Positions 1-64,000 of a stretch of 64,000 nt of DNA are shown here, piece by piece (the first letter of the stretch is position 1; every line of letters starts with the position of its first letter). Made by a program: the position numbers and the translations under genes. Under the pieces are notes generated by a model. That model had not been told where the DNA came from, searched no databases, and worked only from the letters and a program-made list of their open reading frames with translations. This DNA comes from an uncultured Chloroflexia bacterium (GTDB lineage: Bacteria; Chloroflexota; Limnocylindria; Limnocylindrales; CSP1-4): the NCBI GenBank assembly GCA_963707215.1, contig CAVPPB010000001.1, positions 512,001-576,000 of the forward strand, read 5' to 3'.

Positions 1-409
1 TTCACCGGCGGCCCCAACGAGGTCTGGTCGTTCGGCGATGCGGCCCTCCGGATCCTGGCGCGTATCTCCACCTGCGCGAGCGGCTCAGCCGTACCTCCTC
101 CTGCAGATGCAGACCGCCAGCGAACGGGGCCTGCCGCCGATGCGACCACTCTTCCTCGAGTTCCCGGGCGACCCGGCCGCCTGGGAGATCGCCGACAGCT
201 TCCTCCTTGGCCCCGACCTGCTCGTGGCCCCGGTCCTGGAGCCTGATGCCCGGGAGCGAGCGGTCTACCTCCCGAGCGGCGCCCGGTGGCGCGACGCCTG
301 GACCGACGGTGAGCTGGAGGCCGGCCGCCACCACGTCGTCGCCGCGCCCCTCGATCGGATCCCGCTCTTCCTCCGCGACGATGCCGACCTGCCGATCGCC
401 GACGACTGA
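1..409 (+). CDS. Glycoside hydrolase family 31, C-terminal part (5' truncated, frameshift near 60)
   Basis: FTGGPNEVWSFG in frame 1, then GLPPMRPLFLEFPGD...FLLGPDLLVAPV...VYLPSG...PLDRIPLF, typical of the GH31 C-terminus. Confidence 0.85.
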   Translation, partial: SPAAPTRSGRSAMRPSGSWRVSPPARAAQPYLLLQMQTASERGLPPMRPLFLEFPGDPAAWEIADSFLLGPDLLVAPVLEPDARERAVYLPSGARWRDAWTDGELEAGRHHVVAAPLDRIPLFLRDDADLPIADD

Positions 410-430
410 CCGAGGCGCAGGCCGGCCGCG

Positions 431-1015
431 TCAGCCCGGGCGATCGCAGAGCGTAGCGCCGGTACGGATGGCCGTCGCCGCCGACGTACTCCCCGTCGAG
501 CCGGAAGCCGGCCTTCTCGAGGACCCGGATCGAGGCGACGTTGGGAGCATCCACGACCGCAGCCACCCGCTCCAGGCCCAGGCGCTCGAACGCATCGGCG
601 AGCAGGCCCGTCGACCGCCTCGGTCGCCAGCCCACGGCCGTGGAAGGCACTGGCCAGCATGTAGCCGAGCTCGGGCTCCGGCCCGAGGTCGCTCGTCGGG
701 CGGCAGGATGCCGGCCACGCCGACGAACGCCCCGACCGCGCCCGATGCCGGGATCGGCGAGCCTCCAGGACCCAGATCGGCAGGCCGGCCTCCAGGGCGC
801 TCCCGAACCACTCGCCGAACTCGCGCCTCGCCCATCTCGCGGCGGGCCGCGTCCGGTCAGCGAGGGGTCCGCGATCGCGTGCCAGAAGCGGATCACCTGC
901 GGGTCGAGGACGAGTCGCGTCGACCACCTCGTCCAGGTCGGCCGGCGTGTACGGTCGGAGGCGCGAGCCGGTCGGAGTCCGCAGCGCCAGGCCCCCGGCG
1001 CCGTTCGAGGCACGA
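431..1015 (-). CDS. GNAT N-acetyltransferase, RimJ/RimL type (frameshifted)
   Basis: LRPYTPADLD, PELGYMLASAFHGRGLATEA, then in another frame NVASIRVLEKAGF; boundaries approximate. Confidence 0.7.
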
Positions 1016-1018
1016 CCG

Positions 1019-2450
1019 TCAGCCACCCGCGTGCTGGTGGGCCAGGTACTCGAGCAGGTCGAGCCGGGTCACGACGCCGATCGGCCGACCGGCCCGCGTG
1101 GCGACGACCGCCGACGCGCCATCGCGCAGCAGGGCGAACGCCTCGTCGACCGTGGCCGAGGCCTCCACGAGCGGCAGCGGCCGGTCCATGACCTCGCCCA
1201 CCGTCCGCTCGACGACCATCGGGTCGCGGTAGGCGCGCTCCAGGAGCCCGGTCTCGCTGACCGCCCCGACGATCGCCTCGAGGTCGTCGCCCGTCGGGCG
1301 CCTCGGAGACCGGCAGCTGGCTGATCCCGAAGCGCTGGAGCACCTCGATGGCGTCCCCCACGCGCTCGGTGGTCCGGGCGAGGACGACGTCCGGCAGCGC
1401 GCCCTGGTGGTGGCGCTGGTCGAGAGAGGTCGGCCACCCGGATGACGGCTCCCGTGGTGGCGAGCAGGCCGTTGGCCCGCATCCACTCGTCGTTGTAGAG
1501 CTTCGAGAGGTAGTTGCGGCCGCCGTCGGGGAGGATGACGACGATGACCCGATCGTGGTGCCGCCGCCGGCGTCCTCCGACATGATCCGGCGGGCCTCGT
1601 CGAGGGCGGCGACGACGCGCCGTCCCGCACGACTCGCCGGCCAGGATCCCCTCCTCGCGGGTGATCCGCCGGGCCATCGCGAACGCGTCCCGGTCCGAGA
1701 CCCGGACCCACCGATCGACGACCTCCGGATCGAGGGTCCCCGGCATGAAGTCCTCGCCCGACGCCCTCGGTCAGGTACGGCCGGGCCGTGTCGCCGGAGA
1801 GGACGCTGCCCTCCGGATCGGCGCCCACGACGACGAGGTCCGGACGCCGTGCCTTGAGGTATCGACCGACGCCGCTGATCGTCCCGCCGGTGCCGACGCT
1901 GGCGACGAAGTGGCTGATCCGCCCGTCCGTCTGCTCCCAGATCTCCGGCCCGGTCGTGGCCTCGTGCGCGGCCGGGTTCTCCTCGTTCCAGTACTGGTCC
2001 GGCTTGAAGGCGCCCGGGATGTCGCGGGCCAGGCGATCGGCCACCCGGTAGTAGGACTCGGGCGACTCGGGGGGCACGTTCGTCGGGCAGAGGACCACCT
2101 CGGCCCCGTAGGCGCGGAGCAGCGCCTGCTTCTCGGCCGACTGCTTGTCGGCCATGACGAAGATGCAGCGGTAGCCCTTCAGCGCGGCGGCGATGGCGAG
2201 GCCGTGGCCGGTGTTGCCGGAGGTCGGCTCGACGATGGTGCCGCCGGGACGAAGCGATCCCGTCCGCTCGGCCGCCTCGATCATCGGCAGGCCGATGCGA
2301 TCCTTGACCGAGCCGCCCGGGTTCAGGGCCTCGAGCTTCGCGAGAACCAGCGGTTGCCGGTCGACCGGGCCGAGGTCCCGCGGTGACCCGCGACAGGCGG
2401 ACGAGCGGCGTGCCACCGATGAGCTCGAGGATGGAGTCGGCGTAGCGCAT
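1019..2450 (-). CDS. Cystathionine beta-synthase with C-terminal CBS domains (several frameshifts)
   Basis: MRYADSILELIGGTPLV start, LNPGGSVKDR PLP lysine motif, EPTSGNTG, VGTGGT, ILPDGGRNYLSK, CBS pair ending VVTRLDLLEYL. Confidence 0.85.
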
Positions 2451-2474
2451 GGTGCCCGAGTATCCAGGTCGCGG

Positions 2475-3290
2475 TCAGCGCCAGGCGGTCGTCAGCCAGG
2501 CCCAGCGCTTCGACGATGCCCGGCCGGCGGTCGGGCGAGCCGGTGGACGGCCGCGACGTCCGGGGCGGTCCGGCTCGTGGAGGGCCGCAACGATCCGGTG
2601 GGCGATCCGTCGCTCGTCGGACGACCATGGCGTTGGAGGGGGCGTGGCCGCGTCGACCCCGGCGAGCTCCTGCCAGGTGACCGATGGCAGGACCCGACGA
2701 TGAGCCGCCGGCCGCGGTAGAGCTCGTCCGCGCCACCGATAGCGAGCGGCACGATCGGCGCGCCGCTGCGCAGCGCCAGGTACGCGATGCCCGGCCCGAG
2801 CGGTCGCGTCCTGCCGGCGGTGCCGTCGCGCCGACCTCCGGGAAGACCAGCAGGACGGCGCCAGCCTCGAGCGCCACCGTCGCGGCCCCTCGAGGTGCGC
2901 CTCGACCGGCCTCGCGCCGACCGCCGGCCAGATCGGGATGACGCCACCGACAGGTGGACCGCGAGGCGTCGCCACCACGACCGGAAGATGGCCCGTCCAT
3001 CACCGAGGAACACGAGGCGCGGCGTCCGCGGCAGCAGGTCGGCGACGAGGAGTGGGTCGATCCAGGTCCGATGCGGGAGCCCGGCCGCGATCCAGCCCCC
3101 GGTCGGGCGACCGGTCTCGTCGCGGGGCAGCAGCGAGCGACCGATGCAGCCTCGGCCGGAACCCGAACAGCCCATGCCCGACCACGTGAAGCGCGGCGAG
3201 CAGCGCCCGATAGACGAACGATGGTCGGGCCGTGACCCGACCGATCAGGCCGATCCGGCGCGGCCCGTCCGGCGGACCAGCCATCGCCAT
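2475..3290 (-). CDS. Lysophospholipid (PlsC-like) acyltransferase (frameshifted)
   Basis: HRTWID (HxxxxD), VFPEVG and GIAYLALRSGAPIVPLAIGG spread across frames. Confidence 0.7.
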
Positions 3291-3369
3291 GGCCCGGAGG
3301 ATGGCCGCCCGGCGCCGGCCGGGGAAGTCGATCGGCGGCCGGCCCGGTGGCAGGGCCGGCGCGTCGCCG

Positions 3370-4261
3370 GTCAGGGGCCTCGACAGCAGCAGCCAGGTCA
3401 GCGGCAGCGCAGTCGTTGCGGGGGGTCGGCGGATCGACCGTGGCGGGGTAGAGGGCAGCCACCTGCGGCCCGAGCAGGTCGGCGAATCGATCGGTCGGAG
3501 ATCCTTCGAGCGAGCTCGAGCTCCTCGCGCGAGCCGCCGGCGCGCGGTCCGCCGTCCCAGGAGTCGCCGAGCAGCTCGCGGGCGCTGGTCGCCGGCAGGA
3601 TCCGCGTCGCGAATCGCTTCCCGACATACAGCTCCTGGCTGCCGACGATAGCCAGCGGGACGATCGGCACCTGGGTCCGCAGCGCGATCAGGACGACCCG
3701 AGGCGGAATGGGGCCAGCGCATCCGGCGGCCCGCTGATGCCGCCTTCCGGCATCAGGACGAACACGCCGCCGGCGTCGAGGACCGCCTGCGCCGAGGCGA
3801 CGTGCTGCTCGACACCTACGCCGCCCCGCCAGACCGGAAGCATGCCGCCGAGGCGGTGGAGGAGCGCACTCCTTCCAGCGGGCGTCGAAGGCAGACGGCC
3901 CGGAGCCGAGGAACCAGACTCGCGGCTCCAGCGGCAGCCCGTGCATGACCAGGAAGGGATCCATCCAGCCTCGATGGACGGCCGGACCACGAGCAGGTAG
4001 CCGCCCGCTGGTGGGTGCTCGGTCCTGTCGGCATCGACCCGGAAGCGGAGCAGGCCGAAAAGCCAGGAATCGGGCCAGGCGAGCGAGGACGCGAATGGTG
4101 CGCGAGGCGCGAACCTCGGGCGTGCGCCCCAGCCAGGCCAGGCCCTCCCGGACGCCGCCTCGCTCGGCGGCCACCCGCTCCGGCGCGGTCCGGGCCGCCT
4201 GGCGCGCGGGCCGGCGAGGCGGCCCGGGAGACGGCGGTGTCGGCGGCGGCGCCGCGCTCAA
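3370..4261 (-). CDS. Second lysophospholipid acyltransferase (frameshifted)
   Basis: HRGWMD, LMPEGGISG and LIALRTQVPIVPLAIVG across frames; ends approximate. Confidence 0.7.
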
Positions 4262-4268
4262 CTGCCCG

Positions 4269-5280
4269 TCAGGTCGGATCCGGCTTGGAGTCGGCGGGCG
4301 GCAGCCCTTCCGGGGTGCCGACCTCGCCGGCTGCCTCGCCGGTGAGAGCTCGATCGCCAGAGGGAGCGTGATCGTCGGCTGCCGTCCCCTCCGTCGGCTG
4401 GGGCCCGTCAGCGGCTCCGGCGGCCACGTCCGCGGCCTCGAGCCCGGCCAGACGGCGGGCATCCTCGTCGGCGATCGACGGGCCGCCGCGAAGGTGACGA
4501 CCCACGATGATCGCCGCCCCCACCAGCATGAAGCCGCCGGCGAACAGCCAGGCCGTCGGGATGCCGTTGAACGTCCAGTTCTCAGAGCGGAGTGACTCGA
4601 GCGCGAAGCGGACAGCCCCATACCAGATGAAGAAGATGCCGAGGAGGTCGCCCGGTCGCAGACGCGTCGCCATCCTGCGTCCGAGCCACAGGAGCACGAC
4701 CAGCCCCAGCACTGCAGCGAGCGATTCGTAGAGGAACAGCGGCTGGAAGCGCGTCGTCTCGAACGGGTAAGCGTCGCAGGAGTAGTCGGCGATCCGGTAC
4801 TGACATTCGATCGGGATGCCCCAGGGCAGCGTGGTCGGCGGGCCGTACAGCTCCTGGTTGAAGAAGTTCCCCCAGCGGCCGACCGCCTGCATCGCGAACA
4901 GGGCGGGTGCGATGACGTCCATCCAGGCCCACACGGACTGCCGCTTGTGGCGGATCCAGAGGATGCCGACGATCGTGCCGGTGATCAGGCCGCCGAACAC
5001 CCCGAGCCCGGTGTACGGCGGCAGCACGATCCCGATGAGGTTGTCCTGGTAGAGGTCCCAGCGATCGATCACGTGATACAACCGCCCGCCGATCAGCGCG
5101 GCGACCGCGATCACGATCATGCCGTCGGCGACGAGCGAGGCGTCGAGGCCCTTGCGGCGGGCCTCGTGAGTGAGCGACGACGTAGGCAGCCACGAGCCCG
5201 AGGGCGTAGCAGATCCCGTACCAGTAGACGGGAACGGAACCGATCTGGACGAGGACCGGGTCGGGCGTGAAGTCGAACAT
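4269..5280 (-). CDS. lgt: Prolipoprotein diacylglyceryl transferase (1-nt frameshift near 5176)
   Basis: VYWYGI, GGRLYHV, QAVGRWGNFFNQELYG, PLFLYES, RFALESLR motifs. Confidence 0.92.
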
Positions 5281-5387
5281 GACCGGCGAAGTGTACGACC
5301 GACGCGCCATCCGGCTCGCCCGGCGGCTCGCTCCCGACACTTCCGGCGGATGACCGACTGCCTGTGCCGAACCCGCCGAGCCCGCCC

Positions 5388-5751
5388 GTGAACGCCGAGT
5401 TCAACTGGTGGTTGCTCATCGTCGGCCTGGGCGTGGGCGCTGGGCCTCACCTGGCTCGTCCTCGCCGACATGGGCCGACGGCGCGACGCCACGGCCGATC
5501 GCGAGCGGGCTGACGAGACCGCCTGGATCGAGACGACCCTGCGCGACGATGGTGTTGCCGTCGCGGCTGGTGTCGTCGACCGCGTCCTCGACCTCCACGA
5601 GATCTGGCTGGACCGCTCGTCGCCCGAGAGTCGGGACGCGGTCCCGATCGGCACCCACGAGCCGGTCGACGAACCTGCCGCTCCGGGACCGGTCGCCTCT
5701 GACGAGACCGGGGGCGTGGAGGCGGGCAGCGCTGCCGAGGATCGCGACTAG
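5388..5751 (+). CDS. Hypothetical membrane-anchored protein (frameshift near 5445)
   Basis: GTG-NAEFNWWLLIVGLGVG hydrophobic N-terminus joins ORF 5470..5751. Confidence 0.5.
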
Positions 5752-6581
5752 AGCTCGCCGAGCAGCACGGGCTGGCCGGGCCGGTCCCCGTCGACGTCCA
5801 CGATGGAGACCCCGAAGGTGGCTCCGGCGCTGACATCCGCGAGGGCCGAGGCCGGCCCGGCCCACCAGGCGACATCGCCGTCGACCCACATCCGGCCCAG
5901 GACCGTCCGCTCGCCGTCGACCTCGACCCAGCAGCGGTACTCCTGGCCTGGGCCGGGCTCCGGCAGGCCGGCCGTCTCGACGGCCATCTCGCCGGCCGAG
6001 GCGGAGAAGAGCAGCCAGCCGGCGGCATCCGTGCCGTCGAGGCCGACCGTCCGGGAGTCGGACACCGCAGCGATCCTCGCGGCGTCATCGGCGACCCGGG
6101 TGAGCGAGGCGATGGTCGCTTCCGCGTCGCCGAGGCGACCCGCGGTCCACCACCAGCCCGTGACGCCGACCACGGCGACCACCAGGGCCGCGGCCAGGGC
6201 GACGACCCAGGGGATGGGCACCAGCCGTCGATGCGGGACGGGGGCCGGTGCCGGTACTGGCACCTGCACCGGCAGCGCGCCTGCGTCGGGCCGGACCACC
6301 GATGAGGGGGCCGCGGCCGCCCCGCGGATCCGACCCTCGGCGAGGACGCGGGCCAGGGTGCGCTCGCGGAGGTCGGCGGGCGGGAGCGAGCGTACGGCGT
6401 AGCGGATCACGACGGCGGACCGACCGAGCTCCTCGTACTCCGTCGCGCACGACGGGCAGCCGGCCAGGTGACCGGCCACGGAAGCGGCCTCGGCAGTGTC
6501 GCCGGCCTGCAACCGCTCGAAGCCGCCTGGCTCGACCGCCGCCAGCTCCAGCAGCGCCTTGACGTCCTGGTGCTCCATCAC
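5748..6581 (-). CDS. Anti-sigma factor, RskA-like, with ZAS zinc motif
   Basis: HLAGCPSC (HxxxCxxC), single TM segment, C-terminal GLPEPGPGQEYRCW; overlaps the ECF sigma gene. Confidence 0.85.
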   Translation of the reverse strand: MMEHQDVKALLELAAVEPGGFERLQAGDTAEAASVAGHLAGCPSCATEYEELGRSAVVIRYAVRSLPPADLRERTLARVLAEGRIRGAAAAPSSVVRPDAGALPVQVPVPAPAPVPHRRLVPIPWVVALAAALVVAVVGVTGWWWTAGRLGDAEATIASLTRVADDAARIAAVSDSRTVGLDGTDAAGWLLFSASAGEMAVETAGLPEPGPGQEYRCWVEVDGERTVLGRMWVDGDVAWWAGPASALADVSAGATFGVSIVDVDGDRPGQPVLLGEL

Positions 6582-7237
6582 GGCGTCTTCGTCTCCGGGT
6601 CGCCGAAGGCGACGGCCGCTCCCGCTTCCGGCTCGCCGAGCGCCTCCCGGAGTCGACGCAGCCCCCGTCGGGTCCTGGTCTTGACCGTCCCCAACGGCCA
6701 GCCGAGCCGCTCCGCGATCTCGGCCTGGGTCAGGTCCTGCTGGTAGGCGAGCAGGATCACGGTGCGCTCGTCCTCCGGCATGGCTGCCACAGCGGCCGCG
6801 ACGACCGACTGCTGCTCAGCGGCCACAGCATGGTCGAATGGATCGGCCTCGACGGACCCGGCCGCGACCAGATCGCCGACGGTCGCGAGGTCCGGCCCCC
6901 CGCCACCCAAGTCCGGATCCGGATCGAGTGCGACGAGCCGGGGCCGCCGGGCGGCTGCTCGGAGCCGGTCCAGCGCCCGGTTGCGCGCGATGGTCCGAAG
7001 CCACGTCGTCAGCGACGCCACGTGCGGATCGAATCGCTCGGCTCGGTCCCAGAGCACCAGGAAGGTCTCCTGTACCACCTCTTCCGCCGTCCCTCGATCG
7101 CCCGAGAGCCGCAGGGCGAGGGCGAAGATGCCCGACCCGTGGCGATCGTAGAGCTCCACCAGCGCCGACTGCGAGCCGTCGGCGACCGCGCGGACCAGGG
7201 CAGCATCGTCGGCTCCCGAGCGGGTCGGTCCCGTCAT
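6578..7237 (-). CDS. ECF RNA polymerase sigma factor (SigK-like)
   Basis: AEEVVQETFLVLW, WLRTIARNRALD, LTQAEIAERLGWPLGTVKTR. Confidence 0.92.
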   Translation of the reverse strand: MTGPTRSGADDAALVRAVADGSQSALVELYDRHGSGIFALALRLSGDRGTAEEVVQETFLVLWDRAERFDPHVASLTTWLRTIARNRALDRLRAAARRPRLVALDPDPDLGGGGPDLATVGDLVAAGSVEADPFDHAVAAEQQSVVAAAVAAMPEDERTVILLAYQQDLTQAEIAERLGWPLGTVKTRTRRGLRRLREALGEPEAGAAVAFGDPETKTP

Positions 7238-7265
7238 CCTCTACGCCCTTCGCCGGCAGGCGGTT

Positions 7266-7580
7266 TCACCACTCGCTCGCGGGGACCCGGCGCAGGCCGG
7301 CCAGGGATCCGGCCGGGAGGTGCGCCTCCAGGCAGGTGACGCCGTCGGGGCCCACGATCGCACCATGGGCGGTCCCGGCCGGCAGCTCCAGACGATCGCC
7401 CTCGTCGAGCCGGATCCGCCCCCCGCCGGCCTCGAAGACGATGGACCCGGCGGCACAGACGAGGACCTTGTCAAAGCCGTGGTCATGAGTGCCGTAGCGA
7501 TCGCCCGGGCCGTTGCCCCAGGGCGACGGGTCGAGGCCCTCGCGACGCAGGCGCTCCGAGAGCGGGGTCCGCTCGGTCAC
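7266..7580 (-). CDS. Cupin domain protein
   Basis: HDHGFDK and GDRLELPAGTAH cupin motifs. Confidence 0.75.
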   Translation of the reverse strand: MTERTPLSERLRREGLDPSPWGNGPGDRYGTHDHGFDKVLVCAAGSIVFEAGGGRIRLDEGDRLELPAGTAHGAIVGPDGVTCLEAHLPAGSLAGLRRVPASEW

Positions 7581-8788
7581 CCGGAGACCCCGACGCCGAT
7601 GGCCCGCCCGACGACGTAGGTCACGACGGCGGCCGCGATGCCCAGGCCAGCCTGGCGCAGGCCGGAGTAGATCGTGCTCCTGCCGGTCAGCATGCTGACC
7701 GCCGCGCCGACGCCGAAGAGCGCGACGACGCTGACGATGAACGACGTCCAGAAGGCGAGGCTGCCGTCGCCGAACAGGTACGGGACCACCGGGACGATGG
7801 CGCCGATCGCGAAGGCGATGAAGGAGCCGAAGGCCGCCCCCCAGGGCGACCCCAGCTCGTCGGGGTCGAGGCCGAGCTCCTCGCGAACGAGCGTATCGAG
7901 GGCCAGGTCCGGCTTCTGGAAGACCCGGTGGGCGATCGCCGTCGCCTCGTCGTCGGTCAGGCCCTTGGTCCGGTAGATCGCCGCCAGCTCCGCCTCCTCC
8001 TCATCGGGCATCGCCGCGATCTCGGCCCGTTCCAGCTCGATCTGGCGCTCGTAGAGCTCACGCTGCGACTGCATCGAGATGTACTCGCCGGCGGCCATGC
8101 TGAACGCCCCCGCGAGCAGGCCGGCGATGCCGGCCAGGAGGACGAAGCGGCCGTCCCCCACGGTCTCGGCCGACGCGCCGGCGACGCCCATGACCAGGGC
8201 GAGGTTGCTGACCAGGCCGTCCGAGACGCCGAAGACGATCGCCCGGAAGGTCCCCGACTGCCCGGCCCGATGCCAGCGCTCGGCCGAGGCGATGTCACGG
8301 GGCCGAGCGGCCGCCTCGGCGGCGGCCACGCCGGCGGCCTGGGCCTCGGCGCCGATGCGCTCGCGGCGGGTCGGTCGCGGACGCCGCTCCTCGGCTCCAC
8401 CGATGCGCTTCCAGACCTCGGCGTGGGCCCGCTCGTCGGCGGCGATGCCGGCCTGCTCCGGCACGGACTCGCCTTCGTAGTGGGCGGCGGCATCGCGCTC
8501 CATCGCCATGACCAGCGACGCCACCCTCGAGCTGCCCAGCAGGCGGGCCAGGGCGGTGATCGCCCGGACCCGGATCCGCGGCCCGCCGTCGGCCGGGACA
8601 GGCTCGCCGAGCTCCCGGAGCGCACGGACCCAGATCGCGGCATGCCGAAGCTCGGTCTCGGCGATCGATCGGAACAGGTCGGCCCGGTCCGGGTCCCGCT
8701 CGAACGAGGCCAGGCGCTCGTACATCCAGGCGGCGTCCCGTTCGGATCGGAGGTGCTCGCGGGCGACCGCAGCATGGGTCGTGGCCAT
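7577..8788 (-). CDS. Ferritin/rubrerythrin-like domain fused to a VIT1/CCC1 iron transporter
   Basis: ExxH motifs (ETELRH, DERAH); FGVSDGLVSN and AFSMAAGEYIS VIT1 motifs; start taken at MATTHAA. Confidence 0.85.
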   Translation of the reverse strand: MATTHAAVAREHLRSERDAAWMYERLASFERDPDRADLFRSIAETELRHAAIWVRALRELGEPVPADGGPRIRVRAITALARLLGSSRVASLVMAMERDAAAHYEGESVPEQAGIAADERAHAEVWKRIGGAEERRPRPTRRERIGAEAQAAGVAAAEAAARPRDIASAERWHRAGQSGTFRAIVFGVSDGLVSNLALVMGVAGASAETVGDGRFVLLAGIAGLLAGAFSMAAGEYISMQSQRELYERQIELERAEIAAMPDEEEAELAAIYRTKGLTDDEATAIAHRVFQKPDLALDTLVREELGLDPDELGSPWGAAFGSFIAFAIGAIVPVVPYLFGDGSLAFWTSFIVSVVALFGVGAAVSMLTGRSTIYSGLRQAGLGIAAAVVTYVVGRAIGVGVSG

Positions 8789-8929
8789 CCCCGCGAATCT
8801 AGGGGACCGCGCCGTTGCGCGCCGGGGACGTCCGGCCCGTCGATGGGGGTCCAAGGGCGTGGCGACGCCGTGCCGGCGACACCGGACGGTCGAGCCCGGT
8901 GCGACCGACCGCCCGACTACACTACCGGC

Positions 8930-9922
8930 ATGATCGGCCTCCCGCCGCTCCGCTGGCTGTCCTCGAGAGACGTCGAGGCGGCGATGCCCGGGCTGGCCGA
9001 GCGGCTGGCACTGGCCGAGCGGACCCTGACCTCGCTGGTCGCCGACGCCGAGCTGCCGCCGAAGATCGGCGTCCACCCGCGGCCGGACGGATCGTTCGCC
9101 CACGCCATGCCGGCCTTCCTGCGAGGATCCGAGCCCGCCGAGGACCGCCTCGGGATCAAGTGGGTGACCGGCTTCGACGGGAACCCGACCTCGATCGGCC
9201 TGCCAGCCATCAGCGCGGTCGTCGTGCTCTCCGACGCCTCGACCGGCATCCCCCTCGCCCTGCTGGACGGGGGACCCGTCACCGCCCAGCGAACGGCCGC
9301 CGTCAGCGGCGTGGCGATCCGGGCCTTCGCTCCGGCGATCACCTCTCAGCCGCCCCGGGTCGGGCTCATCGGTGCCGGCGTCCAGGGCCACAGCCACCTG
9401 CCGGTCATCGGCGCCGTCCGACCCGGGGCCGTCCTTCGGGTCCACGACCGAGATCCCGGGCGGGCGGAAGCCCTGGTCAGAGTCGCCAGGACGACCCCCG
9501 GGATCGCCGCCGCCGAGGCCGTCGGAGCGGCCCGGGATGCGACGATCGGAGCGGACGTCGTGGTGACCGCGGCGGCCTTCGGGCCGATCCGCCAGGTCAT
9601 GACGAACGACTGGCTCGAACCGCAGGCCACGGTCGTCGCGGTCGACTACGCCACCCATTGCGCGGCCGAGGTCGCCCAGGAGGCCACTCTCTTCCTGGTG
9701 GACGAGCGGGGCCAGTTCCTCGTCAACCGCGAGGCGGGCGCGTTCGATGGCTACCCGGACCCGACCTCGACCATCGGAGAGGCGCTCCTCGCCGGGACGG
9801 CCCGGCCCGACGGACGGGTCGTCGTGACCCACCTCGGGGTCGGACTCGCCGACGTCGTCTTCGGGTCGGCGATCCTGGAGCGGGCCGAGGCGCTCGGACT
9901 GGGGACGCTTCTGCCGCGCTGA
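8930..9922 (+). CDS. Ornithine cyclodeaminase/mu-crystallin family protein
   Basis: HAMPA, GIKWV, TAQRTAAVS, GAGVQG, GVGLADV. Confidence 0.85.
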   Translation: MIGLPPLRWLSSRDVEAAMPGLAERLALAERTLTSLVADAELPPKIGVHPRPDGSFAHAMPAFLRGSEPAEDRLGIKWVTGFDGNPTSIGLPAISAVVVLSDASTGIPLALLDGGPVTAQRTAAVSGVAIRAFAPAITSQPPRVGLIGAGVQGHSHLPVIGAVRPGAVLRVHDRDPGRAEALVRVARTTPGIAAAEAVGAARDATIGADVVVTAAAFGPIRQVMTNDWLEPQATVVAVDYATHCAAEVAQEATLFLVDERGQFLVNREAGAFDGYPDPTSTIGEALLAGTARPDGRVVVTHLGVGLADVVFGSAILERAEALGLGTLLPR

Positions 9923-9954
9923 CGGAGGCCGGGCGCGGTCCTCGGTTCCGCGTC

Positions 9955-10188
9955 CTAGGCTCCCGACCGGTGTCGGCTCCCGCGGACACCTCGGACGGCC
10001 TGCCCGACCATGGCCCGGAGCAGGAGGAGGATGCCGATCGCAAGCGCGACCAGATCATGGGGGGTCCCCGTCCCCGCCTCGAAGAGCGCGAGATCATCGA
10101 GCGAGGGCGCTGAACCTCCGGACCGGCCGCCCGGGCCGGTCGCCGCGGGGCCCCGCGAGCGACGGGCGGGGTGGCTACGACGACGCAT
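9955..10188 (-). CDS. Small hypothetical protein with one hydrophobic segment
   Basis: 77-aa ORF fills the gap; LVALAIGILLLL. Confidence 0.35.
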   Translation of the reverse strand: MRRRSHPARRSRGPAATGPGGRSGGSAPSLDDLALFEAGTGTPHDLVALAIGILLLLRAMVGQAVRGVRGSRHRSGA

Positions 10189-10245
10189 CTCACGGCTGAG
10201 ACGCCGGGGCCTCGATACCGTTGCGGCGCCCCGCCTTCGGGTCGG

Positions 10246-10581
10246 CTACTCGAAGACCTCGAGCGGACCGTCGGGGACCTCGATGAGGATCCGCCCGTCC
10301 TCCACGACGACGATGTAGACCGCCAGCGGCAGATCGGCGGGCGGATCCAGCGGTTCGCCGTCGTTGAGATCGAACCGTGAGAGATGGAGCGCACAGGTGA
10401 TCGTACCGGCCGTCAGGAAGCCCTTGTCGAGCTCGAAGTACTCATGGCTGCAGATGCCCTGGACGGCCGTGTAGTCGCCGTCCTGGTTGATGACGAGGAC
10501 CGGATCGGAACCCTCGGCCCAGGCCATCTTCATCGTCCCGGCCGGGACCTCCTCGACACCAAGGAGGTCGATGCGTCTCAC
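10246..10581 (-). CDS. Rieske-type [2Fe-2S] ferredoxin
   Basis: CSH...CALH Rieske ligands; downstream of sufBD. Confidence 0.9.
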   Translation of the reverse strand: MRRIDLLGVEEVPAGTMKMAWAEGSDPVLVINQDGDYTAVQGICSHEYFELDKGFLTAGTITCALHLSRFDLNDGEPLDPPADLPLAVYIVVVEDGRILIEVPDGPLEVFE

Positions 10582-10679
10582 GCCATCACCCTAGCGCACG
10601 CCGGCAAGCCGATCCGGCCATCCCGGCGCCGGATGCGGGACACGCCACGTGGCGACCCAGGGCAGCGGGGGCGCGGGTC

Positions 10680-12089
10680 TCAGGCGAGGGTCGCGACGGG
10701 GGCGCTGGTGCCGGCCCACTTGGCCTCGAGTCGTGTCCGGAGGCGGTCCTGGGTCCCGGCGTGGGGGACACGGGCGACCACCGGCTCCAGGAACCCGAGG
10801 ACGATGAACTTGCGGGCCTCGTCCTCGGGGATGCCACGGCTCTCGAGGTAGAAGACCTGGCCCTCGTCGATCGGTCCGACCGACGAGCTGTGGGCGGCCC
10901 GGCGGCAGTCGGGCTGGTCGATCTCGAGCGACGGGATGGCGACCGAGCGGGCCTGCTTGGAGAGGTTCATCCCGAACTCGCCGAGGTAGCTGTCGGTCCC
11001 GATGGCCGACCGCTCGATCGTCGCCAGACCCTTCATGTAGGTCCGGGCCCGGTCCTTCAGGGCGCCCTTGGCGAGGACGTCGCCGGTGGTGTCCTGGCCG
11101 ATGTGGCGGGTGTACGTCGTGAGGTCGAACAGCTGGTCCTCACTGCCGAACAGGATCTCGACCTGCTCCAGGGAGCTGCGGTCGCCCTCGAGGCGATTGT
11201 CGATCCGCGATCGGACGAGGCGGCTGCCGAGCTGGGCGAGCGCCCAGCGCATGGTGGCTCCTTCGCCGAGCGTCGCGTGCCGATGCTGGAGCACGACGTG
11301 GGCGGGGCCGGCCTCCTGGAGCGAGGCGACGGCCAGGGTCGCTTCACGGGCCAGGTGCACCTCGAGCGTGCCGGCGAACAGGGCCTGAGGGACGACCTCG
11401 CCCTCAGCGCAGGCGATCTCGGGACCCGACGGAAGCAGCTCCTCGACGACCGACGCCCCGGCACCCCAGCCGAGCGAGATGATCGTCCTGGTCAGGAGCG
11501 CGGTGGCGGGCGCTCCCGCCAGCCAGCGGACCAGGATGGGTCGCTCCAGCCGGACCCTGGCCGGGACCTCGAGGCGGATGCCCTGGCTCCAGGCCGCCCG
11601 GGTCAGCTGGGCGAGCTTGTCGTCGGCCGGCAGGCCCCGACCCCCATCCAGGTCCGCTCGAAGGGCCTCGGGGTCCCGGGCCAGCGCCTGCGCGAAGGTC
11701 TCGACGACGACGCCCTGGTCGGCGGCGTCCGCTGCGACGGCCATCGAGACCACGCCGTCCTCGCGGATCTCGACGAGGGCGCTGGCATCGTCGGGGACCT
11801 CGCCCGCAGCGGTCGCCTCGCGGCTCGTGGCGTACGGCCGGGCCGCGAACAGGTCGGCGGCGCGCAGGTCGAGGTACGGTGTGTAGAGCTGGTTCGGCTC
11901 GACCGGGAGGGCGAGGTAGCGCTCAAGGGCTGCCCTGCGGTCCGCCCGCAGCCAGGCCGGCTCGTCCCGCTGCTCGCCGATCGTCTCGACGAGAGCCTCG
12001 TCGAGGAAGTCGAAGGGCAGCTCGCCGGGGGCTCGCCGGGGGCGGCGGACGGGCGTCGGACCGGTCGGGGCTTCGGTCGGGGTCGTCAT
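10680..12089 (-). CDS. sufD: Fe-S cluster assembly protein SufD
   Basis: [28 protein letters not shown]; coupled to sufB. Confidence 0.88.
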
Positions 12090-13489
12090 CCGAGCGACCC
12101 CTCCATCTCCAGCTTGACGAGCCGGTTGAACTCGATCGCATACTCCATCGGGAGCTCCTTGGTGAAGATCTCCAGGAAGCCCTGGACGATGAGGTTCGTG
12201 GCCTCGTTCTCGGTCAGGCCGCGGCTCATCAGGTAGAAGACCTGGTCGGTGCTGACCTTCCCGACGGTGGCCTCGTGGGTCATCGTCGTGTCGTCTTCCT
12301 GGATGTCGATGTAGGGGTAGGTGTCGCTCCGGCTGACGTCGTCGAGCATGAGGGCGTCGCAGCGGACGCTGGCGGTGACGCCGGTGGCCCCGGGCGCCAC
12401 CCGGACCTGGCCCCGGTAGCTGGTCCGGCCGCCATCCTTGGAGACCGACTTGCTGACGATCCGGCTGGTCGTGTCGCTGGCCAGGTGGATCGCCTTTGCA
12501 CCGGTGTCCTGATGCTGGTCCTTGCCGGCCACGGCGACGGAGATGACCTCAGCCGTCGCGCCCCGTCCGCGCAGGTAGATCGAGGGGTACTTCATGGTCA
12601 GCTTGGAGCCCGTGTTCGCGTCGACCCACTCGACGGTGGCGTTCTCGTGGGCATGGGCCCGCTTGGTGACCAGGTTGTAGACGTCGTTCGACCAGTTCTG
12701 GATCGTCGTGTAGCGGACCTTCGAGCCGGGCAGGGCGATGACCTCGACGACCGCCGCATGGAGCGAGTCGGTCGCGTAGATCGGGGCCGTGCAGCCCTCG
12801 ATGTAGTGGACCTTGGCGCCCTCGTCGACGACGATCAGGGTCCGCTCGAACTGGCCGGTGTTCTCGCCGTTGATCCGGAAGTAGGCCTGCAGCGGCAGGG
12901 GGACCTCGACGCCCTTGGGAACGTATACGAACGAGCCGCCCGACCAGACGGCGCTGTTGAGCGCCGCGAACTTGTTGTCCTCGGGTGGGACGACCGTGCC
13001 GAAGTGCTGGCGGAAGATCTCCGGGTACTCCTTGAGCGCCTGATCGGTGCCCATGAAGACGACGCCGATCTTGCCCAGCTCCTCGCGGACCGAGTGGTAG
13101 ACGACCTCGGAGTCGTACTGGGCGCCCACGCCGGCAAGGAACTTGCGCTCCGCCTCGGGGATGCCGAGCCGCTCGAAGGTCTGCTTGATCTGTTCAGGAA
13201 CGTCGTCCCAGGACTTCTCCTCCCGCTCGGAGGGCTTGCGGTAGTAGACGATGTTCTCGAGGATGATCTTCGAGAGGTCGCCGCCCCACTCGGGCATCGG
13301 CCGGGCGAGGAAGTGCTCGTATGCCCGGAGGCGGAAGTCCAGCATCCACTGAGGCTCTTCCTTGAACCGGCTGATCTCCTCGACCGTGTCGCGCGTCAGC
13401 CCCCGCTTCGTCTCGGCGAGGTAGACGATGTCGTCGTGGAAGGCGTACTGGTCGCGCTGGTCGCGGACGAGGTCGCGGGTCGAGGTCAT
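12086..13489 (-). CDS. sufB: Fe-S cluster assembly protein SufB
   Basis: [42 protein letters not shown]. Confidence 0.96.
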
Positions 13490-13529
13490 CGGGTCTCCTG
13501 CGGCAGGCCGCCGCTCGCTGTCGGCTCGT

Positions 13530-13554
13530 AATCCCGACCTAGATTATCGGGATT
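13530..13554. promoter_or_regulatory. Rrf2/IscR-like operator upstream of sufB
   Basis: 25-bp dyad AATCCCGA-N9-TCGGGATT, 40 bp upstream of sufB. Confidence 0.65.
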
Positions 13555-13651
13555 GACCGCTCGAGCGTCAACGCCGGCCCATCCTCGGTTCGGGCGACGA
13601 GTGCCTGCGGATGCGCAGGCGCGGCGGGTAGGATGCCCCGGGAGGACGGCG

Positions 13652-14530
13652 ATGGCCAACGACGGGTCGGGCAGCGAGCGCGGACGCACGGAACGGGCCG
13701 CCAGGGCGGCTCTGAAGAGCGCCCCTCGCCGGCAGGGCGACGACGACCGGAGCGGCCAGACGATCGAGACGCCGATCGGCCACCTGGACCGCTTCGGCCT
13801 CGTCCTGGGGCTCCTGGTGGTCACGATCGTGGTCCTCTTCCTCACCGGGGAGTCCGCCATCGCCCGTCTCCTGGCCGTGGCCCTGGAGGGCTCGGTCCTC
13901 GTCTTCGCCCTCGACGCGTCTGGCTTCGCCCGGCGCTGGAACATCGCCGGACGGGCGCTCGCCGTCGCGACCTTCGGCTTCCTGCTGTTCGCCGAGGTGT
14001 CCGGGCAGGAGCTGACCACGGTCCGGGTCCTCACCGCCGGCCTGGTGACGAGCGTGACCATCGTCGCGCCGGTGGCGATCGCGAGGCGCCTGATCCGCCA
14101 GCCGGTCATCGACTTCAGCTCGGTGGCGGCCGCCCTGTCGATCTACCTCCTGGTGGGACTCGCCTTCACCAACCTGTATGCCGGCCTCCAGGCGGTCGCG
14201 CCGCCGCTCTTCTCGCAGGCGGACCTCGTCCCGGACTACACCGACTTCCTGTACTTCAGCTTCGTGACCCTGGCGACCCTGGGCTACGGGGACCTCACGC
14301 CGGCATCGGACATGGCCCGCCTGGCATCGGTCGTCGAGACGGTCCTGGGCCAGATCTACCTGGTCACGATCGTGGCGGTCATCGTCTCGAACATCGGCCG
14401 ACGGCGGCCCGCGGCGCGAGGCCACCGTGCCGCTGGCCGCGGACGGTTCAGCGGTCTCGTGGGTCGCAGCGCCTCCGCGCCGGACACGGACGACCCGGCG
14501 GCCGAGTCGGCCGCCGGGTCCGATCGCTGA
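13652..14530 (+). CDS. Potassium channel family (Ion_trans_2) membrane protein
   Basis: LYFSFVTLATLGYGD selectivity filter motif; multiple TM segments. Confidence 0.85.
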   Translation: MANDGSGSERGRTERAARAALKSAPRRQGDDDRSGQTIETPIGHLDRFGLVLGLLVVTIVVLFLTGESAIARLLAVALEGSVLVFALDASGFARRWNIAGRALAVATFGFLLFAEVSGQELTTVRVLTAGLVTSVTIVAPVAIARRLIRQPVIDFSSVAAALSIYLLVGLAFTNLYAGLQAVAPPLFSQADLVPDYTDFLYFSFVTLATLGYGDLTPASDMARLASVVETVLGQIYLVTIVAVIVSNIGRRRPAARGHRAAGRGRFSGLVGRSASAPDTDDPAAESAAGSDR

Positions 14531-14543
14531 GTCGCCCGGGCGA

Positions 14544-15188
14544 TCAGTAGCGGTACATCGACTGCTCGATCGCCTGCTCTTCCGGCGAGATCCGGAGCTG
14601 CAGGTACAGGCCGGCGATCGCCAGGGCGGCCCACACGGCGATCCAGATGAAGTTGTCGGTGACGGCCACCCAGGTCGCACCGAGGATCCCGGTGTCGAAG
14701 TCGTTGACTTCGACCAGCCCGAAGATCAGGAAGATCCCGCTCATGATCGCCGTCGAGCCCCCGAGAGCGGTGAGCACGACCACCAGGTACTTCGGTGCTC
14801 GCAGGATGACGACGCCGACGGCGAAGACGACGCCCACGGCGATCGCGATCAGCCAGGCGATGATGTCGAGCTGGAAGCCGATCGCATCGAGGATGCCGTA
14901 GGCAAGCGCGTAGCCGATCGAGCCGCCGAGCAGGACGACCGCGATCCAGTAGAACAGGTACGACAGCACGGCGAATCCGATGCCGATGACGAAGCCGACG
15001 ACCCAGCCCGCGGTCGTCGCGAGGAACCCGTCGCCGAAGATGGCCGTGAAGCCTTGGGCGCCCGCGAGCAGCCCTGCGAAGAAGCCCCAGATCGGCAGCA
15101 GGAACAGGAAGAACTTGAAGCCGGCGAAGCAGAAGACCGCGCCGGCGACCAGGGCGAGGATCGCCAGGCCGATGACCTCTAGGTCCAT
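14544..15188 (-). CDS. Polytopic membrane protein, DUF4203-like
   Basis: GAVFCFAGFK...IWGFFAG, TALGGS; about 7 TM segments; GGAGG RBS. Confidence 0.7.
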   Translation of the reverse strand: MDLEVIGLAILALVAGAVFCFAGFKFFLFLLPIWGFFAGLLAGAQGFTAIFGDGFLATTAGWVVGFVIGIGFAVLSYLFYWIAVVLLGGSIGYALAYGILDAIGFQLDIIAWLIAIAVGVVFAVGVVILRAPKYLVVVLTALGGSTAIMSGIFLIFGLVEVNDFDTGILGATWVAVTDNFIWIAVWAALAIAGLYLQLRISPEEQAIEQSMYRY

Positions 15189-15335
15189 GGTGTATTGACC
15201 TCCCTCTCCGTCCTTGATGGACGCGACGATGCTACGCCGTCGCGCGGCTCCGTTGCGGCCGGATACGCTCCGGATCGCCGGGGCAGGTCGTGGCCCACGG
15301 TGACGGACGCCGGCCGAGCCCAGCCTGGCGGACAT

Positions 15336-15372
15336 ACAACGACCCCGCCGGTCGAGCCGGCGGGGTCGTTGT
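15336..15372 (-). terminator. Intrinsic terminator after the RND gene
   Basis: 16-bp perfect stem ACAACGACCCCGCCGG/CCGGCGGGGTCGTTGT with a 5-nt loop. Confidence 0.8.
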
Positions 15373-15386
15373 GTTCGCGACGGGGG

Positions 15387-18300
15387 TCAGGCCGGGCTGG
15401 GCTCGGCCGGAGGTGCCTCGGAGGTCGCGGCTGCGTCCTCCTCGGCCGGGCGGCCCCGCCGCAGACCACCGAACCAGGTCTTCCCGCCGTCGACCAGCGA
15501 GTAGATGACCGGGATGACGATCAGGGTGAGGAAGGTCGAGCTGAACAGGCCGCCGATGACGACCGTGCCGAGCTCGGCCGCGATGATCGACCCCTCGGAG
15601 AGGCCCGCCGCGAGCGGGATGAGGGCGAGGATCGTAGCGATCGCCGTCATGAGGATCGGCCGGACCCTGGTCCGACCGCCCTCGATGAGGGCGTCCTTGG
15701 CGGAGTGGCCCTCCGACCGAAGCCGCTCGACCAGGTCGAGCAGGACGATGGCGTTGGTCACCACGATCCCGATCAGCATGAGGAAGCCGATCAGGGCGCT
15801 GACGCCGATGGGTCGATCGGTCAGGAAGAGCGCCGGGAAGGCCCCGATCGTGGCCAGAGGGAGGCTGAACAGGATGATGAACGGCGTGATGAGCGAGTTG
15901 AACGTCAGCACCATCATCACGTAGACGAGGAGGATGGCGACCCCCATCGAGACGAAGAGGTTGCCGAAGGCCTCGTTCTGCTGCTGGGTCACGCCGGCCA
16001 GGGTGATGTCCACGCCGGCCGGGATCTCGCCCGCCGCCTCGAGGTCGTCGATCTCCTGCTGGACCGCGAGCGAGACGGCCCCGGTGTCGTCGGAGGCGAT
16101 CTCGGCCGAGACCGTCGCCGCCGGGGCCTGGTCGACGCGGGTGATGCTGCCCTGGGCGAGCACCTCGTCGACGGCCGAGATGGTCCCCAGCGGGACCGTC
16201 ACGGTCGTGCCGACCGGCAGCTGCTGCAGCGTATCGACGCTGCTCACCGTCGCCGGGTCGACCTGGAGGAAGAGCGGGACGGCGGCGATGTCACCGTCCA
16301 GCTGGAGGGTCGTGACTTCGGTGCCCACGAGGGTCGTCCGGACCTCGCCGGCGACCTGGGCCGCGGTCAGACCGGCGCCGATCGCCTTGTTCGGGTCGAC
16401 GACGACCTGGATCTCGGGCGTGCCCCTGGACAGGTCGGACTTGAGGTTGAGGAGGTCCGAGTCGTCGGCCAGCGCGGCCATCACGGCGTCGGTGGCGACG
16501 GCGACGTCCTCGGGATCGTCCGAGCTGACGACGATGCTGAGGCTGTTGGAGGTGAAGCCGGCGGTCTGGGCGACGGCGACGTCGTAGCCGTCGGTCTTGA
16601 CCGAGGCGAGGTCGCTGGAGAGCTTCTGGGCGTACTCCGTGAGTTCGACCTCGTCCGAGAGGCGCACCGTGAGCGTGGCGCTGTTGGCCGGGCGCCCGCT
16701 GAGGGCCGCCGTGACCGTGCCGAAGCTCGTGTCGCCCTCGCCGGGGACGCTCGTCTGGACGTTCTCGACCTCGGGGTCGGCCAGGAGGATCGTCTCGGCC
16801 TCGATCGCCCGCTCGAGCACGGCCACCGAGCTGGTGCCGGCCGGTGGGGCCACGGTGACCTGGAGCAGCTTCTCGCCGCCGGCGTTGATGAACTGGGTCG
16901 GAAGGAGCGGGGCGATGGCCATCGAGACGGCGAACAGCACCGTCACGGCGACGAGGATGCCCCACTTGGTGAAGCGGTTGCGGAGGGCGAACTGGATCGT
17001 CGGGGTGTAGGCCCGGATCCAGGGCGAGTTCTTCGGCTCGCCGTCCTCGTCCACGTTGAGCTTGACGCGACCGATGAACAGGTAGGCGAGGACCGGGACG
17101 ACCGTCAGGGCGACGACGAGCGACGCCAGCAGGGCGAAGGTGACGGTCAGGGCGAAGGGCAGGAAGAGCTGGCTGACGATGCCGCCGACCAGCCCCAGGG
17201 GCAGGAAGACGGCCACGGTCGTCAGGGTGGCCGAGGTGATCGCCCCGGCGACCTCGCGCGGGCCGCGAAGCGAGGCCGTCAGGCGGTCGTCGCCCAGGGC
17301 CCGGTGCCGGTAGATGTTCTCCAGGACGACGATCGCGTCGTCCACCACTCGACCAACGGCGACAGCCAGGCCGCCGAGGGTCATGACGTTGATGGTGATG
17401 CCCGTGATCTGCATGATCACCAGGGCAGTCAGGACCGACAGCGGGATGCTGACCGCGGCCACCAGCGTGGCCCGGATGCTGAACAGGAAGAGGAAGATCG
17501 TCAGGACCGCAAAGAGCGCTCCCAGGCCACCTTCCTTGAGCAGCCCGTCGCGCGACTCCTTGATGAACACCGAGAGGTCGGAGATCACGGTGACGTTGAC
17601 CGTCTCGGGGTTGTCAGCCCCGATCTTCTCGAGCTCCGCGGAGACCGCGTCGGCCACCTCGACGGTGTTGGCCGTGGAGGTCTTGGTGACCGTGAGCGTC
17701 AGCGACGGGACGCCGTCGGTGCGGGCGTAGCCCGTCGTCGGGACGCCGGCCTCCTCGACCGTGGCGATGTCCTTGAGGAAGACCGGCGTCGGCGCGGCAG
17801 GCACGGTCGGCGCGGTCGGATCGGTTCCGGGCAGGCCGCCGGGGACCTGGTCCGGGGTGACGCCCTCCGGCAGCTCGCCGGGGACCTGGTCGGGGGTCGG
17901 GTTCTCGGGCAGCTTCACGCCGACGACGAGGTCCTCGATCTCGGCCAGGGAGCCGAGCGTCCCGATCGTCGAGACCGGGATGTTGGAGCCGTCGCTGGTG
18001 ATCTGGCCCGACGGGATGGTCAGGTTGTTGGCCGTGAGCACGCCGGTGACCTGGCCAACGGAGATGCCGGTCTCGGTCAGCTTGGCCGGGTCGAGGGTGA
18101 CGACGGCCTGCGTCTCCAGCCCACCGGTGAGGTCGGCCGTTGCCACGCCATCGATGCCCAGGAGGGATGGGACGATCTGGTCCCGGGCGACCTCGGCCGC
18201 CGCGTCGAGCTGCTCCTCGGGGAGGCTCCGTTGCCGTCGACGCCGGCCACCGAGGCGATGATCACGGGGGAGGCGTTGATGTTGAGGGCGGCGACCTGGG

Positions 18301-18670
18301 GCGAGACCGTTTGCGGCAGGCCTGCGGTCTGGAGGTTCTGCTCGATCGTCGAGCGAACCTCCTTGACGTCCGTCCCGAACTCGAACTGGGCGACGACGAT
18401 GGCGATCGAGTTGGCCGACGAGGACGAGAGGGCTTCGAGGCGCGGCACGCCGGCGACGGCGCGCTCGATCGGCTTCGTGACCTGCTCGGCGACATCGGCG
18501 GCACCGACGCCGGGGTAGGGCGCGATGACCGTGATGACCGGGAAGTCGATGTCCGGGAGGAGCTCCTGCTTGAGCGTCCCCCAGGCGGAGATGCCGGCGA
18601 AGAAGAGGCCGACCGCGAGCAGGAGCGTGACGCTCCGCTTCGCGACGGACAGCTCGGTGAGGCGGTTCAC
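15387..18670 (-). CDS. RND efflux permease, AcrB/SwrC family (1-nt frameshift near 18228)
   Basis: ELLPDIDFPVITV, GRVVDDAIVVLENI, TRVRPILMTA; split between ORFs 18077..18670 and 15387..18791. Confidence 0.92.
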
Positions 18671-19170
18671 GTGAGGCTGCTCCCTGGATGGATGGCGGGG
18701 TCGATGGCGACGGACCCGGCCGACCCCGCGGCCGCGTCGCTGAGGATCCGGAGGCCGTCGGCGACGACCCGGAGGTCATCGTCGGCGACACGGTCGAGGA
18801 GCGACCGGAGCTGCTCGCTGTTGAGCTCGCGGAAGCGCTCGAGCTGCGTCACGCCGTCGGGCGTGACGCTGATCACGACCTGGCGGCGGTCCGCCGGGTC
18901 GTCATGACGATCGAGCAGACCCAGATCGACGAGCCGGTCGACCTGGGCACTGGTCGTGCTGAGGGAGACCCCCAGGCGACCGGCCAGCTCCGACAGGCGG
19001 AGCGAGCCGGCGACGAGCACGGTGTACATGACCTTGGCCTGCGACATCGTCACGGCCACCTCCATGAACTCCGGCAGGTGGGCGCCGACAAGGCGCTGCA
19101 TGAGGGTCTCGTAGCCGTCGAGGATCCGGAGGACGTCCGTCTCGCGGTCGTCGGGTGGTTCGTTCGTCAT
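18667..19170 (-). CDS. MarR family transcriptional regulator
   Basis: LSELAGRLGVS...VDRLVDLGLL...DPADRR. Confidence 0.9.
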   Translation of the reverse strand: MTNEPPDDRETDVLRILDGYETLMQRLVGAHLPEFMEVAVTMSQAKVMYTVLVAGSLRLSELAGRLGVSLSTTSAQVDRLVDLGLLDRHDDPADRRQVVISVTPDGVTQLERFRELNSEQLRSLLDRVADDDLRVVADGLRILSDAAAGSAGSVAIDPAIHPGSSLT

Positions 19171-19180
19171 CAGCAAATAC

Positions 19181-19231
19181 TTCGGTAACACCTGAGCGTT
19201 CGGTTCCAGCGCACTATACGACAGAACCGAA
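19181..19231. promoter_or_regulatory. marR promoter/operator
   Basis: TTCGGTTC...GAACCGAA inverted repeat (19199-19231) flanking a minus-strand -10 TATAGT (19213-19218); extra TTCGGT at 19181. Confidence 0.5.
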
Positions 19232-19234
19232 TGG

Positions 19235-20581
19235 ATGGATGGGATCCGGCCCCGAGCGCTACCATCCCCGCTGGTGACCTCTCCCCGACCGACCACCGCC
19301 GCGGCTACCCGGCGGTTCCTCGCCGTCCGCCACCACCTGTGGCCCCCGCGCGCGCTCCCGGCCGGTCGTGACGGGGTGCTCACCGTCTTCGAGCGGCTGG
19401 GGTCGATCCAGTTCGACCCCCTCGAGGTCGCCGGGCGCAACCACGACCTGGTCCTGCTCTCGCGGGTCCGCGACTACCGCCGGTCGATGACCGATGCCCT
19501 GCTCTACGACGAGCGGGCCCTCTTCGAGGCCTACAACAAGGGGCTCAGCCTGCTCCTCGTGACCGAGCTGCCCTGGCATCGCCTCACCTGGGACCGGGCC
19601 CGGCGCGCCCACGAGGGCGGCGCCTTCGATGAGCACGCTCCGCTGGTCGAGGAGCTCCTGGAGCGCATCCGGCTCGACGGCCCGCTTTCGCCTACCGACG
19701 TTCGGCCGCGAGCCGCGATCGACTGGTACTGGCGCCCCACGAACCAGGTCCGGGCCATCCTGGAAGCCCTCGCGGAGGCGGGACTGCTGGGCATCGCCCG
19801 GCGCGAGGGCAACCGGCGCGTGTACGACCTGATCGATCGGCTCTACCCCGCCGACCTGCTCGCCCTGCACCCACCCGAGCGGGAGCAGCAGAAGCATCGC
19901 CTGCTCTCCCGCTACCGCGCCCACGGGCTGCTGGGCCGGGGCGGCCAGGCCGAGCTGTGGTATGGGGCCGGACGGGCCACCCACGATCCCGAGCACCCGG
20001 AGCGGCCGACCCGCCTGGAGCTCCTCGACGAGCTGGTCGAGGAAGGCACGCTCGTCCCCCTGGAGGTCGTGGGCGTCCGTGGCCCCCGGTACGTGCTCCG
20101 CTCGGAGCTGGACCTGCTCGCCGGAGCTGAGGCGGACACGGCGGTGGACGGCGGGCCAAGCGACCCGGCAGGCCCGCGCTCCCCAGACGAGCCCCCAGCC
20201 GGCGTCGCCTTCCTCGCGCCATTGGATCCGCTGGCGTGGGACCGCGACCTGCTCCGATCGCTCTACGGCTTCGACTACGTCTGGGAGGTCTACGTCCCGG
20301 CGGCGAAACGGCGCTGGGGCTACTACGTGCTGCCGCTCCTGTTCGGCGACCGGCTGGTGGGTCGGATCGAGCCACGGATCGATCGCCAGGCAGGGGTGCT
20401 CCGGGTCCTCGACCTGTGGTGGGAGGACGGTTTCGACCCGCTGGCCGACCCCTCCTTCGTGCCGGCCCTGGCCGCGGCCCTCGTCGCCCACCGCGACTTC
20501 GCCGGAGTCCGGCGGGTCAGCCTGCCCCGGACGGCTCGCCACCGAGCCCTGGTGTCGGCTCTTCGGCCGCACCTGGCCTAG
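19235..20581 (+). CDS. YcaQ/AlkZ-family DNA crosslink-repair glycosylase
   Basis: SIQFDPL (QxD), LAPLDPLAWDR, WEVYVPAAKRRWGYYVLPLL; start may be the GTG near 19274. Confidence 0.88.
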   Translation: MDGIRPRALPSPLVTSPRPTTAAATRRFLAVRHHLWPPRALPAGRDGVLTVFERLGSIQFDPLEVAGRNHDLVLLSRVRDYRRSMTDALLYDERALFEAYNKGLSLLLVTELPWHRLTWDRARRAHEGGAFDEHAPLVEELLERIRLDGPLSPTDVRPRAAIDWYWRPTNQVRAILEALAEAGLLGIARREGNRRVYDLIDRLYPADLLALHPPEREQQKHRLLSRYRAHGLLGRGGQAELWYGAGRATHDPEHPERPTRLELLDELVEEGTLVPLEVVGVRGPRYVLRSELDLLAGAEADTAVDGGPSDPAGPRSPDEPPAGVAFLAPLDPLAWDRDLLRSLYGFDYVWEVYVPAAKRRWGYYVLPLLFGDRLVGRIEPRIDRQAGVLRVLDLWWEDGFDPLADPSFVPALAAALVAHRDFAGVRRVSLPRTARHRALVSALRPHLA

Positions 20582-20625
20582 ACTTCGAGGATACGCCGAC
20601 TCCACCGACACGCAGGAGGGGATCC

Positions 20626-21072
20626 ATGGCCGCCGTCCGTCACGCCGAAGTCACCTGGACCGGGGACCTGCTCACCGGCTCGGGGATGATCAACTACGTC
20701 TCGAGTGGCTCGATCGCGCGGCTGCCGGTCAGCTGGGCGGCCCGGACCGAGGACCACGGGGGCAAGACCAGCCCCGAGGAGCTCCTTGCCGCGGCCCACG
20801 CGTCGTGCTTCTCGATGGCCCTGTCGTCGAGGCTCGCGAAGGCCCGCACGCCGGCGACCCGGCTCGACGTCAAGGCGGTCGTGACCTTCGACAAGGTCGG
20901 CGACGGCTGGAAGGTCGCTACGTCGGCCCTGACGGTGCGGGGCGTGGTCCCAGGAGCCACCGCGGCGTCGTTCGCCGAGGCCGCCGAGGGCGCCAAGGAC
21001 GGCTGCCCGATCTCGGGCGCGCTCAAGGGCAACGTCGAGCTCAGCGTCGAGGCCGAGCTGCTCGAGGGCTGA
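20626..21072 (+). CDS. osmC: OsmC family peroxiredoxin
   Basis: SPEELLAAAHASCFSMAL and AKDGCPIS. Confidence 0.92.
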   Translation: MAAVRHAEVTWTGDLLTGSGMINYVSSGSIARLPVSWAARTEDHGGKTSPEELLAAAHASCFSMALSSRLAKARTPATRLDVKAVVTFDKVGDGWKVATSALTVRGVVPGATAASFAEAAEGAKDGCPISGALKGNVELSVEAELLEG

Positions 21073-21336
21073 CCCGGCGCGTGGCTGGCGGCCGGTGCCG
21101 AGTGGCGGATCCCGCTCGCCGACGCACTCTTGGCATGGCAGCCCGCGGCACGATCGGAACAGTCGAGTCGGCGTGGCCCGTTGTGGGTGGCGTCATCGCT
21201 CTGGCCGATGGGATCGACCGTGGACGAGCGTGACCGGGCATCGTCTGTGCCACACCCGCGTATCGGCCACGCTCGCTGACCCCGGCGCGCATCGGCTTGA
21301 TCGATAGGTCGGCTCAGAGACCTTGGCCCACCCGGC

Positions 21337-22311
21337 TCAGCCGATCGCCAGGATCCGGCGCGGGTTCTCGACCGTCAGCTGGCGGACCGTCGCCTCGTCG
21401 AGCCCGTGCTCGCGAAGGCGCGGCAGGAACGTCGTCGTGAGGTAGACGTAGCCGTTGCCCTCGTACGACACCAGCTGGCTGTCGTGGCAGACGTCCTGGC
21501 TCAGGAGGATCCGCTGGGCGAAGCCGGCCTCGACCAGGTCGAGGAGCAGGCGCACGATCCGTGGCTCGCCGTGCCGCTCGGTCGCGGTGAAGGTCATCCC
21601 CAGGAAGTCGAACTCGACGCTGGCGCCGCGCCGGCAGATCTCGAGGTGATGGTCCAGCTCGGGATGGGAATCGGCGTGCCCGACGACGACCCTGCCGGGG
21701 TCGAGCCCCTCCTCCTCGAGGACCCGCAGCTGGGCCAGCCCGACCGGCGAGAGCACCGCGTGGGTGGAGACGGCCATCCCGGTCCGGGTCGCCGCCCGGG
21801 CGACCGCCCGGAAGACGCGCTCCTCCTGGGCGGTCAGCCACGGCTTGTCGGTGCCGATCTCGCCGAGGATGCCGGGCCGGATGCCCGTCCCGTCGACGCC
21901 CTCCTCGAAGTGGCGGACGAGCTCGTCGGCCAGGTCGTCGACGGAGCGCCGGTCGATCCGGGCCTCGACCGGGTAGTAGGCCTGGCGGTACCAGCCGGTC
22001 CCCATGACGATGTGCAACCCGGTCCGACGGGCGACCCGCACGAGCCACTCGGGGTCTCGGCCGGTGCCGGGCAGGGTCAGGTCGGTCAGGGCCGTCCCGC
22101 CGGCCTCCCGGAAGCGCCCAAGCTCCTCGACGATGCGGTCCTCGTCGCGGGACAGCTGCCAGTAGTCCCAGCGGGCCGGGATCTGCCAGAGGTGGATCTG
22201 GGTGTGCTCGTGGGGCAGGGTGAAGCCGAGCTCGCCGGCCGGGACGTCGCCGAGCACGGTCCGGACGAAGGGCCCGCTGATGTGGCCGTAGACGGGCCCT
22301 GGCTCGGTCAT
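21337..22311 (-). CDS. Phosphotriesterase-related metallohydrolase (PHP-like)
   Basis: TLPHEH, GILGEIG, STHA, VGH, LLSQD, VENPRR. Confidence 0.88.
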   Translation of the reverse strand: MTEPGPVYGHISGPFVRTVLGDVPAGELGFTLPHEHTQIHLWQIPARWDYWQLSRDEDRIVEELGRFREAGGTALTDLTLPGTGRDPEWLVRVARRTGLHIVMGTGWYRQAYYPVEARIDRRSVDDLADELVRHFEEGVDGTGIRPGILGEIGTDKPWLTAQEERVFRAVARAATRTGMAVSTHAVLSPVGLAQLRVLEEEGLDPGRVVVGHADSHPELDHHLEICRRGASVEFDFLGMTFTATERHGEPRIVRLLLDLVEAGFAQRILLSQDVCHDSQLVSYEGNGYVYLTTTFLPRLREHGLDEATVRQLTVENPRRILAIG

Positions 22312-22485
22312 CGCTGCCTCCCGTGATCCGGGTTGTCGAGACATGATGCCCAAGCGGGGCGGGCGACGTGAGGCCGATCGGGGGTCGGCCGGGGACTCGA
22401 GCCCTGACCCGGTACGATGGTCGGGCGCGTCGTCAGGCTGCGATCGATCACCGGTCGGCTTCGACCTCCGTGGAAGGTGGCTCGT

Positions 22486-23736
22486 ATGACGACCCGATTC
22501 CCCGCCTCGGTCGACACGGTCGTGATCGGTGCAGGCCAGGCCGGTCTGACGATGAGCTGGCACCTCCAGCAGGCCGGCCGCGATCACATCGTCCTCGACT
22601 CCCGGGCGTCCCTTGGCGGCAGCTGGCAGGACCGCTGGGAACGCTTCCGCCTGGTCGGCCCGAACTGGACGGCCAGCTTCCCCGGCGCCCCCTACGACGG
22701 CGACGATCCGGATGGCTTCATGCCGCGGGACGAGATCGCCGGCCGGGTCGCCCGGTACGCGTCCACCATCGGAGCGCCCGTCGTCCTGGAGGCCATCGTA
22801 GGCCGCCTTACCCGGAGGGTGGATGGCTTCCGTCTCGAGACCGGCCAGGGATCCGTGGACGCTGGCGAGGTGATCGTCGCCGTCGGCGGCTTCCATGCCC
22901 CGCGCGTGCCATCCGTCGCCGCGGACCTACCGGCCCGCGTCCTGAGCCTCCACGCCCATCACTACCGCGATGCCACCGACCTGCCCGATGGAGCCGTGCT
23001 GGTCATCGGCTCCGGGCAGACCGGCGTACAGCTGGTAGAGGAGCTGCGGGACCAGGGCCGGGAGGTCTACCTCTGCGTCGGGTCGGCCGGGCGGGTGCCC
23101 CGCCGCTACCGGGGGCACGACCTCTTCCACTGGCTATGGGAGCTGGCCGAGCGGGGCGAGGAGATGGGCGTCCGCCTGCCGACAGCGGACCAGCTCCCGG
23201 ATGGGACACGTCGCCTGCTCGGCAACCCGCACCTCTCGGGTCACGGTGGCGGTCACGAGGTCGACCTGCGACGGATCGGGCTGGACGGCACCACGCTGTT
23301 GGGACGCCTGACTGCGATCGAGGGAGAACGCGTCCGTCTTGGAGATGACCTGCAGGCGAACCTCGACGCCGCCGATCGCCTCTTTGCCGAGCGGTTCCAG
23401 GGTCCCATCGACGCCTTCATCGCCGCGGCCGGCCTGGACCTGCCGCCAGCCGAGCCGACGACCCGCGTCGAATACTCGCCGCCGATCGTGGAGGAGCTCG
23501 ACCTGGCGGCTGCCGGCATCTCGACGGTCCTGTGGACCACCGGCTACCGGCAGGACCTGTCCTGGATCGACCTCCCGGTGACCGACGACCTGGGGTTCCC
23601 GCGCCAGACCGACGGTGTGTCCGAGGTGCCGGGCCTGTACTTCGTCGGTGGATTGTGGCAGCGCGACCAGACGTCGGCGACCCTCGTCGGGCTCCCGCGG
23701 GATGCCCGTGTGCTTGCTGCCCGGATGGGCCTGTGA
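22486..23736 (+). CDS. Flavin-containing monooxygenase-like FAD/NAD(P)H oxidoreductase
   Basis: IGAGQAG, IGSGQTG, WTTGY, GLYFVG. Confidence 0.85.
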   Translation: MTTRFPASVDTVVIGAGQAGLTMSWHLQQAGRDHIVLDSRASLGGSWQDRWERFRLVGPNWTASFPGAPYDGDDPDGFMPRDEIAGRVARYASTIGAPVVLEAIVGRLTRRVDGFRLETGQGSVDAGEVIVAVGGFHAPRVPSVAADLPARVLSLHAHHYRDATDLPDGAVLVIGSGQTGVQLVEELRDQGREVYLCVGSAGRVPRRYRGHDLFHWLWELAERGEEMGVRLPTADQLPDGTRRLLGNPHLSGHGGGHEVDLRRIGLDGTTLLGRLTAIEGERVRLGDDLQANLDAADRLFAERFQGPIDAFIAAAGLDLPPAEPTTRVEYSPPIVEELDLAAAGISTVLWTTGYRQDLSWIDLPVTDDLGFPRQTDGVSEVPGLYFVGGLWQRDQTSATLVGLPRDARVLAARMGL

Positions 23737-23840
23737 TAGTGGGGTCGGGGTGATCCCGCTGCCCGGCATCCGCCCGATCGGTGCTGACGCCGAGCGGCCA
23801 TCACCGGCCCGGCGGACCGCTCGCTAGACTGCCGGGTGTC

Positions 23841-24455
23841 ATGACGACCCAGCCGCCCCCCACCGCTCCGCCGCCCCCCGACCCCGACGACCCGACCGGA
23901 CGGGTCACCCGCCTCGGCCCGGAGAGCGGCGGCCGGGTCCCGGGCGACGGTGCGCCGCGGGTCGAGGCCTGGTCCTGGACGACCGAGACGGACGCCCGGG
24001 TGGGGGTCCCGGTGCTGGGCATCGTGCTCGTCGTCCTGGGACTCCTCTTCCTCCTCCAGCAACTGGTCCCGGGAACGAGCTTCTGGGCCTGGGCGGCGCT
24101 CGCCCTCGGCGGCGTCGGGGTCGCGGTCTGGCTCTTCGACCATCGTCGGACCGGCATGCTCCAGGTCGGCCTGGTGCTCGTGGCGGCCGGGGTCGCCTCG
24201 CCCCTCCAGGCGCTCGGGCTCATCTCCGGGGACGGTTGGGGGACCCTGTTCGTCGGGCTGACCCTCATCGCCATCGGGATCGCCCGGCGGTCGAGTGGCA
24301 TCCCCTGGCAGGTCTGGATCGGCGGCCTGCTCGCGCTGATCGGCGCTTCGCAGACCGTCCTCCAAGGCGTCGGCGGAGGCTGGGTCTTCCCGGCGGCCGT
24401 CATCGTGGTGGGCGCGCTGCTGATCCTCAGGGCCACCCGGCGCTCAGGATCGTAG
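23841..24455 (+). CDS. Hypothetical multi-TM membrane protein
   Basis: Pro-rich N-terminus followed by 5-6 hydrophobic helices. Confidence 0.65.
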   Translation: MTTQPPPTAPPPPDPDDPTGRVTRLGPESGGRVPGDGAPRVEAWSWTTETDARVGVPVLGIVLVVLGLLFLLQQLVPGTSFWAWAALALGGVGVAVWLFDHRRTGMLQVGLVLVAAGVASPLQALGLISGDGWGTLFVGLTLIAIGIARRSSGIPWQVWIGGLLALIGASQTVLQGVGGGWVFPAAVIVVGALLILRATRRSGS

Positions 24456-24503
24456 GCCGCAGGGCCCGAGGCCGGATCCCCCCGGGCACGGCCCGGCCCC
24501 GCC

Positions 24504-25847
24504 CTACCCTGCCTCGCTCTCGGCCAGCCCCCGGTCGATCGCCGCCGCGAGCCCGTCGACGACCCGGGCCAGCTCCTCGTCGGTGATCACGTACGGCGGC
24601 CCGAGCAGGATCTGGTCGCCGTCGGTGCCGTTGGCCTGGCCGGTGCCGCTGTAGAGGAGCAGCCCATCGGCCTGGGCGCCGCGGACGATCGTCTCGGTGA
24701 GCCGGCGGGCCCGGGGGAACGGCTCGCGGGTCTCGCGGTCGGCGACGAGCTCGACCCCGACCATCAGCCCGAGGCCCCGGATCTCCCCGACGCTCGGGTG
24801 CTCATCGAGTCGCTCGTGGAGCAGGGCGCGCAGACGCTCGCCCTTGTCGCGCGAGGCCGTCACGAGGTCCTCGTCGCGGAGGATCCGGAGGACCTCGCCG
24901 GCGACCGCCGCGCCCACGACGTGATGGCTGTAGGTGAAGCCGTGGACGAAGCCGCCCTCGCGGATCGTCTCGCGGACCTGGCCGGACACGGCGGCGAAGC
25001 CGAACGGCCAGTAGCCGGACGTCGCCCCCTTGGCCGCCACGAGGATGTCCGGGCGGACGCCCCAGTGGTCGACCGCGAACCAGGCCCCGGTCCGCCCGAA
25101 GCCGGTCATGACCTCGTCGGCGATGAGCAGGACGCCGTGGCGTCGACAGACCTCGGCGATCGCCGGCCAGTAGCCGTCGGGCGGGACGGCTGCCGCGATG
25201 CTGGCCCCGACCACTGGCTCGGCGATGAACGCGGCGACGTTCCGCGGGCCGGCGTGGACGATGGTCCGCTCCAGCTCCAGGGCCAGCTCGTCCGCGGTGC
25301 CGAGGGCGTTGGCGCCGGGCTCGTCGGCCCGGTACGGGTAGGCCGCGCTGACGTGGCGGAAGCGGCCCAGCCACGGCTCGTACGGCCGCCGGAGCGGGCG
25401 TCGGCCCGAGAGATCGAGCGCCCCGAGGGTGTTGCCGTGGTAGCTGCCCCAGCGGGCGATGACGACGAGCCGGTCCGGCTCGCGGCGGGCCAGATGGTAG
25501 GCGCGAGCCTGCTTGAGGGCCGTCTCGGTCGCCTCGGAACCGCCGCTGACCGGGTAGACCGCCGGCTCGTCGAGCGGCAGGAGCGGCCCGACCTCCGCCG
25601 CGTATCGCTCGAGCGCCTCGTTGGTGAAGAAGCTGCCGTGCGCATAGGCCAGCCGGCTCGCCTGGTCGGCCATCACCTCGGCGACGCTGCGCCGGCCGTG
25701 ACCGACGTTGACGACGACCGCGCCCCCGGCGGCATCGAGGTAGGCCTTGCCATCGACATCCCAGATGGTCGAGGCCTCGGCCCGCGCGGCGACCGGCGGC
25801 TCGGGCAACATCGAGCGGCGGAAGACGGTGCCGCTGGCGGTGGTCAC
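24504..25847 (-). CDS. Class III PLP-dependent aminotransferase
   Basis: SGGSEA, SYHGNT, LLIADEVMTGFGRTG, AAKG, HGFTY. Confidence 0.92.
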   Translation of the reverse strand: MTTASGTVFRRSMLPEPPVAARAEASTIWDVDGKAYLDAAGGAVVVNVGHGRRSVAEVMADQASRLAYAHGSFFTNEALERYAAEVGPLLPLDEPAVYPVSGGSEATETALKQARAYHLARREPDRLVVIARWGSYHGNTLGALDLSGRRPLRRPYEPWLGRFRHVSAAYPYRADEPGANALGTADELALELERTIVHAGPRNVAAFIAEPVVGASIAAAVPPDGYWPAIAEVCRRHGVLLIADEVMTGFGRTGAWFAVDHWGVRPDILVAAKGATSGYWPFGFAAVSGQVRETIREGGFVHGFTYSHHVVGAAVAGEVLRILRDEDLVTASRDKGERLRALLHERLDEHPSVGEIRGLGLMVGVELVADRETREPFPRARRLTETIVRGAQADGLLLYSGTGQANGTDGDQILLGPPYVITDEELARVVDGLAAAIDRGLAESEAG

Positions 25848-26004
25848 GGGAGCTCGGTCGGGATCTCGGTCATCGTCGCCGATCGTAGCAGCGGCTCTCG
25901 GGAAGTGGGCGCTCGTCACGCTGGTGCGGCCCAGGGCGTCCTTTGCCCGGACCCGGTAGCCTGCCGGCGACGCCCGCACCCCAGGACCGCCGAACCGAAA
26001 CAAG

Positions 26005-26703
26005 ATGCGACTCCTCCTCGTCGACGACGAGCCCGATCTCCTCGCCGCGCTCGCGACCGGCCTCCGGCGCGAGGGCTACGCCGTGGACACCGCAGGTTCG
26101 GTGGCCGAGGCAGGCGCGCACCTGACCGAGAACCCCTACGACCTCGTCTGCCTCGACCTGGGGCTGCCGGACGGCGAGGGCCGCGACGTCTGTCGGGCGA
26201 TCCGGAGCGGCGAGCTGTCCGTCCCGGATTCCCCGCCGGCGCGGGTGTTGATGCTGACCGCCAGGGACAGCCTGGAGGACCGGGTGAGCGGCCTCGACGA
26301 GGGCGCCGACGACTACCTCGTCAAGCCCTTCAGCTTCGTCGAGCTGTCGGCCCGGATCCGCGCCCTGCTGCGGCGGGACACGGTCAATCCGGGAGCACGG
26401 ATCGCGATCGGCGACCTGGAGCTCGACGCGGCCCGCTTCGAAGCCCGGCGGGACGACGCTCGACTCGACCTCACCCCCAAGGAGTTCGCCCTCCTTCGGT
26501 ACCTGATGCTCCACCCCGACCAGGTCCTGACGCCCGAGCGGCTCCTGGAGCACGTCTGGGACGAGCACGCAGACCCGTTCTCGAACACGGTCCGGGTGAC
26601 CATCAGCAACCTCCGGCGGAAGCTCGCCGAGGCGAGCCCGGGCGACGACCAGCCCATCGAGACGGTCGTCGGCGTGGGCTACCGCCTCCGGGTGACGGCA
26701 TGA
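26005..26703 (+). CDS. OmpR-family response regulator (CutR/VanR-like)
   Basis: VDDE, LDLGLPD, GADDYLVKPF, DPFSNTVRVTISNLRRKL, GVGY. Confidence 0.93.
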   Translation: MRLLLVDDEPDLLAALATGLRREGYAVDTAGSVAEAGAHLTENPYDLVCLDLGLPDGEGRDVCRAIRSGELSVPDSPPARVLMLTARDSLEDRVSGLDEGADDYLVKPFSFVELSARIRALLRRDTVNPGARIAIGDLELDAARFEARRDDARLDLTPKEFALLRYLMLHPDQVLTPERLLEHVWDEHADPFSNTVRVTISNLRRKLAEASPGDDQPIETVVGVGYRLRVTA

Positions 26704-27971
26704 GCGGCTCCCCTGCTCCCGATCGGCCGTGGTCGGCGGCCGACCTGGTCCCGGCCTGGGTCCGCTCGATCCGCTTCCGGCTCGCCGCCATCTACACGCT
26801 CGCTCTCGTGGGGGTCGCCGGGCTGCTGCTCCTGGTCCTCTACCTCGGCTTCGAGCAGGTCCTCGCCGCCCAGGCCTCGAACGGCACTCCCAGCCTGGAG
26901 GCCGAGCTGCTCCGCCTGCTGGGCCTGGCCGACGTCTTCGGCTTCGGCGATGCGGCCACCGATGCCGCGGCGGCCATCCGGGCCCAGCTCCTGACCGATC
27001 TGCGGAACGTCTCCATCAGCGCGCTCCTCGTGCTGGTCCCGCTGGCCTTCCTCGTCGGCTGGCTGGTGGCCGGCCGGGTCCTGCGGCCGGTCGACCGGAT
27101 CACCGCGGTCGCCCGGGAGATCGGCTCGAGCGACCTGTCGCGCCGGATCCGCCTCGACGGCCCGAACGACGAGGTCCGCCGGATGGCCGACACGTTCGAC
27201 GCGATGCTCGACCGGCTCGACGACGGTGTCCAGGCCCAGCGCTCGTTCGTGGAGGACGCGTCCCACGAGCTGCGCAACCCGCTGGCCGTGATCCGGACGA
27301 CCCTCGACGTGGCCCTTGCCGAGCCGGGGGACGCCGAGGGCCTCCGTCGGGCCGCCGAGGTCGCCCTGCGGACGGCCGACCGGATGTCGACCACCGTGGA
27401 CGAGCTGCTGGCGTTCGCCCGCTACGGGGCGCAGCTCCAGCGAAGCGGCCCGGTCGACCTGGGCGCGGTCGTGACCGAGGTCGGCCAGGAGTACGAGGCG
27501 GTGGCAGCGGCCGCCGGCGTCCGGGTCGTCTGGGCGGCCGATGACGGGCTGGTCGTGGAGGGCGACCGCGACGCCCTCAAGCGGGCCCAGGCCAACCTCG
27601 TCTCGAATGCCGTCAGGGTCGCCCCGTCGGGCTCGACGATCCACTGCGGCGCCGGGCGGGTGCCCGGCTGGCGCTGGTTCGGCGTCCGCGACACCGGTCC
27701 GGGGATCGACCCGTCGCTGCAGCCGCTCGTCTTCCAGCGGGCCTGGCGGGAGGGTGGCCGAGCCATCGACGGGGAGGGCCGCGGCCTGGGCCTGGCCCTG
27801 GTCCGCCAGATCGCCGAGGCCCACGGCGGGACGGTCAGCGTCGCCTCGGCGCCAGGTGCCGGGGCGAGCTTCGTCGTGTGGCTGCCGGAGCGTGCCGGGG
27901 TGGGCGGCCCCTCGGTCGACGAGCTGCGGCGGCATCCGGACCCGCTCTGGGCGGTCGGCCTGCCCCGCTGA
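26700..27971 (+). CDS. HAMP sensor histidine kinase
   Basis: Two TM segments, HAMP, ASHELRNPL, NLVSNA, DTGPGI, GLGLA; ATGA overlap with the regulator. Confidence 0.92.
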   Translation: MSGSPAPDRPWSAADLVPAWVRSIRFRLAAIYTLALVGVAGLLLLVLYLGFEQVLAAQASNGTPSLEAELLRLLGLADVFGFGDAATDAAAAIRAQLLTDLRNVSISALLVLVPLAFLVGWLVAGRVLRPVDRITAVAREIGSSDLSRRIRLDGPNDEVRRMADTFDAMLDRLDDGVQAQRSFVEDASHELRNPLAVIRTTLDVALAEPGDAEGLRRAAEVALRTADRMSTTVDELLAFARYGAQLQRSGPVDLGAVVTEVGQEYEAVAAAAGVRVVWAADDGLVVEGDRDALKRAQANLVSNAVRVAPSGSTIHCGAGRVPGWRWFGVRDTGPGIDPSLQPLVFQRAWREGGRAIDGEGRGLGLALVRQIAEAHGGTVSVASAPGAGASFVVWLPERAGVGGPSVDELRRHPDPLWAVGLPR

Positions 27972-28058
27972 GCACGAGACGGGCTGGGGCACGGCGATGC
28001 CGCCGGGCCACCGGCGGCATCGTGTGATCCGGAACGATCGAGGGGACGCCCTCCGGTC

Positions 28059-28733
28059 CTAGTGCCAGACCTCCATGTAGCCGCTCTTCGTCTGGAAGAG
28101 CCAGCCGCCGCTCATGGTCGCCTCGTCGATCAGCGAGGCGCCGTCGAGGGTCACCGTCCCGAAGACGTCGGCGGCGCGCTGCACCCCGTTGCCGTGGGAC
28201 GTGTACTGGTATTGCCCGGCCGTGCCGCCGCTGTAGGTGCCGTGATAGCGCTCCAGGGCTCCGACGCCGCTGAAAGCGAGATCGACGGCGACCGTGCCGA
28301 TCACGACCGCGTCGAGGCACTCCCCGGTCGCTTCGTCCCAGGCGAGGCAGTCCTCGACCTCGAAGCTCGCGGTGAGCTGGCCGCCGCCGAGCTTCTTGGA
28401 CAGGGTCAGCACGTCGGCCTCGCCGCAGTAGCCGAAGCCGCCCTCGTCGATCCACTCGCCCTCGGGCGTGACTGTGACCGACCATGAGCTGACGCAGGCG
28501 TAGTCGGACTGCCAGGCACCGTCGCCTCGGGCGACGTACGACGCGGCGTCGACATACACCTCCGAGTAGGTCCCGGGCGGCAGGTTCCCGCTCTCGTCCC
28601 ACTCGAAGTCCGAGAACCAGGCGCTGACCCCCGACCCTCGCTCCCGGTAGTGATAGGTATCCGCGGCCAGCACCGGAGTGGCCGCGACCGACAGGCCCGC
28701 GATCACCGCGAGCAGCACCAGCAGGCGACGCAT
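28059..28733 (-). CDS. Secreted hypothetical beta-rich protein
   Basis: Signal peptide MRRLLVLLAVIAGLSVAATPVLA; acidic and aromatic, 4 Cys. Confidence 0.7.
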   Translation of the reverse strand: MRRLLVLLAVIAGLSVAATPVLAADTYHYRERGSGVSAWFSDFEWDESGNLPPGTYSEVYVDAASYVARGDGAWQSDYACVSSWSVTVTPEGEWIDEGGFGYCGEADVLTLSKKLGGGQLTASFEVEDCLAWDEATGECLDAVVIGTVAVDLAFSGVGALERYHGTYSGGTAGQYQYTSHGNGVQRAADVFGTVTLDGASLIDEATMSGGWLFQTKSGYMEVWH

Positions 28734-28964
28734 CTCGTCGTCCCCCATGCGTCGCGAGGCGGTCCCGCCAGTGGCTCGGCGCGGCACAGGCGGCCGATGC
28801 TGGCGCCGTGCGTCATCGCCTCTCGCGATGCGGATGAGACGCGAACGCCAGGCCGCTGTTGCCGGGCCGGCCATTTATGCCGCCCTTATCCCAGCTGAAC
28901 GGCCGCCTTACGCCTCGCCGGGCAGGCTGCGAGCTACGACTCGGACCCTGCTCGGAGAGACAAC

Positions 28965-30350
28965 GTGGACGATCCCTTCGCGAGCCAGGAGCGCTCGCAC
29001 CGGACCTGGCGCGACCTGCCGCCATCCCCCCCGATCGAGACACCGCCGCCCGAACCGACCTTCGCGGCCGCTGGCGCGCCGGTGCCGGCGACGCCCGCTG
29101 CGGCTGCCGCACGGCCGTCGCGCCGTCGGACCCTTGCCACCTTCGCCGTCGGTGCCGTCGCCGGTGCGCTCGTGCTGGGCGTGGCCGGCGCCGGAATCGT
29201 GTCGGCCACCCTGGGCGACGCGCTCGACCCGCTGGCCGCGGTCGAGCGGATGCTGCCCGACGCCACGACCGCTCCCGATGGGGGCGCCGAGAACGGCGGG
29301 TCGGCCCCCGGCACGACCGAGAACGAGCCCCTCGCCGACACCGCCGACCGGCTGCTCCCGTCGGTCGTCCAGATCGAGGCCGGCCAGGCGATCGGCTCGG
29401 GCTTCGTCGCCGACGTCGACGGCTGGATCCTGACCGCGTCGCACGTGGTCGGTCGCGAGGACCGGGTCACCCTGAAGCTGGACGATGGGACCGCGGTCGA
29501 GGCGACCGTGGTCGCCCGCGACCGGACCATCGACACGGCCGTCCTGCGGGCCGATGACAAGGACCTCCCGCCCGCCGTGCTGGGCCGCAGCGCCGACGTC
29601 CGCGTCGGCCAGGTCGCCGTCGCCGTGGGCAGTCCCTTCGGCTACAGCCAGACCGTGACGACAGGGATCGTCAGCGCCCTGGGGCGCACCCTCGAGACGC
29701 CCATCGGCGAGCTGCGCGACCTCATCCAGACCGATGCCGCCATCAACTCGGGCAACAGCGGCGGCCCGCTCGCGGACCGCGAGGGCAAGATCATCGGCAT
29801 CAACACGGCGATCGCCAGCGCCTCGGGCGGCAGCGACGGGGTCGGCTTCGCCGTCCCGATCGACACGGCAGTCGAGATGCTCCGCCGCGTCCAGGCCGGC
29901 GACTGGACGGCCGAGGACGACGTGCCGGCCGACGTCGGCGGCGTCCCCGGGTTGCCCTTCGGACCGGGCGGGCTCGACGACCTGTTCGACCAGCTGCTCG
30001 GCCCCGGTGGGCTCGACGACCTGTTCGGCGGCGACCTCTTCGGTGAGGATCCGTTCGCCGATCCGTCCGACCCGACGGACCCCGGAGCCGGCACCGGTCC
30101 CCTGGGGCCACTCTTTGACGACCTCTTCGGTGAGCTCTTCGGGGGCGGGGCGATCGCGCCCGAGCCGGCCCCGGAGGCCGATGGCTCCGTGCCGCCCGGC
30201 GACGGCGGTGCGGCCCCCGAGACGACCCCGGACGAGGGGCTCGATCTCGACCCGTTCATGCGGCGGACCATGGACCTGCTCTTCGACCAGCTGCTCGACG
30301 AGATGTTCGGGGCGGCGGTGCCCGGCCTCGACGGAGGAGCCACCTCGTGA
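28965..30350 (+). CDS. HtrA/DegP-like S1C serine protease without PDZ domain
   Basis: TM segment, ILTASHVV, IQTDAAINSGNSGGPL; acidic low-complexity tail. Confidence 0.88.
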   Translation: MDDPFASQERSHRTWRDLPPSPPIETPPPEPTFAAAGAPVPATPAAAAARPSRRRTLATFAVGAVAGALVLGVAGAGIVSATLGDALDPLAAVERMLPDATTAPDGGAENGGSAPGTTENEPLADTADRLLPSVVQIEAGQAIGSGFVADVDGWILTASHVVGREDRVTLKLDDGTAVEATVVARDRTIDTAVLRADDKDLPPAVLGRSADVRVGQVAVAVGSPFGYSQTVTTGIVSALGRTLETPIGELRDLIQTDAAINSGNSGGPLADREGKIIGINTAIASASGGSDGVGFAVPIDTAVEMLRRVQAGDWTAEDDVPADVGGVPGLPFGPGGLDDLFDQLLGPGGLDDLFGGDLFGEDPFADPSDPTDPGAGTGPLGPLFDDLFGELFGGGAIAPEPAPEADGSVPPGDGGAAPETTPDEGLDLDPFMRRTMDLLFDQLLDEMFGAAVPGLDGGATS

Positions 30351-31531
30351 CCACCCCCGACCTTCCGACCGTCCGCCTCGGCCAGGTCCGCCATGAGCTG
30401 ACCAGGGTCATCGTCGGCCAGGACCGCGTCCTCGATCGTCTGCTGGTCGCCGTCCTCGCCGACGGCCACGTCCTCCTGGAGGGCGTGCCCGGGCTCGGCA
30501 AGACGCTCGTCCTGGCCACCCTGGCCAGGGTCCTCGGCGGCTCCTTCTCGCGGATCCAGTTCACCCCGGACCTCATCCCGGCGGACGTCGTCGGGACCCG
30601 GATCTACCGGCCGTCGAGCGAGACGTTCGACGTCGAGCCGGGCCCGGTCCTCGCCAACATCGTCCTCGCCGACGAGATCAACCGGGCGCCGGCCCGGGTC
30701 CAGTCCGCCCTGCTCGAGGTCATGGCCGAGCGCCAGGTCACGATCGGCGGGCGGACCTTCCCGGCCCCCCGACCATTCCTCGTCGTGGCGACCCAGAACC
30801 CTATCGAGTCCGAGGGCGTCTACCCGCTGCCCGAGGCCCAGCGCGACCGCTTTCTCATGCGGGTCCCGGTGGACTACCCCACCCCGGCCGAGGAGCGGGC
30901 CATCGTGGCCCGGATGGCCGACGAGCCGCCGACGGCCGCCTGCCTGCTCGATCCCGAGGACGTGGTCGACCTCCAGGCGGCAGCCCGGGCCGTCCGGATC
31001 GCCGAGCCGACCGTCGACTACGCGGTCCGGCTGGTCCTCGCGACGCGCGAACCGCGGGCCCACGGCCTCGACCGGCTGGTCGGGATGCTCGAGTACGGGG
31101 CCAGCCCCCGGGCGAGCCTCGGACTGGTCCGGGCCGCCCGGGCGATGGCCCTCCTGCGCGGCCGCGACGAGGCCACCCCGCAGGACGTCTACGACGTGGC
31201 CTACGACGTGCTCAACGCCCGGCTGGCCCTCTCGTACGCGGCGCTCGCCGAGGGCTTCACCGTCGACGACGTCCTGGTCGAGCTCCTGACGACGGTCAGG
31301 GCGCCGGCCCGGGTGGCCCCCTACCGGCCCTCGGCCGGGCCGGCCATCGCGTCACTGCCGCCGTCCCCACCCACCGCCGCCCCGACGCCGGGCCCTGACG
31401 GCTGGCGAGCGCCGGCCGAGTGGCAGTCGCCGGTCTCCGCGCCGCCGGTCGTGCTGGCGGGCGATCCCCCGCCGGCGGCCCAGCCCGCCGATGCGCGGTC
31501 GCCGGGTCCGAACCCGGGTGAGCCGCGATGA
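30347..31531 (+). CDS. moxR: MoxR family AAA+ ATPase
   Basis: GVPGLGKT, RIQFTPDL, LADEINRAP, ATQNPIE, PLPEAQRDRF. Confidence 0.93.
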   Translation: MTTPDLPTVRLGQVRHELTRVIVGQDRVLDRLLVAVLADGHVLLEGVPGLGKTLVLATLARVLGGSFSRIQFTPDLIPADVVGTRIYRPSSETFDVEPGPVLANIVLADEINRAPARVQSALLEVMAERQVTIGGRTFPAPRPFLVVATQNPIESEGVYPLPEAQRDRFLMRVPVDYPTPAEERAIVARMADEPPTAACLLDPEDVVDLQAAARAVRIAEPTVDYAVRLVLATREPRAHGLDRLVGMLEYGASPRASLGLVRAARAMALLRGRDEATPQDVYDVAYDVLNARLALSYAALAEGFTVDDVLVELLTTVRAPARVAPYRPSAGPAIASLPPSPPTAAPTPGPDGWRAPAEWQSPVSAPPVVLAGDPPPAAQPADARSPGPNPGEPR

Positions 31532-32468
31532 CGACGGCCACCCGCGGCGGCGTCGATCCGGTCACCGTCGAGCGGCTGCGCCGGACGAGACTCGCCGTCA
31601 GCCGGCGGATCCTCGGTCGACGCGAAGGTGATCATGCCTCGGTCCTGCTGGGCCGCGGGGTCGAGCCCGGGGACGCCCGGCCGTACGTGCCGGGCGACGA
31701 CGTCCGGCGGATGGACTGGACCGTCCTGGCCAGGACCGGCGAGCCGCACGTCCGCGACGCCACGGCGGAGCGGGACCTCGACGTCGTCATCCTCCTCGAC
31801 CGATCGGCGAGCCTCGATTTCGGAACGGCTCACTGGCGCAAGGCCGACCTGGCCGTCGCGGTCGTCGCCGCGCTCGCCGAGCTCGCCGTCGGGGCCCGCG
31901 ACCGGGTCGGTGCCTTCATCGACGGCCACGACGGGCCCACGATCGTCCCGGTCCGGGCGGCCGCGCGCACGCCGCGGCCCTCGTCGGTCGGGCGGCCGGT
32001 GCGACCCTCGGCGGTCGGACCGACCTCGCAGCCAGCCTCCGGCACCTCGATCTCGCCTTCCGGCGTCGCGGCCTCGCCGTCGTCGTCTCCGACCTGCTCG
32101 GCCCGCCCGAGCGCTGGGTCGACGCCCTGCGGAGGCTCGGCCAGCGCCACGACCTCGTCGTCGTGGAGGTGGTCGATCCTCGGGAGCTGCGGCTACCCGA
32201 CGTCGGCGAGGTCCGCCTCGAGGACCCCGAGACGGGCCTCCAGCGGACCGTCGACACGGGCGACGTTCGCCTCCGCGCGGACTACGCCGAGGCATCCGAC
32301 CGGCGAAGAGCCGCCGTGGGTGCGGCCGTCCGCTCGGCGGGCGCCACGCATCTCCGACTGCGGACCGACCGCGACTGGATCGGACCGCTCATCGCCTGCC
32401 TGGAGTCCCGCCGCCGCGACCGGATCGCCGGCCGCAGGGACGGTCGCTCGACCGGGTGGCGACGATGA
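31528..32468 (+). CDS. DUF58 protein (1-nt frameshift near 31956)
   Basis: RPYVPGDDVRRMDW, LDRSASLDFG; after the shift VVSDLL...VVDPRE. Confidence 0.85.
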
Positions 32469-33457
32469 CGTTCCTCGCCCCCGAGCGGCTGGTCCTGCTC
32501 CTGGTCCCGCTGATCCTCGCCGCCATCTACGTCATCCGCCAGCGCTCACGACGGCGCTACGCGCTGCGCTTCACCGATCTCGAGCTGCTCGGGACCGTGG
32601 CCCCCCGCCGGCCGGCCTGGCGCCGTCACGTGGCCGCCCTCGCCTACCTGGCCGCGGTGCTGCTGCTGGCCGTGGGTGCTGCCCGGCCGGCGACGGCCGT
32701 CGAGGTGCCCAGCCAGCCCACGGTCGTCCTCGCCCTCGACGCCTCGATCTCGATGGAGGCCACGGACGTGGATCCCAGCCGGATCGCGGCTGCCCGCGAG
32801 GCGGCTCGCCGTTTCCTCGAGCTGGTGCCCGAGGGGGCCCGGGTCGGGCTCGTGGCCTTCGATGCCGGCGCTAGGACGCTGGCCGCCCCGACGACCGACC
32901 GGACCGAGGTGCTCCGGGCGATCGACCGGCTCCGCCTGGGTCCGGGCACGGCCGTGGGCGAGGCGATCCACACGGCCCTCGACCTCCTGCCGACCGCCGA
33001 GGCGGCCGGCGATGGCTCGGACGAGGGTCCCACGGTCGGCGACGGCGGGGATGGAACGCCCGACGGTCTCGCGGCCGGGGCGATCGTCCTGCTGTCCGAT
33101 GGCGAGACCACGGTCGGGCGTCCGCCCGACGAGGCCGCCGAGCGCGCCCGCGACCTGCAGGTCCGGATCAGCACGATCGCCTTCGGGACCGACTCGGGCA
33201 CCGTCGTCGTGGACGGGATGACCGTCCCGGTCCCGGTCGATCGCGACGCCCTCAGGCAGATCGCGGAGACGACCGGCGGCCAGGCCTTCGAGGCCCAGAC
33301 GGCCGAGGAGATCCGCTCGGTCTTCGAGGGCCTCGGCCGCGGGGTCGGCACCCGCACCGAGCCTCGCGAGGTCACCGACGGGGTGGTCATGGCCGCCCTG
33401 CTCGCCGGCCTCGTCGCCGCGGGGGCATCGCTCCTCTGGTTCAGCCGACTGCCCTAG
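32465..33457 (+). CDS. VWA-domain membrane protein (BatA-like)
   Basis: MTFLAPERL, N-terminal TMs, DASISM MIDAS motif, LLSDG, C-terminal TM. Confidence 0.88.
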   Translation: MTFLAPERLVLLLVPLILAAIYVIRQRSRRRYALRFTDLELLGTVAPRRPAWRRHVAALAYLAAVLLLAVGAARPATAVEVPSQPTVVLALDASISMEATDVDPSRIAAAREAARRFLELVPEGARVGLVAFDAGARTLAAPTTDRTEVLRAIDRLRLGPGTAVGEAIHTALDLLPTAEAAGDGSDEGPTVGDGGDGTPDGLAAGAIVLLSDGETTVGRPPDEAAERARDLQVRISTIAFGTDSGTVVVDGMTVPVPVDRDALRQIAETTGGQAFEAQTAEEIRSVFEGLGRGVGTRTEPREVTDGVVMAALLAGLVAAGASLLWFSRLP

Positions 33458-33659
33458 GTTCGGGAGGCGGACCGGGCGGCGCGCGCTCGCGCCAGTCGTC
33501 CTGGTCCGTGGCCGGGTCCGGTGTCTGGCGTGCGCGCGGCGATCGACCTGGTGCCGGGCCGGGCGCGTCGCCGGTGCCAGGCCGGGTCGGGTCACTGACC
33601 CCGCGCCACGAGCACCGTCGGATCCTTGCGCGTACCAGTGCCACTGGTGCTATGGACGG

Positions 33660-33990
33660 CGCAACTGCCGCGACCGTCACGCCAGATCGGGAGCCACGCT
33701 CGGCCGGCCGTCCCGATCTTCCATCGCACCAGCCACGCTGGTGGAACGCTCGAACCGCCGTGATAGCACCAGCCACACCGGTAGGAGCGAGGATCCGGAC
33801 GAGAGCCCGACGCGGGAACCGGGGTGGACGATCCGGGCGAGAGCCCGGCGCCATCCGAGCCCGGCGGATGAGCCGCGACCCGAGCCGGTCCGCCCGCGCT
33901 CCGAGCCCGGCGCGGCCCCTCGCCCGCGCGACCCGAGGGCGTGCGGCCCGAGCCGCCTGAGCCCGGTCGAGGAGGCCGACGGGCAAGGGG
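33660..33990. ncRNA. Candidate structured ncRNA or hairpin array (unassigned)
   Basis: Gene-free gap with at least 7 short hairpins, repeated GAGCC(CGG) and two pairs of direct repeats. Confidence 0.3.
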
Positions 33991-34039
33991 ACGCCCCGCG
34001 CCGTCCGGGGAAGGGAGCCGGGCGACTGCGGGGCGTCTC
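33987..34039 (-). terminator. Hairpin downstream of sqr with a CU-rich loop
   Basis: GACGCCCCGC/GCGGGGCGTC outer stem plus an inner stem; minus-strand loop CTCCCTTCC. Confidence 0.55.
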
Positions 34040-34091
34040 AGGTGAAGGGTCGGGGGCGCGGGGCGGTCGTCGGGGGCCGACCGCCGTCGCG

Positions 34092-35258
34092 CTAGATCCG
34101 ACCCTTGGGAACGGTGTGCCAGTACGTCTTGTTGAAGACGATCTTGCCGAAGTGGAAGAGCGCGTTCGGCTTGCGCGGACGCGGTGGGTGGTCGTAGTCG
34201 AACTGGAGGATCGTGCCCTTGCCGTCCCCGATCTCGAAGAAGCACATGACCTTGCCTTCGTACTCGCCGTGCTTCTTGTCGGTCGCCCGCGCCTGGATCG
34301 CGGCCGAGATCCGCTCGGCTACCACCGGGGCCTCGAAGTGGGCCGTGGAGCCGGCCTTCGAGAGGGGCAGGTCGGTCGCGTCGCCGAGCGCGTGGACGTT
34401 CTTCCGCCCGCCGACCTCGAGGGTGTGGCGGTCGGTCGGCAGCCAGCCGCCCGGTGCGGGAGCCAGACCCGAGTCCATGAGGAACTGGGCGCCCTTGTGC
34501 GGGGGCACGAGGATGAGCAGGTCGTACTCCAACTCCTCGCCCTCGAGGCTTTGGACGACCTTGCGCTCGGGGTCGATGGTCTCGACGTTGAAGAAGGTGT
34601 GGAGCTCGATCCCCTTCTCCTCGAGGATCGGGGTCGCCATCTCCGAGACGCTCTCGATGGTGAAGGCACGGCCGATCGGCGAGCAGTAGTGGAGATCGCT
34701 CTTGTCCCGGAGACCGCGCTCGCGGAGCTCGGACTCGATGAGGAAGATGACCTCGAGCGGAGCGGGCGGGCACTTGTAGGGCATCGAGGCGATGCCGACC
34801 ACGACCTTGCCGCCCTTGAACCCGTCGAGCGCCTTGCGGAGCTTCTCGGCCGCGCCGGCGGAGTAGAAGTGATGGGCCTCGGTGTCGAAGTGCTCGATCG
34901 CCTCGGGCAGGATCCTGGACCCGGTGGCGAGGACGAGCTGGTCGTAGGCCAGGCGCTGTCCGTCGTTGAGCTCGACGATCTGGTTCGCCTCGTCGACCGA
35001 GACGACCTTGCCGATGACGAGCTGGACCCGCTTGTCGAGGAGCGACCGCTCCGGTCGGACCAGGTTCTCCTTCTTCTCGGGACGCTTGCCGCCCATGGCG
35101 ATGTACATGAAGCCCGGCTGGTAGACATGCTTCCCGGTCGCGTCGACGACCGTGACGGTCACGTCACCGCGCTTCACCTCGCGGTGGAGCTTGCGGACGA
35201 GGAGGTTGGCGGTCAGCGTGCCGCCGACCCCTCCGCCCAGGATGAGGATGCGCTGCAT
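34092..35258 (-). CDS. sqr: Sulfide:quinone oxidoreductase-like flavoprotein (short, type III-like)
   Basis: ILGGGVGG, HVYQPG, YKCPPAPLE, ALGDATDLP.SKAGSTAH, GKVMCFFE. Confidence 0.8.
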   Translation of the reverse strand: MQRILILGGGVGGTLTANLLVRKLHREVKRGDVTVTVVDATGKHVYQPGFMYIAMGGKRPEKKENLVRPERSLLDKRVQLVIGKVVSVDEANQIVELNDGQRLAYDQLVLATGSRILPEAIEHFDTEAHHFYSAGAAEKLRKALDGFKGGKVVVGIASMPYKCPPAPLEVIFLIESELRERGLRDKSDLHYCSPIGRAFTIESVSEMATPILEEKGIELHTFFNVETIDPERKVVQSLEGEELEYDLLILVPPHKGAQFLMDSGLAPAPGGWLPTDRHTLEVGGRKNVHALGDATDLPLSKAGSTAHFEAPVVAERISAAIQARATDKKHGEYEGKVMCFFEIGDGKGTILQFDYDHPPRPRKPNALFHFGKIVFNKTYWHTVPKGRI

Positions 35259-35273
35259 CGATGATCCCTTCGC

Positions 35274-35522
35274 CTAGCGCAGCTTCTCGACGACCAGCTC
35301 GTCGTAGCCGTCGCGCGTCTCGAGGACGACCAGGCGGTGCCCGGCCTTCTCGATCCACTTCGGGATGTCGACCTTGGAGCCCGAGTCGGAGCTGTAGACG
35401 GCGAGGATGTCGCCCACGCTGGCCTCGCGGATCGCCCGGATGAGCTCCATCAAGGGGCCGGGGCAGAAGCTGCCGCGGGCATCGATCGTGCGGGTCACGG
35501 TGTAGGTCGCGCTTTCGGTCAC
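35274..35522 (-). CDS. tusA: TusA-family sulfur carrier
   Basis: IDARGSFCPGP. Confidence 0.88.
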   Translation of the reverse strand: MTESATYTVTRTIDARGSFCPGPLMELIRAIREASVGDILAVYSSDSGSKVDIPKWIEKAGHRLVVLETRDGYDELVVEKLR

Positions 35523-35617
35523 GGAGGGTCTTCCTTCCTTGGTTCGGCTCGGGCGCGCCCGGATCGGGCCTGGCGCACCCGTGATGGTGTCGGCGTGGCG
35601 GCTCGCGCTCGCCGGTT

Positions 35618-36181
35618 TCAGATGAACAGCGGGGAGCTGCCGTCCTGCATCATCCCGATGACAGTGGCGGCTCCGACCGGCTCGCCCATCCCATCGATGA
35701 GGTCGTCGCGGGTCAGGCCGAACATGTCCATCGTCATCTGGCAGGGGATGAACTCGACGCCCATCAGCTGGGCTGCCTCGAGGAGCTCCTTGGGGCTGGC
35801 CACGTTGTGCTGCTTGGCCAGCTTCCGCATCATCCAGGGGCCCATCCCGAGGAAGTTCATCTTCGAGAGCTTGCGGTGGCTGATCCCCGGCCGCTGCATG
35901 AAGGACATCATCTTCTGCATCCAGTTCTGGCCGGTGATGCGTCGATCGTCCTTGACGAAGTTCTGGAGGCCCCAGAAGGTCACGAAGACGCTCGTCTTGG
36001 CGCCCATCGCCCCGGCCGTCGAGGCCAGGATCATCGTGGCCCAGGTCTTCTCCAGCTCGCCGCTGTAGTCGATGATCAGGATGTCGTGGGGCTTCGCCTC
36101 GTGCTCGTGCTCGGGCACGGGCTGCGGCTGGGTCGTCTCCTCGACCACGGCGGCGGTCTCGACCTCGGCGGTAGCGGTCAT
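35618..36181 (-). CDS. DsrE/DsrF/DrsH-like (DsrE2) sulfurtransferase
   Basis: FVTFWGL, SKMNFLGMG, IPCQMTMD; start MTATAEV. Confidence 0.85.
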   Translation of the reverse strand: MTATAEVETAAVVEETTQPQPVPEHEHEAKPHDILIIDYSGELEKTWATMILASTAGAMGAKTSVFVTFWGLQNFVKDDRRITGQNWMQKMMSFMQRPGISHRKLSKMNFLGMGPWMMRKLAKQHNVASPKELLEAAQLMGVEFIPCQMTMDMFGLTRDDLIDGMGEPVGAATVIGMMQDGSSPLFI

Positions 36182-36192
36182 GGCTGTGTCCC

Positions 36193-36426
36193 TCACTTCT
36201 TCCGGAGGACGAAGCGGAACACGCCGCCGTCCTGGGTCTGCTCGACGGTCGGGTTCCCGGTCGATTTCGACCAGGCCTCGAAGTCCTTGACCGAACCGGG
36301 ATCGGTCGCCAGGACCTCGAGCAGCTGGCCCGAGGCGAGGTCCTTCATCGCCTGGGCCGTCTTGACGATCGGCAGCGGGCACGACAGGCCCTTTGCATCG
36401 ACGGTCCGGGTGATCTCGAGGGTCAT
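36193..36426 (-). CDS. tusA: TusA-family sulfur carrier
   Basis: VDAKGLSCPLP, ATDPGSVKDF. Confidence 0.92.
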   Translation of the reverse strand: MTLEITRTVDAKGLSCPLPIVKTAQAMKDLASGQLLEVLATDPGSVKDFEAWSKSTGNPTVEQTQDGGVFRFVLRKK

Positions 36427-36471
36427 GGTGCGGTGGCTCCCTTCCGTTCGTTGGGGCTGCTGGTGGTCGGG

Positions 36472-36885
36472 CTAGATGAAGACGACCTGGCCCTCGCCGG
36501 CGTTGAGGTAGAAGGCGGTAACGCCCTCCACGCCATCGACGAGGTCGTCGAGGTCCGACTCCTCGAGGTGGAGCAGGTCCATCGACAGCGAACAGGCCTG
36601 GATGTCCACCTCGCCGAGGTCCTTGGCCTGGCGCAGCGTCTCCGCCCAACTGGCCTGCCCGGCTGCGCGCAGACCGTCGACGGCGGCCCGGCCCTCGGCG
36701 CCGGCTTCGGGTGCCAGGCCGTGGTCACGATCGATGCGGTCCTTGCGGAAGGCATCGAGCGCCCAGTACTGGAGGAAGACGTTCACCGGCTTGGCGAGCG
36801 CCGCGGCGCCGGCGGTGAGGACCGCGGCGGCCTGCAGCTTGTCGTCGGTGCCGGAGAAGAGGACCAGGTTCAGTGGCTGTTCCAT
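36472..36885 (-). CDS. DsrE/DsrF/DrsH-like protein
   Basis: LFSGTDDKL, FLQYWAL, QACSLSMD, GVTAF. Confidence 0.85.
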   Translation of the reverse strand: MEQPLNLVLFSGTDDKLQAAAVLTAGAAALAKPVNVFLQYWALDAFRKDRIDRDHGLAPEAGAEGRAAVDGLRAAGQASWAETLRQAKDLGEVDIQACSLSMDLLHLEESDLDDLVDGVEGVTAFYLNAGEGQVVFI

Positions 36886-36891
36886 CGGGGG

Positions 36892-37260
36892 CTACCTCTT
36901 GGCGAGTGCGGGTCGGGTGGGATCGACGTCAGACTTGACGTCGTCGGCGGTGCCGCTGACGAGGCTCGCGAGTCGGTCGAGCCGGCGCTCGAGGACCCGG
37001 CGCATGACGCCGCAGGCGACCATCACGTCGGGGTCGGTCAACCGATAGCGGACCTCGCGGCCGTCGCGCTCGGCCTCGACGAGACCGGCCGACCGGAGCA
37101 CCGCCAGGTGCTGCGAGACGTTGGGCTGGGCCACGCCGAGCTCCTCGGCCAGCCGACCGACCTCGCAGGGTCCCTCGGCCAGGCGATGGAGGATGTCAAG
37201 GCGCCGCGGGCTCGCGAGCGTCTTGAGGATCTCGGCCTGGAGCGTCGTGATGTCGTCCAT
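36892..37260 (-). CDS. ArsR/SmtB family regulator with two Cys
   Basis: LASPRRLDIL, GPCEV, NVSQHLAVLR, VACG. Confidence 0.9.
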   Translation of the reverse strand: MDDITTLQAEILKTLASPRRLDILHRLAEGPCEVGRLAEELGVAQPNVSQHLAVLRSAGLVEAERDGREVRYRLTDPDVMVACGVMRRVLERRLDRLASLVSGTADDVKSDVDPTRPALAKR

Positions 37261-37274
37261 GTCCGGATGGTCCC

Positions 37275-37295
37275 ATCGTATGCGCAGATGCGCAT
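37275..37295 (-). promoter_or_regulatory. ArsR-type operator ATGC-N8-GCAT abutting a -10 TACGAT
   Basis: ATGCGCA-GA-TGCGCAT dyad at 37280-37295. Confidence 0.6.
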
Positions 37296-37340
37296 CAGTG
37301 CGGATGGGCCCTTCCGCAGGGCCGAGCGGCACGGGGGCCC

Positions 37341-37379
37341 GGGCCGGAGGTCCCGGCCTCGCGCGGGCCACCTGGTCCC
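37341..37379. promoter_or_regulatory. DosR-like box(es)
   Basis: GGGCCGGAGGTCCC at 37341-37354; weaker GGGCCACCTGGTCCC at 37365-37379. Confidence 0.5.
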
Positions 37380-37425
37380 GTCGCGGCGCGGGCCCTGAGC
37401 CGGCGCTGCTCGACCTCGCGAGTCC

Positions 37426-38538
37426 TCAGCAGATCCGGGGCAGCTGCTCGCCGACCAGCATGTCGACGATCCGTTCCGAGCCGACGACGGTCCGGATCGT
37501 CACCATCCCGGGGTGGTCCGCGACGACCGCCCCGATGACGGCGGCGTCCGCGCCCTCGGGCGTCGCCCGGATCGCGGCCAGGGCGGCGCCAGCATCCTCC
37601 CCAGCCACGATCGCCACGCACTTGCCCTCGTTGGCGACGTGGAACGGATCGAGGCCCAGGAACTCGCAGGCCGCTCGCACCGGGCCCGGGATCGGGATGG
37701 CCGGCTCGTCCAGGGTGATCCCGACACCGGACGCAGCGGCGATCTCGTTGAGGGCCGAGGCGAGGCCGCCACGGGTGGGATCGCGGAGGACGTGCACGTC
37801 GGGCACCACCGCGACGAGGCCCGCGACGAGACCGGCCAGCGACTGGGTGTCCGATTCGATCTCTACCTCGAACTCGAGGCCCTCACGGACGCTCATGATC
37901 GCGACCCCGTGGAGCCCGATCGGCCCGGAGAGGATGACCGCGTCCCCGGGTCGGGCCCGGTCGGCGGCCGGCGCCACGTCCGGTGGAACGATACCGATGC
38001 CGGCGGTGTTGACGAACAGGCGATCCGCCGCGCCACGACCGACCACCTTCGTGTCGCCGGTGACGATCGCGGCGCCGGCCCGGGTGGCGGCGGCCGCGGC
38101 CGACGCCGTCACGGCCCGCAGCTCGTCGAACGGCAGGCCCTCCTCGATGACGTAGGCGAGCGAGATCGCCAGCGGTGCGGCGCCCATCATGGCGAGGTCG
38201 TTGACCGTGCCGTTGACCGACAGGTCGCCGATGTCGCCGCCCGGGAAGGCGATGGGGCTGACGACGAACGAGTCGGTCGTGAAGGCCAGCCGCTGGCCGG
38301 CGATCTCCACGATGGCCGCATCGTTGAGCGGTCCGGCCGGCATCGCGCCGGCCAGTGAAGGGGCGATCACGTCGCGCATGAGCGCCCCGGACAGCTGCCC
38401 GCCCGAGCCGTGGCCCAGGATCACCCGCTCGACCTCGGGGAACGGGGCCGGGCAGGCCACGCCATCGGCGTCGATGACGGGGCCGCCGGAGGACCCGGCC
38501 GACTCGCCCCCTGCCCGGGCCCGGTCCAGGTCCGTCAT
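37426..38538 (-). CDS. hypE: Hydrogenase maturation protein HypE
   Basis: LGHGSGG, TTDSFVV, DPTRGG, C-terminal LPRIC. Confidence 0.96.
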
Positions 38539-39689
38539 CGCGACGTCTCCTCTTGCGAAGCCCCGATGGGCCCGGCCATCTGGAGGGGCCGGGCCGGGAC
38601 CCCGATCCCCCGGCCTGCCGCGTAGAAAGCGGCGCAGGTGCCCTCGGAGCTGACCATCGGCGCCCCGAGGGGCTTCTGCGGCGTGCACAGGACCCCGTAG
38701 GCGGTGCAGTCGAGTGGCGCCTTCTCGCCGGTCAGGATGGCCCCGGCGATGCAGGCCGGGTGCTCCTGGGTCGCGATCGCCCCGACGTCGAACTTGGCCT
38801 CGGCGTCGAACCGCGCGAAGCCCGGCTTGAGGCGGTAGCCCGACGACGGGATCTCGCCGATGCCGCGCCACTTGCGCTCGCCCACGTCGAAGACCCGGAA
38901 GACGGTCTCCTGGGCCAGCCGGTTACCCTCCCGCTTGACCGCCCGGACGTACTGGTTCTCGACCTCGGCCCGCCCCTCTTCTAACTGCTTGATCGCCATG
39001 AGGATGCCCTCGAGGAGATCGAGCGGCTCGAACCCCGTCACGACGATCGGCACCCGGTAGCGCTCGGCGATGGGCTCGTACTCGGTCCAGCCCATCACGG
39101 CACAGACGTGGCCGGCCGCCAGGAAGGCCTGGACCTGGTTCGACGGCGACTCCAGGAGCGCCGTCATCGCCGGGGGCACCAGGACGTGGGAGACGAGGAT
39201 GGAGAAGTTGTCGATGCCCAGCTGGCTGGCCTGCCAGACGGCCATCGCATTCGCCGGGGCCGTGGTCTCGAAGCCGACCGCGAAGAAGACGACCTGCTTG
39301 TCCGGGTTGGCCGTCGCGACCTTGAGGGCGTCGAGCGGCGAGTAGACGATGCGGACGTCGGCGCCGCGGGCCTTGAGGGCCAGGAGGTCGGTCGTGGAGC
39401 CCGGGACCCGGAGCATGTCGCCGTAGCTGGTGAAGATGACGTCGGGCCGGGCGGCGATCGCGAGGGCCTTGTCGACCTGCTCCAGCGGGGTGACGCAGAC
39501 CGGACAGCCGGGCCCATGGATCATCCGGACGCCCGGCGGCAGGAGCTCGTCGATGCCCTGCTTGACGATCGTGTGGGTCTGGCCGCCGCAGACCTCCATG
39601 AGCGTCCACGGCCGGGTGGTGACCCGGTGGATCTCGGCGAGCAGCTTCTTGGCCAGGACCGGGTCGCGGTACTCGTCGAGGTACTTCAC
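38535..39689 (-). CDS. hypD: Hydrogenase maturation protein HypD
   Basis: [31 protein letters not shown]. Confidence 0.96.
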
Positions 39690-40015
39690 GCGAGCGGGCC
39701 TCCGCCGCCGGACGGCGCGCCGGGCGCCGGGTCGTCGATCACGGCAGGGGCGCTCATCCCGGGTCCCATCGTGGCGAGCTCCGCCTGGACGAGGTCGCCC
39801 ATCTGCTCGAGGAGCTCGAGCGTCTTGAGTGCCTCCTCCTCGTCGACCTTGCTGATGGCGAAGCCGACGTGGACGATGACGTAGTCACCGACCTCGACGT
39901 CCGGGACATAGGCAAGGCAGGCCTCCTTGCGGACCCCGCCGAAGTCGACGCGACCCATCGGCAGGCCCGCGTCCGCACGGACCTCCATGACCTTGCCCGG
40001 GATGCCGAGACACAT
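39686..40015 (-). CDS. hypC: Hydrogenase chaperone HypC
   Basis: [16 protein letters not shown]. Confidence 0.96.
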
Positions 40016-40030
40016 CGCTCGCCCTCCTCG

Positions 40031-42439
40031 CTACCGGCCGGGACCGGCCACGCGGCCGACCATGCCCGCCATCGTCGCCGCCGCGACGGCCGCCTGTCCA
40101 TAGCTGATGCCACCGTCGTTGACCGGCACCTGCCGGTTGACGTGGACCTCGAATCCGTCCGCCGCCAGGCGGCGCAGGAGCGCGCCGCTCAGCCAGCCGT
40201 TCTGGAAGACGCCGCCCGAGAGGCAGACGACGCCGAGCCCGGTCGAGGCGCGAACGTCGGCGCAGATCGCCCGGGTGACCGTCGCGATCGTCTCCTGGAA
40301 GCGGGCAGCGAGACGTCCCGTCGGGACGCCCTCCTCGACGCCGTCGAGGAGCCCCACCAGGGTCGGCCGCGGATCGTAGACCAGGAGGTCCCCGCGCCGG
40401 ACGAGGCGCCAGGGGAGCGGGTCGTGCCGGCCGGGTTCGGCCGCCATCTCGAGATCGATGGCGGCCTGGGCCTCGTACTCGGCGACGTCGCGCAGACCCA
40501 GCAGCGAGGCAGCCGCGTCGAAGAGCCGGCCGGCGCTCGAGGCGAGCGGCGCATTGAGACTGCGGGCCAGCTGGACCCGGACGATGCCGACCTCCCGGGG
40601 GTCGAGCCGACCCAGGAACGCGCCGGCCGGGCCGTCCGGGGCAGCCAGGTCGACGCCGGCGCCACCGTCGAACGCCTCGGCGCCCAGCAGGTAGCCGAGG
40701 GCCATCCGGTAGGGCTTCCGGACGGCCAGGGCGCCACCGGGCATCGGGGCCAGCCCGAACCGGGCGACCCGGCGGTAGCCGGCCAGATCGGCCACCAGGA
40801 CCTCGCCGCCCCAGAACGTGCCGTCGTCCCCCATGCCCAGCCCGTCGTAGGCGACCCCGATGAACGGCTCGACGAGACCGTGCTCGGCGGCGCACGAGGC
40901 GACGTGGGCGTGGTGGTGCTGGACGGCGATGCGGCGGTCGGAGGGGAAGCGGCGGTCGGCGTACTGGGTGGAGAGATACGAGGGGTGGCGGTCGTGGGCG
41001 ACCCAGCCCGGCTCCAGGTCGAGCAGCCGGGCGAGGTGAGCGAGGTTCTCCTCGAAGGCCCGGTGGACCAGGAGATCCTCGAGGTCGCCGATGTGGGGGG
41101 CGACGTGGGCGCGGCCTCGGGACGCCAGGGCGAAGGTGTGCTTCAACTCCGCGCCCGCGGCGAGCACGACCTCGCCGTCCGGCAGCCGGATCGGCAGATC
41201 AAGCGGCTCCGGGGCATGACCGCGGCCACGGCGGATGATCGACGGCCGGGCGTGCCGGCCGGTGCCGATCACCCGGGTCACCGAATCGTCGTAGCGGGCA
41301 CGGATCCGTCGGTCGTGGGCGAGGAAGGCGTCGGCGATGCCCCCGAGTCGCTCCAGGGCGTCGGCGTCGTCGATCGCGAGGGGCTCGTCGGACAGGTTGC
41401 CGCTGGTCAGCACGAGCGGCCGACCGACTGCCGCGAGGAGCAGGTGGTGGAGCGGCGTGTACGGCAGGAAGAGTCCCACCCGCCGGTTGCCGGCGACGAC
41501 ACCGGCCGCGACGTTGCTACCGGCGGTCTTCCCCGCCCGGATCCGGCAGAGCACGATCGGGCGGGCCGGGTCGACCAGCAGTCGCCGCTCCGCGGGCGTG
41601 ACGACGGCGAGCGACCGGGCCGCCGCGAGGTCGCGGACCATGACCGCGAACGGCTTGGCCCAGCGACGCTTGCGGTCGCGCAGCCGGGCCACCGCGGTCG
41701 CGTCGGTCGCGTCGCAGGCGAGGTGGTAGCCGCCGAGCCCCTTGATGGCGACGATCCGGCTGCTCAGCAGGTCTCCGGCGGCGGCTTCGAGCGCCTCCTC
41801 CGCCCGGGCGACGGGAGCCGGGTCGACGGTCCGGCGGTAGACGAGGATCGGACCGCAGGCCGGGCAGGCGACCGGCTCGGCGTGGAACCGTCGATCGCGG
41901 GGATCGCCGTACTCGCGTGCGCAGGCGGCGCAGAGCGGGAAGTCGCGCATGGACGTCTGCTGCCGGTCGTACGGCAGGGCCTCGATGATCGTGGCCCGGG
42001 GCCCGCAGTTCGTGCAGTTCGTGAAGGGATAGCGGTACCGCCGATCGGACGGGTCGGCGATCTCGCGGAGGCAGTCGTCGCAGGTGGCGATGTCCGGCGG
42101 GAAGAGCCGCTCGGCGGACGGCGCGGAGACGCTCCCGTCGATGACGAAGCCGGAGCCGACGGGCGGGGCGATGGCATCGGGCAGGTCGGCGACCTCCACC
42201 CGGTCGACCCGAGCCCGAGGCGGCGCCTCGCTCCGGAGCCGCCCGATGAGCGAGGCGACGTCCGCGGCCGTTCCGGCGACCTCGACCTCCACCCGCCCGG
42301 CGGCATTGCGGACGCGGCCGTCGAGGCCGAGCTGGTCCGCCAGCCGGAAGACGAAGGGCCGGAAGCCGACGCCCTGGACGACGCCCTCGACGACGATCGC
42401 GCGGCCGACCCGGACGGTGGCGTCAGGGGCCGTCGGCAT
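40031..42439 (-). CDS. hypF: Carbamoyltransferase HypF
   Basis: GVVQGVGFRP, NCTNCGPR, KGLGGYHL, QHHHAH, NDGGISYGQ. Confidence 0.96.
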   Translation of the reverse strand: MPTAPDATVRVGRAIVVEGVVQGVGFRPFVFRLADQLGLDGRVRNAAGRVEVEVAGTAADVASLIGRLRSEAPPRARVDRVEVADLPDAIAPPVGSGFVIDGSVSAPSAERLFPPDIATCDDCLREIADPSDRRYRYPFTNCTNCGPRATIIEALPYDRQQTSMRDFPLCAACAREYGDPRDRRFHAEPVACPACGPILVYRRTVDPAPVARAEEALEAAAGDLLSSRIVAIKGLGGYHLACDATDATAVARLRDRKRRWAKPFAVMVRDLAAARSLAVVTPAERRLLVDPARPIVLCRIRAGKTAGSNVAAGVVAGNRRVGLFLPYTPLHHLLLAAVGRPLVLTSGNLSDEPLAIDDADALERLGGIADAFLAHDRRIRARYDDSVTRVIGTGRHARPSIIRRGRGHAPEPLDLPIRLPDGEVVLAAGAELKHTFALASRGRAHVAPHIGDLEDLLVHRAFEENLAHLARLLDLEPGWVAHDRHPSYLSTQYADRRFPSDRRIAVQHHHAHVASCAAEHGLVEPFIGVAYDGLGMGDDGTFWGGEVLVADLAGYRRVARFGLAPMPGGALAVRKPYRMALGYLLGAEAFDGGAGVDLAAPDGPAGAFLGRLDPREVGIVRVQLARSLNAPLASSAGRLFDAAASLLGLRDVAEYEAQAAIDLEMAAEPGRHDPLPWRLVRRGDLLVYDPRPTLVGLLDGVEEGVPTGRLAARFQETIATVTRAICADVRASTGLGVVCLSGGVFQNGWLSGALLRRLAADGFEVHVNRQVPVNDGGISYGQAAVAAATMAGMVGRVAGPGR

Positions 42440-42893
42440 GGGGACGCTCGCGATCGCCGGTGGCCGCTCGAACGGCCGGGTCGGCGGAGGGGGAGGACGG
42501 CACGGCACCATCGTGCACGAGCCCGTCAACGCCGGCGAGGCGACCCGGCCCGGCGGTGCCGGACGACGCCGCCGCCGCGTCCCACTCGAGCTCGATCGAC
42601 TCGTCGGACGAGGATCCCAGGGTAGGCCCGCCGCAGCCGGGGCAGGTGCCGCCCGGAAGACCGTCCGACGAGGTGCCGCAGGAGGGGCACCAGCGCGGTG
42701 CCGGCCGATGGACGATCGTCAGCCGAACCGGATCCAGGCCCGGGGCGACGACCTCCAGGTGGAAGCGCAACGAGGCATCGAAGTCGGCCGGCGCATCGTG
42801 GCCGCCGGTCACCAGGACGCGAACGGGGACGCCGTCGATCCCGTGGTCGCGGATCGCGTCGGCGATGGTCCGGGCGATCCCAGCCTCGTGCAC
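42423..42893 (-). CDS. hypA: HypA-like nickel metallochaperone (divergent)
   Basis: MHE N-terminus, CPSC...CPGC. Confidence 0.75.
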   Translation of the reverse strand: MHEAGIARTIADAIRDHGIDGVPVRVLVTGGHDAPADFDASLRFHLEVVAPGLDPVRLTIVHRPAPRWCPSCGTSSDGLPGGTCPGCGGPTLGSSSDESIELEWDAAAASSGTAGPGRLAGVDGLVHDGAVPSSPSADPAVRAATGDRERPHADGP

Positions 42894-42899
42894 CGGTCG

Positions 42900-43397
42900 T
42901 CAGGCTCCGACCGCCGCCGCGACGTCGGCCGCCGCTGCCATGGCCTCGTCGACGGCGAGCCGGACCGCCCGGGGGACGGCGGCCTCGACCGCCGGCGTGA
43001 GGTCGAGGCCCACGGCGATGGTCCCCGGCTGGATCGCCACCAGGGCGACCCGGTCCGGCAGGGTCCCGGTCAGCCGGGCGACCTCGATGAGGTCGCCCAC
43101 GCCGACCTGGTGGGGCGAGACGTGGCCGCCGAGGGCCGAGTGCAGCTCGTCGCCGCGGAGGACGCCAACGGTCCCCGGGGCGGCTCGGAGGTCGACGGCA
43201 TCGACCATGACGAGGGCCGCGCAGTCGCCGATCATCGGCAGCAGGTCGAGACCCAGGGTGCCGCCGTCGACCGCCCGGATGCCGGGCGGCAGGTCCAGCG
43301 CCGCCACCTCGTCGGCGACGCGGATGCCGACCCCCTCGTCCTGGAGGAGGACGTTGCCGACGCCCAGGACGAGGACGCCGCCGTCGGGACGGCTCAC
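42900..43397 (-). CDS. Hydrogenase maturation endopeptidase (HyaD/HybD family)
   Basis: GVGNVLLQDEGVG, VDGGTLG, VDAV, SPHQVG. Confidence 0.92.
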   Translation of the reverse strand: MSRPDGGVLVLGVGNVLLQDEGVGIRVADEVAALDLPPGIRAVDGGTLGLDLLPMIGDCAALVMVDAVDLRAAPGTVGVLRGDELHSALGGHVSPHQVGVGDLIEVARLTGTLPDRVALVAIQPGTIAVGLDLTPAVEAAVPRAVRLAVDEAMAAAADVAAAVGA

Positions 43398-44167
43398 TCG
43401 GCGACCCCCTGGACGTCCCAGCCGCCGTCCCGGGCCTCCTGGATCTCCCGGCGGGTGACGAACTTGTTGCCGCTGAAGATGCTCGACATGAGGCCGTTCC
43501 GCTCGAAGTGGTCGACCAGGAGCGCGCTGTAGATGTGGTGGATCATGAAGGCGATGATCGCCCACATCAGCAGGTGGTGGATGAGGCGGACGGTCTGGAC
43601 GCCAAGGCCGGTCGTGAGCCACCCGAACAGCGTCGCCCAGGGCTCGGTGCCGTGGACCGCGGCAAGCGCGAAACCGGTGAAGGTCTGGAGCAGGAACAGA
43701 CCGAAGACGATGATGTAGGTGCCGGCTGCCAGGGCGTTGTGCCCCAGGACCGTCGGCACTTCGCTCCGGGCGAACACGTACCAGCCGGTCTGGTGACCCA
43801 TCTCCCGGAACTGGTGTCGGCTGTGGGGGAAGAAGGCCCGCCAGTTCGAGAAGCGGTTCCCGACGAAGAGCCAGTAGGTCCTCAGGATGCCCGACGCCAC
43901 GAAGATGAAGGCGAAGAGCATGTGGATCGAGCGGACGACGCCCATCGTCCGCTCGTCGGCGCCGAAGAAGAACGGATCTGCGATATAGCCGCCGGTGACC
44001 GTCAGGACGGCGACCGAGCCGAAGGTGATCCAGTGGGTCACTCGCACCGGGACCTGCCAGACGTAGATCCGGACGCGCTGGCGGGCCAGCGGGATGGTGA
44101 TGTCGCCCTCGATGGGGCCGTTGGAGTCCTGCTGCGAAGCCGGGACGGCCGTGCCGGATGCGGTCAT
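43394..44167 (-). CDS. cybH: [NiFe]-hydrogenase b-type cytochrome subunit
   Basis: VWQVPVRVTHW, GHNALA, IHHLLMW...HHIY. Confidence 0.92.
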   Translation of the reverse strand: MTASGTAVPASQQDSNGPIEGDITIPLARQRVRIYVWQVPVRVTHWITFGSVAVLTVTGGYIADPFFFGADERTMGVVRSIHMLFAFIFVASGILRTYWLFVGNRFSNWRAFFPHSRHQFREMGHQTGWYVFARSEVPTVLGHNALAAGTYIIVFGLFLLQTFTGFALAAVHGTEPWATLFGWLTTGLGVQTVRLIHHLLMWAIIAFMIHHIYSALLVDHFERNGLMSSIFSGNKFVTRREIQEARDGGWDVQGVAE

Positions 44168-44180
44168 CGCGCGCCTCCCC

Positions 44181-45890
44181 TCAGACGACCCGGATCTCGA
44201 CGGACGAGCCGCGCGCCGGGTCGTGGACGTGCACGGCGCAGGCCATGCAAGGATCGAAGGAGTGGACGGTCCGAAGCACCTCGACCGGCTTGGTCGGGTC
44301 GGCGATCGGTGTCCCGATCAGGGCCTCCTCCCAGGCGCCGCGGTTGCCCGCGGCGTCACGGGGTGAGCCGTTCCAGGTCGAGGGGACCACGAACTGGTAG
44401 TTCTCGATGTTCTGGCCGTCGATGACGATCCAGTGGCCCAGCGAGCCGCGCGGCGCCTCCTCGAGGCCGAAGCCCTCGGCCCGCTCGGGCCAGCTCTTCG
44501 GGTCCCAGAGAGAGACGTCGGCGATGGCCAGGTCGCCGCGGTCGAGGTTCGCCGACAGCTCCTCGAGCCAGGTCGGCAGGCGAGCCGCCAGGACCTGGGT
44601 CTCGACCGCCCGGGCCGCGATCCGGCCGAGGGTGCTGAAGAGCGCCTCCGGACCGACGCCGAGGGCGCCCAGGACGCCGTCGACCGCGGCCTTGACCTCG
44701 GCGTTGCCGGCCACGTAGGCAACCAGCATCCGGGACAGCGGACCGACCTCCATCGGCTGGCCGTCGTAGCGGGGCGCCTTGAGCCAGCTGTACTTGTCGA
44801 ACCCCTCGAGGGTGTCGAACGGCGGTGTCGGGCCCGCGTACCTCGGGTTGGTCTCGCCCTGGCCCGGGTACTTGAGGGCGGCGTCGTCGTCGCTGTACTC
44901 ATAGTACGAGTGGGCGACCGTCTCGGCGATCTTGGTCGGGTCGACGTCCACGACGGTGGAGATGTCGCGGGCCATGATCCGGCCGCGCGGCAGGTAGAAC
45001 GCCGACGGCTGGCCGGAGTCGTCCTCCGGGAACTCGCCGTAGGACATGTAGTTGCCGATGCCGGCGCCGATGCCGGCCCAGTCCTTGTAGAACCCGGCCA
45101 CCGCCAGGACGTCCGGGATGTAGACCCGGTCCACGAAGTCCTTGGCCTTCTGGAGGAGGCTGGCGACCTCCGAGATGTGGCGGGCATTGAACGCGGTCGG
45201 CGAGTTCGGGTCGAGACCCAGGGCCATGCCGCCGACGACGTAGGTCTGGGGGTGCGGGTTCTTGCTGCCGAGCAGGGCGTGGATCCGGATGACCTCGCGC
45301 TGCCAATCGAGCGCCTCGAGGTAGTGGGCGACCGCCAGGAGGTTGGCCTCGGGCGGCAGCTTGTAGGCCGGGTGGCCCCAGTAGCCGTTGGTGAACGGGC
45401 CGAGCTGGCCCGAGTCGACGTAGGCCTGGAGCTTGGCCTTGACGCCCTCGAAGTACGAGACGCTCGAGAGCGGCCAGTCGCTGATCGACTGGGCCAGGCG
45501 CGAGGTGGCCAGCGGCTCGGCGCTGAGGGCCGACACGACGTCGACCCAGTCCAGGGCGTGCAGGTGGTAGAAGTGGATGACGTGGTCCTGGACGTACTGG
45601 ATGCCGGCGATGAGGTTGCGGACCAGGCGGGCGTTGGTCGGGATCCGGATGTCCAGGGCGTTCTCCACGGCCCGGACCGAGGCCAGGGCATGGACCGTGG
45701 TGCAGACGCCGCAAGCCCGCTGGGCGAAGACCCAGGCATCGCGCGGATCGCGACCCTTGAGGATCAGCTCGAGCCCGCGGAACATCGTCCCCGAGCTCCA
45801 GGCGTCGGTCACCGCGCCGCCGGAGACCTCGACCTCGATCCGCAGGTGACCTTCGATCCGGGTGATCGGGTCGATGGCGATCCGGGTCAT
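44181..45890 (-). CDS. Group 1 [NiFe]-hydrogenase large subunit (possibly group 1f)
   Basis: DPITRIEGH, L1 QRACGVCTTVH, L2 SFDPCMACAVH plus a cleavable tail. Confidence 0.95.
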   Translation of the reverse strand: MTRIAIDPITRIEGHLRIEVEVSGGAVTDAWSSGTMFRGLELILKGRDPRDAWVFAQRACGVCTTVHALASVRAVENALDIRIPTNARLVRNLIAGIQYVQDHVIHFYHLHALDWVDVVSALSAEPLATSRLAQSISDWPLSSVSYFEGVKAKLQAYVDSGQLGPFTNGYWGHPAYKLPPEANLLAVAHYLEALDWQREVIRIHALLGSKNPHPQTYVVGGMALGLDPNSPTAFNARHISEVASLLQKAKDFVDRVYIPDVLAVAGFYKDWAGIGAGIGNYMSYGEFPEDDSGQPSAFYLPRGRIMARDISTVVDVDPTKIAETVAHSYYEYSDDDAALKYPGQGETNPRYAGPTPPFDTLEGFDKYSWLKAPRYDGQPMEVGPLSRMLVAYVAGNAEVKAAVDGVLGALGVGPEALFSTLGRIAARAVETQVLAARLPTWLEELSANLDRGDLAIADVSLWDPKSWPERAEGFGLEEAPRGSLGHWIVIDGQNIENYQFVVPSTWNGSPRDAAGNRGAWEEALIGTPIADPTKPVEVLRTVHSFDPCMACAVHVHDPARGSSVEIRVV

Positions 45891-47050
45891 CGGTCGGTTC
45901 CCTCCGTCTCATCGTCGATCGGCTTCTGCGCCAGCTTCGGGTCGTCGGCGGCCATGTGGGCCACGGCGACGGGCTGGTGCTCCACGCCGCGCTTGCGGCG
46001 GCCGTAGCTGATGACGCCATGGACGGCCGAGAGGCCGGCGACGGCGCCGACGAGGGCGACGCCCACCTGGTCGACCGTCACGTCGTTGGGGAACGGAGGC
46101 GGAGCCGGGAGACGGCCGTAGAACGGCGTCATCTCGTCCCAGAAGCGTGGCATCGTGCAGCCGACGCAGCCATGCCCCGACTTGACCGGCCAGCTGGTCC
46201 CGTCGTTGAAGCGAGCCGTCGGGCAGTTGGCCATCGTCTCGGGGCCCTTGCAGCCCATCTTGTAGAGGCACCAGCCCTCGCGGTGGCCTTCGTCACCCCA
46301 CGCCTCGACGTAACGGCCGGCCTCGAAGTGGGCGCGCCGCTCGCACTGGTCGTGGATGAGCTGGCCATATGCGAAGAGCGGCCGGCCGAGCGTGTCGGTG
46401 GCCGGCAGCTCCCCGAAGGTCAGGTAGTGGACGATCGTGGCCGTCAGGTTCTGGACGTTCATGGGGCAGCCGGGCAGGTTGACGACCGTCCTCGACGGCG
46501 CGAGCTGGGCCGCCCCGATGGCCCCGGTCGGGCCACCGTTGGCCGCCGGTAGACCGCCATCGAAGGCGCAGCTGCCGACGGCGATCGTCGCCAGCGCCCC
46601 GTCCATGACCTCGTTGGCGATGTCGCGGAAGGTCCGCCCGCCGACCGTGCAATAGATGCCGTCGTCGGCGATGGGGATCGAGCCCTCGATGACCGCGATG
46701 TAGCCGTTGGGGTACTTCTCCATCGTGGCGATCCGGGACTCCTCCGCCTGGACGCCGGCGGCCGCCATGATCGTCTCGTGGTAGTCGACCGACAGGATGT
46801 CGAGGACCAGCTCGGCGGTCGTGGGATGCGACGCCCGCAGGAACCCCTCGGTATTGCCGGCACAGTCCTGGCCCTCGAGCCAGATGACGGGGATCCGTGG
46901 GGCCGACTCGAGCGCCCTGGCGATCCTCGGCGCATACGACGCCGGCAGGGCCAGGGCACCGGCCATCGCGGCCGAGAACTTCAGGAATGCCCGCCGGCTG
47001 ACGCCTCGCACGGTCAGCAGGTCGGCGATCCCGCCGGTCGATCCATCCAT
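45887..47050 (-). CDS. Group 1 [NiFe]-hydrogenase small subunit, Tat-exported and membrane-anchored
   Basis: SRRAFLK Tat motif, DCAGN, GSCA, PGCP, HDQC, CLYKMGC, GCVGC, C-terminal TM. Confidence 0.95.
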   Translation of the reverse strand: MDGSTGGIADLLTVRGVSRRAFLKFSAAMAGALALPASYAPRIARALESAPRIPVIWLEGQDCAGNTEGFLRASHPTTAELVLDILSVDYHETIMAAAGVQAEESRIATMEKYPNGYIAVIEGSIPIADDGIYCTVGGRTFRDIANEVMDGALATIAVGSCAFDGGLPAANGGPTGAIGAAQLAPSRTVVNLPGCPMNVQNLTATIVHYLTFGELPATDTLGRPLFAYGQLIHDQCERRAHFEAGRYVEAWGDEGHREGWCLYKMGCKGPETMANCPTARFNDGTSWPVKSGHGCVGCTMPRFWDEMTPFYGRLPAPPPFPNDVTVDQVGVALVGAVAGLSAVHGVISYGRRKRGVEHQPVAVAHMAADDPKLAQKPIDDETEGTDR

Positions 47051-47125
47051 CGCTCGCCCTCACGAATGGCCGCCCGCCGCACTCGCCGGCGAGCGCCCGG
47101 CCTCGTTGGATGGGGGGATGGTGGA

Positions 47126-47277
47126 GGGCCGTCCGGCGATCTCGTATGGGCCGACAGGCCCTCACTGCCGGGACCTCCGGACCGGATGGAACGCATTCGT
47201 ATGGTCGCATGGATCCCCGCAGCGGGCGGCCCGTCGGGTTCGGGCCATCGGTCCCGGCCGACCGGGCCCTCCCACCC
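47126..47277. promoter_or_regulatory. Phased array of DosR-like boxes in the divergent hydrogenase/ybaK promoter
   Basis: Sites start at 47126, 47148 (GGGCCGACAGGCCC), 47170 (GGGACCTCCGGACC), 47242 (GGGCCATCGGTCCC) and 47264; 22-bp period within each group. Confidence 0.65.
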
Positions 47278-47386
47278 TGTCGCGACCGTCGCGACGGGCA
47301 CGACGATTCGGCCTGTCCGCCAGACGACGAACCCGACGGACCCGGCGACCGGTCCCGGTGGGGCGCAGGGCGGGAAGGAGGGCGCG

Positions 47387-47911
47387 ATGGCGACCAACGA
47401 ACGCGAAGCGACCACCGGACCGCACGCCGGCCTTCTCGATTGGCTGGCCGCGCACGGGGTCGAGTACGAGCTCCACGAGCATCCGCTGACGTTCACGGCC
47501 AGGGAGACGGCCGAGATCGAGGGGGTCGATCCCCGCCGGTTCGCCAAGGTCGTGGCCGTGGAAGCGGCCGACGGACGCCGCGCCCTGATCGTCGTCGACG
47601 CGATCGACCACGTCGACCTCGGCAAGGTCGCCGATCGCCTCGGGGTCGATCAGGCTCGCCTCCTGACCGAGGGTGAGCTGGTGGGCTTCGCCCCCGGCTG
47701 CGACGTGGGGACGATGCCGCCGATCGGCGAGCTCTTCGGGGTGGACGTCCTGGCCGACATCGCCGTTCGCGAGGACCCCGAGATCACCTTTCACGCGGGC
47801 AGCCACCACTTCACCGTCCACGTCGATCGCGCCGGCTGGGAGCAAGCGACCCGGGTGACCTACGCGGACCTCGCCGACAGCCGGGATCGCCAGCCGGCCT
47901 GGGCCCGCTGA
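47387..47911 (+). CDS. YbaK/EbsC family aminoacyl-tRNA deacylase
   Basis: FAKVV, CDVGTMPPIG, FHAGSH; AGGAGG RBS. Confidence 0.85.
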   Translation: MATNEREATTGPHAGLLDWLAAHGVEYELHEHPLTFTARETAEIEGVDPRRFAKVVAVEAADGRRALIVVDAIDHVDLGKVADRLGVDQARLLTEGELVGFAPGCDVGTMPPIGELFGVDVLADIAVREDPEITFHAGSHHFTVHVDRAGWEQATRVTYADLADSRDRQPAWAR

Positions 47912-48025
47912 GCGGATCAGGACCGAACGTCCTCCGGGGCGGTCCGGACCGCCCGTCATGAGGCATCCTCCGGCCCTGCCGACGACCGTGGTCCGCGCGC
48001 AGGCTGTGCCCGGAGGTGCGACCTG

Positions 48026-48313
48026 ATGGCCGTCTCGTCACTCATCGACCCGGGGGCCGTGGCGCTCGAGGCCGGCGTCCGGGTCGAGCCCTTCGAGCCC
48101 CTGGCGATCGCGGTCGACCGCTGCAAGGGCTGTGAGCTCTGCGTCACAGCCTGTCCCAAGGGCGTGCTGGCGCTGGATCTTGCCGCCGTCAACGGTCTGG
48201 GCTACCACCCCGTCCGCCTGACCGAGCCGACGGGCTGCACGAGCTGTGCGATCTGCGCCCGCGTCTGCCCCGACGCCGTCTTCACCGTCTACGCACGACC
48301 ACGGGAGGGCTGA
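48026..48313 (+). CDS. 2x[4Fe-4S] ferredoxin, delta subunit of 2-oxoacid oxidoreductase
   Basis: CKGCELCVTACP and CTSCAICARVCP. Confidence 0.92.
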   Translation: MAVSSLIDPGAVALEAGVRVEPFEPLAIAVDRCKGCELCVTACPKGVLALDLAAVNGLGYHPVRLTEPTGCTSCAICARVCPDAVFTVYARPREG

Positions 48314-48314
48314 G

Positions 48315-49700
48315 GTGGGCAGCACCGTTCGCGACCAGGATGCGGTCGCTGTCGCCGCCGCAGGGGTGGTCGCCGCCGCCAACCCGGAGCGCGTGCTCCT
48401 GAAGGGCAACGAGGCGATCGCCGAGGCCGCCATCCAGGCGGGCTGCGACGCCTACTTCGGATATCCGATCACACCCCAGGCCGAGCTCCTCGAATGGATG
48501 GCCCGGCGGATGCCCGAGGAGGGTCGGGCGTTCGTGCAGGCCGAGAGCGAGCTCGCCGCGATCAACATGGCCCTGGGCGCCGCGGCCACCGGGAGCCGGG
48601 TCCTGGTGAGCTCATCGTCGCCGGGGATCAGCCTGATGGCCGAGGCCATGAGCTACATGGCCGCCTCGGAGCTGCCCGTCGTCCTGGTCAACATCATGCG
48701 CGGCGGCCCGGGCCTCGGATCCATCGGACCGGCCCAGGGCGACTACTTCCAGGCGACCAAGGGCCACGGCCACGGGGACTACCGGACACCGGTCCTGGCC
48801 CCCGCCTCGATCGCCGAGGCGATGGCGCTCGTCGCCGACGCGTTCGAGCTGGCCGAGCGCTACCGGACCCCGGTCATGATCCTGGCCGACGGCATCCTCG
48901 GCCAGGCCATGGAGCCGGTCGTCCCGGCCTATCGCTGCCCGCCCCGCCGGATCCCGGGTTGGGCGGTCGAGGGAGCCGATGGCCGCCCGCCCAGGATCGT
49001 CAGGTCGCTCCACCTGAAGCCGGAGGCGCTCGAGGCGCACAACCGGCACCTCCAGGCGAAGTACGCCGCGATCCGGCACCGGGAGGTCCGCTGGGCGGGC
49101 GAGGAACTCGACGACGCCGAGCTTGTCATCGTCGCCTATGGCACCGCTGCGAGGGTAGCCCGCACGGCTGTACACCGTGCCCGTCAGACGGGCCTTCGGG
49201 TCGGCCTGTTCCGGCCGATCACCCTCTGGCCGTTCCCCGAGGTCGCGCTCCGCTCGATCGCAGGCCGCTGCCGCGGCGTCCTCGCCCTCGAGCTCGCCGC
49301 GGGTCAGCTGGTCGAGGACGTCCGCCTCGCCGTCGAGGGACGAGCCCCGGTGACCCACCACGGTCGGACCGGCGGGATGGTGCCGTCGCCCGGCGAGGTC
49401 GTCACCGCTCTCCGCCACCTGTTCGCCATCACCGAGCCCATGGCGCTCGACGACTCCCCCGCTGGATGGCTCTCCGAGCCCGATCCCCTGAGCCTGCTGG
49501 ACCGGCCGGACCCGAACCTCGCTCCGATGGACGACGAGCCGGTCGAGATCCCGCCGGAAGGTCCGTCTGGTCCGCAGGACCGAGCCGATCCGCCAAGCCC
49601 GGCCTCCGACGCCGACTGGCGCGACCTTGTCCGAGGGACGAAGACGCGAGGCCGACTCGCACCCATGGCGCGGACGGTCACCAAGGAGATGCGCTCGTGA
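48315..49700 (+). CDS. vorB: 2-oxoacid:ferredoxin oxidoreductase alpha subunit (VorB-like)
   Basis: KGNEAIAEAA, FGYPITPQ, QAESE, SSSPGISL, RGGPGLG. Confidence 0.88.
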   Translation: MGSTVRDQDAVAVAAAGVVAAANPERVLLKGNEAIAEAAIQAGCDAYFGYPITPQAELLEWMARRMPEEGRAFVQAESELAAINMALGAAATGSRVLVSSSSPGISLMAEAMSYMAASELPVVLVNIMRGGPGLGSIGPAQGDYFQATKGHGHGDYRTPVLAPASIAEAMALVADAFELAERYRTPVMILADGILGQAMEPVVPAYRCPPRRIPGWAVEGADGRPPRIVRSLHLKPEALEAHNRHLQAKYAAIRHREVRWAGEELDDAELVIVAYGTAARVARTAVHRARQTGLRVGLFRPITLWPFPEVALRSIAGRCRGVLALELAAGQLVEDVRLAVEGRAPVTHHGRTGGMVPSPGEVVTALRHLFAITEPMALDDSPAGWLSEPDPLSLLDRPDPNLAPMDDEPVEIPPEGPSGPQDRADPPSPASDADWRDLVRGTKTRGRLAPMARTVTKEMRS

Positions 49701-50494
49701 CGACCACGATGGCACCGGCCGCTCCCCGGGTCGTGTACGAACATCCGGCCCTGCTCGACGAACGGTCGACCCACTACTGCCCCGGCTGCGGTCATGGGAC
49801 CGTCCACCGCCTCCTCGCGGAGGTGCTGGGCGAGCTCCACCTCGGCCCTCGGACCATCGCCGTCGCGCCCGTGGGCTGCGCGGTCTTCGCCTACGACTAT
49901 CTCCGGCTCGACTTCGTCGAGGCGCCGCACGGGCGCGCGCCGGCCGTGGCGACGGGCATCCGCCGGGTCCGCCCGGACGCGTTCGTGCTGACCTACCAGG
50001 GCGACGGCGACCTGGCGGCGATCGGGACGGCCGAGATCGTCCACGCGGCGGCCCGCGGCGAGACGATCACAGCGGTCTTCGTGAACAACGGCATCTACGG
50101 GATGACGGGCGGCCAGATGGCGCCGACGACGCTGCTCGGCCAGCGGACCACCTCGACGCCGCTCGGCCGCGACGCCCGGGAGGCCGGCTATCCCCTGCCG
50201 ATCACCGAGATGCTGGCGATCCTTCCCGGGGTCGCCTACGCCGCTCGCGGCACCCTGGCCGACCCGGGCTCGATCGGCAAGGTCAGGGCGATGCTGCGGC
50301 GGGCCTGTGAGGTCCAGATCGACGGCGCGGGCTTCGCCATCGTCGAGGTCCTCGCCAACTGCCCGGTCGGCTGGGGTATGACGCCGCCCGAATCGATCGC
50401 CCACCTGGCCGAGGTGGCCCGGACCTACCCGGTCGGCGTGATCCTCGATCGAGCCAAGGGCGTCGGTGTCCGCCCCGACCCGACGGAGGCCTGA
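49697..50494 (+). CDS. 2-oxoacid:ferredoxin oxidoreductase beta (TPP-binding) subunit
   Basis: HYCPGCGHG, YQGDGD, NNGIYGMTGGQ, NCPVGWG. Confidence 0.92.
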   Translation: MTTTMAPAAPRVVYEHPALLDERSTHYCPGCGHGTVHRLLAEVLGELHLGPRTIAVAPVGCAVFAYDYLRLDFVEAPHGRAPAVATGIRRVRPDAFVLTYQGDGDLAAIGTAEIVHAAARGETITAVFVNNGIYGMTGGQMAPTTLLGQRTTSTPLGRDAREAGYPLPITEMLAILPGVAYAARGTLADPGSIGKVRAMLRRACEVQIDGAGFAIVEVLANCPVGWGMTPPESIAHLAEVARTYPVGVILDRAKGVGVRPDPTEA

Positions 50495-50496
50495 CC

Positions 50497-51060
50497 ATGG
50501 AGCTGTCCACGATCTTCGCCGGGTTCGGGGGTCAGGGCCTTCTCTTCGCCGGGACCGTCCTGGCACGGGCCGCGATGTCCGAGGGCCGCGAGGTCCTCTG
50601 GATCCCCTCCTACGGACCGGAGATGCGCGGCGGGACCGCCTCCTGCACCGTCATCCTGGGCGACCGGCCGATCGGCTCGCCGGTCGTCGACCGGGCCGAC
50701 GCAGCGGTCGTCCTCAACCCACCATCCCTGGCCAGGTTCGAGCCGCTGATCGCACCTGGCGGTCTGCTGGTCCTGAACGTCTCCCTGATCGAGGCCGAAC
50801 CCGCCCGCCGCGACCTCGAGGTCGTCGCGCTGCCCTGCACGGCCCTGGCGCGCGAGGCCGGGGACGACCGACTGGTCAGCGTGGTCGCACTCGGAGCGCT
50901 GGTGGCCCGCCGGCCGGTCGTCTCGCGGGCGGCGATCCATGCGGCGATGGCCGCCGTCGTGTCGGCCAAGCGCCCGGAGATCCTGGACGCCGACCTCGCC
51001 GCGTTCGACACGGGCTACGACCGGACGGAGGTCCCGGTGGGGGCGTCGGCGGACCGCTGA
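50497..51060 (+). CDS. 2-oxoacid:ferredoxin oxidoreductase gamma subunit
   Basis: AGFGGQG, PSYGPEMRGG. Confidence 0.92.
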   Translation: MELSTIFAGFGGQGLLFAGTVLARAAMSEGREVLWIPSYGPEMRGGTASCTVILGDRPIGSPVVDRADAAVVLNPPSLARFEPLIAPGGLLVLNVSLIEAEPARRDLEVVALPCTALAREAGDDRLVSVVALGALVARRPVVSRAAIHAAMAAVVSAKRPEILDADLAAFDTGYDRTEVPVGASADR

Positions 51061-51150
51061 GGCCCGTCGTCGAACGCTCGAGGCGCGTCTCCGGCACGGG
51101 GCGCGTCGGCGGTCCGCCCTCGCATGGGCGCCCGGGCGCCTCCCCTGAGC

Positions 51151-52029
51151 TCAGGCGACGAAGGCGACCGTGGCGTAGCCGACGACACGGTCGGGCCCCG
51201 TGCCGGCATCGGCCGAGGTCGCCGTCCGAAGGACGACGCCGCGCCTCGCTCCCAGCGCCCGGACGGTCGCGATCGCGAGCAGGATCGGCTCCAGGCCGCA
51301 GGCGCCACAGGCGACGCCTGGGACCGTCCCTCGGCGGTACTCGTGCTCCCGGCGGGCGAGCTCGGGGGCGTCGAGCGCGACGATCGGCTCGAGGATCGCG
51401 TCGTCGACCGCCCGCGCCGTGGGGTCGTCAGGGTAATGGGCCAGGTCCGACGTGGCGACGATCACCGGGACCGGCCGCCCCGGCTCCGCCTGGCGGAAGG
51501 CCAGAAAGGCCCCGGCCAGGCGCTCGCCGGCCTCGGCCAGGCCGCCGCGCTCGTGGAAGCCGACGAGCAGGGGCACGAACCCACGTCCCAGCTCGACGAG
51601 GAACGGCAGCTGGACCTCCAGGGAGTGCTCTTCGCGGTGGACGTCGGTGTCGGGCCGGTAGGGCCCCCCGAGGCGGAGGATGGCCCTGGCCAGGTGCGAG
51701 TCGACGGGGACCTCGCCGAGCGGGCAGGCCCAGGCGCCGTCCGGCCAGACCCCGATGGCGTCGTAGCCTGGGACCCAGTGGTTCGTCCCGGCGAGGACCA
51801 CCGGCCGAGCTCGGTCGGCGACCAGGAGACCCCACCCGACGGCGGCGACAGCTCCCGAGTAGGCCAGCCCGGCGTGCGGCACCAAGAGTCCCAGGAGCCG
51901 GCCCTCGAGGGGCGGCGGCTCCCCGGCGGTCGCCCGGATGTCGGCCAGGAGGCGACGGAGCGAGCCTGGGTCCCTGGGGTAGAAGCTGCCGGCATGCATC
52001 GGCGGCCGGACCGCCCCGTGCATGATCAT
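51151..52029 (-). CDS. amrB: AmmeMemoRadiSam protein B (MEMO1 family)
   Basis: AGSFYP, VPHAGLAYSG, EHSLEVQLPFL, TSDLAHY, VVGY. Confidence 0.92.
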   Translation of the reverse strand: MIMHGAVRPPMHAGSFYPRDPGSLRRLLADIRATAGEPPPLEGRLLGLLVPHAGLAYSGAVAAVGWGLLVADRARPVVLAGTNHWVPGYDAIGVWPDGAWACPLGEVPVDSHLARAILRLGGPYRPDTDVHREEHSLEVQLPFLVELGRGFVPLLVGFHERGGLAEAGERLAGAFLAFRQAEPGRPVPVIVATSDLAHYPDDPTARAVDDAILEPIVALDAPELARREHEYRRGTVPGVACGACGLEPILLAIATVRALGARRGVVLRTATSADAGTGPDRVVGYATVAFVA

Positions 52030-53159
52030 GTCCCCCTCCCGCCGGCCGCGGCAAGGCCGATGCCGGCTAGCTTGCGCCCGCAGGATGGACAGCCACCATC
52101 GAGCAGGTCGATCCGGGACGTGCGGAAGCCGGTCCGCCGGATCAGCGGTCGGCCGCAGCCGGCGCAGCGAGTGTCCTCCAGGCCCGACTCCGCGAGATTG
52201 CCGGCGTAGACGTGGGCCAGGCCGCTGCGGCGCCCGATGTCGACGGCCCGCAGGACCGAGGCCCGCGGCGTGGGTGGGACAGCCGCCATCCGGTGGGCCG
52301 GATGGAAGCGACTCACGTGCCACGGGGTCTCCGGCCCCAGCTCGGTCCCGATCCACTCGGCGATGGCGGTCAGCTGGGGCTCGTCGTCGGTGAGGCCCGG
52401 GATCAGGAGCGTCGTCACCTCGACCCAGATGCCGGCCCGGCGCATCCCCACGAGCGTCTCGAGGACCGGCGCCAGGCGGGCGCCGACGATCCGTCGGTAG
52501 ACCGCATCCGAGAAGCCCTTGAGGTCGACGTTCGCCGCATCGCACACCGGCGCCAGGAGCTCGATCGCCTCGGCCGTCTGGTAGCCGTTGGTGACCAGGA
52601 CGTTGCCCAGGCCGGCGGCCCGGGCAAGTCGCGCCGTGTCGTACGCGTACTCGAGGAACACCGTCGGCTCCACGTAGGTGTAGGAGATCGAGCGCGCCCC
52701 TGACGCCAGGGCTCCTTCCACGACCGCGTCCGGGGGGAGCGTCGTCGCCAGCGGCACGAGCTCCTCGCGCTCCGCCTGGGCGATCTCCCAGTTCTGGCAG
52801 AAGCGGCAGTGGAAGTTGCAGCCCCTGGTGGCGATGGAGTACGAGGCAGTCCCGGGCCAGGCGTGGAAGAGCGGCTTCTTCTCGATGGGCTCGGTGTGGA
52901 CGGCGACCGCCTCACCGTAGACGAGGGTCATCAGTCGGCCGCCGGCGTTGGCCCGCACCCCGCAGATGCCCCGCCGGTCCAGCCGGATCAGGCATCGATG
53001 GGCGCAGGCGTGGCAGCGCACGGCCCCGTCGGCCAGCACCTCGCCGAGGCGGGCCGGTGCCACGCCCCGGGCCGGGAGATCGTGGACGCGACCGCGACCG
53101 AGCCGAACCTCGGGTCGACTCGTGTAGGCGGTCGGCGGGCCCCCGGGGTGGATCGCCAT
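52026..53159 (-). CDS. amrS: AmmeMemoRadiSam radical SAM enzyme
   Basis: CHACAHRC...GICGVR, PIEKKPLFH, CNFHCRFCQN, YTYVEP, HVSRFHP, C-terminal CxxC pairs. Confidence 0.92.
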   Translation of the reverse strand: MAIHPGGPPTAYTSRPEVRLGRGRVHDLPARGVAPARLGEVLADGAVRCHACAHRCLIRLDRRGICGVRANAGGRLMTLVYGEAVAVHTEPIEKKPLFHAWPGTASYSIATRGCNFHCRFCQNWEIAQAEREELVPLATTLPPDAVVEGALASGARSISYTYVEPTVFLEYAYDTARLARAAGLGNVLVTNGYQTAEAIELLAPVCDAANVDLKGFSDAVYRRIVGARLAPVLETLVGMRRAGIWVEVTTLLIPGLTDDEPQLTAIAEWIGTELGPETPWHVSRFHPAHRMAAVPPTPRASVLRAVDIGRRSGLAHVYAGNLAESGLEDTRCAGCGRPLIRRTGFRTSRIDLLDGGCPSCGRKLAGIGLAAAGGRGT

Positions 53160-53269
53160 GCGGGCAACGCTGCGCGACCGGCAGGCGCGCGACAAGAGCC
53201 GAACCTACCTCGAGAGGGCACGTCGGGCCGGGCCGGCGATATCGACGGTCTCGCCGGGGAAGAGCGGGT

Positions 53270-54799
53270 TCAGCCCTTGATGACGGCCAGTGGACGGAGA
53301 CGGGCGACCGAAGTGATCAGGCCGGCGATCCCGGCGGTCCGGACGACCGCCTCGACGTCCTTGTAGGCGATCGATGCCTCCTCGGCGAGCAGGTCGCGTC
53401 GCTCGGCCCGGACGATGATCCCGGCCGCGGCCAGCTGGGCCGCCACGTCGATCCCTCGAAGCTCGCGGCTGGCGGCGTGCCGCGAGAGGTTCCTTCCCGC
53501 TCCGTGACAGGATGACCCGAACGCATCGGCCATCGAACCGGGCGCGCCCGCGGCGACGTACGAGGCACGGCCCATGTCCCCGGGGATCAGGACCGGCTGG
53601 CCCACAGCCCGGTAGGGTTCGGGCACGTCGGGATGGCCGGCCGGGAAGGCGCGCGTGGCGCCCTTGCGATGGACGCAGACTCGCCGGTCGCGCCCGGCGA
53701 CCCGGTGGGTCTCCAGCTTGGCGATGTTGTGGGACAGGTCGTAGACCTGACGGAGCCCGAGCGACGCCGCGGACGCGCCCAGGACCCGCTCCATCGCGAT
53801 CCTGACATGGTCGACGATGAGCTGGCGGTTGGCCCAGGCGAAGTTGGCGGCAGCCGCCATCGCGCCGAGGTAGGCGGTCGCCTCCGGGGATCCCAGCGGG
53901 GCGCAGGCCAGCTGGCGATCGGGGAGCTGGATCCCGAACCGCGACAGGGCTGCGTCCATCGTGGCGACGTGATCGGTGCAGACCTGGTGACCAAGGCCCC
54001 GCGATCCGCAGTGGACCATCACCGTGACCGCGCCCGCCTCCAGGCCGAAGGCCGCGGCGGCGATCGGATCGTCGATCCGGTCGACGACCTGCAGCTCCAG
54101 GAAGTGGTTCCCGGAACCGAGCGTCCCGAGCTGATCAGCCCCCCGCTCGCGGGCCCGCGGGCTGACCGCCGCCGGATCCGCCCCGGCAAGGCGACCCTCC
54201 TCCTCGGTCCGGGCAAGGTCGTCGTCCGTGCCGTGACCGCGAGCGACGGCCCAGGCCGCGCCCTCGCGGAGGACCGCGTCGAGCTCTTCGCCGCGCAGCT
54301 TCCGGCCAAGGCGAGCTCCGACCCCGGACGGCACGGCCCGGAAGAGCTCATCGGCCAGTGCCGCCAGGCGCGGCCGGACATCGTCCTCGGCAAGGTCCGA
54401 GCGCAGCAGCCGGACGCCGCAGTTGATGTCGAAGCCGATGCCGCCGGGGCTGATCACCCCGTCGTGGGCGTCCATGGCGGCGACCCCACCCACCGGGAAG
54501 CCGTAGCCCCAGTGCACGTCGGGCATCGCCAGCGACGCTCCGATGATGCCGGGCAGGGTCGCCACGTCAGCGACCTGCACGAGAGCGGGATCGCCACGAA
54601 GCGGCCGGATGAGGGTGTCGTCGGCGAAGACGAGGCCCTCGACCCGCATCGCCCGAGCCTCGTCCCTGGGGATCCGCCAGCGGACCTCGTCCAGCCGCTC
54701 CAGGGCGGGAACCGCCCGGGACGATCGCGGCCCGGCCGGACCAGCCGACCGCGGACGATCCCGCGGGCGGCGGCTCTCCCGGCGACCGTGGCGTGCCAT
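53270..54799 (-). CDS. rtcB: RtcB RNA ligase (archaeal/eukaryote-like long type)
   Basis: MPDVHWGYGFPVG, GFDINCG, GSGNHFLE, HNIAK, HRKGAT, CHGAGR. Confidence 0.95.
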   Translation of the reverse strand: MARHGRRESRRPRDRPRSAGPAGPRSSRAVPALERLDEVRWRIPRDEARAMRVEGLVFADDTLIRPLRGDPALVQVADVATLPGIIGASLAMPDVHWGYGFPVGGVAAMDAHDGVISPGGIGFDINCGVRLLRSDLAEDDVRPRLAALADELFRAVPSGVGARLGRKLRGEELDAVLREGAAWAVARGHGTDDDLARTEEEGRLAGADPAAVSPRARERGADQLGTLGSGNHFLELQVVDRIDDPIAAAAFGLEAGAVTVMVHCGSRGLGHQVCTDHVATMDAALSRFGIQLPDRQLACAPLGSPEATAYLGAMAAAANFAWANRQLIVDHVRIAMERVLGASAASLGLRQVYDLSHNIAKLETHRVAGRDRRVCVHRKGATRAFPAGHPDVPEPYRAVGQPVLIPGDMGRASYVAAGAPGSMADAFGSSCHGAGRNLSRHAASRELRGIDVAAQLAAAGIIVRAERRDLLAEEASIAYKDVEAVVRTAGIAGLITSVARLRPLAVIKG

Positions 54800-55287
54800 C
54801 ACACGTCCAGGTAGGCGGTGAGGATCCAGCCCGACGCCCCATCGGACTCGACCGCGAGGCCGTGATAGGTCGCCGACTTCACGTCGGCTCGGCGCAGGAT
54901 CCGCACGCCGTCGAACGGCTCGGTGACGATCGACGCCTCGAGCTCCCAGGTCCCGGCCGAGGTCGTCTCGATCCTCGACACGTTCACGCCGACGAGCGCG
55001 CCGTCGACGTCGATCGTGCCCACCAGCTCGTTGAGCCAGGCGTAGGCCAGGGCGACCGGGTCCCGGCCGGCCAGGCGAACGGTCCGCTCCGTCCTCGGCT
55101 CGCTCGGGCCATCGGAGGCCGCACCTGACCGAGCGTCCCGTCGCTCGGCGGCGAGGTCGGCCAGGGCCAGCCCGGCCTCCTCGAAGACGGCGACGAGGTC
55201 GGGGCCGCGCGCCTGGACGCCGACGTCCGCCGTGTGGGGCAGGACCCGGTGGCCCCGCCCGGTCGAGCGGCGCCCGCCCGCGGTCAC
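54799..55287 (-). CDS. Archease
   Basis: HTADVG, WLNEL, VKSATYH, C-terminal LDV. Confidence 0.92.
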   Translation of the reverse strand: MTAGGRRSTGRGHRVLPHTADVGVQARGPDLVAVFEEAGLALADLAAERRDARSGAASDGPSEPRTERTVRLAGRDPVALAYAWLNELVGTIDVDGALVGVNVSRIETTSAGTWELEASIVTEPFDGVRILRRADVKSATYHGLAVESDGASGWILTAYLDV

Positions 55288-55478
55288 TCGCCCGTCGGGG
55301 GATCCACCGGCCAGCTGCGGGTCAGGCCATCGGGCGACTCGTAGCCACCGTCGGCCCGGAGGTGCCAGTCCTCGCCCGGCTCGGTGTACTCGGTGCGCTG
55401 CCAGCCCTCCGGCGTGAGGACGAAGGTGTCTCCCGGCTCCGGCGCGTCGTCGTGGGCGCTGGACAGGGCGTCGGTCAT
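55284..55478 (-). CDS. Small acidic hypothetical protein
   Basis: GGAGGG RBS, 64 aa, stop overlaps the archease start (GTGA). Confidence 0.6.
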   Translation of the reverse strand: MTDALSSAHDDAPEPGDTFVLTPEGWQRTEYTEPGEDWHLRADGGYESPDGLTRSWPVDPPTGE

Positions 55479-55543
55479 GTCGTCCCTCCGCTGCAAGGCT
55501 CGACGGATGGACCCAGCATGCCCCAGACGTTCGGCGGTGGGAA

Positions 55544-55658
55544 GAGCCGGCCGACCCGGATGCCGCGTGGCCCCGGGCGGACCCGGTCGGTCGGGACCGG
55601 CGGCCCGGTCGGTCGGGACCGAGGGGACCTCGGGGATCCCGAGCTCAGCGGGGATACT
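55544..55658. promoter_or_regulatory. DosR-like boxes and 22-bp-period direct repeat in a divergent promoter
   Basis: GGGACCGGCGGCCC at 55593-55606; CCCGGTCGGTCGGGACCG at 55582 and 55604; -10-like GATACT at 55653. Confidence 0.6.
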
Positions 55659-55691
55659 GGTGCGGCCTGGCCGGTCCCGCTCGGAGGCCCG

Positions 55692-56729
55692 ATGACCGAC
55701 GCCGTGTCACTCGCGACCCCGCTGCTCCTGTTCGGGGCGTCCTCGCTCCTGGTCATCGGATCCGGCGTGGTCCTCGCGCGCGAAGGCGACCAGATCGCCC
55801 ACCGGACCAAGCTGGGTGGCATCGGGGTCGGCGCCTTTCTCCTCGCCGGCGCGACATCGTTGCCCGAGATCGCCACGGACATCTCCGCGTCACTCGCCGA
55901 CGCCCCGGACCTCGCCGTCGGCGACCTGTTCGGGTCGAGCATGGCGAACATGGCGATCCTCGCGGTGATCGACCTCATCCATCGGGGACGCGTCTGGCCG
56001 AGCGTCGGCATCGGCCATGCGCGACTGGCGGCGGTGGCCATCGCCCTGACGTCGATGGCCGTCCTCGGGATCCTGGCCGGCGGCGGGATGTCGATCGGCT
56101 GGGTCGGGGTCGTGCCCGTGGCCATCGCGACCGCCTACGCGGCGGCAGCGCTGTGGATGCGGCGAACCAGCGGCGAAGGTCGTAACGCTGAGGAGCGCCC
56201 GAGGGACAAGGAGATCATCGAGCCGATCGGCTGGGCGGCCGAGGAGCAGGCGACGCCGCTGCGGATCATCGCGCTGCGCTTCGCCGCCGCCGCCCTCGTG
56301 GTGCTCGTCTCGGCGCCGATCCTGGCCGTGTCAGCCAAGTCGATCGCCGATCAGACGGGGATCGGCCAGACCTTCGTGGGGACGGTGCTCCTGGCGGCCT
56401 CCACGTCGCTCCCGGAGCTGGTCGCTTCTCTTGCGGCCGTCAGGATCGGCGCCTACGACCTCGCGGTCGGCAACCTCTTCGGCAGCAACGCGTTCAACAT
56501 GGTGGCTCTCCTGGCGGCTGACATCGCCTATCTGCCCGGACCGATCCTGGCCGCCGTCGAGTCGGTCCAGGCGATCGCCGGCATCGGGGCGATCCTGCTC
56601 ATGGCGCTCGCCCTGATGGCCGTCGTCCACGGCGCGCGGACCCGGCTACGAAGGCTGGAGCCTGATGCGCTCCTCGTCCTCATCACCTGGGTCGCGCTCC
56701 TCGTGATCATCTACGCCAGCGAGCCATGA
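55692..56729 (+). CDS. Ca2+/cation antiporter (CaCA, YrbG-like)
   Basis: Alpha repeats ATSLPE...GSSMAN and STSLPE...GSNAFN. Confidence 0.9.
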   Translation: MTDAVSLATPLLLFGASSLLVIGSGVVLAREGDQIAHRTKLGGIGVGAFLLAGATSLPEIATDISASLADAPDLAVGDLFGSSMANMAILAVIDLIHRGRVWPSVGIGHARLAAVAIALTSMAVLGILAGGGMSIGWVGVVPVAIATAYAAAALWMRRTSGEGRNAEERPRDKEIIEPIGWAAEEQATPLRIIALRFAAAALVVLVSAPILAVSAKSIADQTGIGQTFVGTVLLAASTSLPELVASLAAVRIGAYDLAVGNLFGSNAFNMVALLAADIAYLPGPILAAVESVQAIAGIGAILLMALALMAVVHGARTRLRRLEPDALLVLITWVALLVIIYASEP

Positions 56730-59428
56730 CGTCCGACCCGACCGCTCCGCAGCCGGTCGCTACGCCGCTCGTGGAGCATCCGTGGACCCTGCCGGCCGCT
56801 GATGTCACCGAGCGCTTGGGCAGCGACGCCGAGGTGGGGCTGGATGCGGGAGCCGCCACTGACCGCCTGGCCCGCTACGGCCCGAACTCGCTCATGGAGC
56901 GGAAGGGCGTGCCGGTCTGGCGCCGCTTCCTCGAGCAGTTCGCCAACGCGATGATCCTCGTCCTCCTCGCGGCGGCCGCGGTGACGACGCTCATCGGCGA
57001 TCTCAAGGACACCGTCGTGATCCTGGCGATCGTGCTCCTCAACGCGGTCATCGGCTTCGTCCAGGAGTACCGCGCCGAGCAGGCGATGGCGGCCCTCAAG
57101 AGGATGACCAGCCCGACCTCGGTCGTCGTGCGGGACGGTCGTCCGGAGGCGGTGCCCGCCGAGACCCTCGTGCCGGGGGATGTCGTCAGGCTCGAGGCCG
57201 GCGACGTGGTCACCGCCGACCTCCGGCTCCTCGAGACGCGGGCCCTGCGGATCAACGAGGCGGCCCTGACCGGCGAGTCCGAGCCGGCGGAGAAGACGAG
57301 CAGCCCTCTTCCGGAGGTCAGCGAGGCGGTCCTCGCGGACCAACGGAACATGGCCTTCAGCGGGACCGCGGTGACCTACGGGCGGGGTCGCGGCGTCGTG
57401 GTAGCGACCGGCATGAGCACGGCCCTCGGGCGCGTCGCCTCGCTGCTCCAGGAGGGACCGGCGGGCCGGACGCCGCTTCAGCGACGTCTCGACGGGTTGG
57501 GTCGCTGGCTGGCGGTCCTCGCGCTGGGCGTGTGCACGCTCGTCTTCGTTGCCGGCATCCTCCGGGGCGAGCCGGCGGACGTGATGTTCCTGACCGCCGT
57601 CAGCCTCGCCGTCGCCGCCATCCCCGAGGGCCTCCCGGCCGTGGTCACGATCGCCCTCGCCCTCGGAGCCCGGAGGATGGCCCGTCGCGAGGCGCTGATC
57701 CGCAAGCTGCCGGCCGTCGAGACGCTGGGCTCGGTCACCGTGGTCTGCTCCGACAAGACCGGCACCCTGACCGAGAACCGGATGCTCGTCGAGCGGGTCT
57801 GGACCCCGAACGCCGAATACACGGTCACCGGTGACGGCTACGCGCCCGACGGCACCATCGACCCCGATCCCTCCGCGGACGAGGGCTTCGCGTCGCTCGT
57901 CCGGGTTGCCGCGGCCTGCAACGACGCCTCGCTCCGCGGGCCCACCACGGCCGGCGGGGCGTGGGGCGTCACGGGCGATCCGACCGAGGGGGCACTCCTT
58001 GCGCTGGCCGCCAAGTCGAGCGTGGGGGACGCGTTCGATCCTGATCATCCCAGACGGATCGAGGAGCTGACCTTCGATGCCGATCGACGCCGGATGGCCA
58101 CCTTCCATGACGCCGACGACGGCGTCTGGGTGGCCGTCAAGGGAGCGCTGGAGTCAGTGGGCCCCCTCGTCGACGCGAGCGAGCGCGACGTGGTCGCCGC
58201 CGCCGAGCGTCGGGCCGGCGAGCTCGCGGCGGACGGGTTCCGCGTGCTGGCGCTCGCCGAGCGGACCGTGTCGAGCGTACCGACACCACCGCAGGCAGCC
58301 GAGCACGACCTTCGGCTGCTGGGCCTGGTCGCCATGGCCGATCCGCCGCGGGCGGCGTCGGCTCCCTCGATCGAAGCGGCCCGCCGAGCCGGCATCCGGC
58401 CGGTGATGATCACCGGCGACCACCCGCTGACGGCCTCGGCGATCGCCCGCCGCATCGGCCTGCTGGAAGGTGAGGTCCGGGTGCTCACCGGAGCTGAGCT
58501 GGCGGACCTCGACGAGGTGACCTTCCGGGTCCTCGTGGAGGACGTCGCCGTATACGCCAGGACCAGCCCCGAGCAGAAGGTCCGCATCGTCGACGCGCTC
58601 CAGCGTCGCGGTGAGGTCGTTGCCATGACCGGTGACGGCGTCAACGACGCGCCGGCCCTTCGCCTGGCCGACATCGGGGTGGCGATGGGGATCATGGGGA
58701 CCGAGGTCTCGAAGGAGGCCGCCGACATGGTCCTGGCCGACGACGACTTCGCGACGATCGTCCGGGCCGTCGAGGAGGGCCGCCGGATCTATGACAACAT
58801 CCGGCGCTTCGTCCGCTATCTGCTGGCCACCAACACGGCCGAGGTCGTCGTCGTCTTCGCGGCACCGTTCCTCGGCCTGCCGCTCCCGCTTCAGCCGGTC
58901 CAGATCCTGTGGATCAACCTGGTGACCGACGGGCCGCCGGCGCTGGCCCTGGGCGTCGAGCCGGTCGAGCCCGATGCGATGAAGCGGCCGCCGCGCCCGC
59001 CGAGTGAGTCCATCCTGGGCCGCGGTCTGTGGCAACGGGCGCTGGCTACGGGACTCCTGATGGCGATGGTCACCCTCGCGGTCCAGGCGCTGGCGATCGC
59101 GCAGGGTTGGGCCTGGCAGACGATGGTCTTCACGACCCTCGCCTTCCTCCAGTTGGCCAACGCCCTGGCGGTCCGGTCCGAGCGTCAGTCGGCCCTGTCG
59201 CTGGGTTGGCGCTCGAACGTCCCGCTGATGGCGGCCGTCGTCGCCATCACGCTGGTCCAGCTGGCACTGATCTACGTGCCGCCGCTGCAACCGGTCTTCG
59301 ACACCGAGGCTCTCGGCCCGATCGAGCTGGCGGTCGTGCTGGTGGCGTCGTCGGTCGGCTTCGTCGCCGTCGAGTTCCAGAAGTGGCTGGAGCGGCGTCT
59401 CGCGGACCGGCGCGGCGTCAGCGCTTGA
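56726..59428 (+). CDS. P2A-type cation (Ca2+) transporting P-type ATPase
   Basis: TGES, IPEGL, DKTGT, TGDH, GDGVND, WINLVTD. Confidence 0.95.
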
Positions 59429-59783
59429 GCAGCCGGAACAGGACGCCGCGGATCGTCAGGATCACCAGGATCCCCATGAGCGACCCGAAGAGGATCTGAC
59501 GGTTACGGTCGATCGCGGGGACCCACTCGACGTCCTGGCCGCGGATGACGAACGCACCCGCCGGCTTCGCGGTGACGCCGAAACCGACCCCCGATCCCTC
59601 TCCCTCGATGGCGGACTCCCCCGCGGCGCGGGTCGCCGGCGTCACCCCGCTGCCACCGCCGCCCCCGCCCATGACGGACGAAGCGGTGATGACGATGGCG
59701 CCGTCGCGCTCGACCGGCTCCGAGTAGACCGTCGTCGCGGTCATCCCCTCGCGGATCTTGCTGAGCAGCTCGCTGGCATCCAT
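59418..59783 (-). CDS. YtfJ/GerW-like protein
   Basis: VYSEPVERDG, GGGGGG, GFGVTAKPAGAFVI, C-terminal TM. Confidence 0.75.
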   Translation of the reverse strand: MDASELLSKIREGMTATTVYSEPVERDGAIVITASSVMGGGGGGSGVTPATRAAGESAIEGEGSGVGFGVTAKPAGAFVIRGQDVEWVPAIDRNRQILFGSLMGILVILTIRGVLFRLLKR

Positions 59784-59931
59784 AGCGGCACCTCCTGTCC
59801 CAAGCCTACGCCGGCTGGCCCGGGACCGCAGACGGCAGCCTTCGCGATGGGTCGAGCGCTGCCGCGCATCGAGGAGATCGGAAGGGAGCCGGTGCGCTCG
59901 GGATGGATGACCCGGCGCGGCGCGGCGGGTC

Positions 59932-60360
59932 CTAGCTGCCGCGCTCGGCCTCCTCGGCCATCGCCCGGACCAGGTCGCTCGTCGAGACGACACCGATCGG
60001 CAGGCGCTCGTCGTCGTCGGCAACGACCACCAGGCGGTGGACGTGGTGGCGCTCCATCTTCCGGGCCGCGTCGGCCAGCGGTGTCGACCGGAGCACCGTG
60101 ATGGCCGGGCTGGACATCAGGTGACGGACCGAGAGGCCCGGCCAGTTGGCCCACAGGAACTCGGTGGCTCGAGCGCGCAGGAGGTCCGTCTGGGAGAGGA
60201 CGCCCACCAGCAAGCCGCTGCCGTCGACCACGGGCAGGCCGTGGACGTGGTGCTCCTCCATGAGCTTCACCGCATCGCCCAGGGGGGCGTCGCTGCGGAC
60301 GACGACGAGCTCGCCGGCCATGACGTCGCCGACGCTCGAGCCAGGGATGGGATCGGTCAT
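59932..60360 (-). CDS. Stand-alone tandem CBS domain protein
   Basis: VGDVM...GLPVVD...GVLSQTDL; VRHLM...RLVVV...GVVSTSDL. Confidence 0.92.
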   Translation of the reverse strand: MTDPIPGSSVGDVMAGELVVVRSDAPLGDAVKLMEEHHVHGLPVVDGSGLLVGVLSQTDLLRARATEFLWANWPGLSVRHLMSSPAITVLRSTPLADAARKMERHHVHRLVVVADDDERLPIGVVSTSDLVRAMAEEAERGS

Positions 60361-60617
60361 CGCGGGGATTCCTCCGGATGGGACGCCGCATCCCGCCGCT
60401 CGGACGGCCCCTGGGCGATCGTCGCCAGGAAGGCCGCCGTCGAGACCGCGAAGGATCCGCCGTCGACGTGGGACGTGGCGGGGCAGGCACGAGCCGCCTC
60501 GGGGATGCGCGTGTCGAGATGGGCGACCGCCTGGGAGCCGACGGCGATCGCCGCCACGTCCGGGGACCGGGGTCCACGGGACGCGCCGAACAGCCCGGAC
60601 GCTGGGGTCGCGGTCAT
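60357..60617 (-). CDS. Possible small leaderless ORF upstream of the CBS gene
   Basis: ATG about 7 nt after -10-like TACCCT; stop overlaps the CBS start (ATGA); no recognisable motif. Confidence 0.3.
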   Translation of the reverse strand: MTATPASGLFGASRGPRSPDVAAIAVGSQAVAHLDTRIPEAARACPATSHVDGGSFAVSTAAFLATIAQGPSERRDAASHPEESPR

Positions 60618-60623
60618 GCCCCG

Positions 60624-60690
60624 AGGGTATCCCCGACCGGAGTCACCCGCTGGGTGGCCCCGGTCCCGAATCCCGGGGGCCGTTCGGCAC
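60624..60690 (-). promoter_or_regulatory. -10-like hexamer plus tandem DosR-like boxes
   Basis: TACCCT (60629-60624); GTGGCCCCGGTCCC at 60654-60667; GGGCCGTTCGGCAC at 60677-60690. Confidence 0.5.
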
Positions 60691-60746
60691 CGCGCCCTCG
60701 CCCGCCATCCCTGCTCGGGCGTGGCCGTTCGGCGGGCAGGCTCACC

Positions 60747-61337
60747 TCAGCGCCCCGGCAGGGCCTGGACGATGCCTGCCAGCTCCGCGGCGATGCGCTC
60801 AGCGAAGGCGTCCGTCGCCGCGGCGACCGCGGGTGACGGATCGCAGCCGACGTCGAACCGGGCCCCGCCGATCCCCACGAGGACGCCGGGCGGCGGGTCG
60901 CCGCGGAGCGCCGTGGCGAGGGCGACCAGCTGGTCGACCGGCAGGACGTGGCTCGATCGCGGCATGGCCTCCCGGCCGTTCCGCTCGATCCTGCCGGCGG
61001 CCAGGTCGGCCAGCCGCTCGAGCGAAAGGACGACGATCGATCCGGCCGGGATGCCGACGACCGCATCGACGACGATCGCGGCGCCACCGGTGGGCAGCTC
61101 CACGAGGTCGGCGGGGTCGAGCTGGCCGGTCTCGCGGAGCTCGACCAGCTCGCGGGCGGCGCCATCGAGCGCGACGAGGGCACGTCTGGCGGCAGCGAAG
61201 GACACCGAGTCGTCGCCCCGGTGGCGCTCGCCGAGCACGATGATCCGGATCGGGCGCGCGGGGAGGTCGCCCGTCGGACGACCGCCGGCGACGATCCCGG
61301 CCTCGCGGGCCAGGCGACCGAGGGGGTCCTCCATCAA
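60747..61337 (-). CDS. Hydrogenase maturation protease for the group 3b enzyme (divergent)
   Basis: RGDD, IVVDAV, SSH, SPAV; directly after the large subunit. Confidence 0.8.
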   Translation of the reverse strand: MMEDPLGRLAREAGIVAGGRPTGDLPARPIRIIVLGERHRGDDSVSFAAARRALVALDGAARELVELRETGQLDPADLVELPTGGAAIVVDAVVGIPAGSIVVLSLERLADLAAGRIERNGREAMPRSSHVLPVDQLVALATALRGDPPPGVLVGIGGARFDVGCDPSPAVAAATDAFAERIAAELAGIVQALPGR

Positions 61338-62677
61338 CTCGCCCTCCCTGCCTGGCGATCCTGGTCGATGGCCTCGACGCGGAGGTCCAGGAAGTGGGTC
61401 GCGCAGGAGATGCAGGGGTCATAGGCCCGCACGAGCATCTCGAGGCGCTCCCGGGCAGCGTCATGGGGGAGATCGAGGACCTCCGGCGCGAAGCGGGCGA
61501 GGTCGGCCTCGATGGAGGCCTGGTTCTGGCTCGTCGGCGGGACGATCCGGGCCTCGGCCACCAGGCCTCGCTCGTCGACCTCATAGCGGTGGTACAGCAG
61601 ACCGCGAGGCGCCTCGGTGGACCAGGCACAGCGCCCGGGTCGGGGCGACCAGGTGACCCGCGGCTCGGCCGGCGACGCGTAGGCATCGATGAGGTCACGG
61701 GCCTCGGCACAGGCATGGACGAGCTCGACGGCCCGAGCCACGATCGAGCGATGCATGTTGGTCCGGATCTCGTCGGCCAGCCCGGCGGCCCGGAGCGCCT
61801 CGGCGGCCAGCGGGTGGAGGGCGTCCCCGGCCAGGGTCACCCGCGCCGCAGGTCCGAGCAGGTAGATGCGCCCGTCGCGGGTCCGGGCGTGGAGGGCGTT
61901 CGAGCCCTCGACCTGCTCCTCGACGAACGCCTCGTCCCAGGCACCGGTCGGCACGTCGATCCCGTCGCCCGAGACGATCCGGCCATGGCTGAAGGGGTAC
62001 TCGGCCTCGTCACGGAGGCTCACCAGGAGGGGCTCGCGGGTCAGGCCGGGCGTCGGCAGGCCAGCCACGAAGGCGACCGTCTCGGTGGCGAGCCGGACGG
62101 CCTCGTCGAGCCGGGCGCGGACCTCTCCGAGGGCCGCCCGTGACGGCGTCCGGCTGAAGCCGCCGACGCGGACGCTGACCGGGTGGATGCTCCGCCCGCC
62201 GAGGGCCGCCACGAGCTCGTTGCCGACCTTCTTGATCGCCAGGCCCGCGGCGACACGATCGCGATGGTCGGCGGCGAGCGCGATGGCCGACGGGTAGCCG
62301 AGGTAGTCGGGGAGATGGAGCAGGAAGACGTGCAGGGCGTGGCTCTGGATCCACTCGCCCGCGTAGAAGATCCGGCGAAGCGCCCGCACCGCCGGATCGA
62401 CCTCGATGCCGAAGCCATCCTCGAAGGCGTGGACGGCGCTCATCTGGTAGGCCACCGGGCAGATGCCACAGATCCGGGCGACGATGTCGATCACCTCGTC
62501 GGGCGCCCTCCCGACGACCAGCTGCTCGAAGTAGCGGGGCGCCTCGAAGATCGAGAACCGTGACTCGACGACCTCGCCGTCGCGGACGCGCAGCAGGAGC
62601 GAGCCTTCTCCCTCGACACGGGTCAGGTAGCCGGTCCTGTAGACGCGCTCATCGACCGGAGGCTTCGTCGTCGGCAC
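61334..62677 (-). CDS. Group 3b [NiFe]-hydrogenase (sulfhydrogenase) large/alpha subunit
   Basis: TRVEGEG, ARICGICPVAY, EAPRG, PPTSQN, AYDPCISCATH. Confidence 0.93.
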   Translation of the reverse strand: MPTTKPPVDERVYRTGYLTRVEGEGSLLLRVRDGEVVESRFSIFEAPRYFEQLVVGRAPDEVIDIVARICGICPVAYQMSAVHAFEDGFGIEVDPAVRALRRIFYAGEWIQSHALHVFLLHLPDYLGYPSAIALAADHRDRVAAGLAIKKVGNELVAALGGRSIHPVSVRVGGFSRTPSRAALGEVRARLDEAVRLATETVAFVAGLPTPGLTREPLLVSLRDEAEYPFSHGRIVSGDGIDVPTGAWDEAFVEEQVEGSNALHARTRDGRIYLLGPAARVTLAGDALHPLAAEALRAAGLADEIRTNMHRSIVARAVELVHACAEARDLIDAYASPAEPRVTWSPRPGRCAWSTEAPRGLLYHRYEVDERGLVAEARIVPPTSQNQASIEADLARFAPEVLDLPHDAARERLEMLVRAYDPCISCATHFLDLRVEAIDQDRQAGRAS

Positions 62678-62680
62678 CGC

Positions 62681-63601
62681 CTAGCCCTCCCCGCCGGCAG
62701 GTCCGCTCGCGTGACCCTCCCGGCCCGCCGGTCGGTCGCCGAGTGGACGACCCTTCCGGGCCGGTGCCGCTGCCGCGCGGGGACCACCCCGCGCCGTGAT
62801 GGCCGATCGGAACGGCTCGGCGAAGGCCGTGAAGCCGGCGAACAGGCGGGCGACGTCGGTCGGCGGGTTGCCGGCCGACTCGAACCAGGTCGCCAGCTCG
62901 TCGGCGTTGGCGTGCTCCTTGGGGCCGAAGCAGCCGTAGCAGCCGCGACCGAAGGCCGGACAGATGGCGCCGCAGCCGGTCCGCGTCACCGGCCCGAGGC
63001 AGGGTGTTCCATCGACCACCAGCACGCAGGTGATGCCGCGACGCTTGCACTCGAGGCAGACGGCCTCGTCACGGATCTGCGGCCGGCGACCCAGGGAGAG
63101 GGATACGAGCAGCTCGCGGAGCAGTCCAGGAGCGATGGGGCACCCGTGGAGCTCGGCATCGACCGGGACGTGAGCCGCCACCGGGGTCGCCTCGGCGAGC
63201 GACTCGACAAGTTCCGGCCGGGCATATACGGCAGCCCGGATGTCGTCGTGGTCCGCCCAGTTGCGGAGGGCCTGGATGCCGCCCGTCGTCGCACAGGCCC
63301 CGATGGTCACCAGGAGGCGCGCCTGGCGCCGCAGCTCGGCGATCTCGCGGACCTGGTCCGGGGTGCTGATCGAACCCTCGACCAGGAGGACGTCATAGGG
63401 CCCGCTGGAGCGGCGCGAACTGGCCTCGGGGAACTCGACGATCTCGAACCGCTCGGCGATCTCCAGCAGCTCGTCTTCGAGGTCGAGGAGCGTCAGCTGG
63501 CAGCCGTCACACGAGGCGAACTTGACGACCCCGATCCGGAGCCGCGCCGGTCCGGCCGCGGTTCCGAAACCATGGGTCGCGCCCGTCGGCCCGGTCATCA
63601 C
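62681..63601 (-). CDS. Group 3b hydrogenase small/delta subunit
   Basis: KFASCDGCQ, GACA, GCP, VCLECK, CLGPVT..GCGAICP...GCYGCFG. Confidence 0.92.
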   Translation of the reverse strand: MMTGPTGATHGFGTAAGPARLRIGVVKFASCDGCQLTLLDLEDELLEIAERFEIVEFPEASSRRSSGPYDVLLVEGSISTPDQVREIAELRRQARLLVTIGACATTGGIQALRNWADHDDIRAAVYARPELVESLAEATPVAAHVPVDAELHGCPIAPGLLRELLVSLSLGRRPQIRDEAVCLECKRRGITCVLVVDGTPCLGPVTRTGCGAICPAFGRGCYGCFGPKEHANADELATWFESAGNPPTDVARLFAGFTAFAEPFRSAITARGGPRAAAAPARKGRPLGDRPAGREGHASGPAGGEG

Positions 63602-64000
63602 ATGCCCTCCCGGGCGAAGACGTGGGAGAGCTGGGCCAGGGAGAAGACCGGGCCGTCACGGCAGATGAAGAAGGGCCCCAGCTGGCAGTGGCCGCACAGG
63701 CCGATGCCGCACTCCATATGTCGCTCCATCGTCACGAAGACCCGGTCGGGCGTGAGACCGCGCTCGTAGAGGGCCTCCGCCGTAGCGGCCATCATCCGCT
63801 CGGGGCCGCAGACGAAAGCCACGGCCCGCGAGCCGTCCCAGGTCGCCCGATCGAAGAGGTGGGTCACGATGCCGACCGGGCCCGTCCAGCCGGACTCGAC
63901 CCCCGCCCGGTCGACCGTCACGGCCACCTCGAAGTCGTCCCGGCCGGCGAGCCGCTCGAGATCGTCGGCGAACAGGAGGTCCCGGGGCGTCCGGGCCCCG
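63598..64000 (-). CDS. Group 3b hydrogenase gamma subunit (FAD/NAD(P), 2Fe-2S), 5' truncated
   Basis: GARTP, VCGPERMM, MECGIGLCGHCQ...ICRDGPVF. Confidence 0.9.
   Translation of the reverse strand, partial: GARTPRDLLFADDLERLAGRDDFEVAVTVDRAGVESGWTGPVGIVTHLFDRATWDGSRAVAFVCGPERMMAATAEALYERGLTPDRVFVTMERHMECGIGLCGHCQLGPFFICRDGPVFSLAQLSHVFAREGM

Follow-up and report, generated by a model that had tools for sequence, protein, structure and literature searches.

Tandem DevR/DosR/OsdR-type boxes, predicted as operator arrays, in a hydrogenase and fermentation gene cluster of a Limnocylindria bacterium

The window, a 64-kb stretch of DNA with a G+C content of 72% from a member of the Limnocylindria (Chloroflexota), carries from 34 kb onwards a succession of operons for sulfide handling, hydrogenases, ferredoxin-dependent oxidoreductase, RNA ligase and calcium transport, with short palindromic boxes in tandem in the promoter regions (Table 1). 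The relatives used for comparison are likewise Limnocylindria, none of them Actinobacteria. The organism is an uncultured soil and freshwater bacterium that is represented by metagenome-assembled genomes alone. All of the dyad sites that an earlier note on this DNA had listed were found at their positions, with 0–3 mismatches each; boxes 37298, 37319 and 37365 of the sulfur-operon array and box 47941 of the vor array are additional to that list. Altogether, predicted arrays stand 5' of approximately 12 transcription units, the devS-devR unit among these. The sulfur-operon array precedes the ArsR-DsrE-TusA-SQR operon, with 44.5 nt between the proximal box centre and the ArsR start codon, and the array ahead of the exchanger and ATPase genes lies in a tandem duplication (55576-55629) that Tandem Repeats Finder describes as a 22-bp array of 2.3 copies with 87% matches and a score of 85, the top score of 28 rows for 37-61 kb. 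No boxes were found directly ahead of hypF (42530-42899), rtcB, or the CBS gene itself.

Table 1. Boxes, arrays and target genes, in window coordinates or, beyond the right end of the window, in window-equivalent coordinates. Mismatches are scored against GGGMC-N4-GKCCC.
Feature	Position	Strand	Details
Target operon: ArsR-type regulator, DsrE-like, TusA, DsrE-like, TusA, sulfide:quinone-oxidoreductase-like flavoprotein	34092..37260	-	From Pfam and gene calls
Sulfur-operon array (37298..37378)	37298, 37319, 37341, 37365		Mismatches 2, 1, 0, 1; steps 21, 22, 24 bp
Target operon: membrane [NiFe] hydrogenase small subunit, large subunit, cytochrome b, maturation protease	42900..47050	-	
Hydrogenase array (47126..47183)	47126, 47148, 47170		Mismatches 2, 0, 1; exact 22-bp period
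ybaK array (47242..47277)	47242, 47264		Mismatches 0, 2; step 22 bp
Target gene: YbaK/aminoacyl-tRNA-editing-domain protein	47387..47911	+	
vor array, weak (47920..47976)	47920, 47941, 47963		Mismatches 2, 2, 3; steps 21, 22 bp
Target operon: 4Fe-4S ferredoxin and alpha, beta, gamma subunits of 2-oxoacid:ferredoxin oxidoreductase (VOR)	48026..51060	+	
Target operon: small protein without family match, archease, RtcB ligase, radical-SAM protein, Memo-like protein	51151..55478	-	
Proximal box for this leftward operon	55544..55557		2 mismatches
Array for CaCA exchanger/P-type ATPase operon (55570..55628)	55570, 55593, 55615		Mismatches 3, 0, 2; in 22-bp tandem duplication
Target operon: Na/Ca-exchanger-family protein, Ca-type P-type ATPase	55683..59428	+	
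Target operon: small protein without family match, CBS-pair protein, YtfJ-like protein	59418..60617	-	
Array for CBS operon (60654..60690)	60654, 60677		Mismatches 2, 1; step 23 bp
Second, sulfhydrogenase-like [NiFe] hydrogenase operon, 3' part: protease, large subunit, small subunit, start of fused beta/gamma subunit	60747..64000	-	
Promoter boxes of second hydrogenase operon	65673, 65696, 65740		Beyond the window
Kinase-regulator locus (devSR)	70362-72724	-	G000:C1:582362-584724
devS promoter boxes	72742, 72766, 72788		Kept in relatives L084 and L101

The boxes keep a constant distance to candidate core promoters. Six -10-like hexamers that the earlier note had named are all in place, and the start of each lies 30.5–31.5 nt away from the centre of its box: GACGAT at 47302 (31.5 nt from box 47264), CAGGCT at 48000 (30.5 nt from box 47963), CATGCT on the minus strand (55520 to 55515; 30.5 nt from box 55544), GATACT at 55653 (31.5 nt from box 55615), and, also on the minus strand, CACCAT (47123 to 47118) and TACCCT (60629 to 60624). 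In the same-genus relative L083, the box-to-hexamer layout of the ybaK promoter is the same and GATACT is conserved, while the counterpart of box 55544 is an exact box with CATCCT equally far away. If CACCAT is taken as the -10 element, box 47148 is centred at about -43.5 and box 47126 at about -21.5. TACCCT ends 6 nt ahead of the start codon at 60617; since the box centre is only 43.5 nt from this codon, the mRNA of the CBS operon is predicted to be leaderless, and many mRNAs of the predicted regulon look leaderless as well. The class II activator geometry proposed in the earlier note fits, by hexamer-to-box distance, the six named promoters and six more: a NANNNT hexamer starts 30.5–32.5 nt from the box centre in 12 of 12 island promoters, compared to 0–2 at any other tabulated offset (7.5–76.5 nt), a figure that is somewhat inflated because the proximal box was chosen by hand in the Hyd1, devS and g78079 promoters. 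These three promoters have an extra box some 21–24 nt closer to the gene, within the -35/-10 spacer, a place where a pure activator would need none. Overall, each promoter has 2–4 boxes at steps of 21–24 bp, in helical phase, with the proximal box centred near -42.5 and beside the -35 region, as measured from the -10 hexamer and from the start codons of predicted leaderless mRNAs.

The same arrangement recurs in relatives. Upstream of the CoA-transferase gene in 29 species, dyads cluster at -42/-43 (12), -64 to -66 (16), and -87 to -89 (5), with six of the 29 promoters lacking a dyad; a 35-species footprint of this promoter, built without pattern selection, has T-A-g-A-c-T between -12 and -7 relative to the ATG and, in 30 of 35 sequences, a C at -1; relative to the conserved -10 the boxes in other species stand at about -43, -65, and -88. 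Orthologous promoters in other genera have also kept the boxes, a point on which the earlier note had proposed a check: phased pairs occur in 15 of 35 hydrogenase promoters, compared to 1–6 at control spacings (20 of the 35 have none), and in four of six CoA-transferase promoters, whereas internal operon genes had no phased pairs. The proximal box of the vor promoter, with its terminal TTCGGCCC, is conserved in other genera, and across genera the box positions remain constant although the surrounding sequence diverges. In the devSR loci of 79 other species, 27 phased pairs lie 5' of devS (controls 4–8) and 11 lie 3' of devR (controls 1–6).

Palindromic de novo expectation maximization on 35 orthologous hydrogenase promoters from other species, with the window excluded, returned a 10.6-bit matrix, G-[G/T]-G-C-C-N4-G-G-C-[C/A]-C, whose centre is W-rich. 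This matrix is in register with the DevR half-site G4G5G6A7C8T9, as given in the available text of PMC3177182, and its core GGGCC-N4-GGCCC is that of the 16-nt, EMSA-tested OsdR consensus AGGGCCGATCGGCCCT, found 5' of osdR orthologues (available text of PMC5069765). The boxes here are palindromes of G-G-G-x-C half-sites 4 nt apart in which position 4 is mostly C, as in OsdR, and not A. The comparison with the DosR core in the earlier note is to be corrected in that GGGCC-N4-GGCCC resembles the OsdR consensus of Streptomyces more closely than it does a GGGAC core.

The earlier note had found no regulator encoded in the window, and a search in the vicinity placed both a NarL-family regulator and a GAF histidine kinase just outside it, with the DevR/DosR orthologue 6.4 kb to the right. 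Among PDB entries, the full-length regulator is best matched by M. tuberculosis DevR (3c3w; E-value 1.8e-56, 194 bits, residues 17–222), followed by VraR at 8.7e-45; the stretch K-T-V-K-N-Y-V-S, which we take to be the recognition helix with its DNA-contacting residues, is identical in the two proteins. Directly 5' of the regulator gene lies the gene for a 551-aa GAF-HisKA_3-HATPase kinase; in other species, kinase and regulator genes are neighbours at 79 of 80 loci. The closest matches of the kinase GAF domain (residues 191–334) are the GAF-A haem domains of DosT (2vzw, 7.4e-31) and DevS (2y8h, 1.3e-30; also 2w3d), whose H-P-x-M-R-x-F-L-G-V-P and L-Y-L-T stretches it retains; the domain is of the DevS/DosT type and putatively haem-binding. 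By sequence comparison, regulator and kinase are orthologous to DevR and DevS/DosT, and the boxes 5' of the two-component operon suggest autoregulation.

The phased dyads are very probably operator arrays, equivalent to Dev boxes, of a DevR/DosR/OsdR-type response regulator that is encoded nearby together with its GAF sensor kinase; this would be a known kind of regulon, located here in a hydrogenase and fermentation gene cluster of a Chloroflexota bacterium. The adjoining DevR orthologue, enrichment, conservation and geometry support the proposal of the earlier note that one NarL/DosR-type regulator controls the island; the extent of roughly 30 kb given there grows to a predicted regulated stretch of about 41 kb (37.3–78.1 kb, window-equivalent).

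The boxes could instead lack regulatory meaning, as products of chance in DNA of this base composition, as GC-rich hairpins or terminators, or as local tandem duplications. The single exact dyad GGGMC-N4-GKCCC is within chance, with five copies in the window against 2.79 ± 1.73 expected (18 of 100 shuffles reach five); genome-wide, non-coding DNA has 59 exact dyads, 35 of which are GGGCC-N4-GGCCC, a potential hairpin, and many of the genome-wide exact dyads look like plain GC hairpins. The double-dyad pattern shows no excess in the whole genome over a reversed-pattern control (67 vs. 66), the 10.6-bit matrix is enriched a mere 2–2.7-fold in island intergenic DNA, and 55576-55629 is a literal 22-bp duplication. 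Against this explanation stand the phased pairs (21–24 bp spacing, at most three summed mismatches, dinucleotide-shuffled background), of which the 13 intergenic regions of 34–64 kb (1971 bp) contain 10, compared to 0.20 ± 0.46 after shuffling and none at a control spacing of 27–30 bp; 0 of 500 shuffles reach 10, and to the right of the window, too, 0 of 500 match the observed pair count. A pair at this threshold is present in four of the five claimed promoter regions, the vor region falling below it with boxes of 2–3 mismatches. Genome-wide, non-coding DNA, as delimited by a rough GC3-based gene caller that misplaces some starts, has 43 and 39 pairs at spacings of 22 and 23 bp, respectively, compared to 8–26 at the remaining spacings of 13–60 bp, whereas the profile of coding DNA is flat, without a 22–23 bp peak. 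The four highest counts in 30-kb sliding windows (12, 11, 10, and 10; mean 2.04, sd 1.85) all fall in C1:545-600 kb, the island and its right-hand continuation, which is the highest-ranked region of the genome. The 22-bp spacing and the enrichment of the island over the rest of the genome, both proposed as checks in the earlier note, are borne out; the arrays are non-random, confined to non-coding DNA and concentrated in the island. These spacing, ranking and shuffle results, together with box positions that persist across genera and the fixed distance to the -10 hexamer in 12 of 12 promoters, contradict an origin without regulatory meaning, which is extremely improbable.

The arrays could also be genuine operators of a different DNA-binding protein, another GerE/NarL-type regulator or an uncharacterised factor, while the DevR orthologue acts elsewhere. 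The genome contains 19 GerE-domain matches, and dyad pairs are also found 5' of two other GerE-type regulators (C3:907651 and C2:165076); yet, among 11 GerE-type proteins compared from this genome, the DevR orthologue alone shares K-T-V-K-N with DevR, boxes flank devSR on both sides in the other species, the core of the motif is identical to that of the OsdR site tested by EMSA (PMC5069765, available text), and box number, phasing and the -43 position mirror DevR architecture (PMC3177182, available text), so that we consider another protein decidedly unlikely. Nearly as unlikely, a DevR orthologue that is mainly a repressor or a dual regulator would use the spacer boxes to block RNA polymerase until a signal removes them. 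Such a role is suggested by box 47126 of the Hyd1 promoter, by an equally placed hydrogenase-promoter box in several relatives (L012, L033, L015), and by the spacer boxes of devS and g78079; however, nine of 12 island promoters have no spacer box, and the positions conserved in the 29- and 35-species footprints lie 5' of the core promoter and match activating DevR sites in the available text of PMC3177182.

The favored reading, an activating DevR/DosR/OsdR-type regulator, can be set beside known systems. As in the DevR-DevS/DosT system of M. tuberculosis, whose regulator is the closest relative with a solved structure and whose haem GAF domains are nearest to the one found here, the two-component genes have boxes of their own. 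The M. tuberculosis DevR regulon likewise includes genes for ferredoxin, CBS-pair proteins, USP, and Ca-type P-ATPases. DevR promoters in that organism, according to the available text of PMC3177182, always have 2–4 tandem boxes, centred at -42.5 and -63.5 (about -43 and -65 here), with cooperative binding to degenerate secondary sites, which the arrays here resemble. The system described here differs in belonging to the Chloroflexota, in half-sites that are mostly GGGCC instead of G-G-G-A-C, in box steps of 22–24 bp where M. tuberculosis has 21 bp, in the gene order kinase–regulator, in a DosT/DevS-like GAF domain immediately N-terminal to HisKA_3 and preceded by ~190 residues without family match, in many predicted leaderless targets, and in a predicted regulon whose main targets are two hydrogenases together with VOR and CoA-transferases. 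The OsdR-OsdK system of Streptomyces coelicolor, which shares the core of the sites and the de novo matrix, is actinobacterial and linked to development and stress; neither 22-bp phased arrays nor hydrogenase targets are mentioned in the available text of its description (PMC5069765).

On the favored reading, the kinase would sense O2, NO, CO, or redox state through its predicted haem-binding GAF domain and phosphorylate the regulator, whose dimers would occupy the good box of a promoter first and then, cooperatively, its weaker neighbours one double helical turn (21–24 bp) away. The promoter-proximal dimer, centred near -43 and abutting the -35 region, would recruit RNA polymerase by class II activation. 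The targets turned on, presumably at low oxygen, would comprise both hydrogenases, ferredoxin/VOR, the CoA-transferase, the sulfide-handling operon, RtcB/archease, the Ca pump, and small proteins such as CBS; the two-component system would turn on its own genes as well. Of the mRNAs of all these targets, several would begin at the start codon. More speculatively, and on balance doubtfully, the DevR system may be old and mostly vertically inherited in Chloroflexota and Actinomycetota, complete with its promoter grammar (tandem boxes at a distance of one double turn, the proximal one near -43, and autoregulation) and with the core function of turning on H2 metabolism and ferredoxin-linked fermentation as oxygen is exhausted; the mycobacterial "dormancy" regulon would then be one late, specialised form of a hypoxia-to-H2 switch that is widespread among soil Terrabacteria, and the extra box near -21.5 in hydrogenase promoters a second, repressive control layer.

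A hydrogenase connection exists in Mycobacterium smegmatis, where, according to the available text of PMC2799521, two clusters, each with a devR copy, are induced at low oxygen, as is the [NiFe] hydrogenase cluster next to them, msmeg_3931-3927 (Hyd3). Expression data come there from a cultured actinobacterium, whereas the present cluster is known from sequence alone. The sulfhydrogenase-like hydrogenase operon described here is similarly placed, 5 kb from devR and with boxes 5' of it; unlike the M. smegmatis clusters, the island also includes another hydrogenase, which is membrane-bound and has a cytochrome b.

The island at 34-64 kb continues past the right end of the window, and about twelve promoters between window-equivalent 37.3 and 78.1 kb (the same numbering run past that end) carry phased arrays of the dyad GGGMC-N4-GKCCC, here called a box; the promoter of devS-devR, encoding a kinase and a DevR/DosR orthologue, is among them. 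A DevR/DosR/OsdR-type regulon is the best explanation of these arrays. The earlier note had assigned one NarL/DosR-type regulator to an island of roughly 30 kb; judged from sequence, the single regulator is supported by the array promoters and the adjoining devSR genes, and the extent has to be widened to the span of the arrays. Boxes are absent in front of hypF, rtcB and the CBS gene itself, and those of the vor promoter are poor.

Gene units of the island within the window (names from Pfam and NCBIfam)
Feature	Position	Strand
ArsR, DsrE, TusA, DsrE, TusA, SQR-like	34092-37260	minus
hypE, hypD, hypC, hypF	37426-42529	minus
Membrane [NiFe] hydrogenase: small and large subunits, cytochrome b, protease	42900-47050	minus
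ybaK-like gene	47387-47911	plus
Ferredoxin and three subunits of 2-oxoacid:ferredoxin oxidoreductase (VOR)	48026-51060	plus
Small protein, archease, RtcB, radical SAM, Memo	51151-55478	minus
Na/Ca-exchanger-family protein (CaCA) and Ca-type P-ATPase	55683-59428	plus
Small protein, CBS pair, YtfJ-like	59418-60617	minus
Second hydrogenase operon, sulfhydrogenase-like	60747 to past window end	minus

A gap of 370 bp (42530-42899), from the start of hypF to where the hydrogenase protease gene ends, contains neither a called gene nor boxes; a minus-strand ORF at 42423-42893 overlaps the hypF start, and either a small gene was missed here or the hypF start is misplaced.

All box copies listed in the earlier note were found in place, with 0-3 mismatches; it is the phased arrangement that exceeds chance, whereas the single dyad does not. 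The 64-kb window holds five exact dyads versus 2.79 +/- 1.73 in shuffles, a count that 18 of 100 shuffles reach and that is within chance. Across the genome (3.26 Mb, 72% G+C, five contigs), with non-coding DNA here and throughout delimited by our own GC3-based gene caller (2889 genes, ~84% coding), 59 exact dyads are non-coding and 66 coding; 35 of the 59 read GGGCC-N4-GGCCC, many of which have the appearance of ordinary GC hairpins. At least two starts, those of ybaK and CaCA, were set wrongly by the caller; their promoters were scored as coding in the genome-wide dyad and spacing counts, and were added by hand for the intergenic shuffle test and for promoter geometry. When two dyads with summed mismatches of at most 3 were sought over the whole genome at each spacing of 8-60 bp, non-coding DNA yielded 43 pairs at 22 bp and 39 at 23 bp versus 8-26 at other spacings of at least 13 bp, and coding DNA had no spacing peak (24 pairs at 22 bp, 23 at 23 bp). 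The four top 30-kb sliding windows of the genome (12, 11, 10 and 10 pairs; mean 2.04, sd 1.85) all fall at 545-600 kb of contig C1, on which the window occupies 512001-576000; at four control spacings these sliding windows gave 1-6 pairs. The 13 intergenic regions of 34-64 kb contain 10 phased pairs (two boxes 21-24 bp apart) versus 0.20 +/- 0.46 in dinucleotide-preserving shuffles, and six located right of the window contain 7 versus 0.22; none of 500 shuffles reached either count. The motif enrichment and roughly 22-bp phasing suspected in the earlier note are thus borne out, with the island at the top of the genome and the 22-23 bp peak confined to non-coding DNA.

Other searches were less discriminating. 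A 20-nt matrix, derived by EM from hydrogenase promoters, gave a 2-2.7-fold enrichment in island intergenic DNA at thresholds of 7-8 that was gone above 10 bits; it lacks the strength to pick out individual sites. When five promoter regions were compared with the genome by short-word blastn, nearly everything returned was noise, the exception being a 21-nt element common to 47248-47268 and both repeat copies at 55.58-55.62 kb. Counts of a double-dyad pattern in 41 whole genomes, at 22-bp versus 28-bp spacing, were 67 versus 33 in the genome studied and 701 versus 525 summed over 24 genomes of the same family, with 22 bp ahead in 19 of the 24; since a reversed-pattern control was equally frequent in the genome studied (66 and 74) and 16 sister-family genomes had almost no matches to either pattern, these counts offer no support for, and no test of, a co-occurrence with devR. 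At the CaCA/ATPase promoter, the operator array (55576-55629) was scored by Tandem Repeats Finder as a 22-bp tandem array of 2.3 copies with 87% matches; because it is a literal tandem duplication, it suggests that arrays can grow by duplication of box plus spacer.

The statement in the earlier note that no such regulator is encoded in the window is correct; the regulator is encoded next door. One of 19 matches in a genome-wide GerE-domain scan lies 6.4 kb past the right end (6362-7057 of L001, the DNA to the right of the window; minus strand), and its best solved relative is M. tuberculosis DevR (E 1.8e-56, nearly full length), with VraR and NarL behind. Its stretch K-T-V-K-N-Y-V-S is identical in M. 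tuberculosis DevR, and K-T-V-K-N is absent from the ten other GerE-type proteins of this genome that were inspected. Immediately upstream lies the gene for a 551-residue GAF-HisKA_3-HATPase kinase, so that the NarL-family regulator and GAF histidine kinase that had been suggested as worth seeking near the window stand side by side. The GAF domain of the kinase (residues 191-334) has those of DosT and DevS as best matches (E ~1e-30) and keeps the stretches H-P-x-M-R-x-F-L-G-V-P and L-Y-L-T, where the proximal histidine and distal tyrosine are expected to lie.

Palindromic EM applied to orthologous hydrogenase promoters from other species (35 in number, none taken from the window) recovered the dyad of the earlier note as G-[G/T]-G-C-C, a W-rich 4-nt centre and G-G-C-[C/A]-C (10.6 bits). 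This motif shares its core with the EMSA-validated OsdR consensus of Streptomyces, AGGGCCGATCGGCCCT, as given in PMC5069765, and is in register with the half-site G4G5G6A7C8T9 described for the DevR-DNA crystal structure (PMC3177182). The island is syntenic within the genus, and in other genera VOR, CBS, the second hydrogenase, CoA-transferase and devSR remain clustered. Of 35 relatives, 15 have a phased pair ahead of the hydrogenase small-subunit gene, versus 1, 6, 2 and 3 at control spacings, and 4 of 6 relatives have one ahead of the CoA-transferase gene; none precedes the internal operon genes (VorB 0/10, Hyd2L 0/4, DevR 0/9, HypD 0/1). Among 79 other species, 27 phased pairs were counted upstream of devS versus 4-8 at control spacings, 11 downstream of devR versus 1-6, and 59 in the remaining devSR flanks versus 8-16. 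Conservation in orthologous promoters is therefore evident for boxes upstream of the hydrogenase, CoA-transferase and devS genes; many orthologous promoters in the hydrogenase and CoA-transferase sets are without boxes. The vor promoters of other genera show a proximal box ending TTCGGCCC, followed by TTGC. De novo EM on the 300 nt upstream of devS in 70 species returned a GATC/TCGA-type signal, mostly 150-280 nt upstream, that was read as coding sequence of the neighbouring gene and discarded; with N-termini that differ between species, devS starts are difficult to assign.

In all 12 island promoters, three of which required a choice between two candidate boxes for the measurement, a NANNNT hexamer starts 30.5-32.5 nt from the box centre (five at 30.5, six at 31.5, one at 32.5); such hexamers number 0-2 at each of 67 other tabulated offsets (7.5-76.5 nt). 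The six hexamers from which class II activator geometry had been proposed are all among the 12, each within 30.5-32.5 nt, and six of the 12 promoters have 42.5-44.5 nt between box centre and start codon. When dyads of no more than two mismatches were tallied ahead of the CoA-transferase gene in 29 further species, they clustered at -42/-43 (12), -64 to -66 (16) and -87 to -89 (5), as counted from the ATG, with the box centre half a base further upstream. An ATG-anchored footprint of this promoter in 35 species, compiled without pattern selection, shows T (18/35), A (26), g, A (19), c, T (26) at -12 to -7, C at -1 in 30 species, and conserved G and C columns at -72 to -59 and -50 to -37. With 6 nt between the end of the -10 hexamer and the ATG, and lacking a Shine-Dalgarno sequence, the CoA-transferase mRNAs are most likely leaderless, which would place the box centres near -43.5 and -65.5. 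The M. tuberculosis DevR promoters described in PMC3177182 all have 2-4 tandem boxes, those of tgs1 being centred at -42.5 and -63.5, and binding to poorly conserved neighbour boxes is reported there to be cooperative and to require helical phase; the step between boxes is 21 bp in M. tuberculosis, in contrast to 22-24 bp here.

A T-A-g-A-c-T type -10 ending 6-7 nt before the ATG, again with no Shine-Dalgarno sequence, was also seen at 60617 and at window-equivalent 65637, 68590, 70262 and 78079, as well as in four loci from other genomes (L084, L087, L090, L101) and in 29 of the loci L103-L182; leaderless mRNAs appear to arise from many genes of this bacterial family. The hydrogenase promoter has a third box (47126-47139) centred at about -21.5, between the predicted -35 and -10, which is kept in several other genera upstream of the small-subunit gene (L012, L033, L015); boxes occupy a similar spacer position in the promoters of devS and of the gene at window-equivalent 78079. 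One would not expect a spacer box from activation alone, and its presence in three promoters makes some repressive action conceivable. An inverted repeat, ATGCGC-N4-GCGCAT (37280-37295), separates the Dev-like boxes from the ArsR start codon, and a similar GCGCAT pair occurs in the orthologous region of L091; the repeat may serve as operator for the ArsR-type repressor itself, and the sulfide operon may then receive two inputs.

In the proposed regulon, the haem-GAF kinase would phosphorylate the regulator, which would bind the phased boxes cooperatively and activate from about -43 relative to the predicted transcription starts. Because the genes comprise two hydrogenases, ferredoxin/VOR, CoA-transferases, sulfide handling, a CBS-pair protein, a Ca-type ATPase and a nearby USP gene, the content points to a low-oxygen or reductive-stress programme as the probable response; no boxes were found at the USP gene adjoining the island (L001:10176-10667). 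A parallel is provided by M. smegmatis, for which induction of devR-containing clusters and of the neighbouring Hyd3 hydrogenase at low oxygen is reported (PMC2799521).

The hydrogenase small subunit has relatives at 70-81% identity and the regulator at 79-93% (all 80 best loci); these come from metagenome-assembled genomes labelled Chloroflexota, 'Candidatus Limnocylindrales' or Limnocylindria, and no cultured isolate is among the relatives found. Kinase and regulator genes are side by side in 79 of the 80 loci, and in 23 of the kinase-regulator loci a divergent USP gene lies upstream. A close regulator orthologue (at least 81% identical) occurs in 20 of 24 same-family genomes, the four lacking one being 66-83% complete, and was not found in 16 sister-family genomes (1.0-1.4 Mb).

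Soils, sediments and fresh water are rich in Limnocylindria, and to our knowledge nothing is known about the regulation of energy metabolism in this group. The regulon is a testable prediction of how these bacteria behave as oxygen falls, in which a gas sensor of the haem type is connected with two hydrogenases, 2-oxoacid:ferredoxin oxidoreductase, CoA-transferases, sulfide handling, RNA repair and a calcium pump; for a group represented here by metagenome-assembled genomes alone, it would be the first regulatory circuit to become readable. Systems of this kind are already known in Actinobacteria, and the promoter architecture of the mycobacterial dormancy regulator appears to hold in another phylum as well; no such regulon in Chloroflexota or Limnocylindria was found in titles or abstract starts of literature outside the subscription journals. 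Since DevR-like regulators (E <= 1e-60, 50-92% identity) were matched in 132 of 401 sampled Chloroflexota genomes, the promoter rule may be general.

Several observations concern other parts of the genome. A second GAF-HisKA_3 kinase, a 601-residue membrane protein (C1:859512-861317), was considered as a DosT-like second sensor and rejected, its GAF domain having no match to those of DosT and DevS; it is probably a different sensor, and, with a phased pair 36 nt upstream of its gene (C1:859439-859476, locus L183), it is possibly under DevR control. Contig C2 encodes two near-identical GerE-type regulators 4.5 kb apart (164292-164987 and 168783-169502), the first with a phased pair 89 nt upstream; the receiver-like N-terminal domain of both starts L-A-V-F-D-F, in place of the V-D-D-H of the other inspected regulators. 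The genome's only two exact dyads 22 bp apart (C3:484472-484507; L184:472-507) are located far from the island, 63 nt upstream of the gene for a 255-residue MerR/HTH_17-type protein, which may be an outlying member of the regulon.
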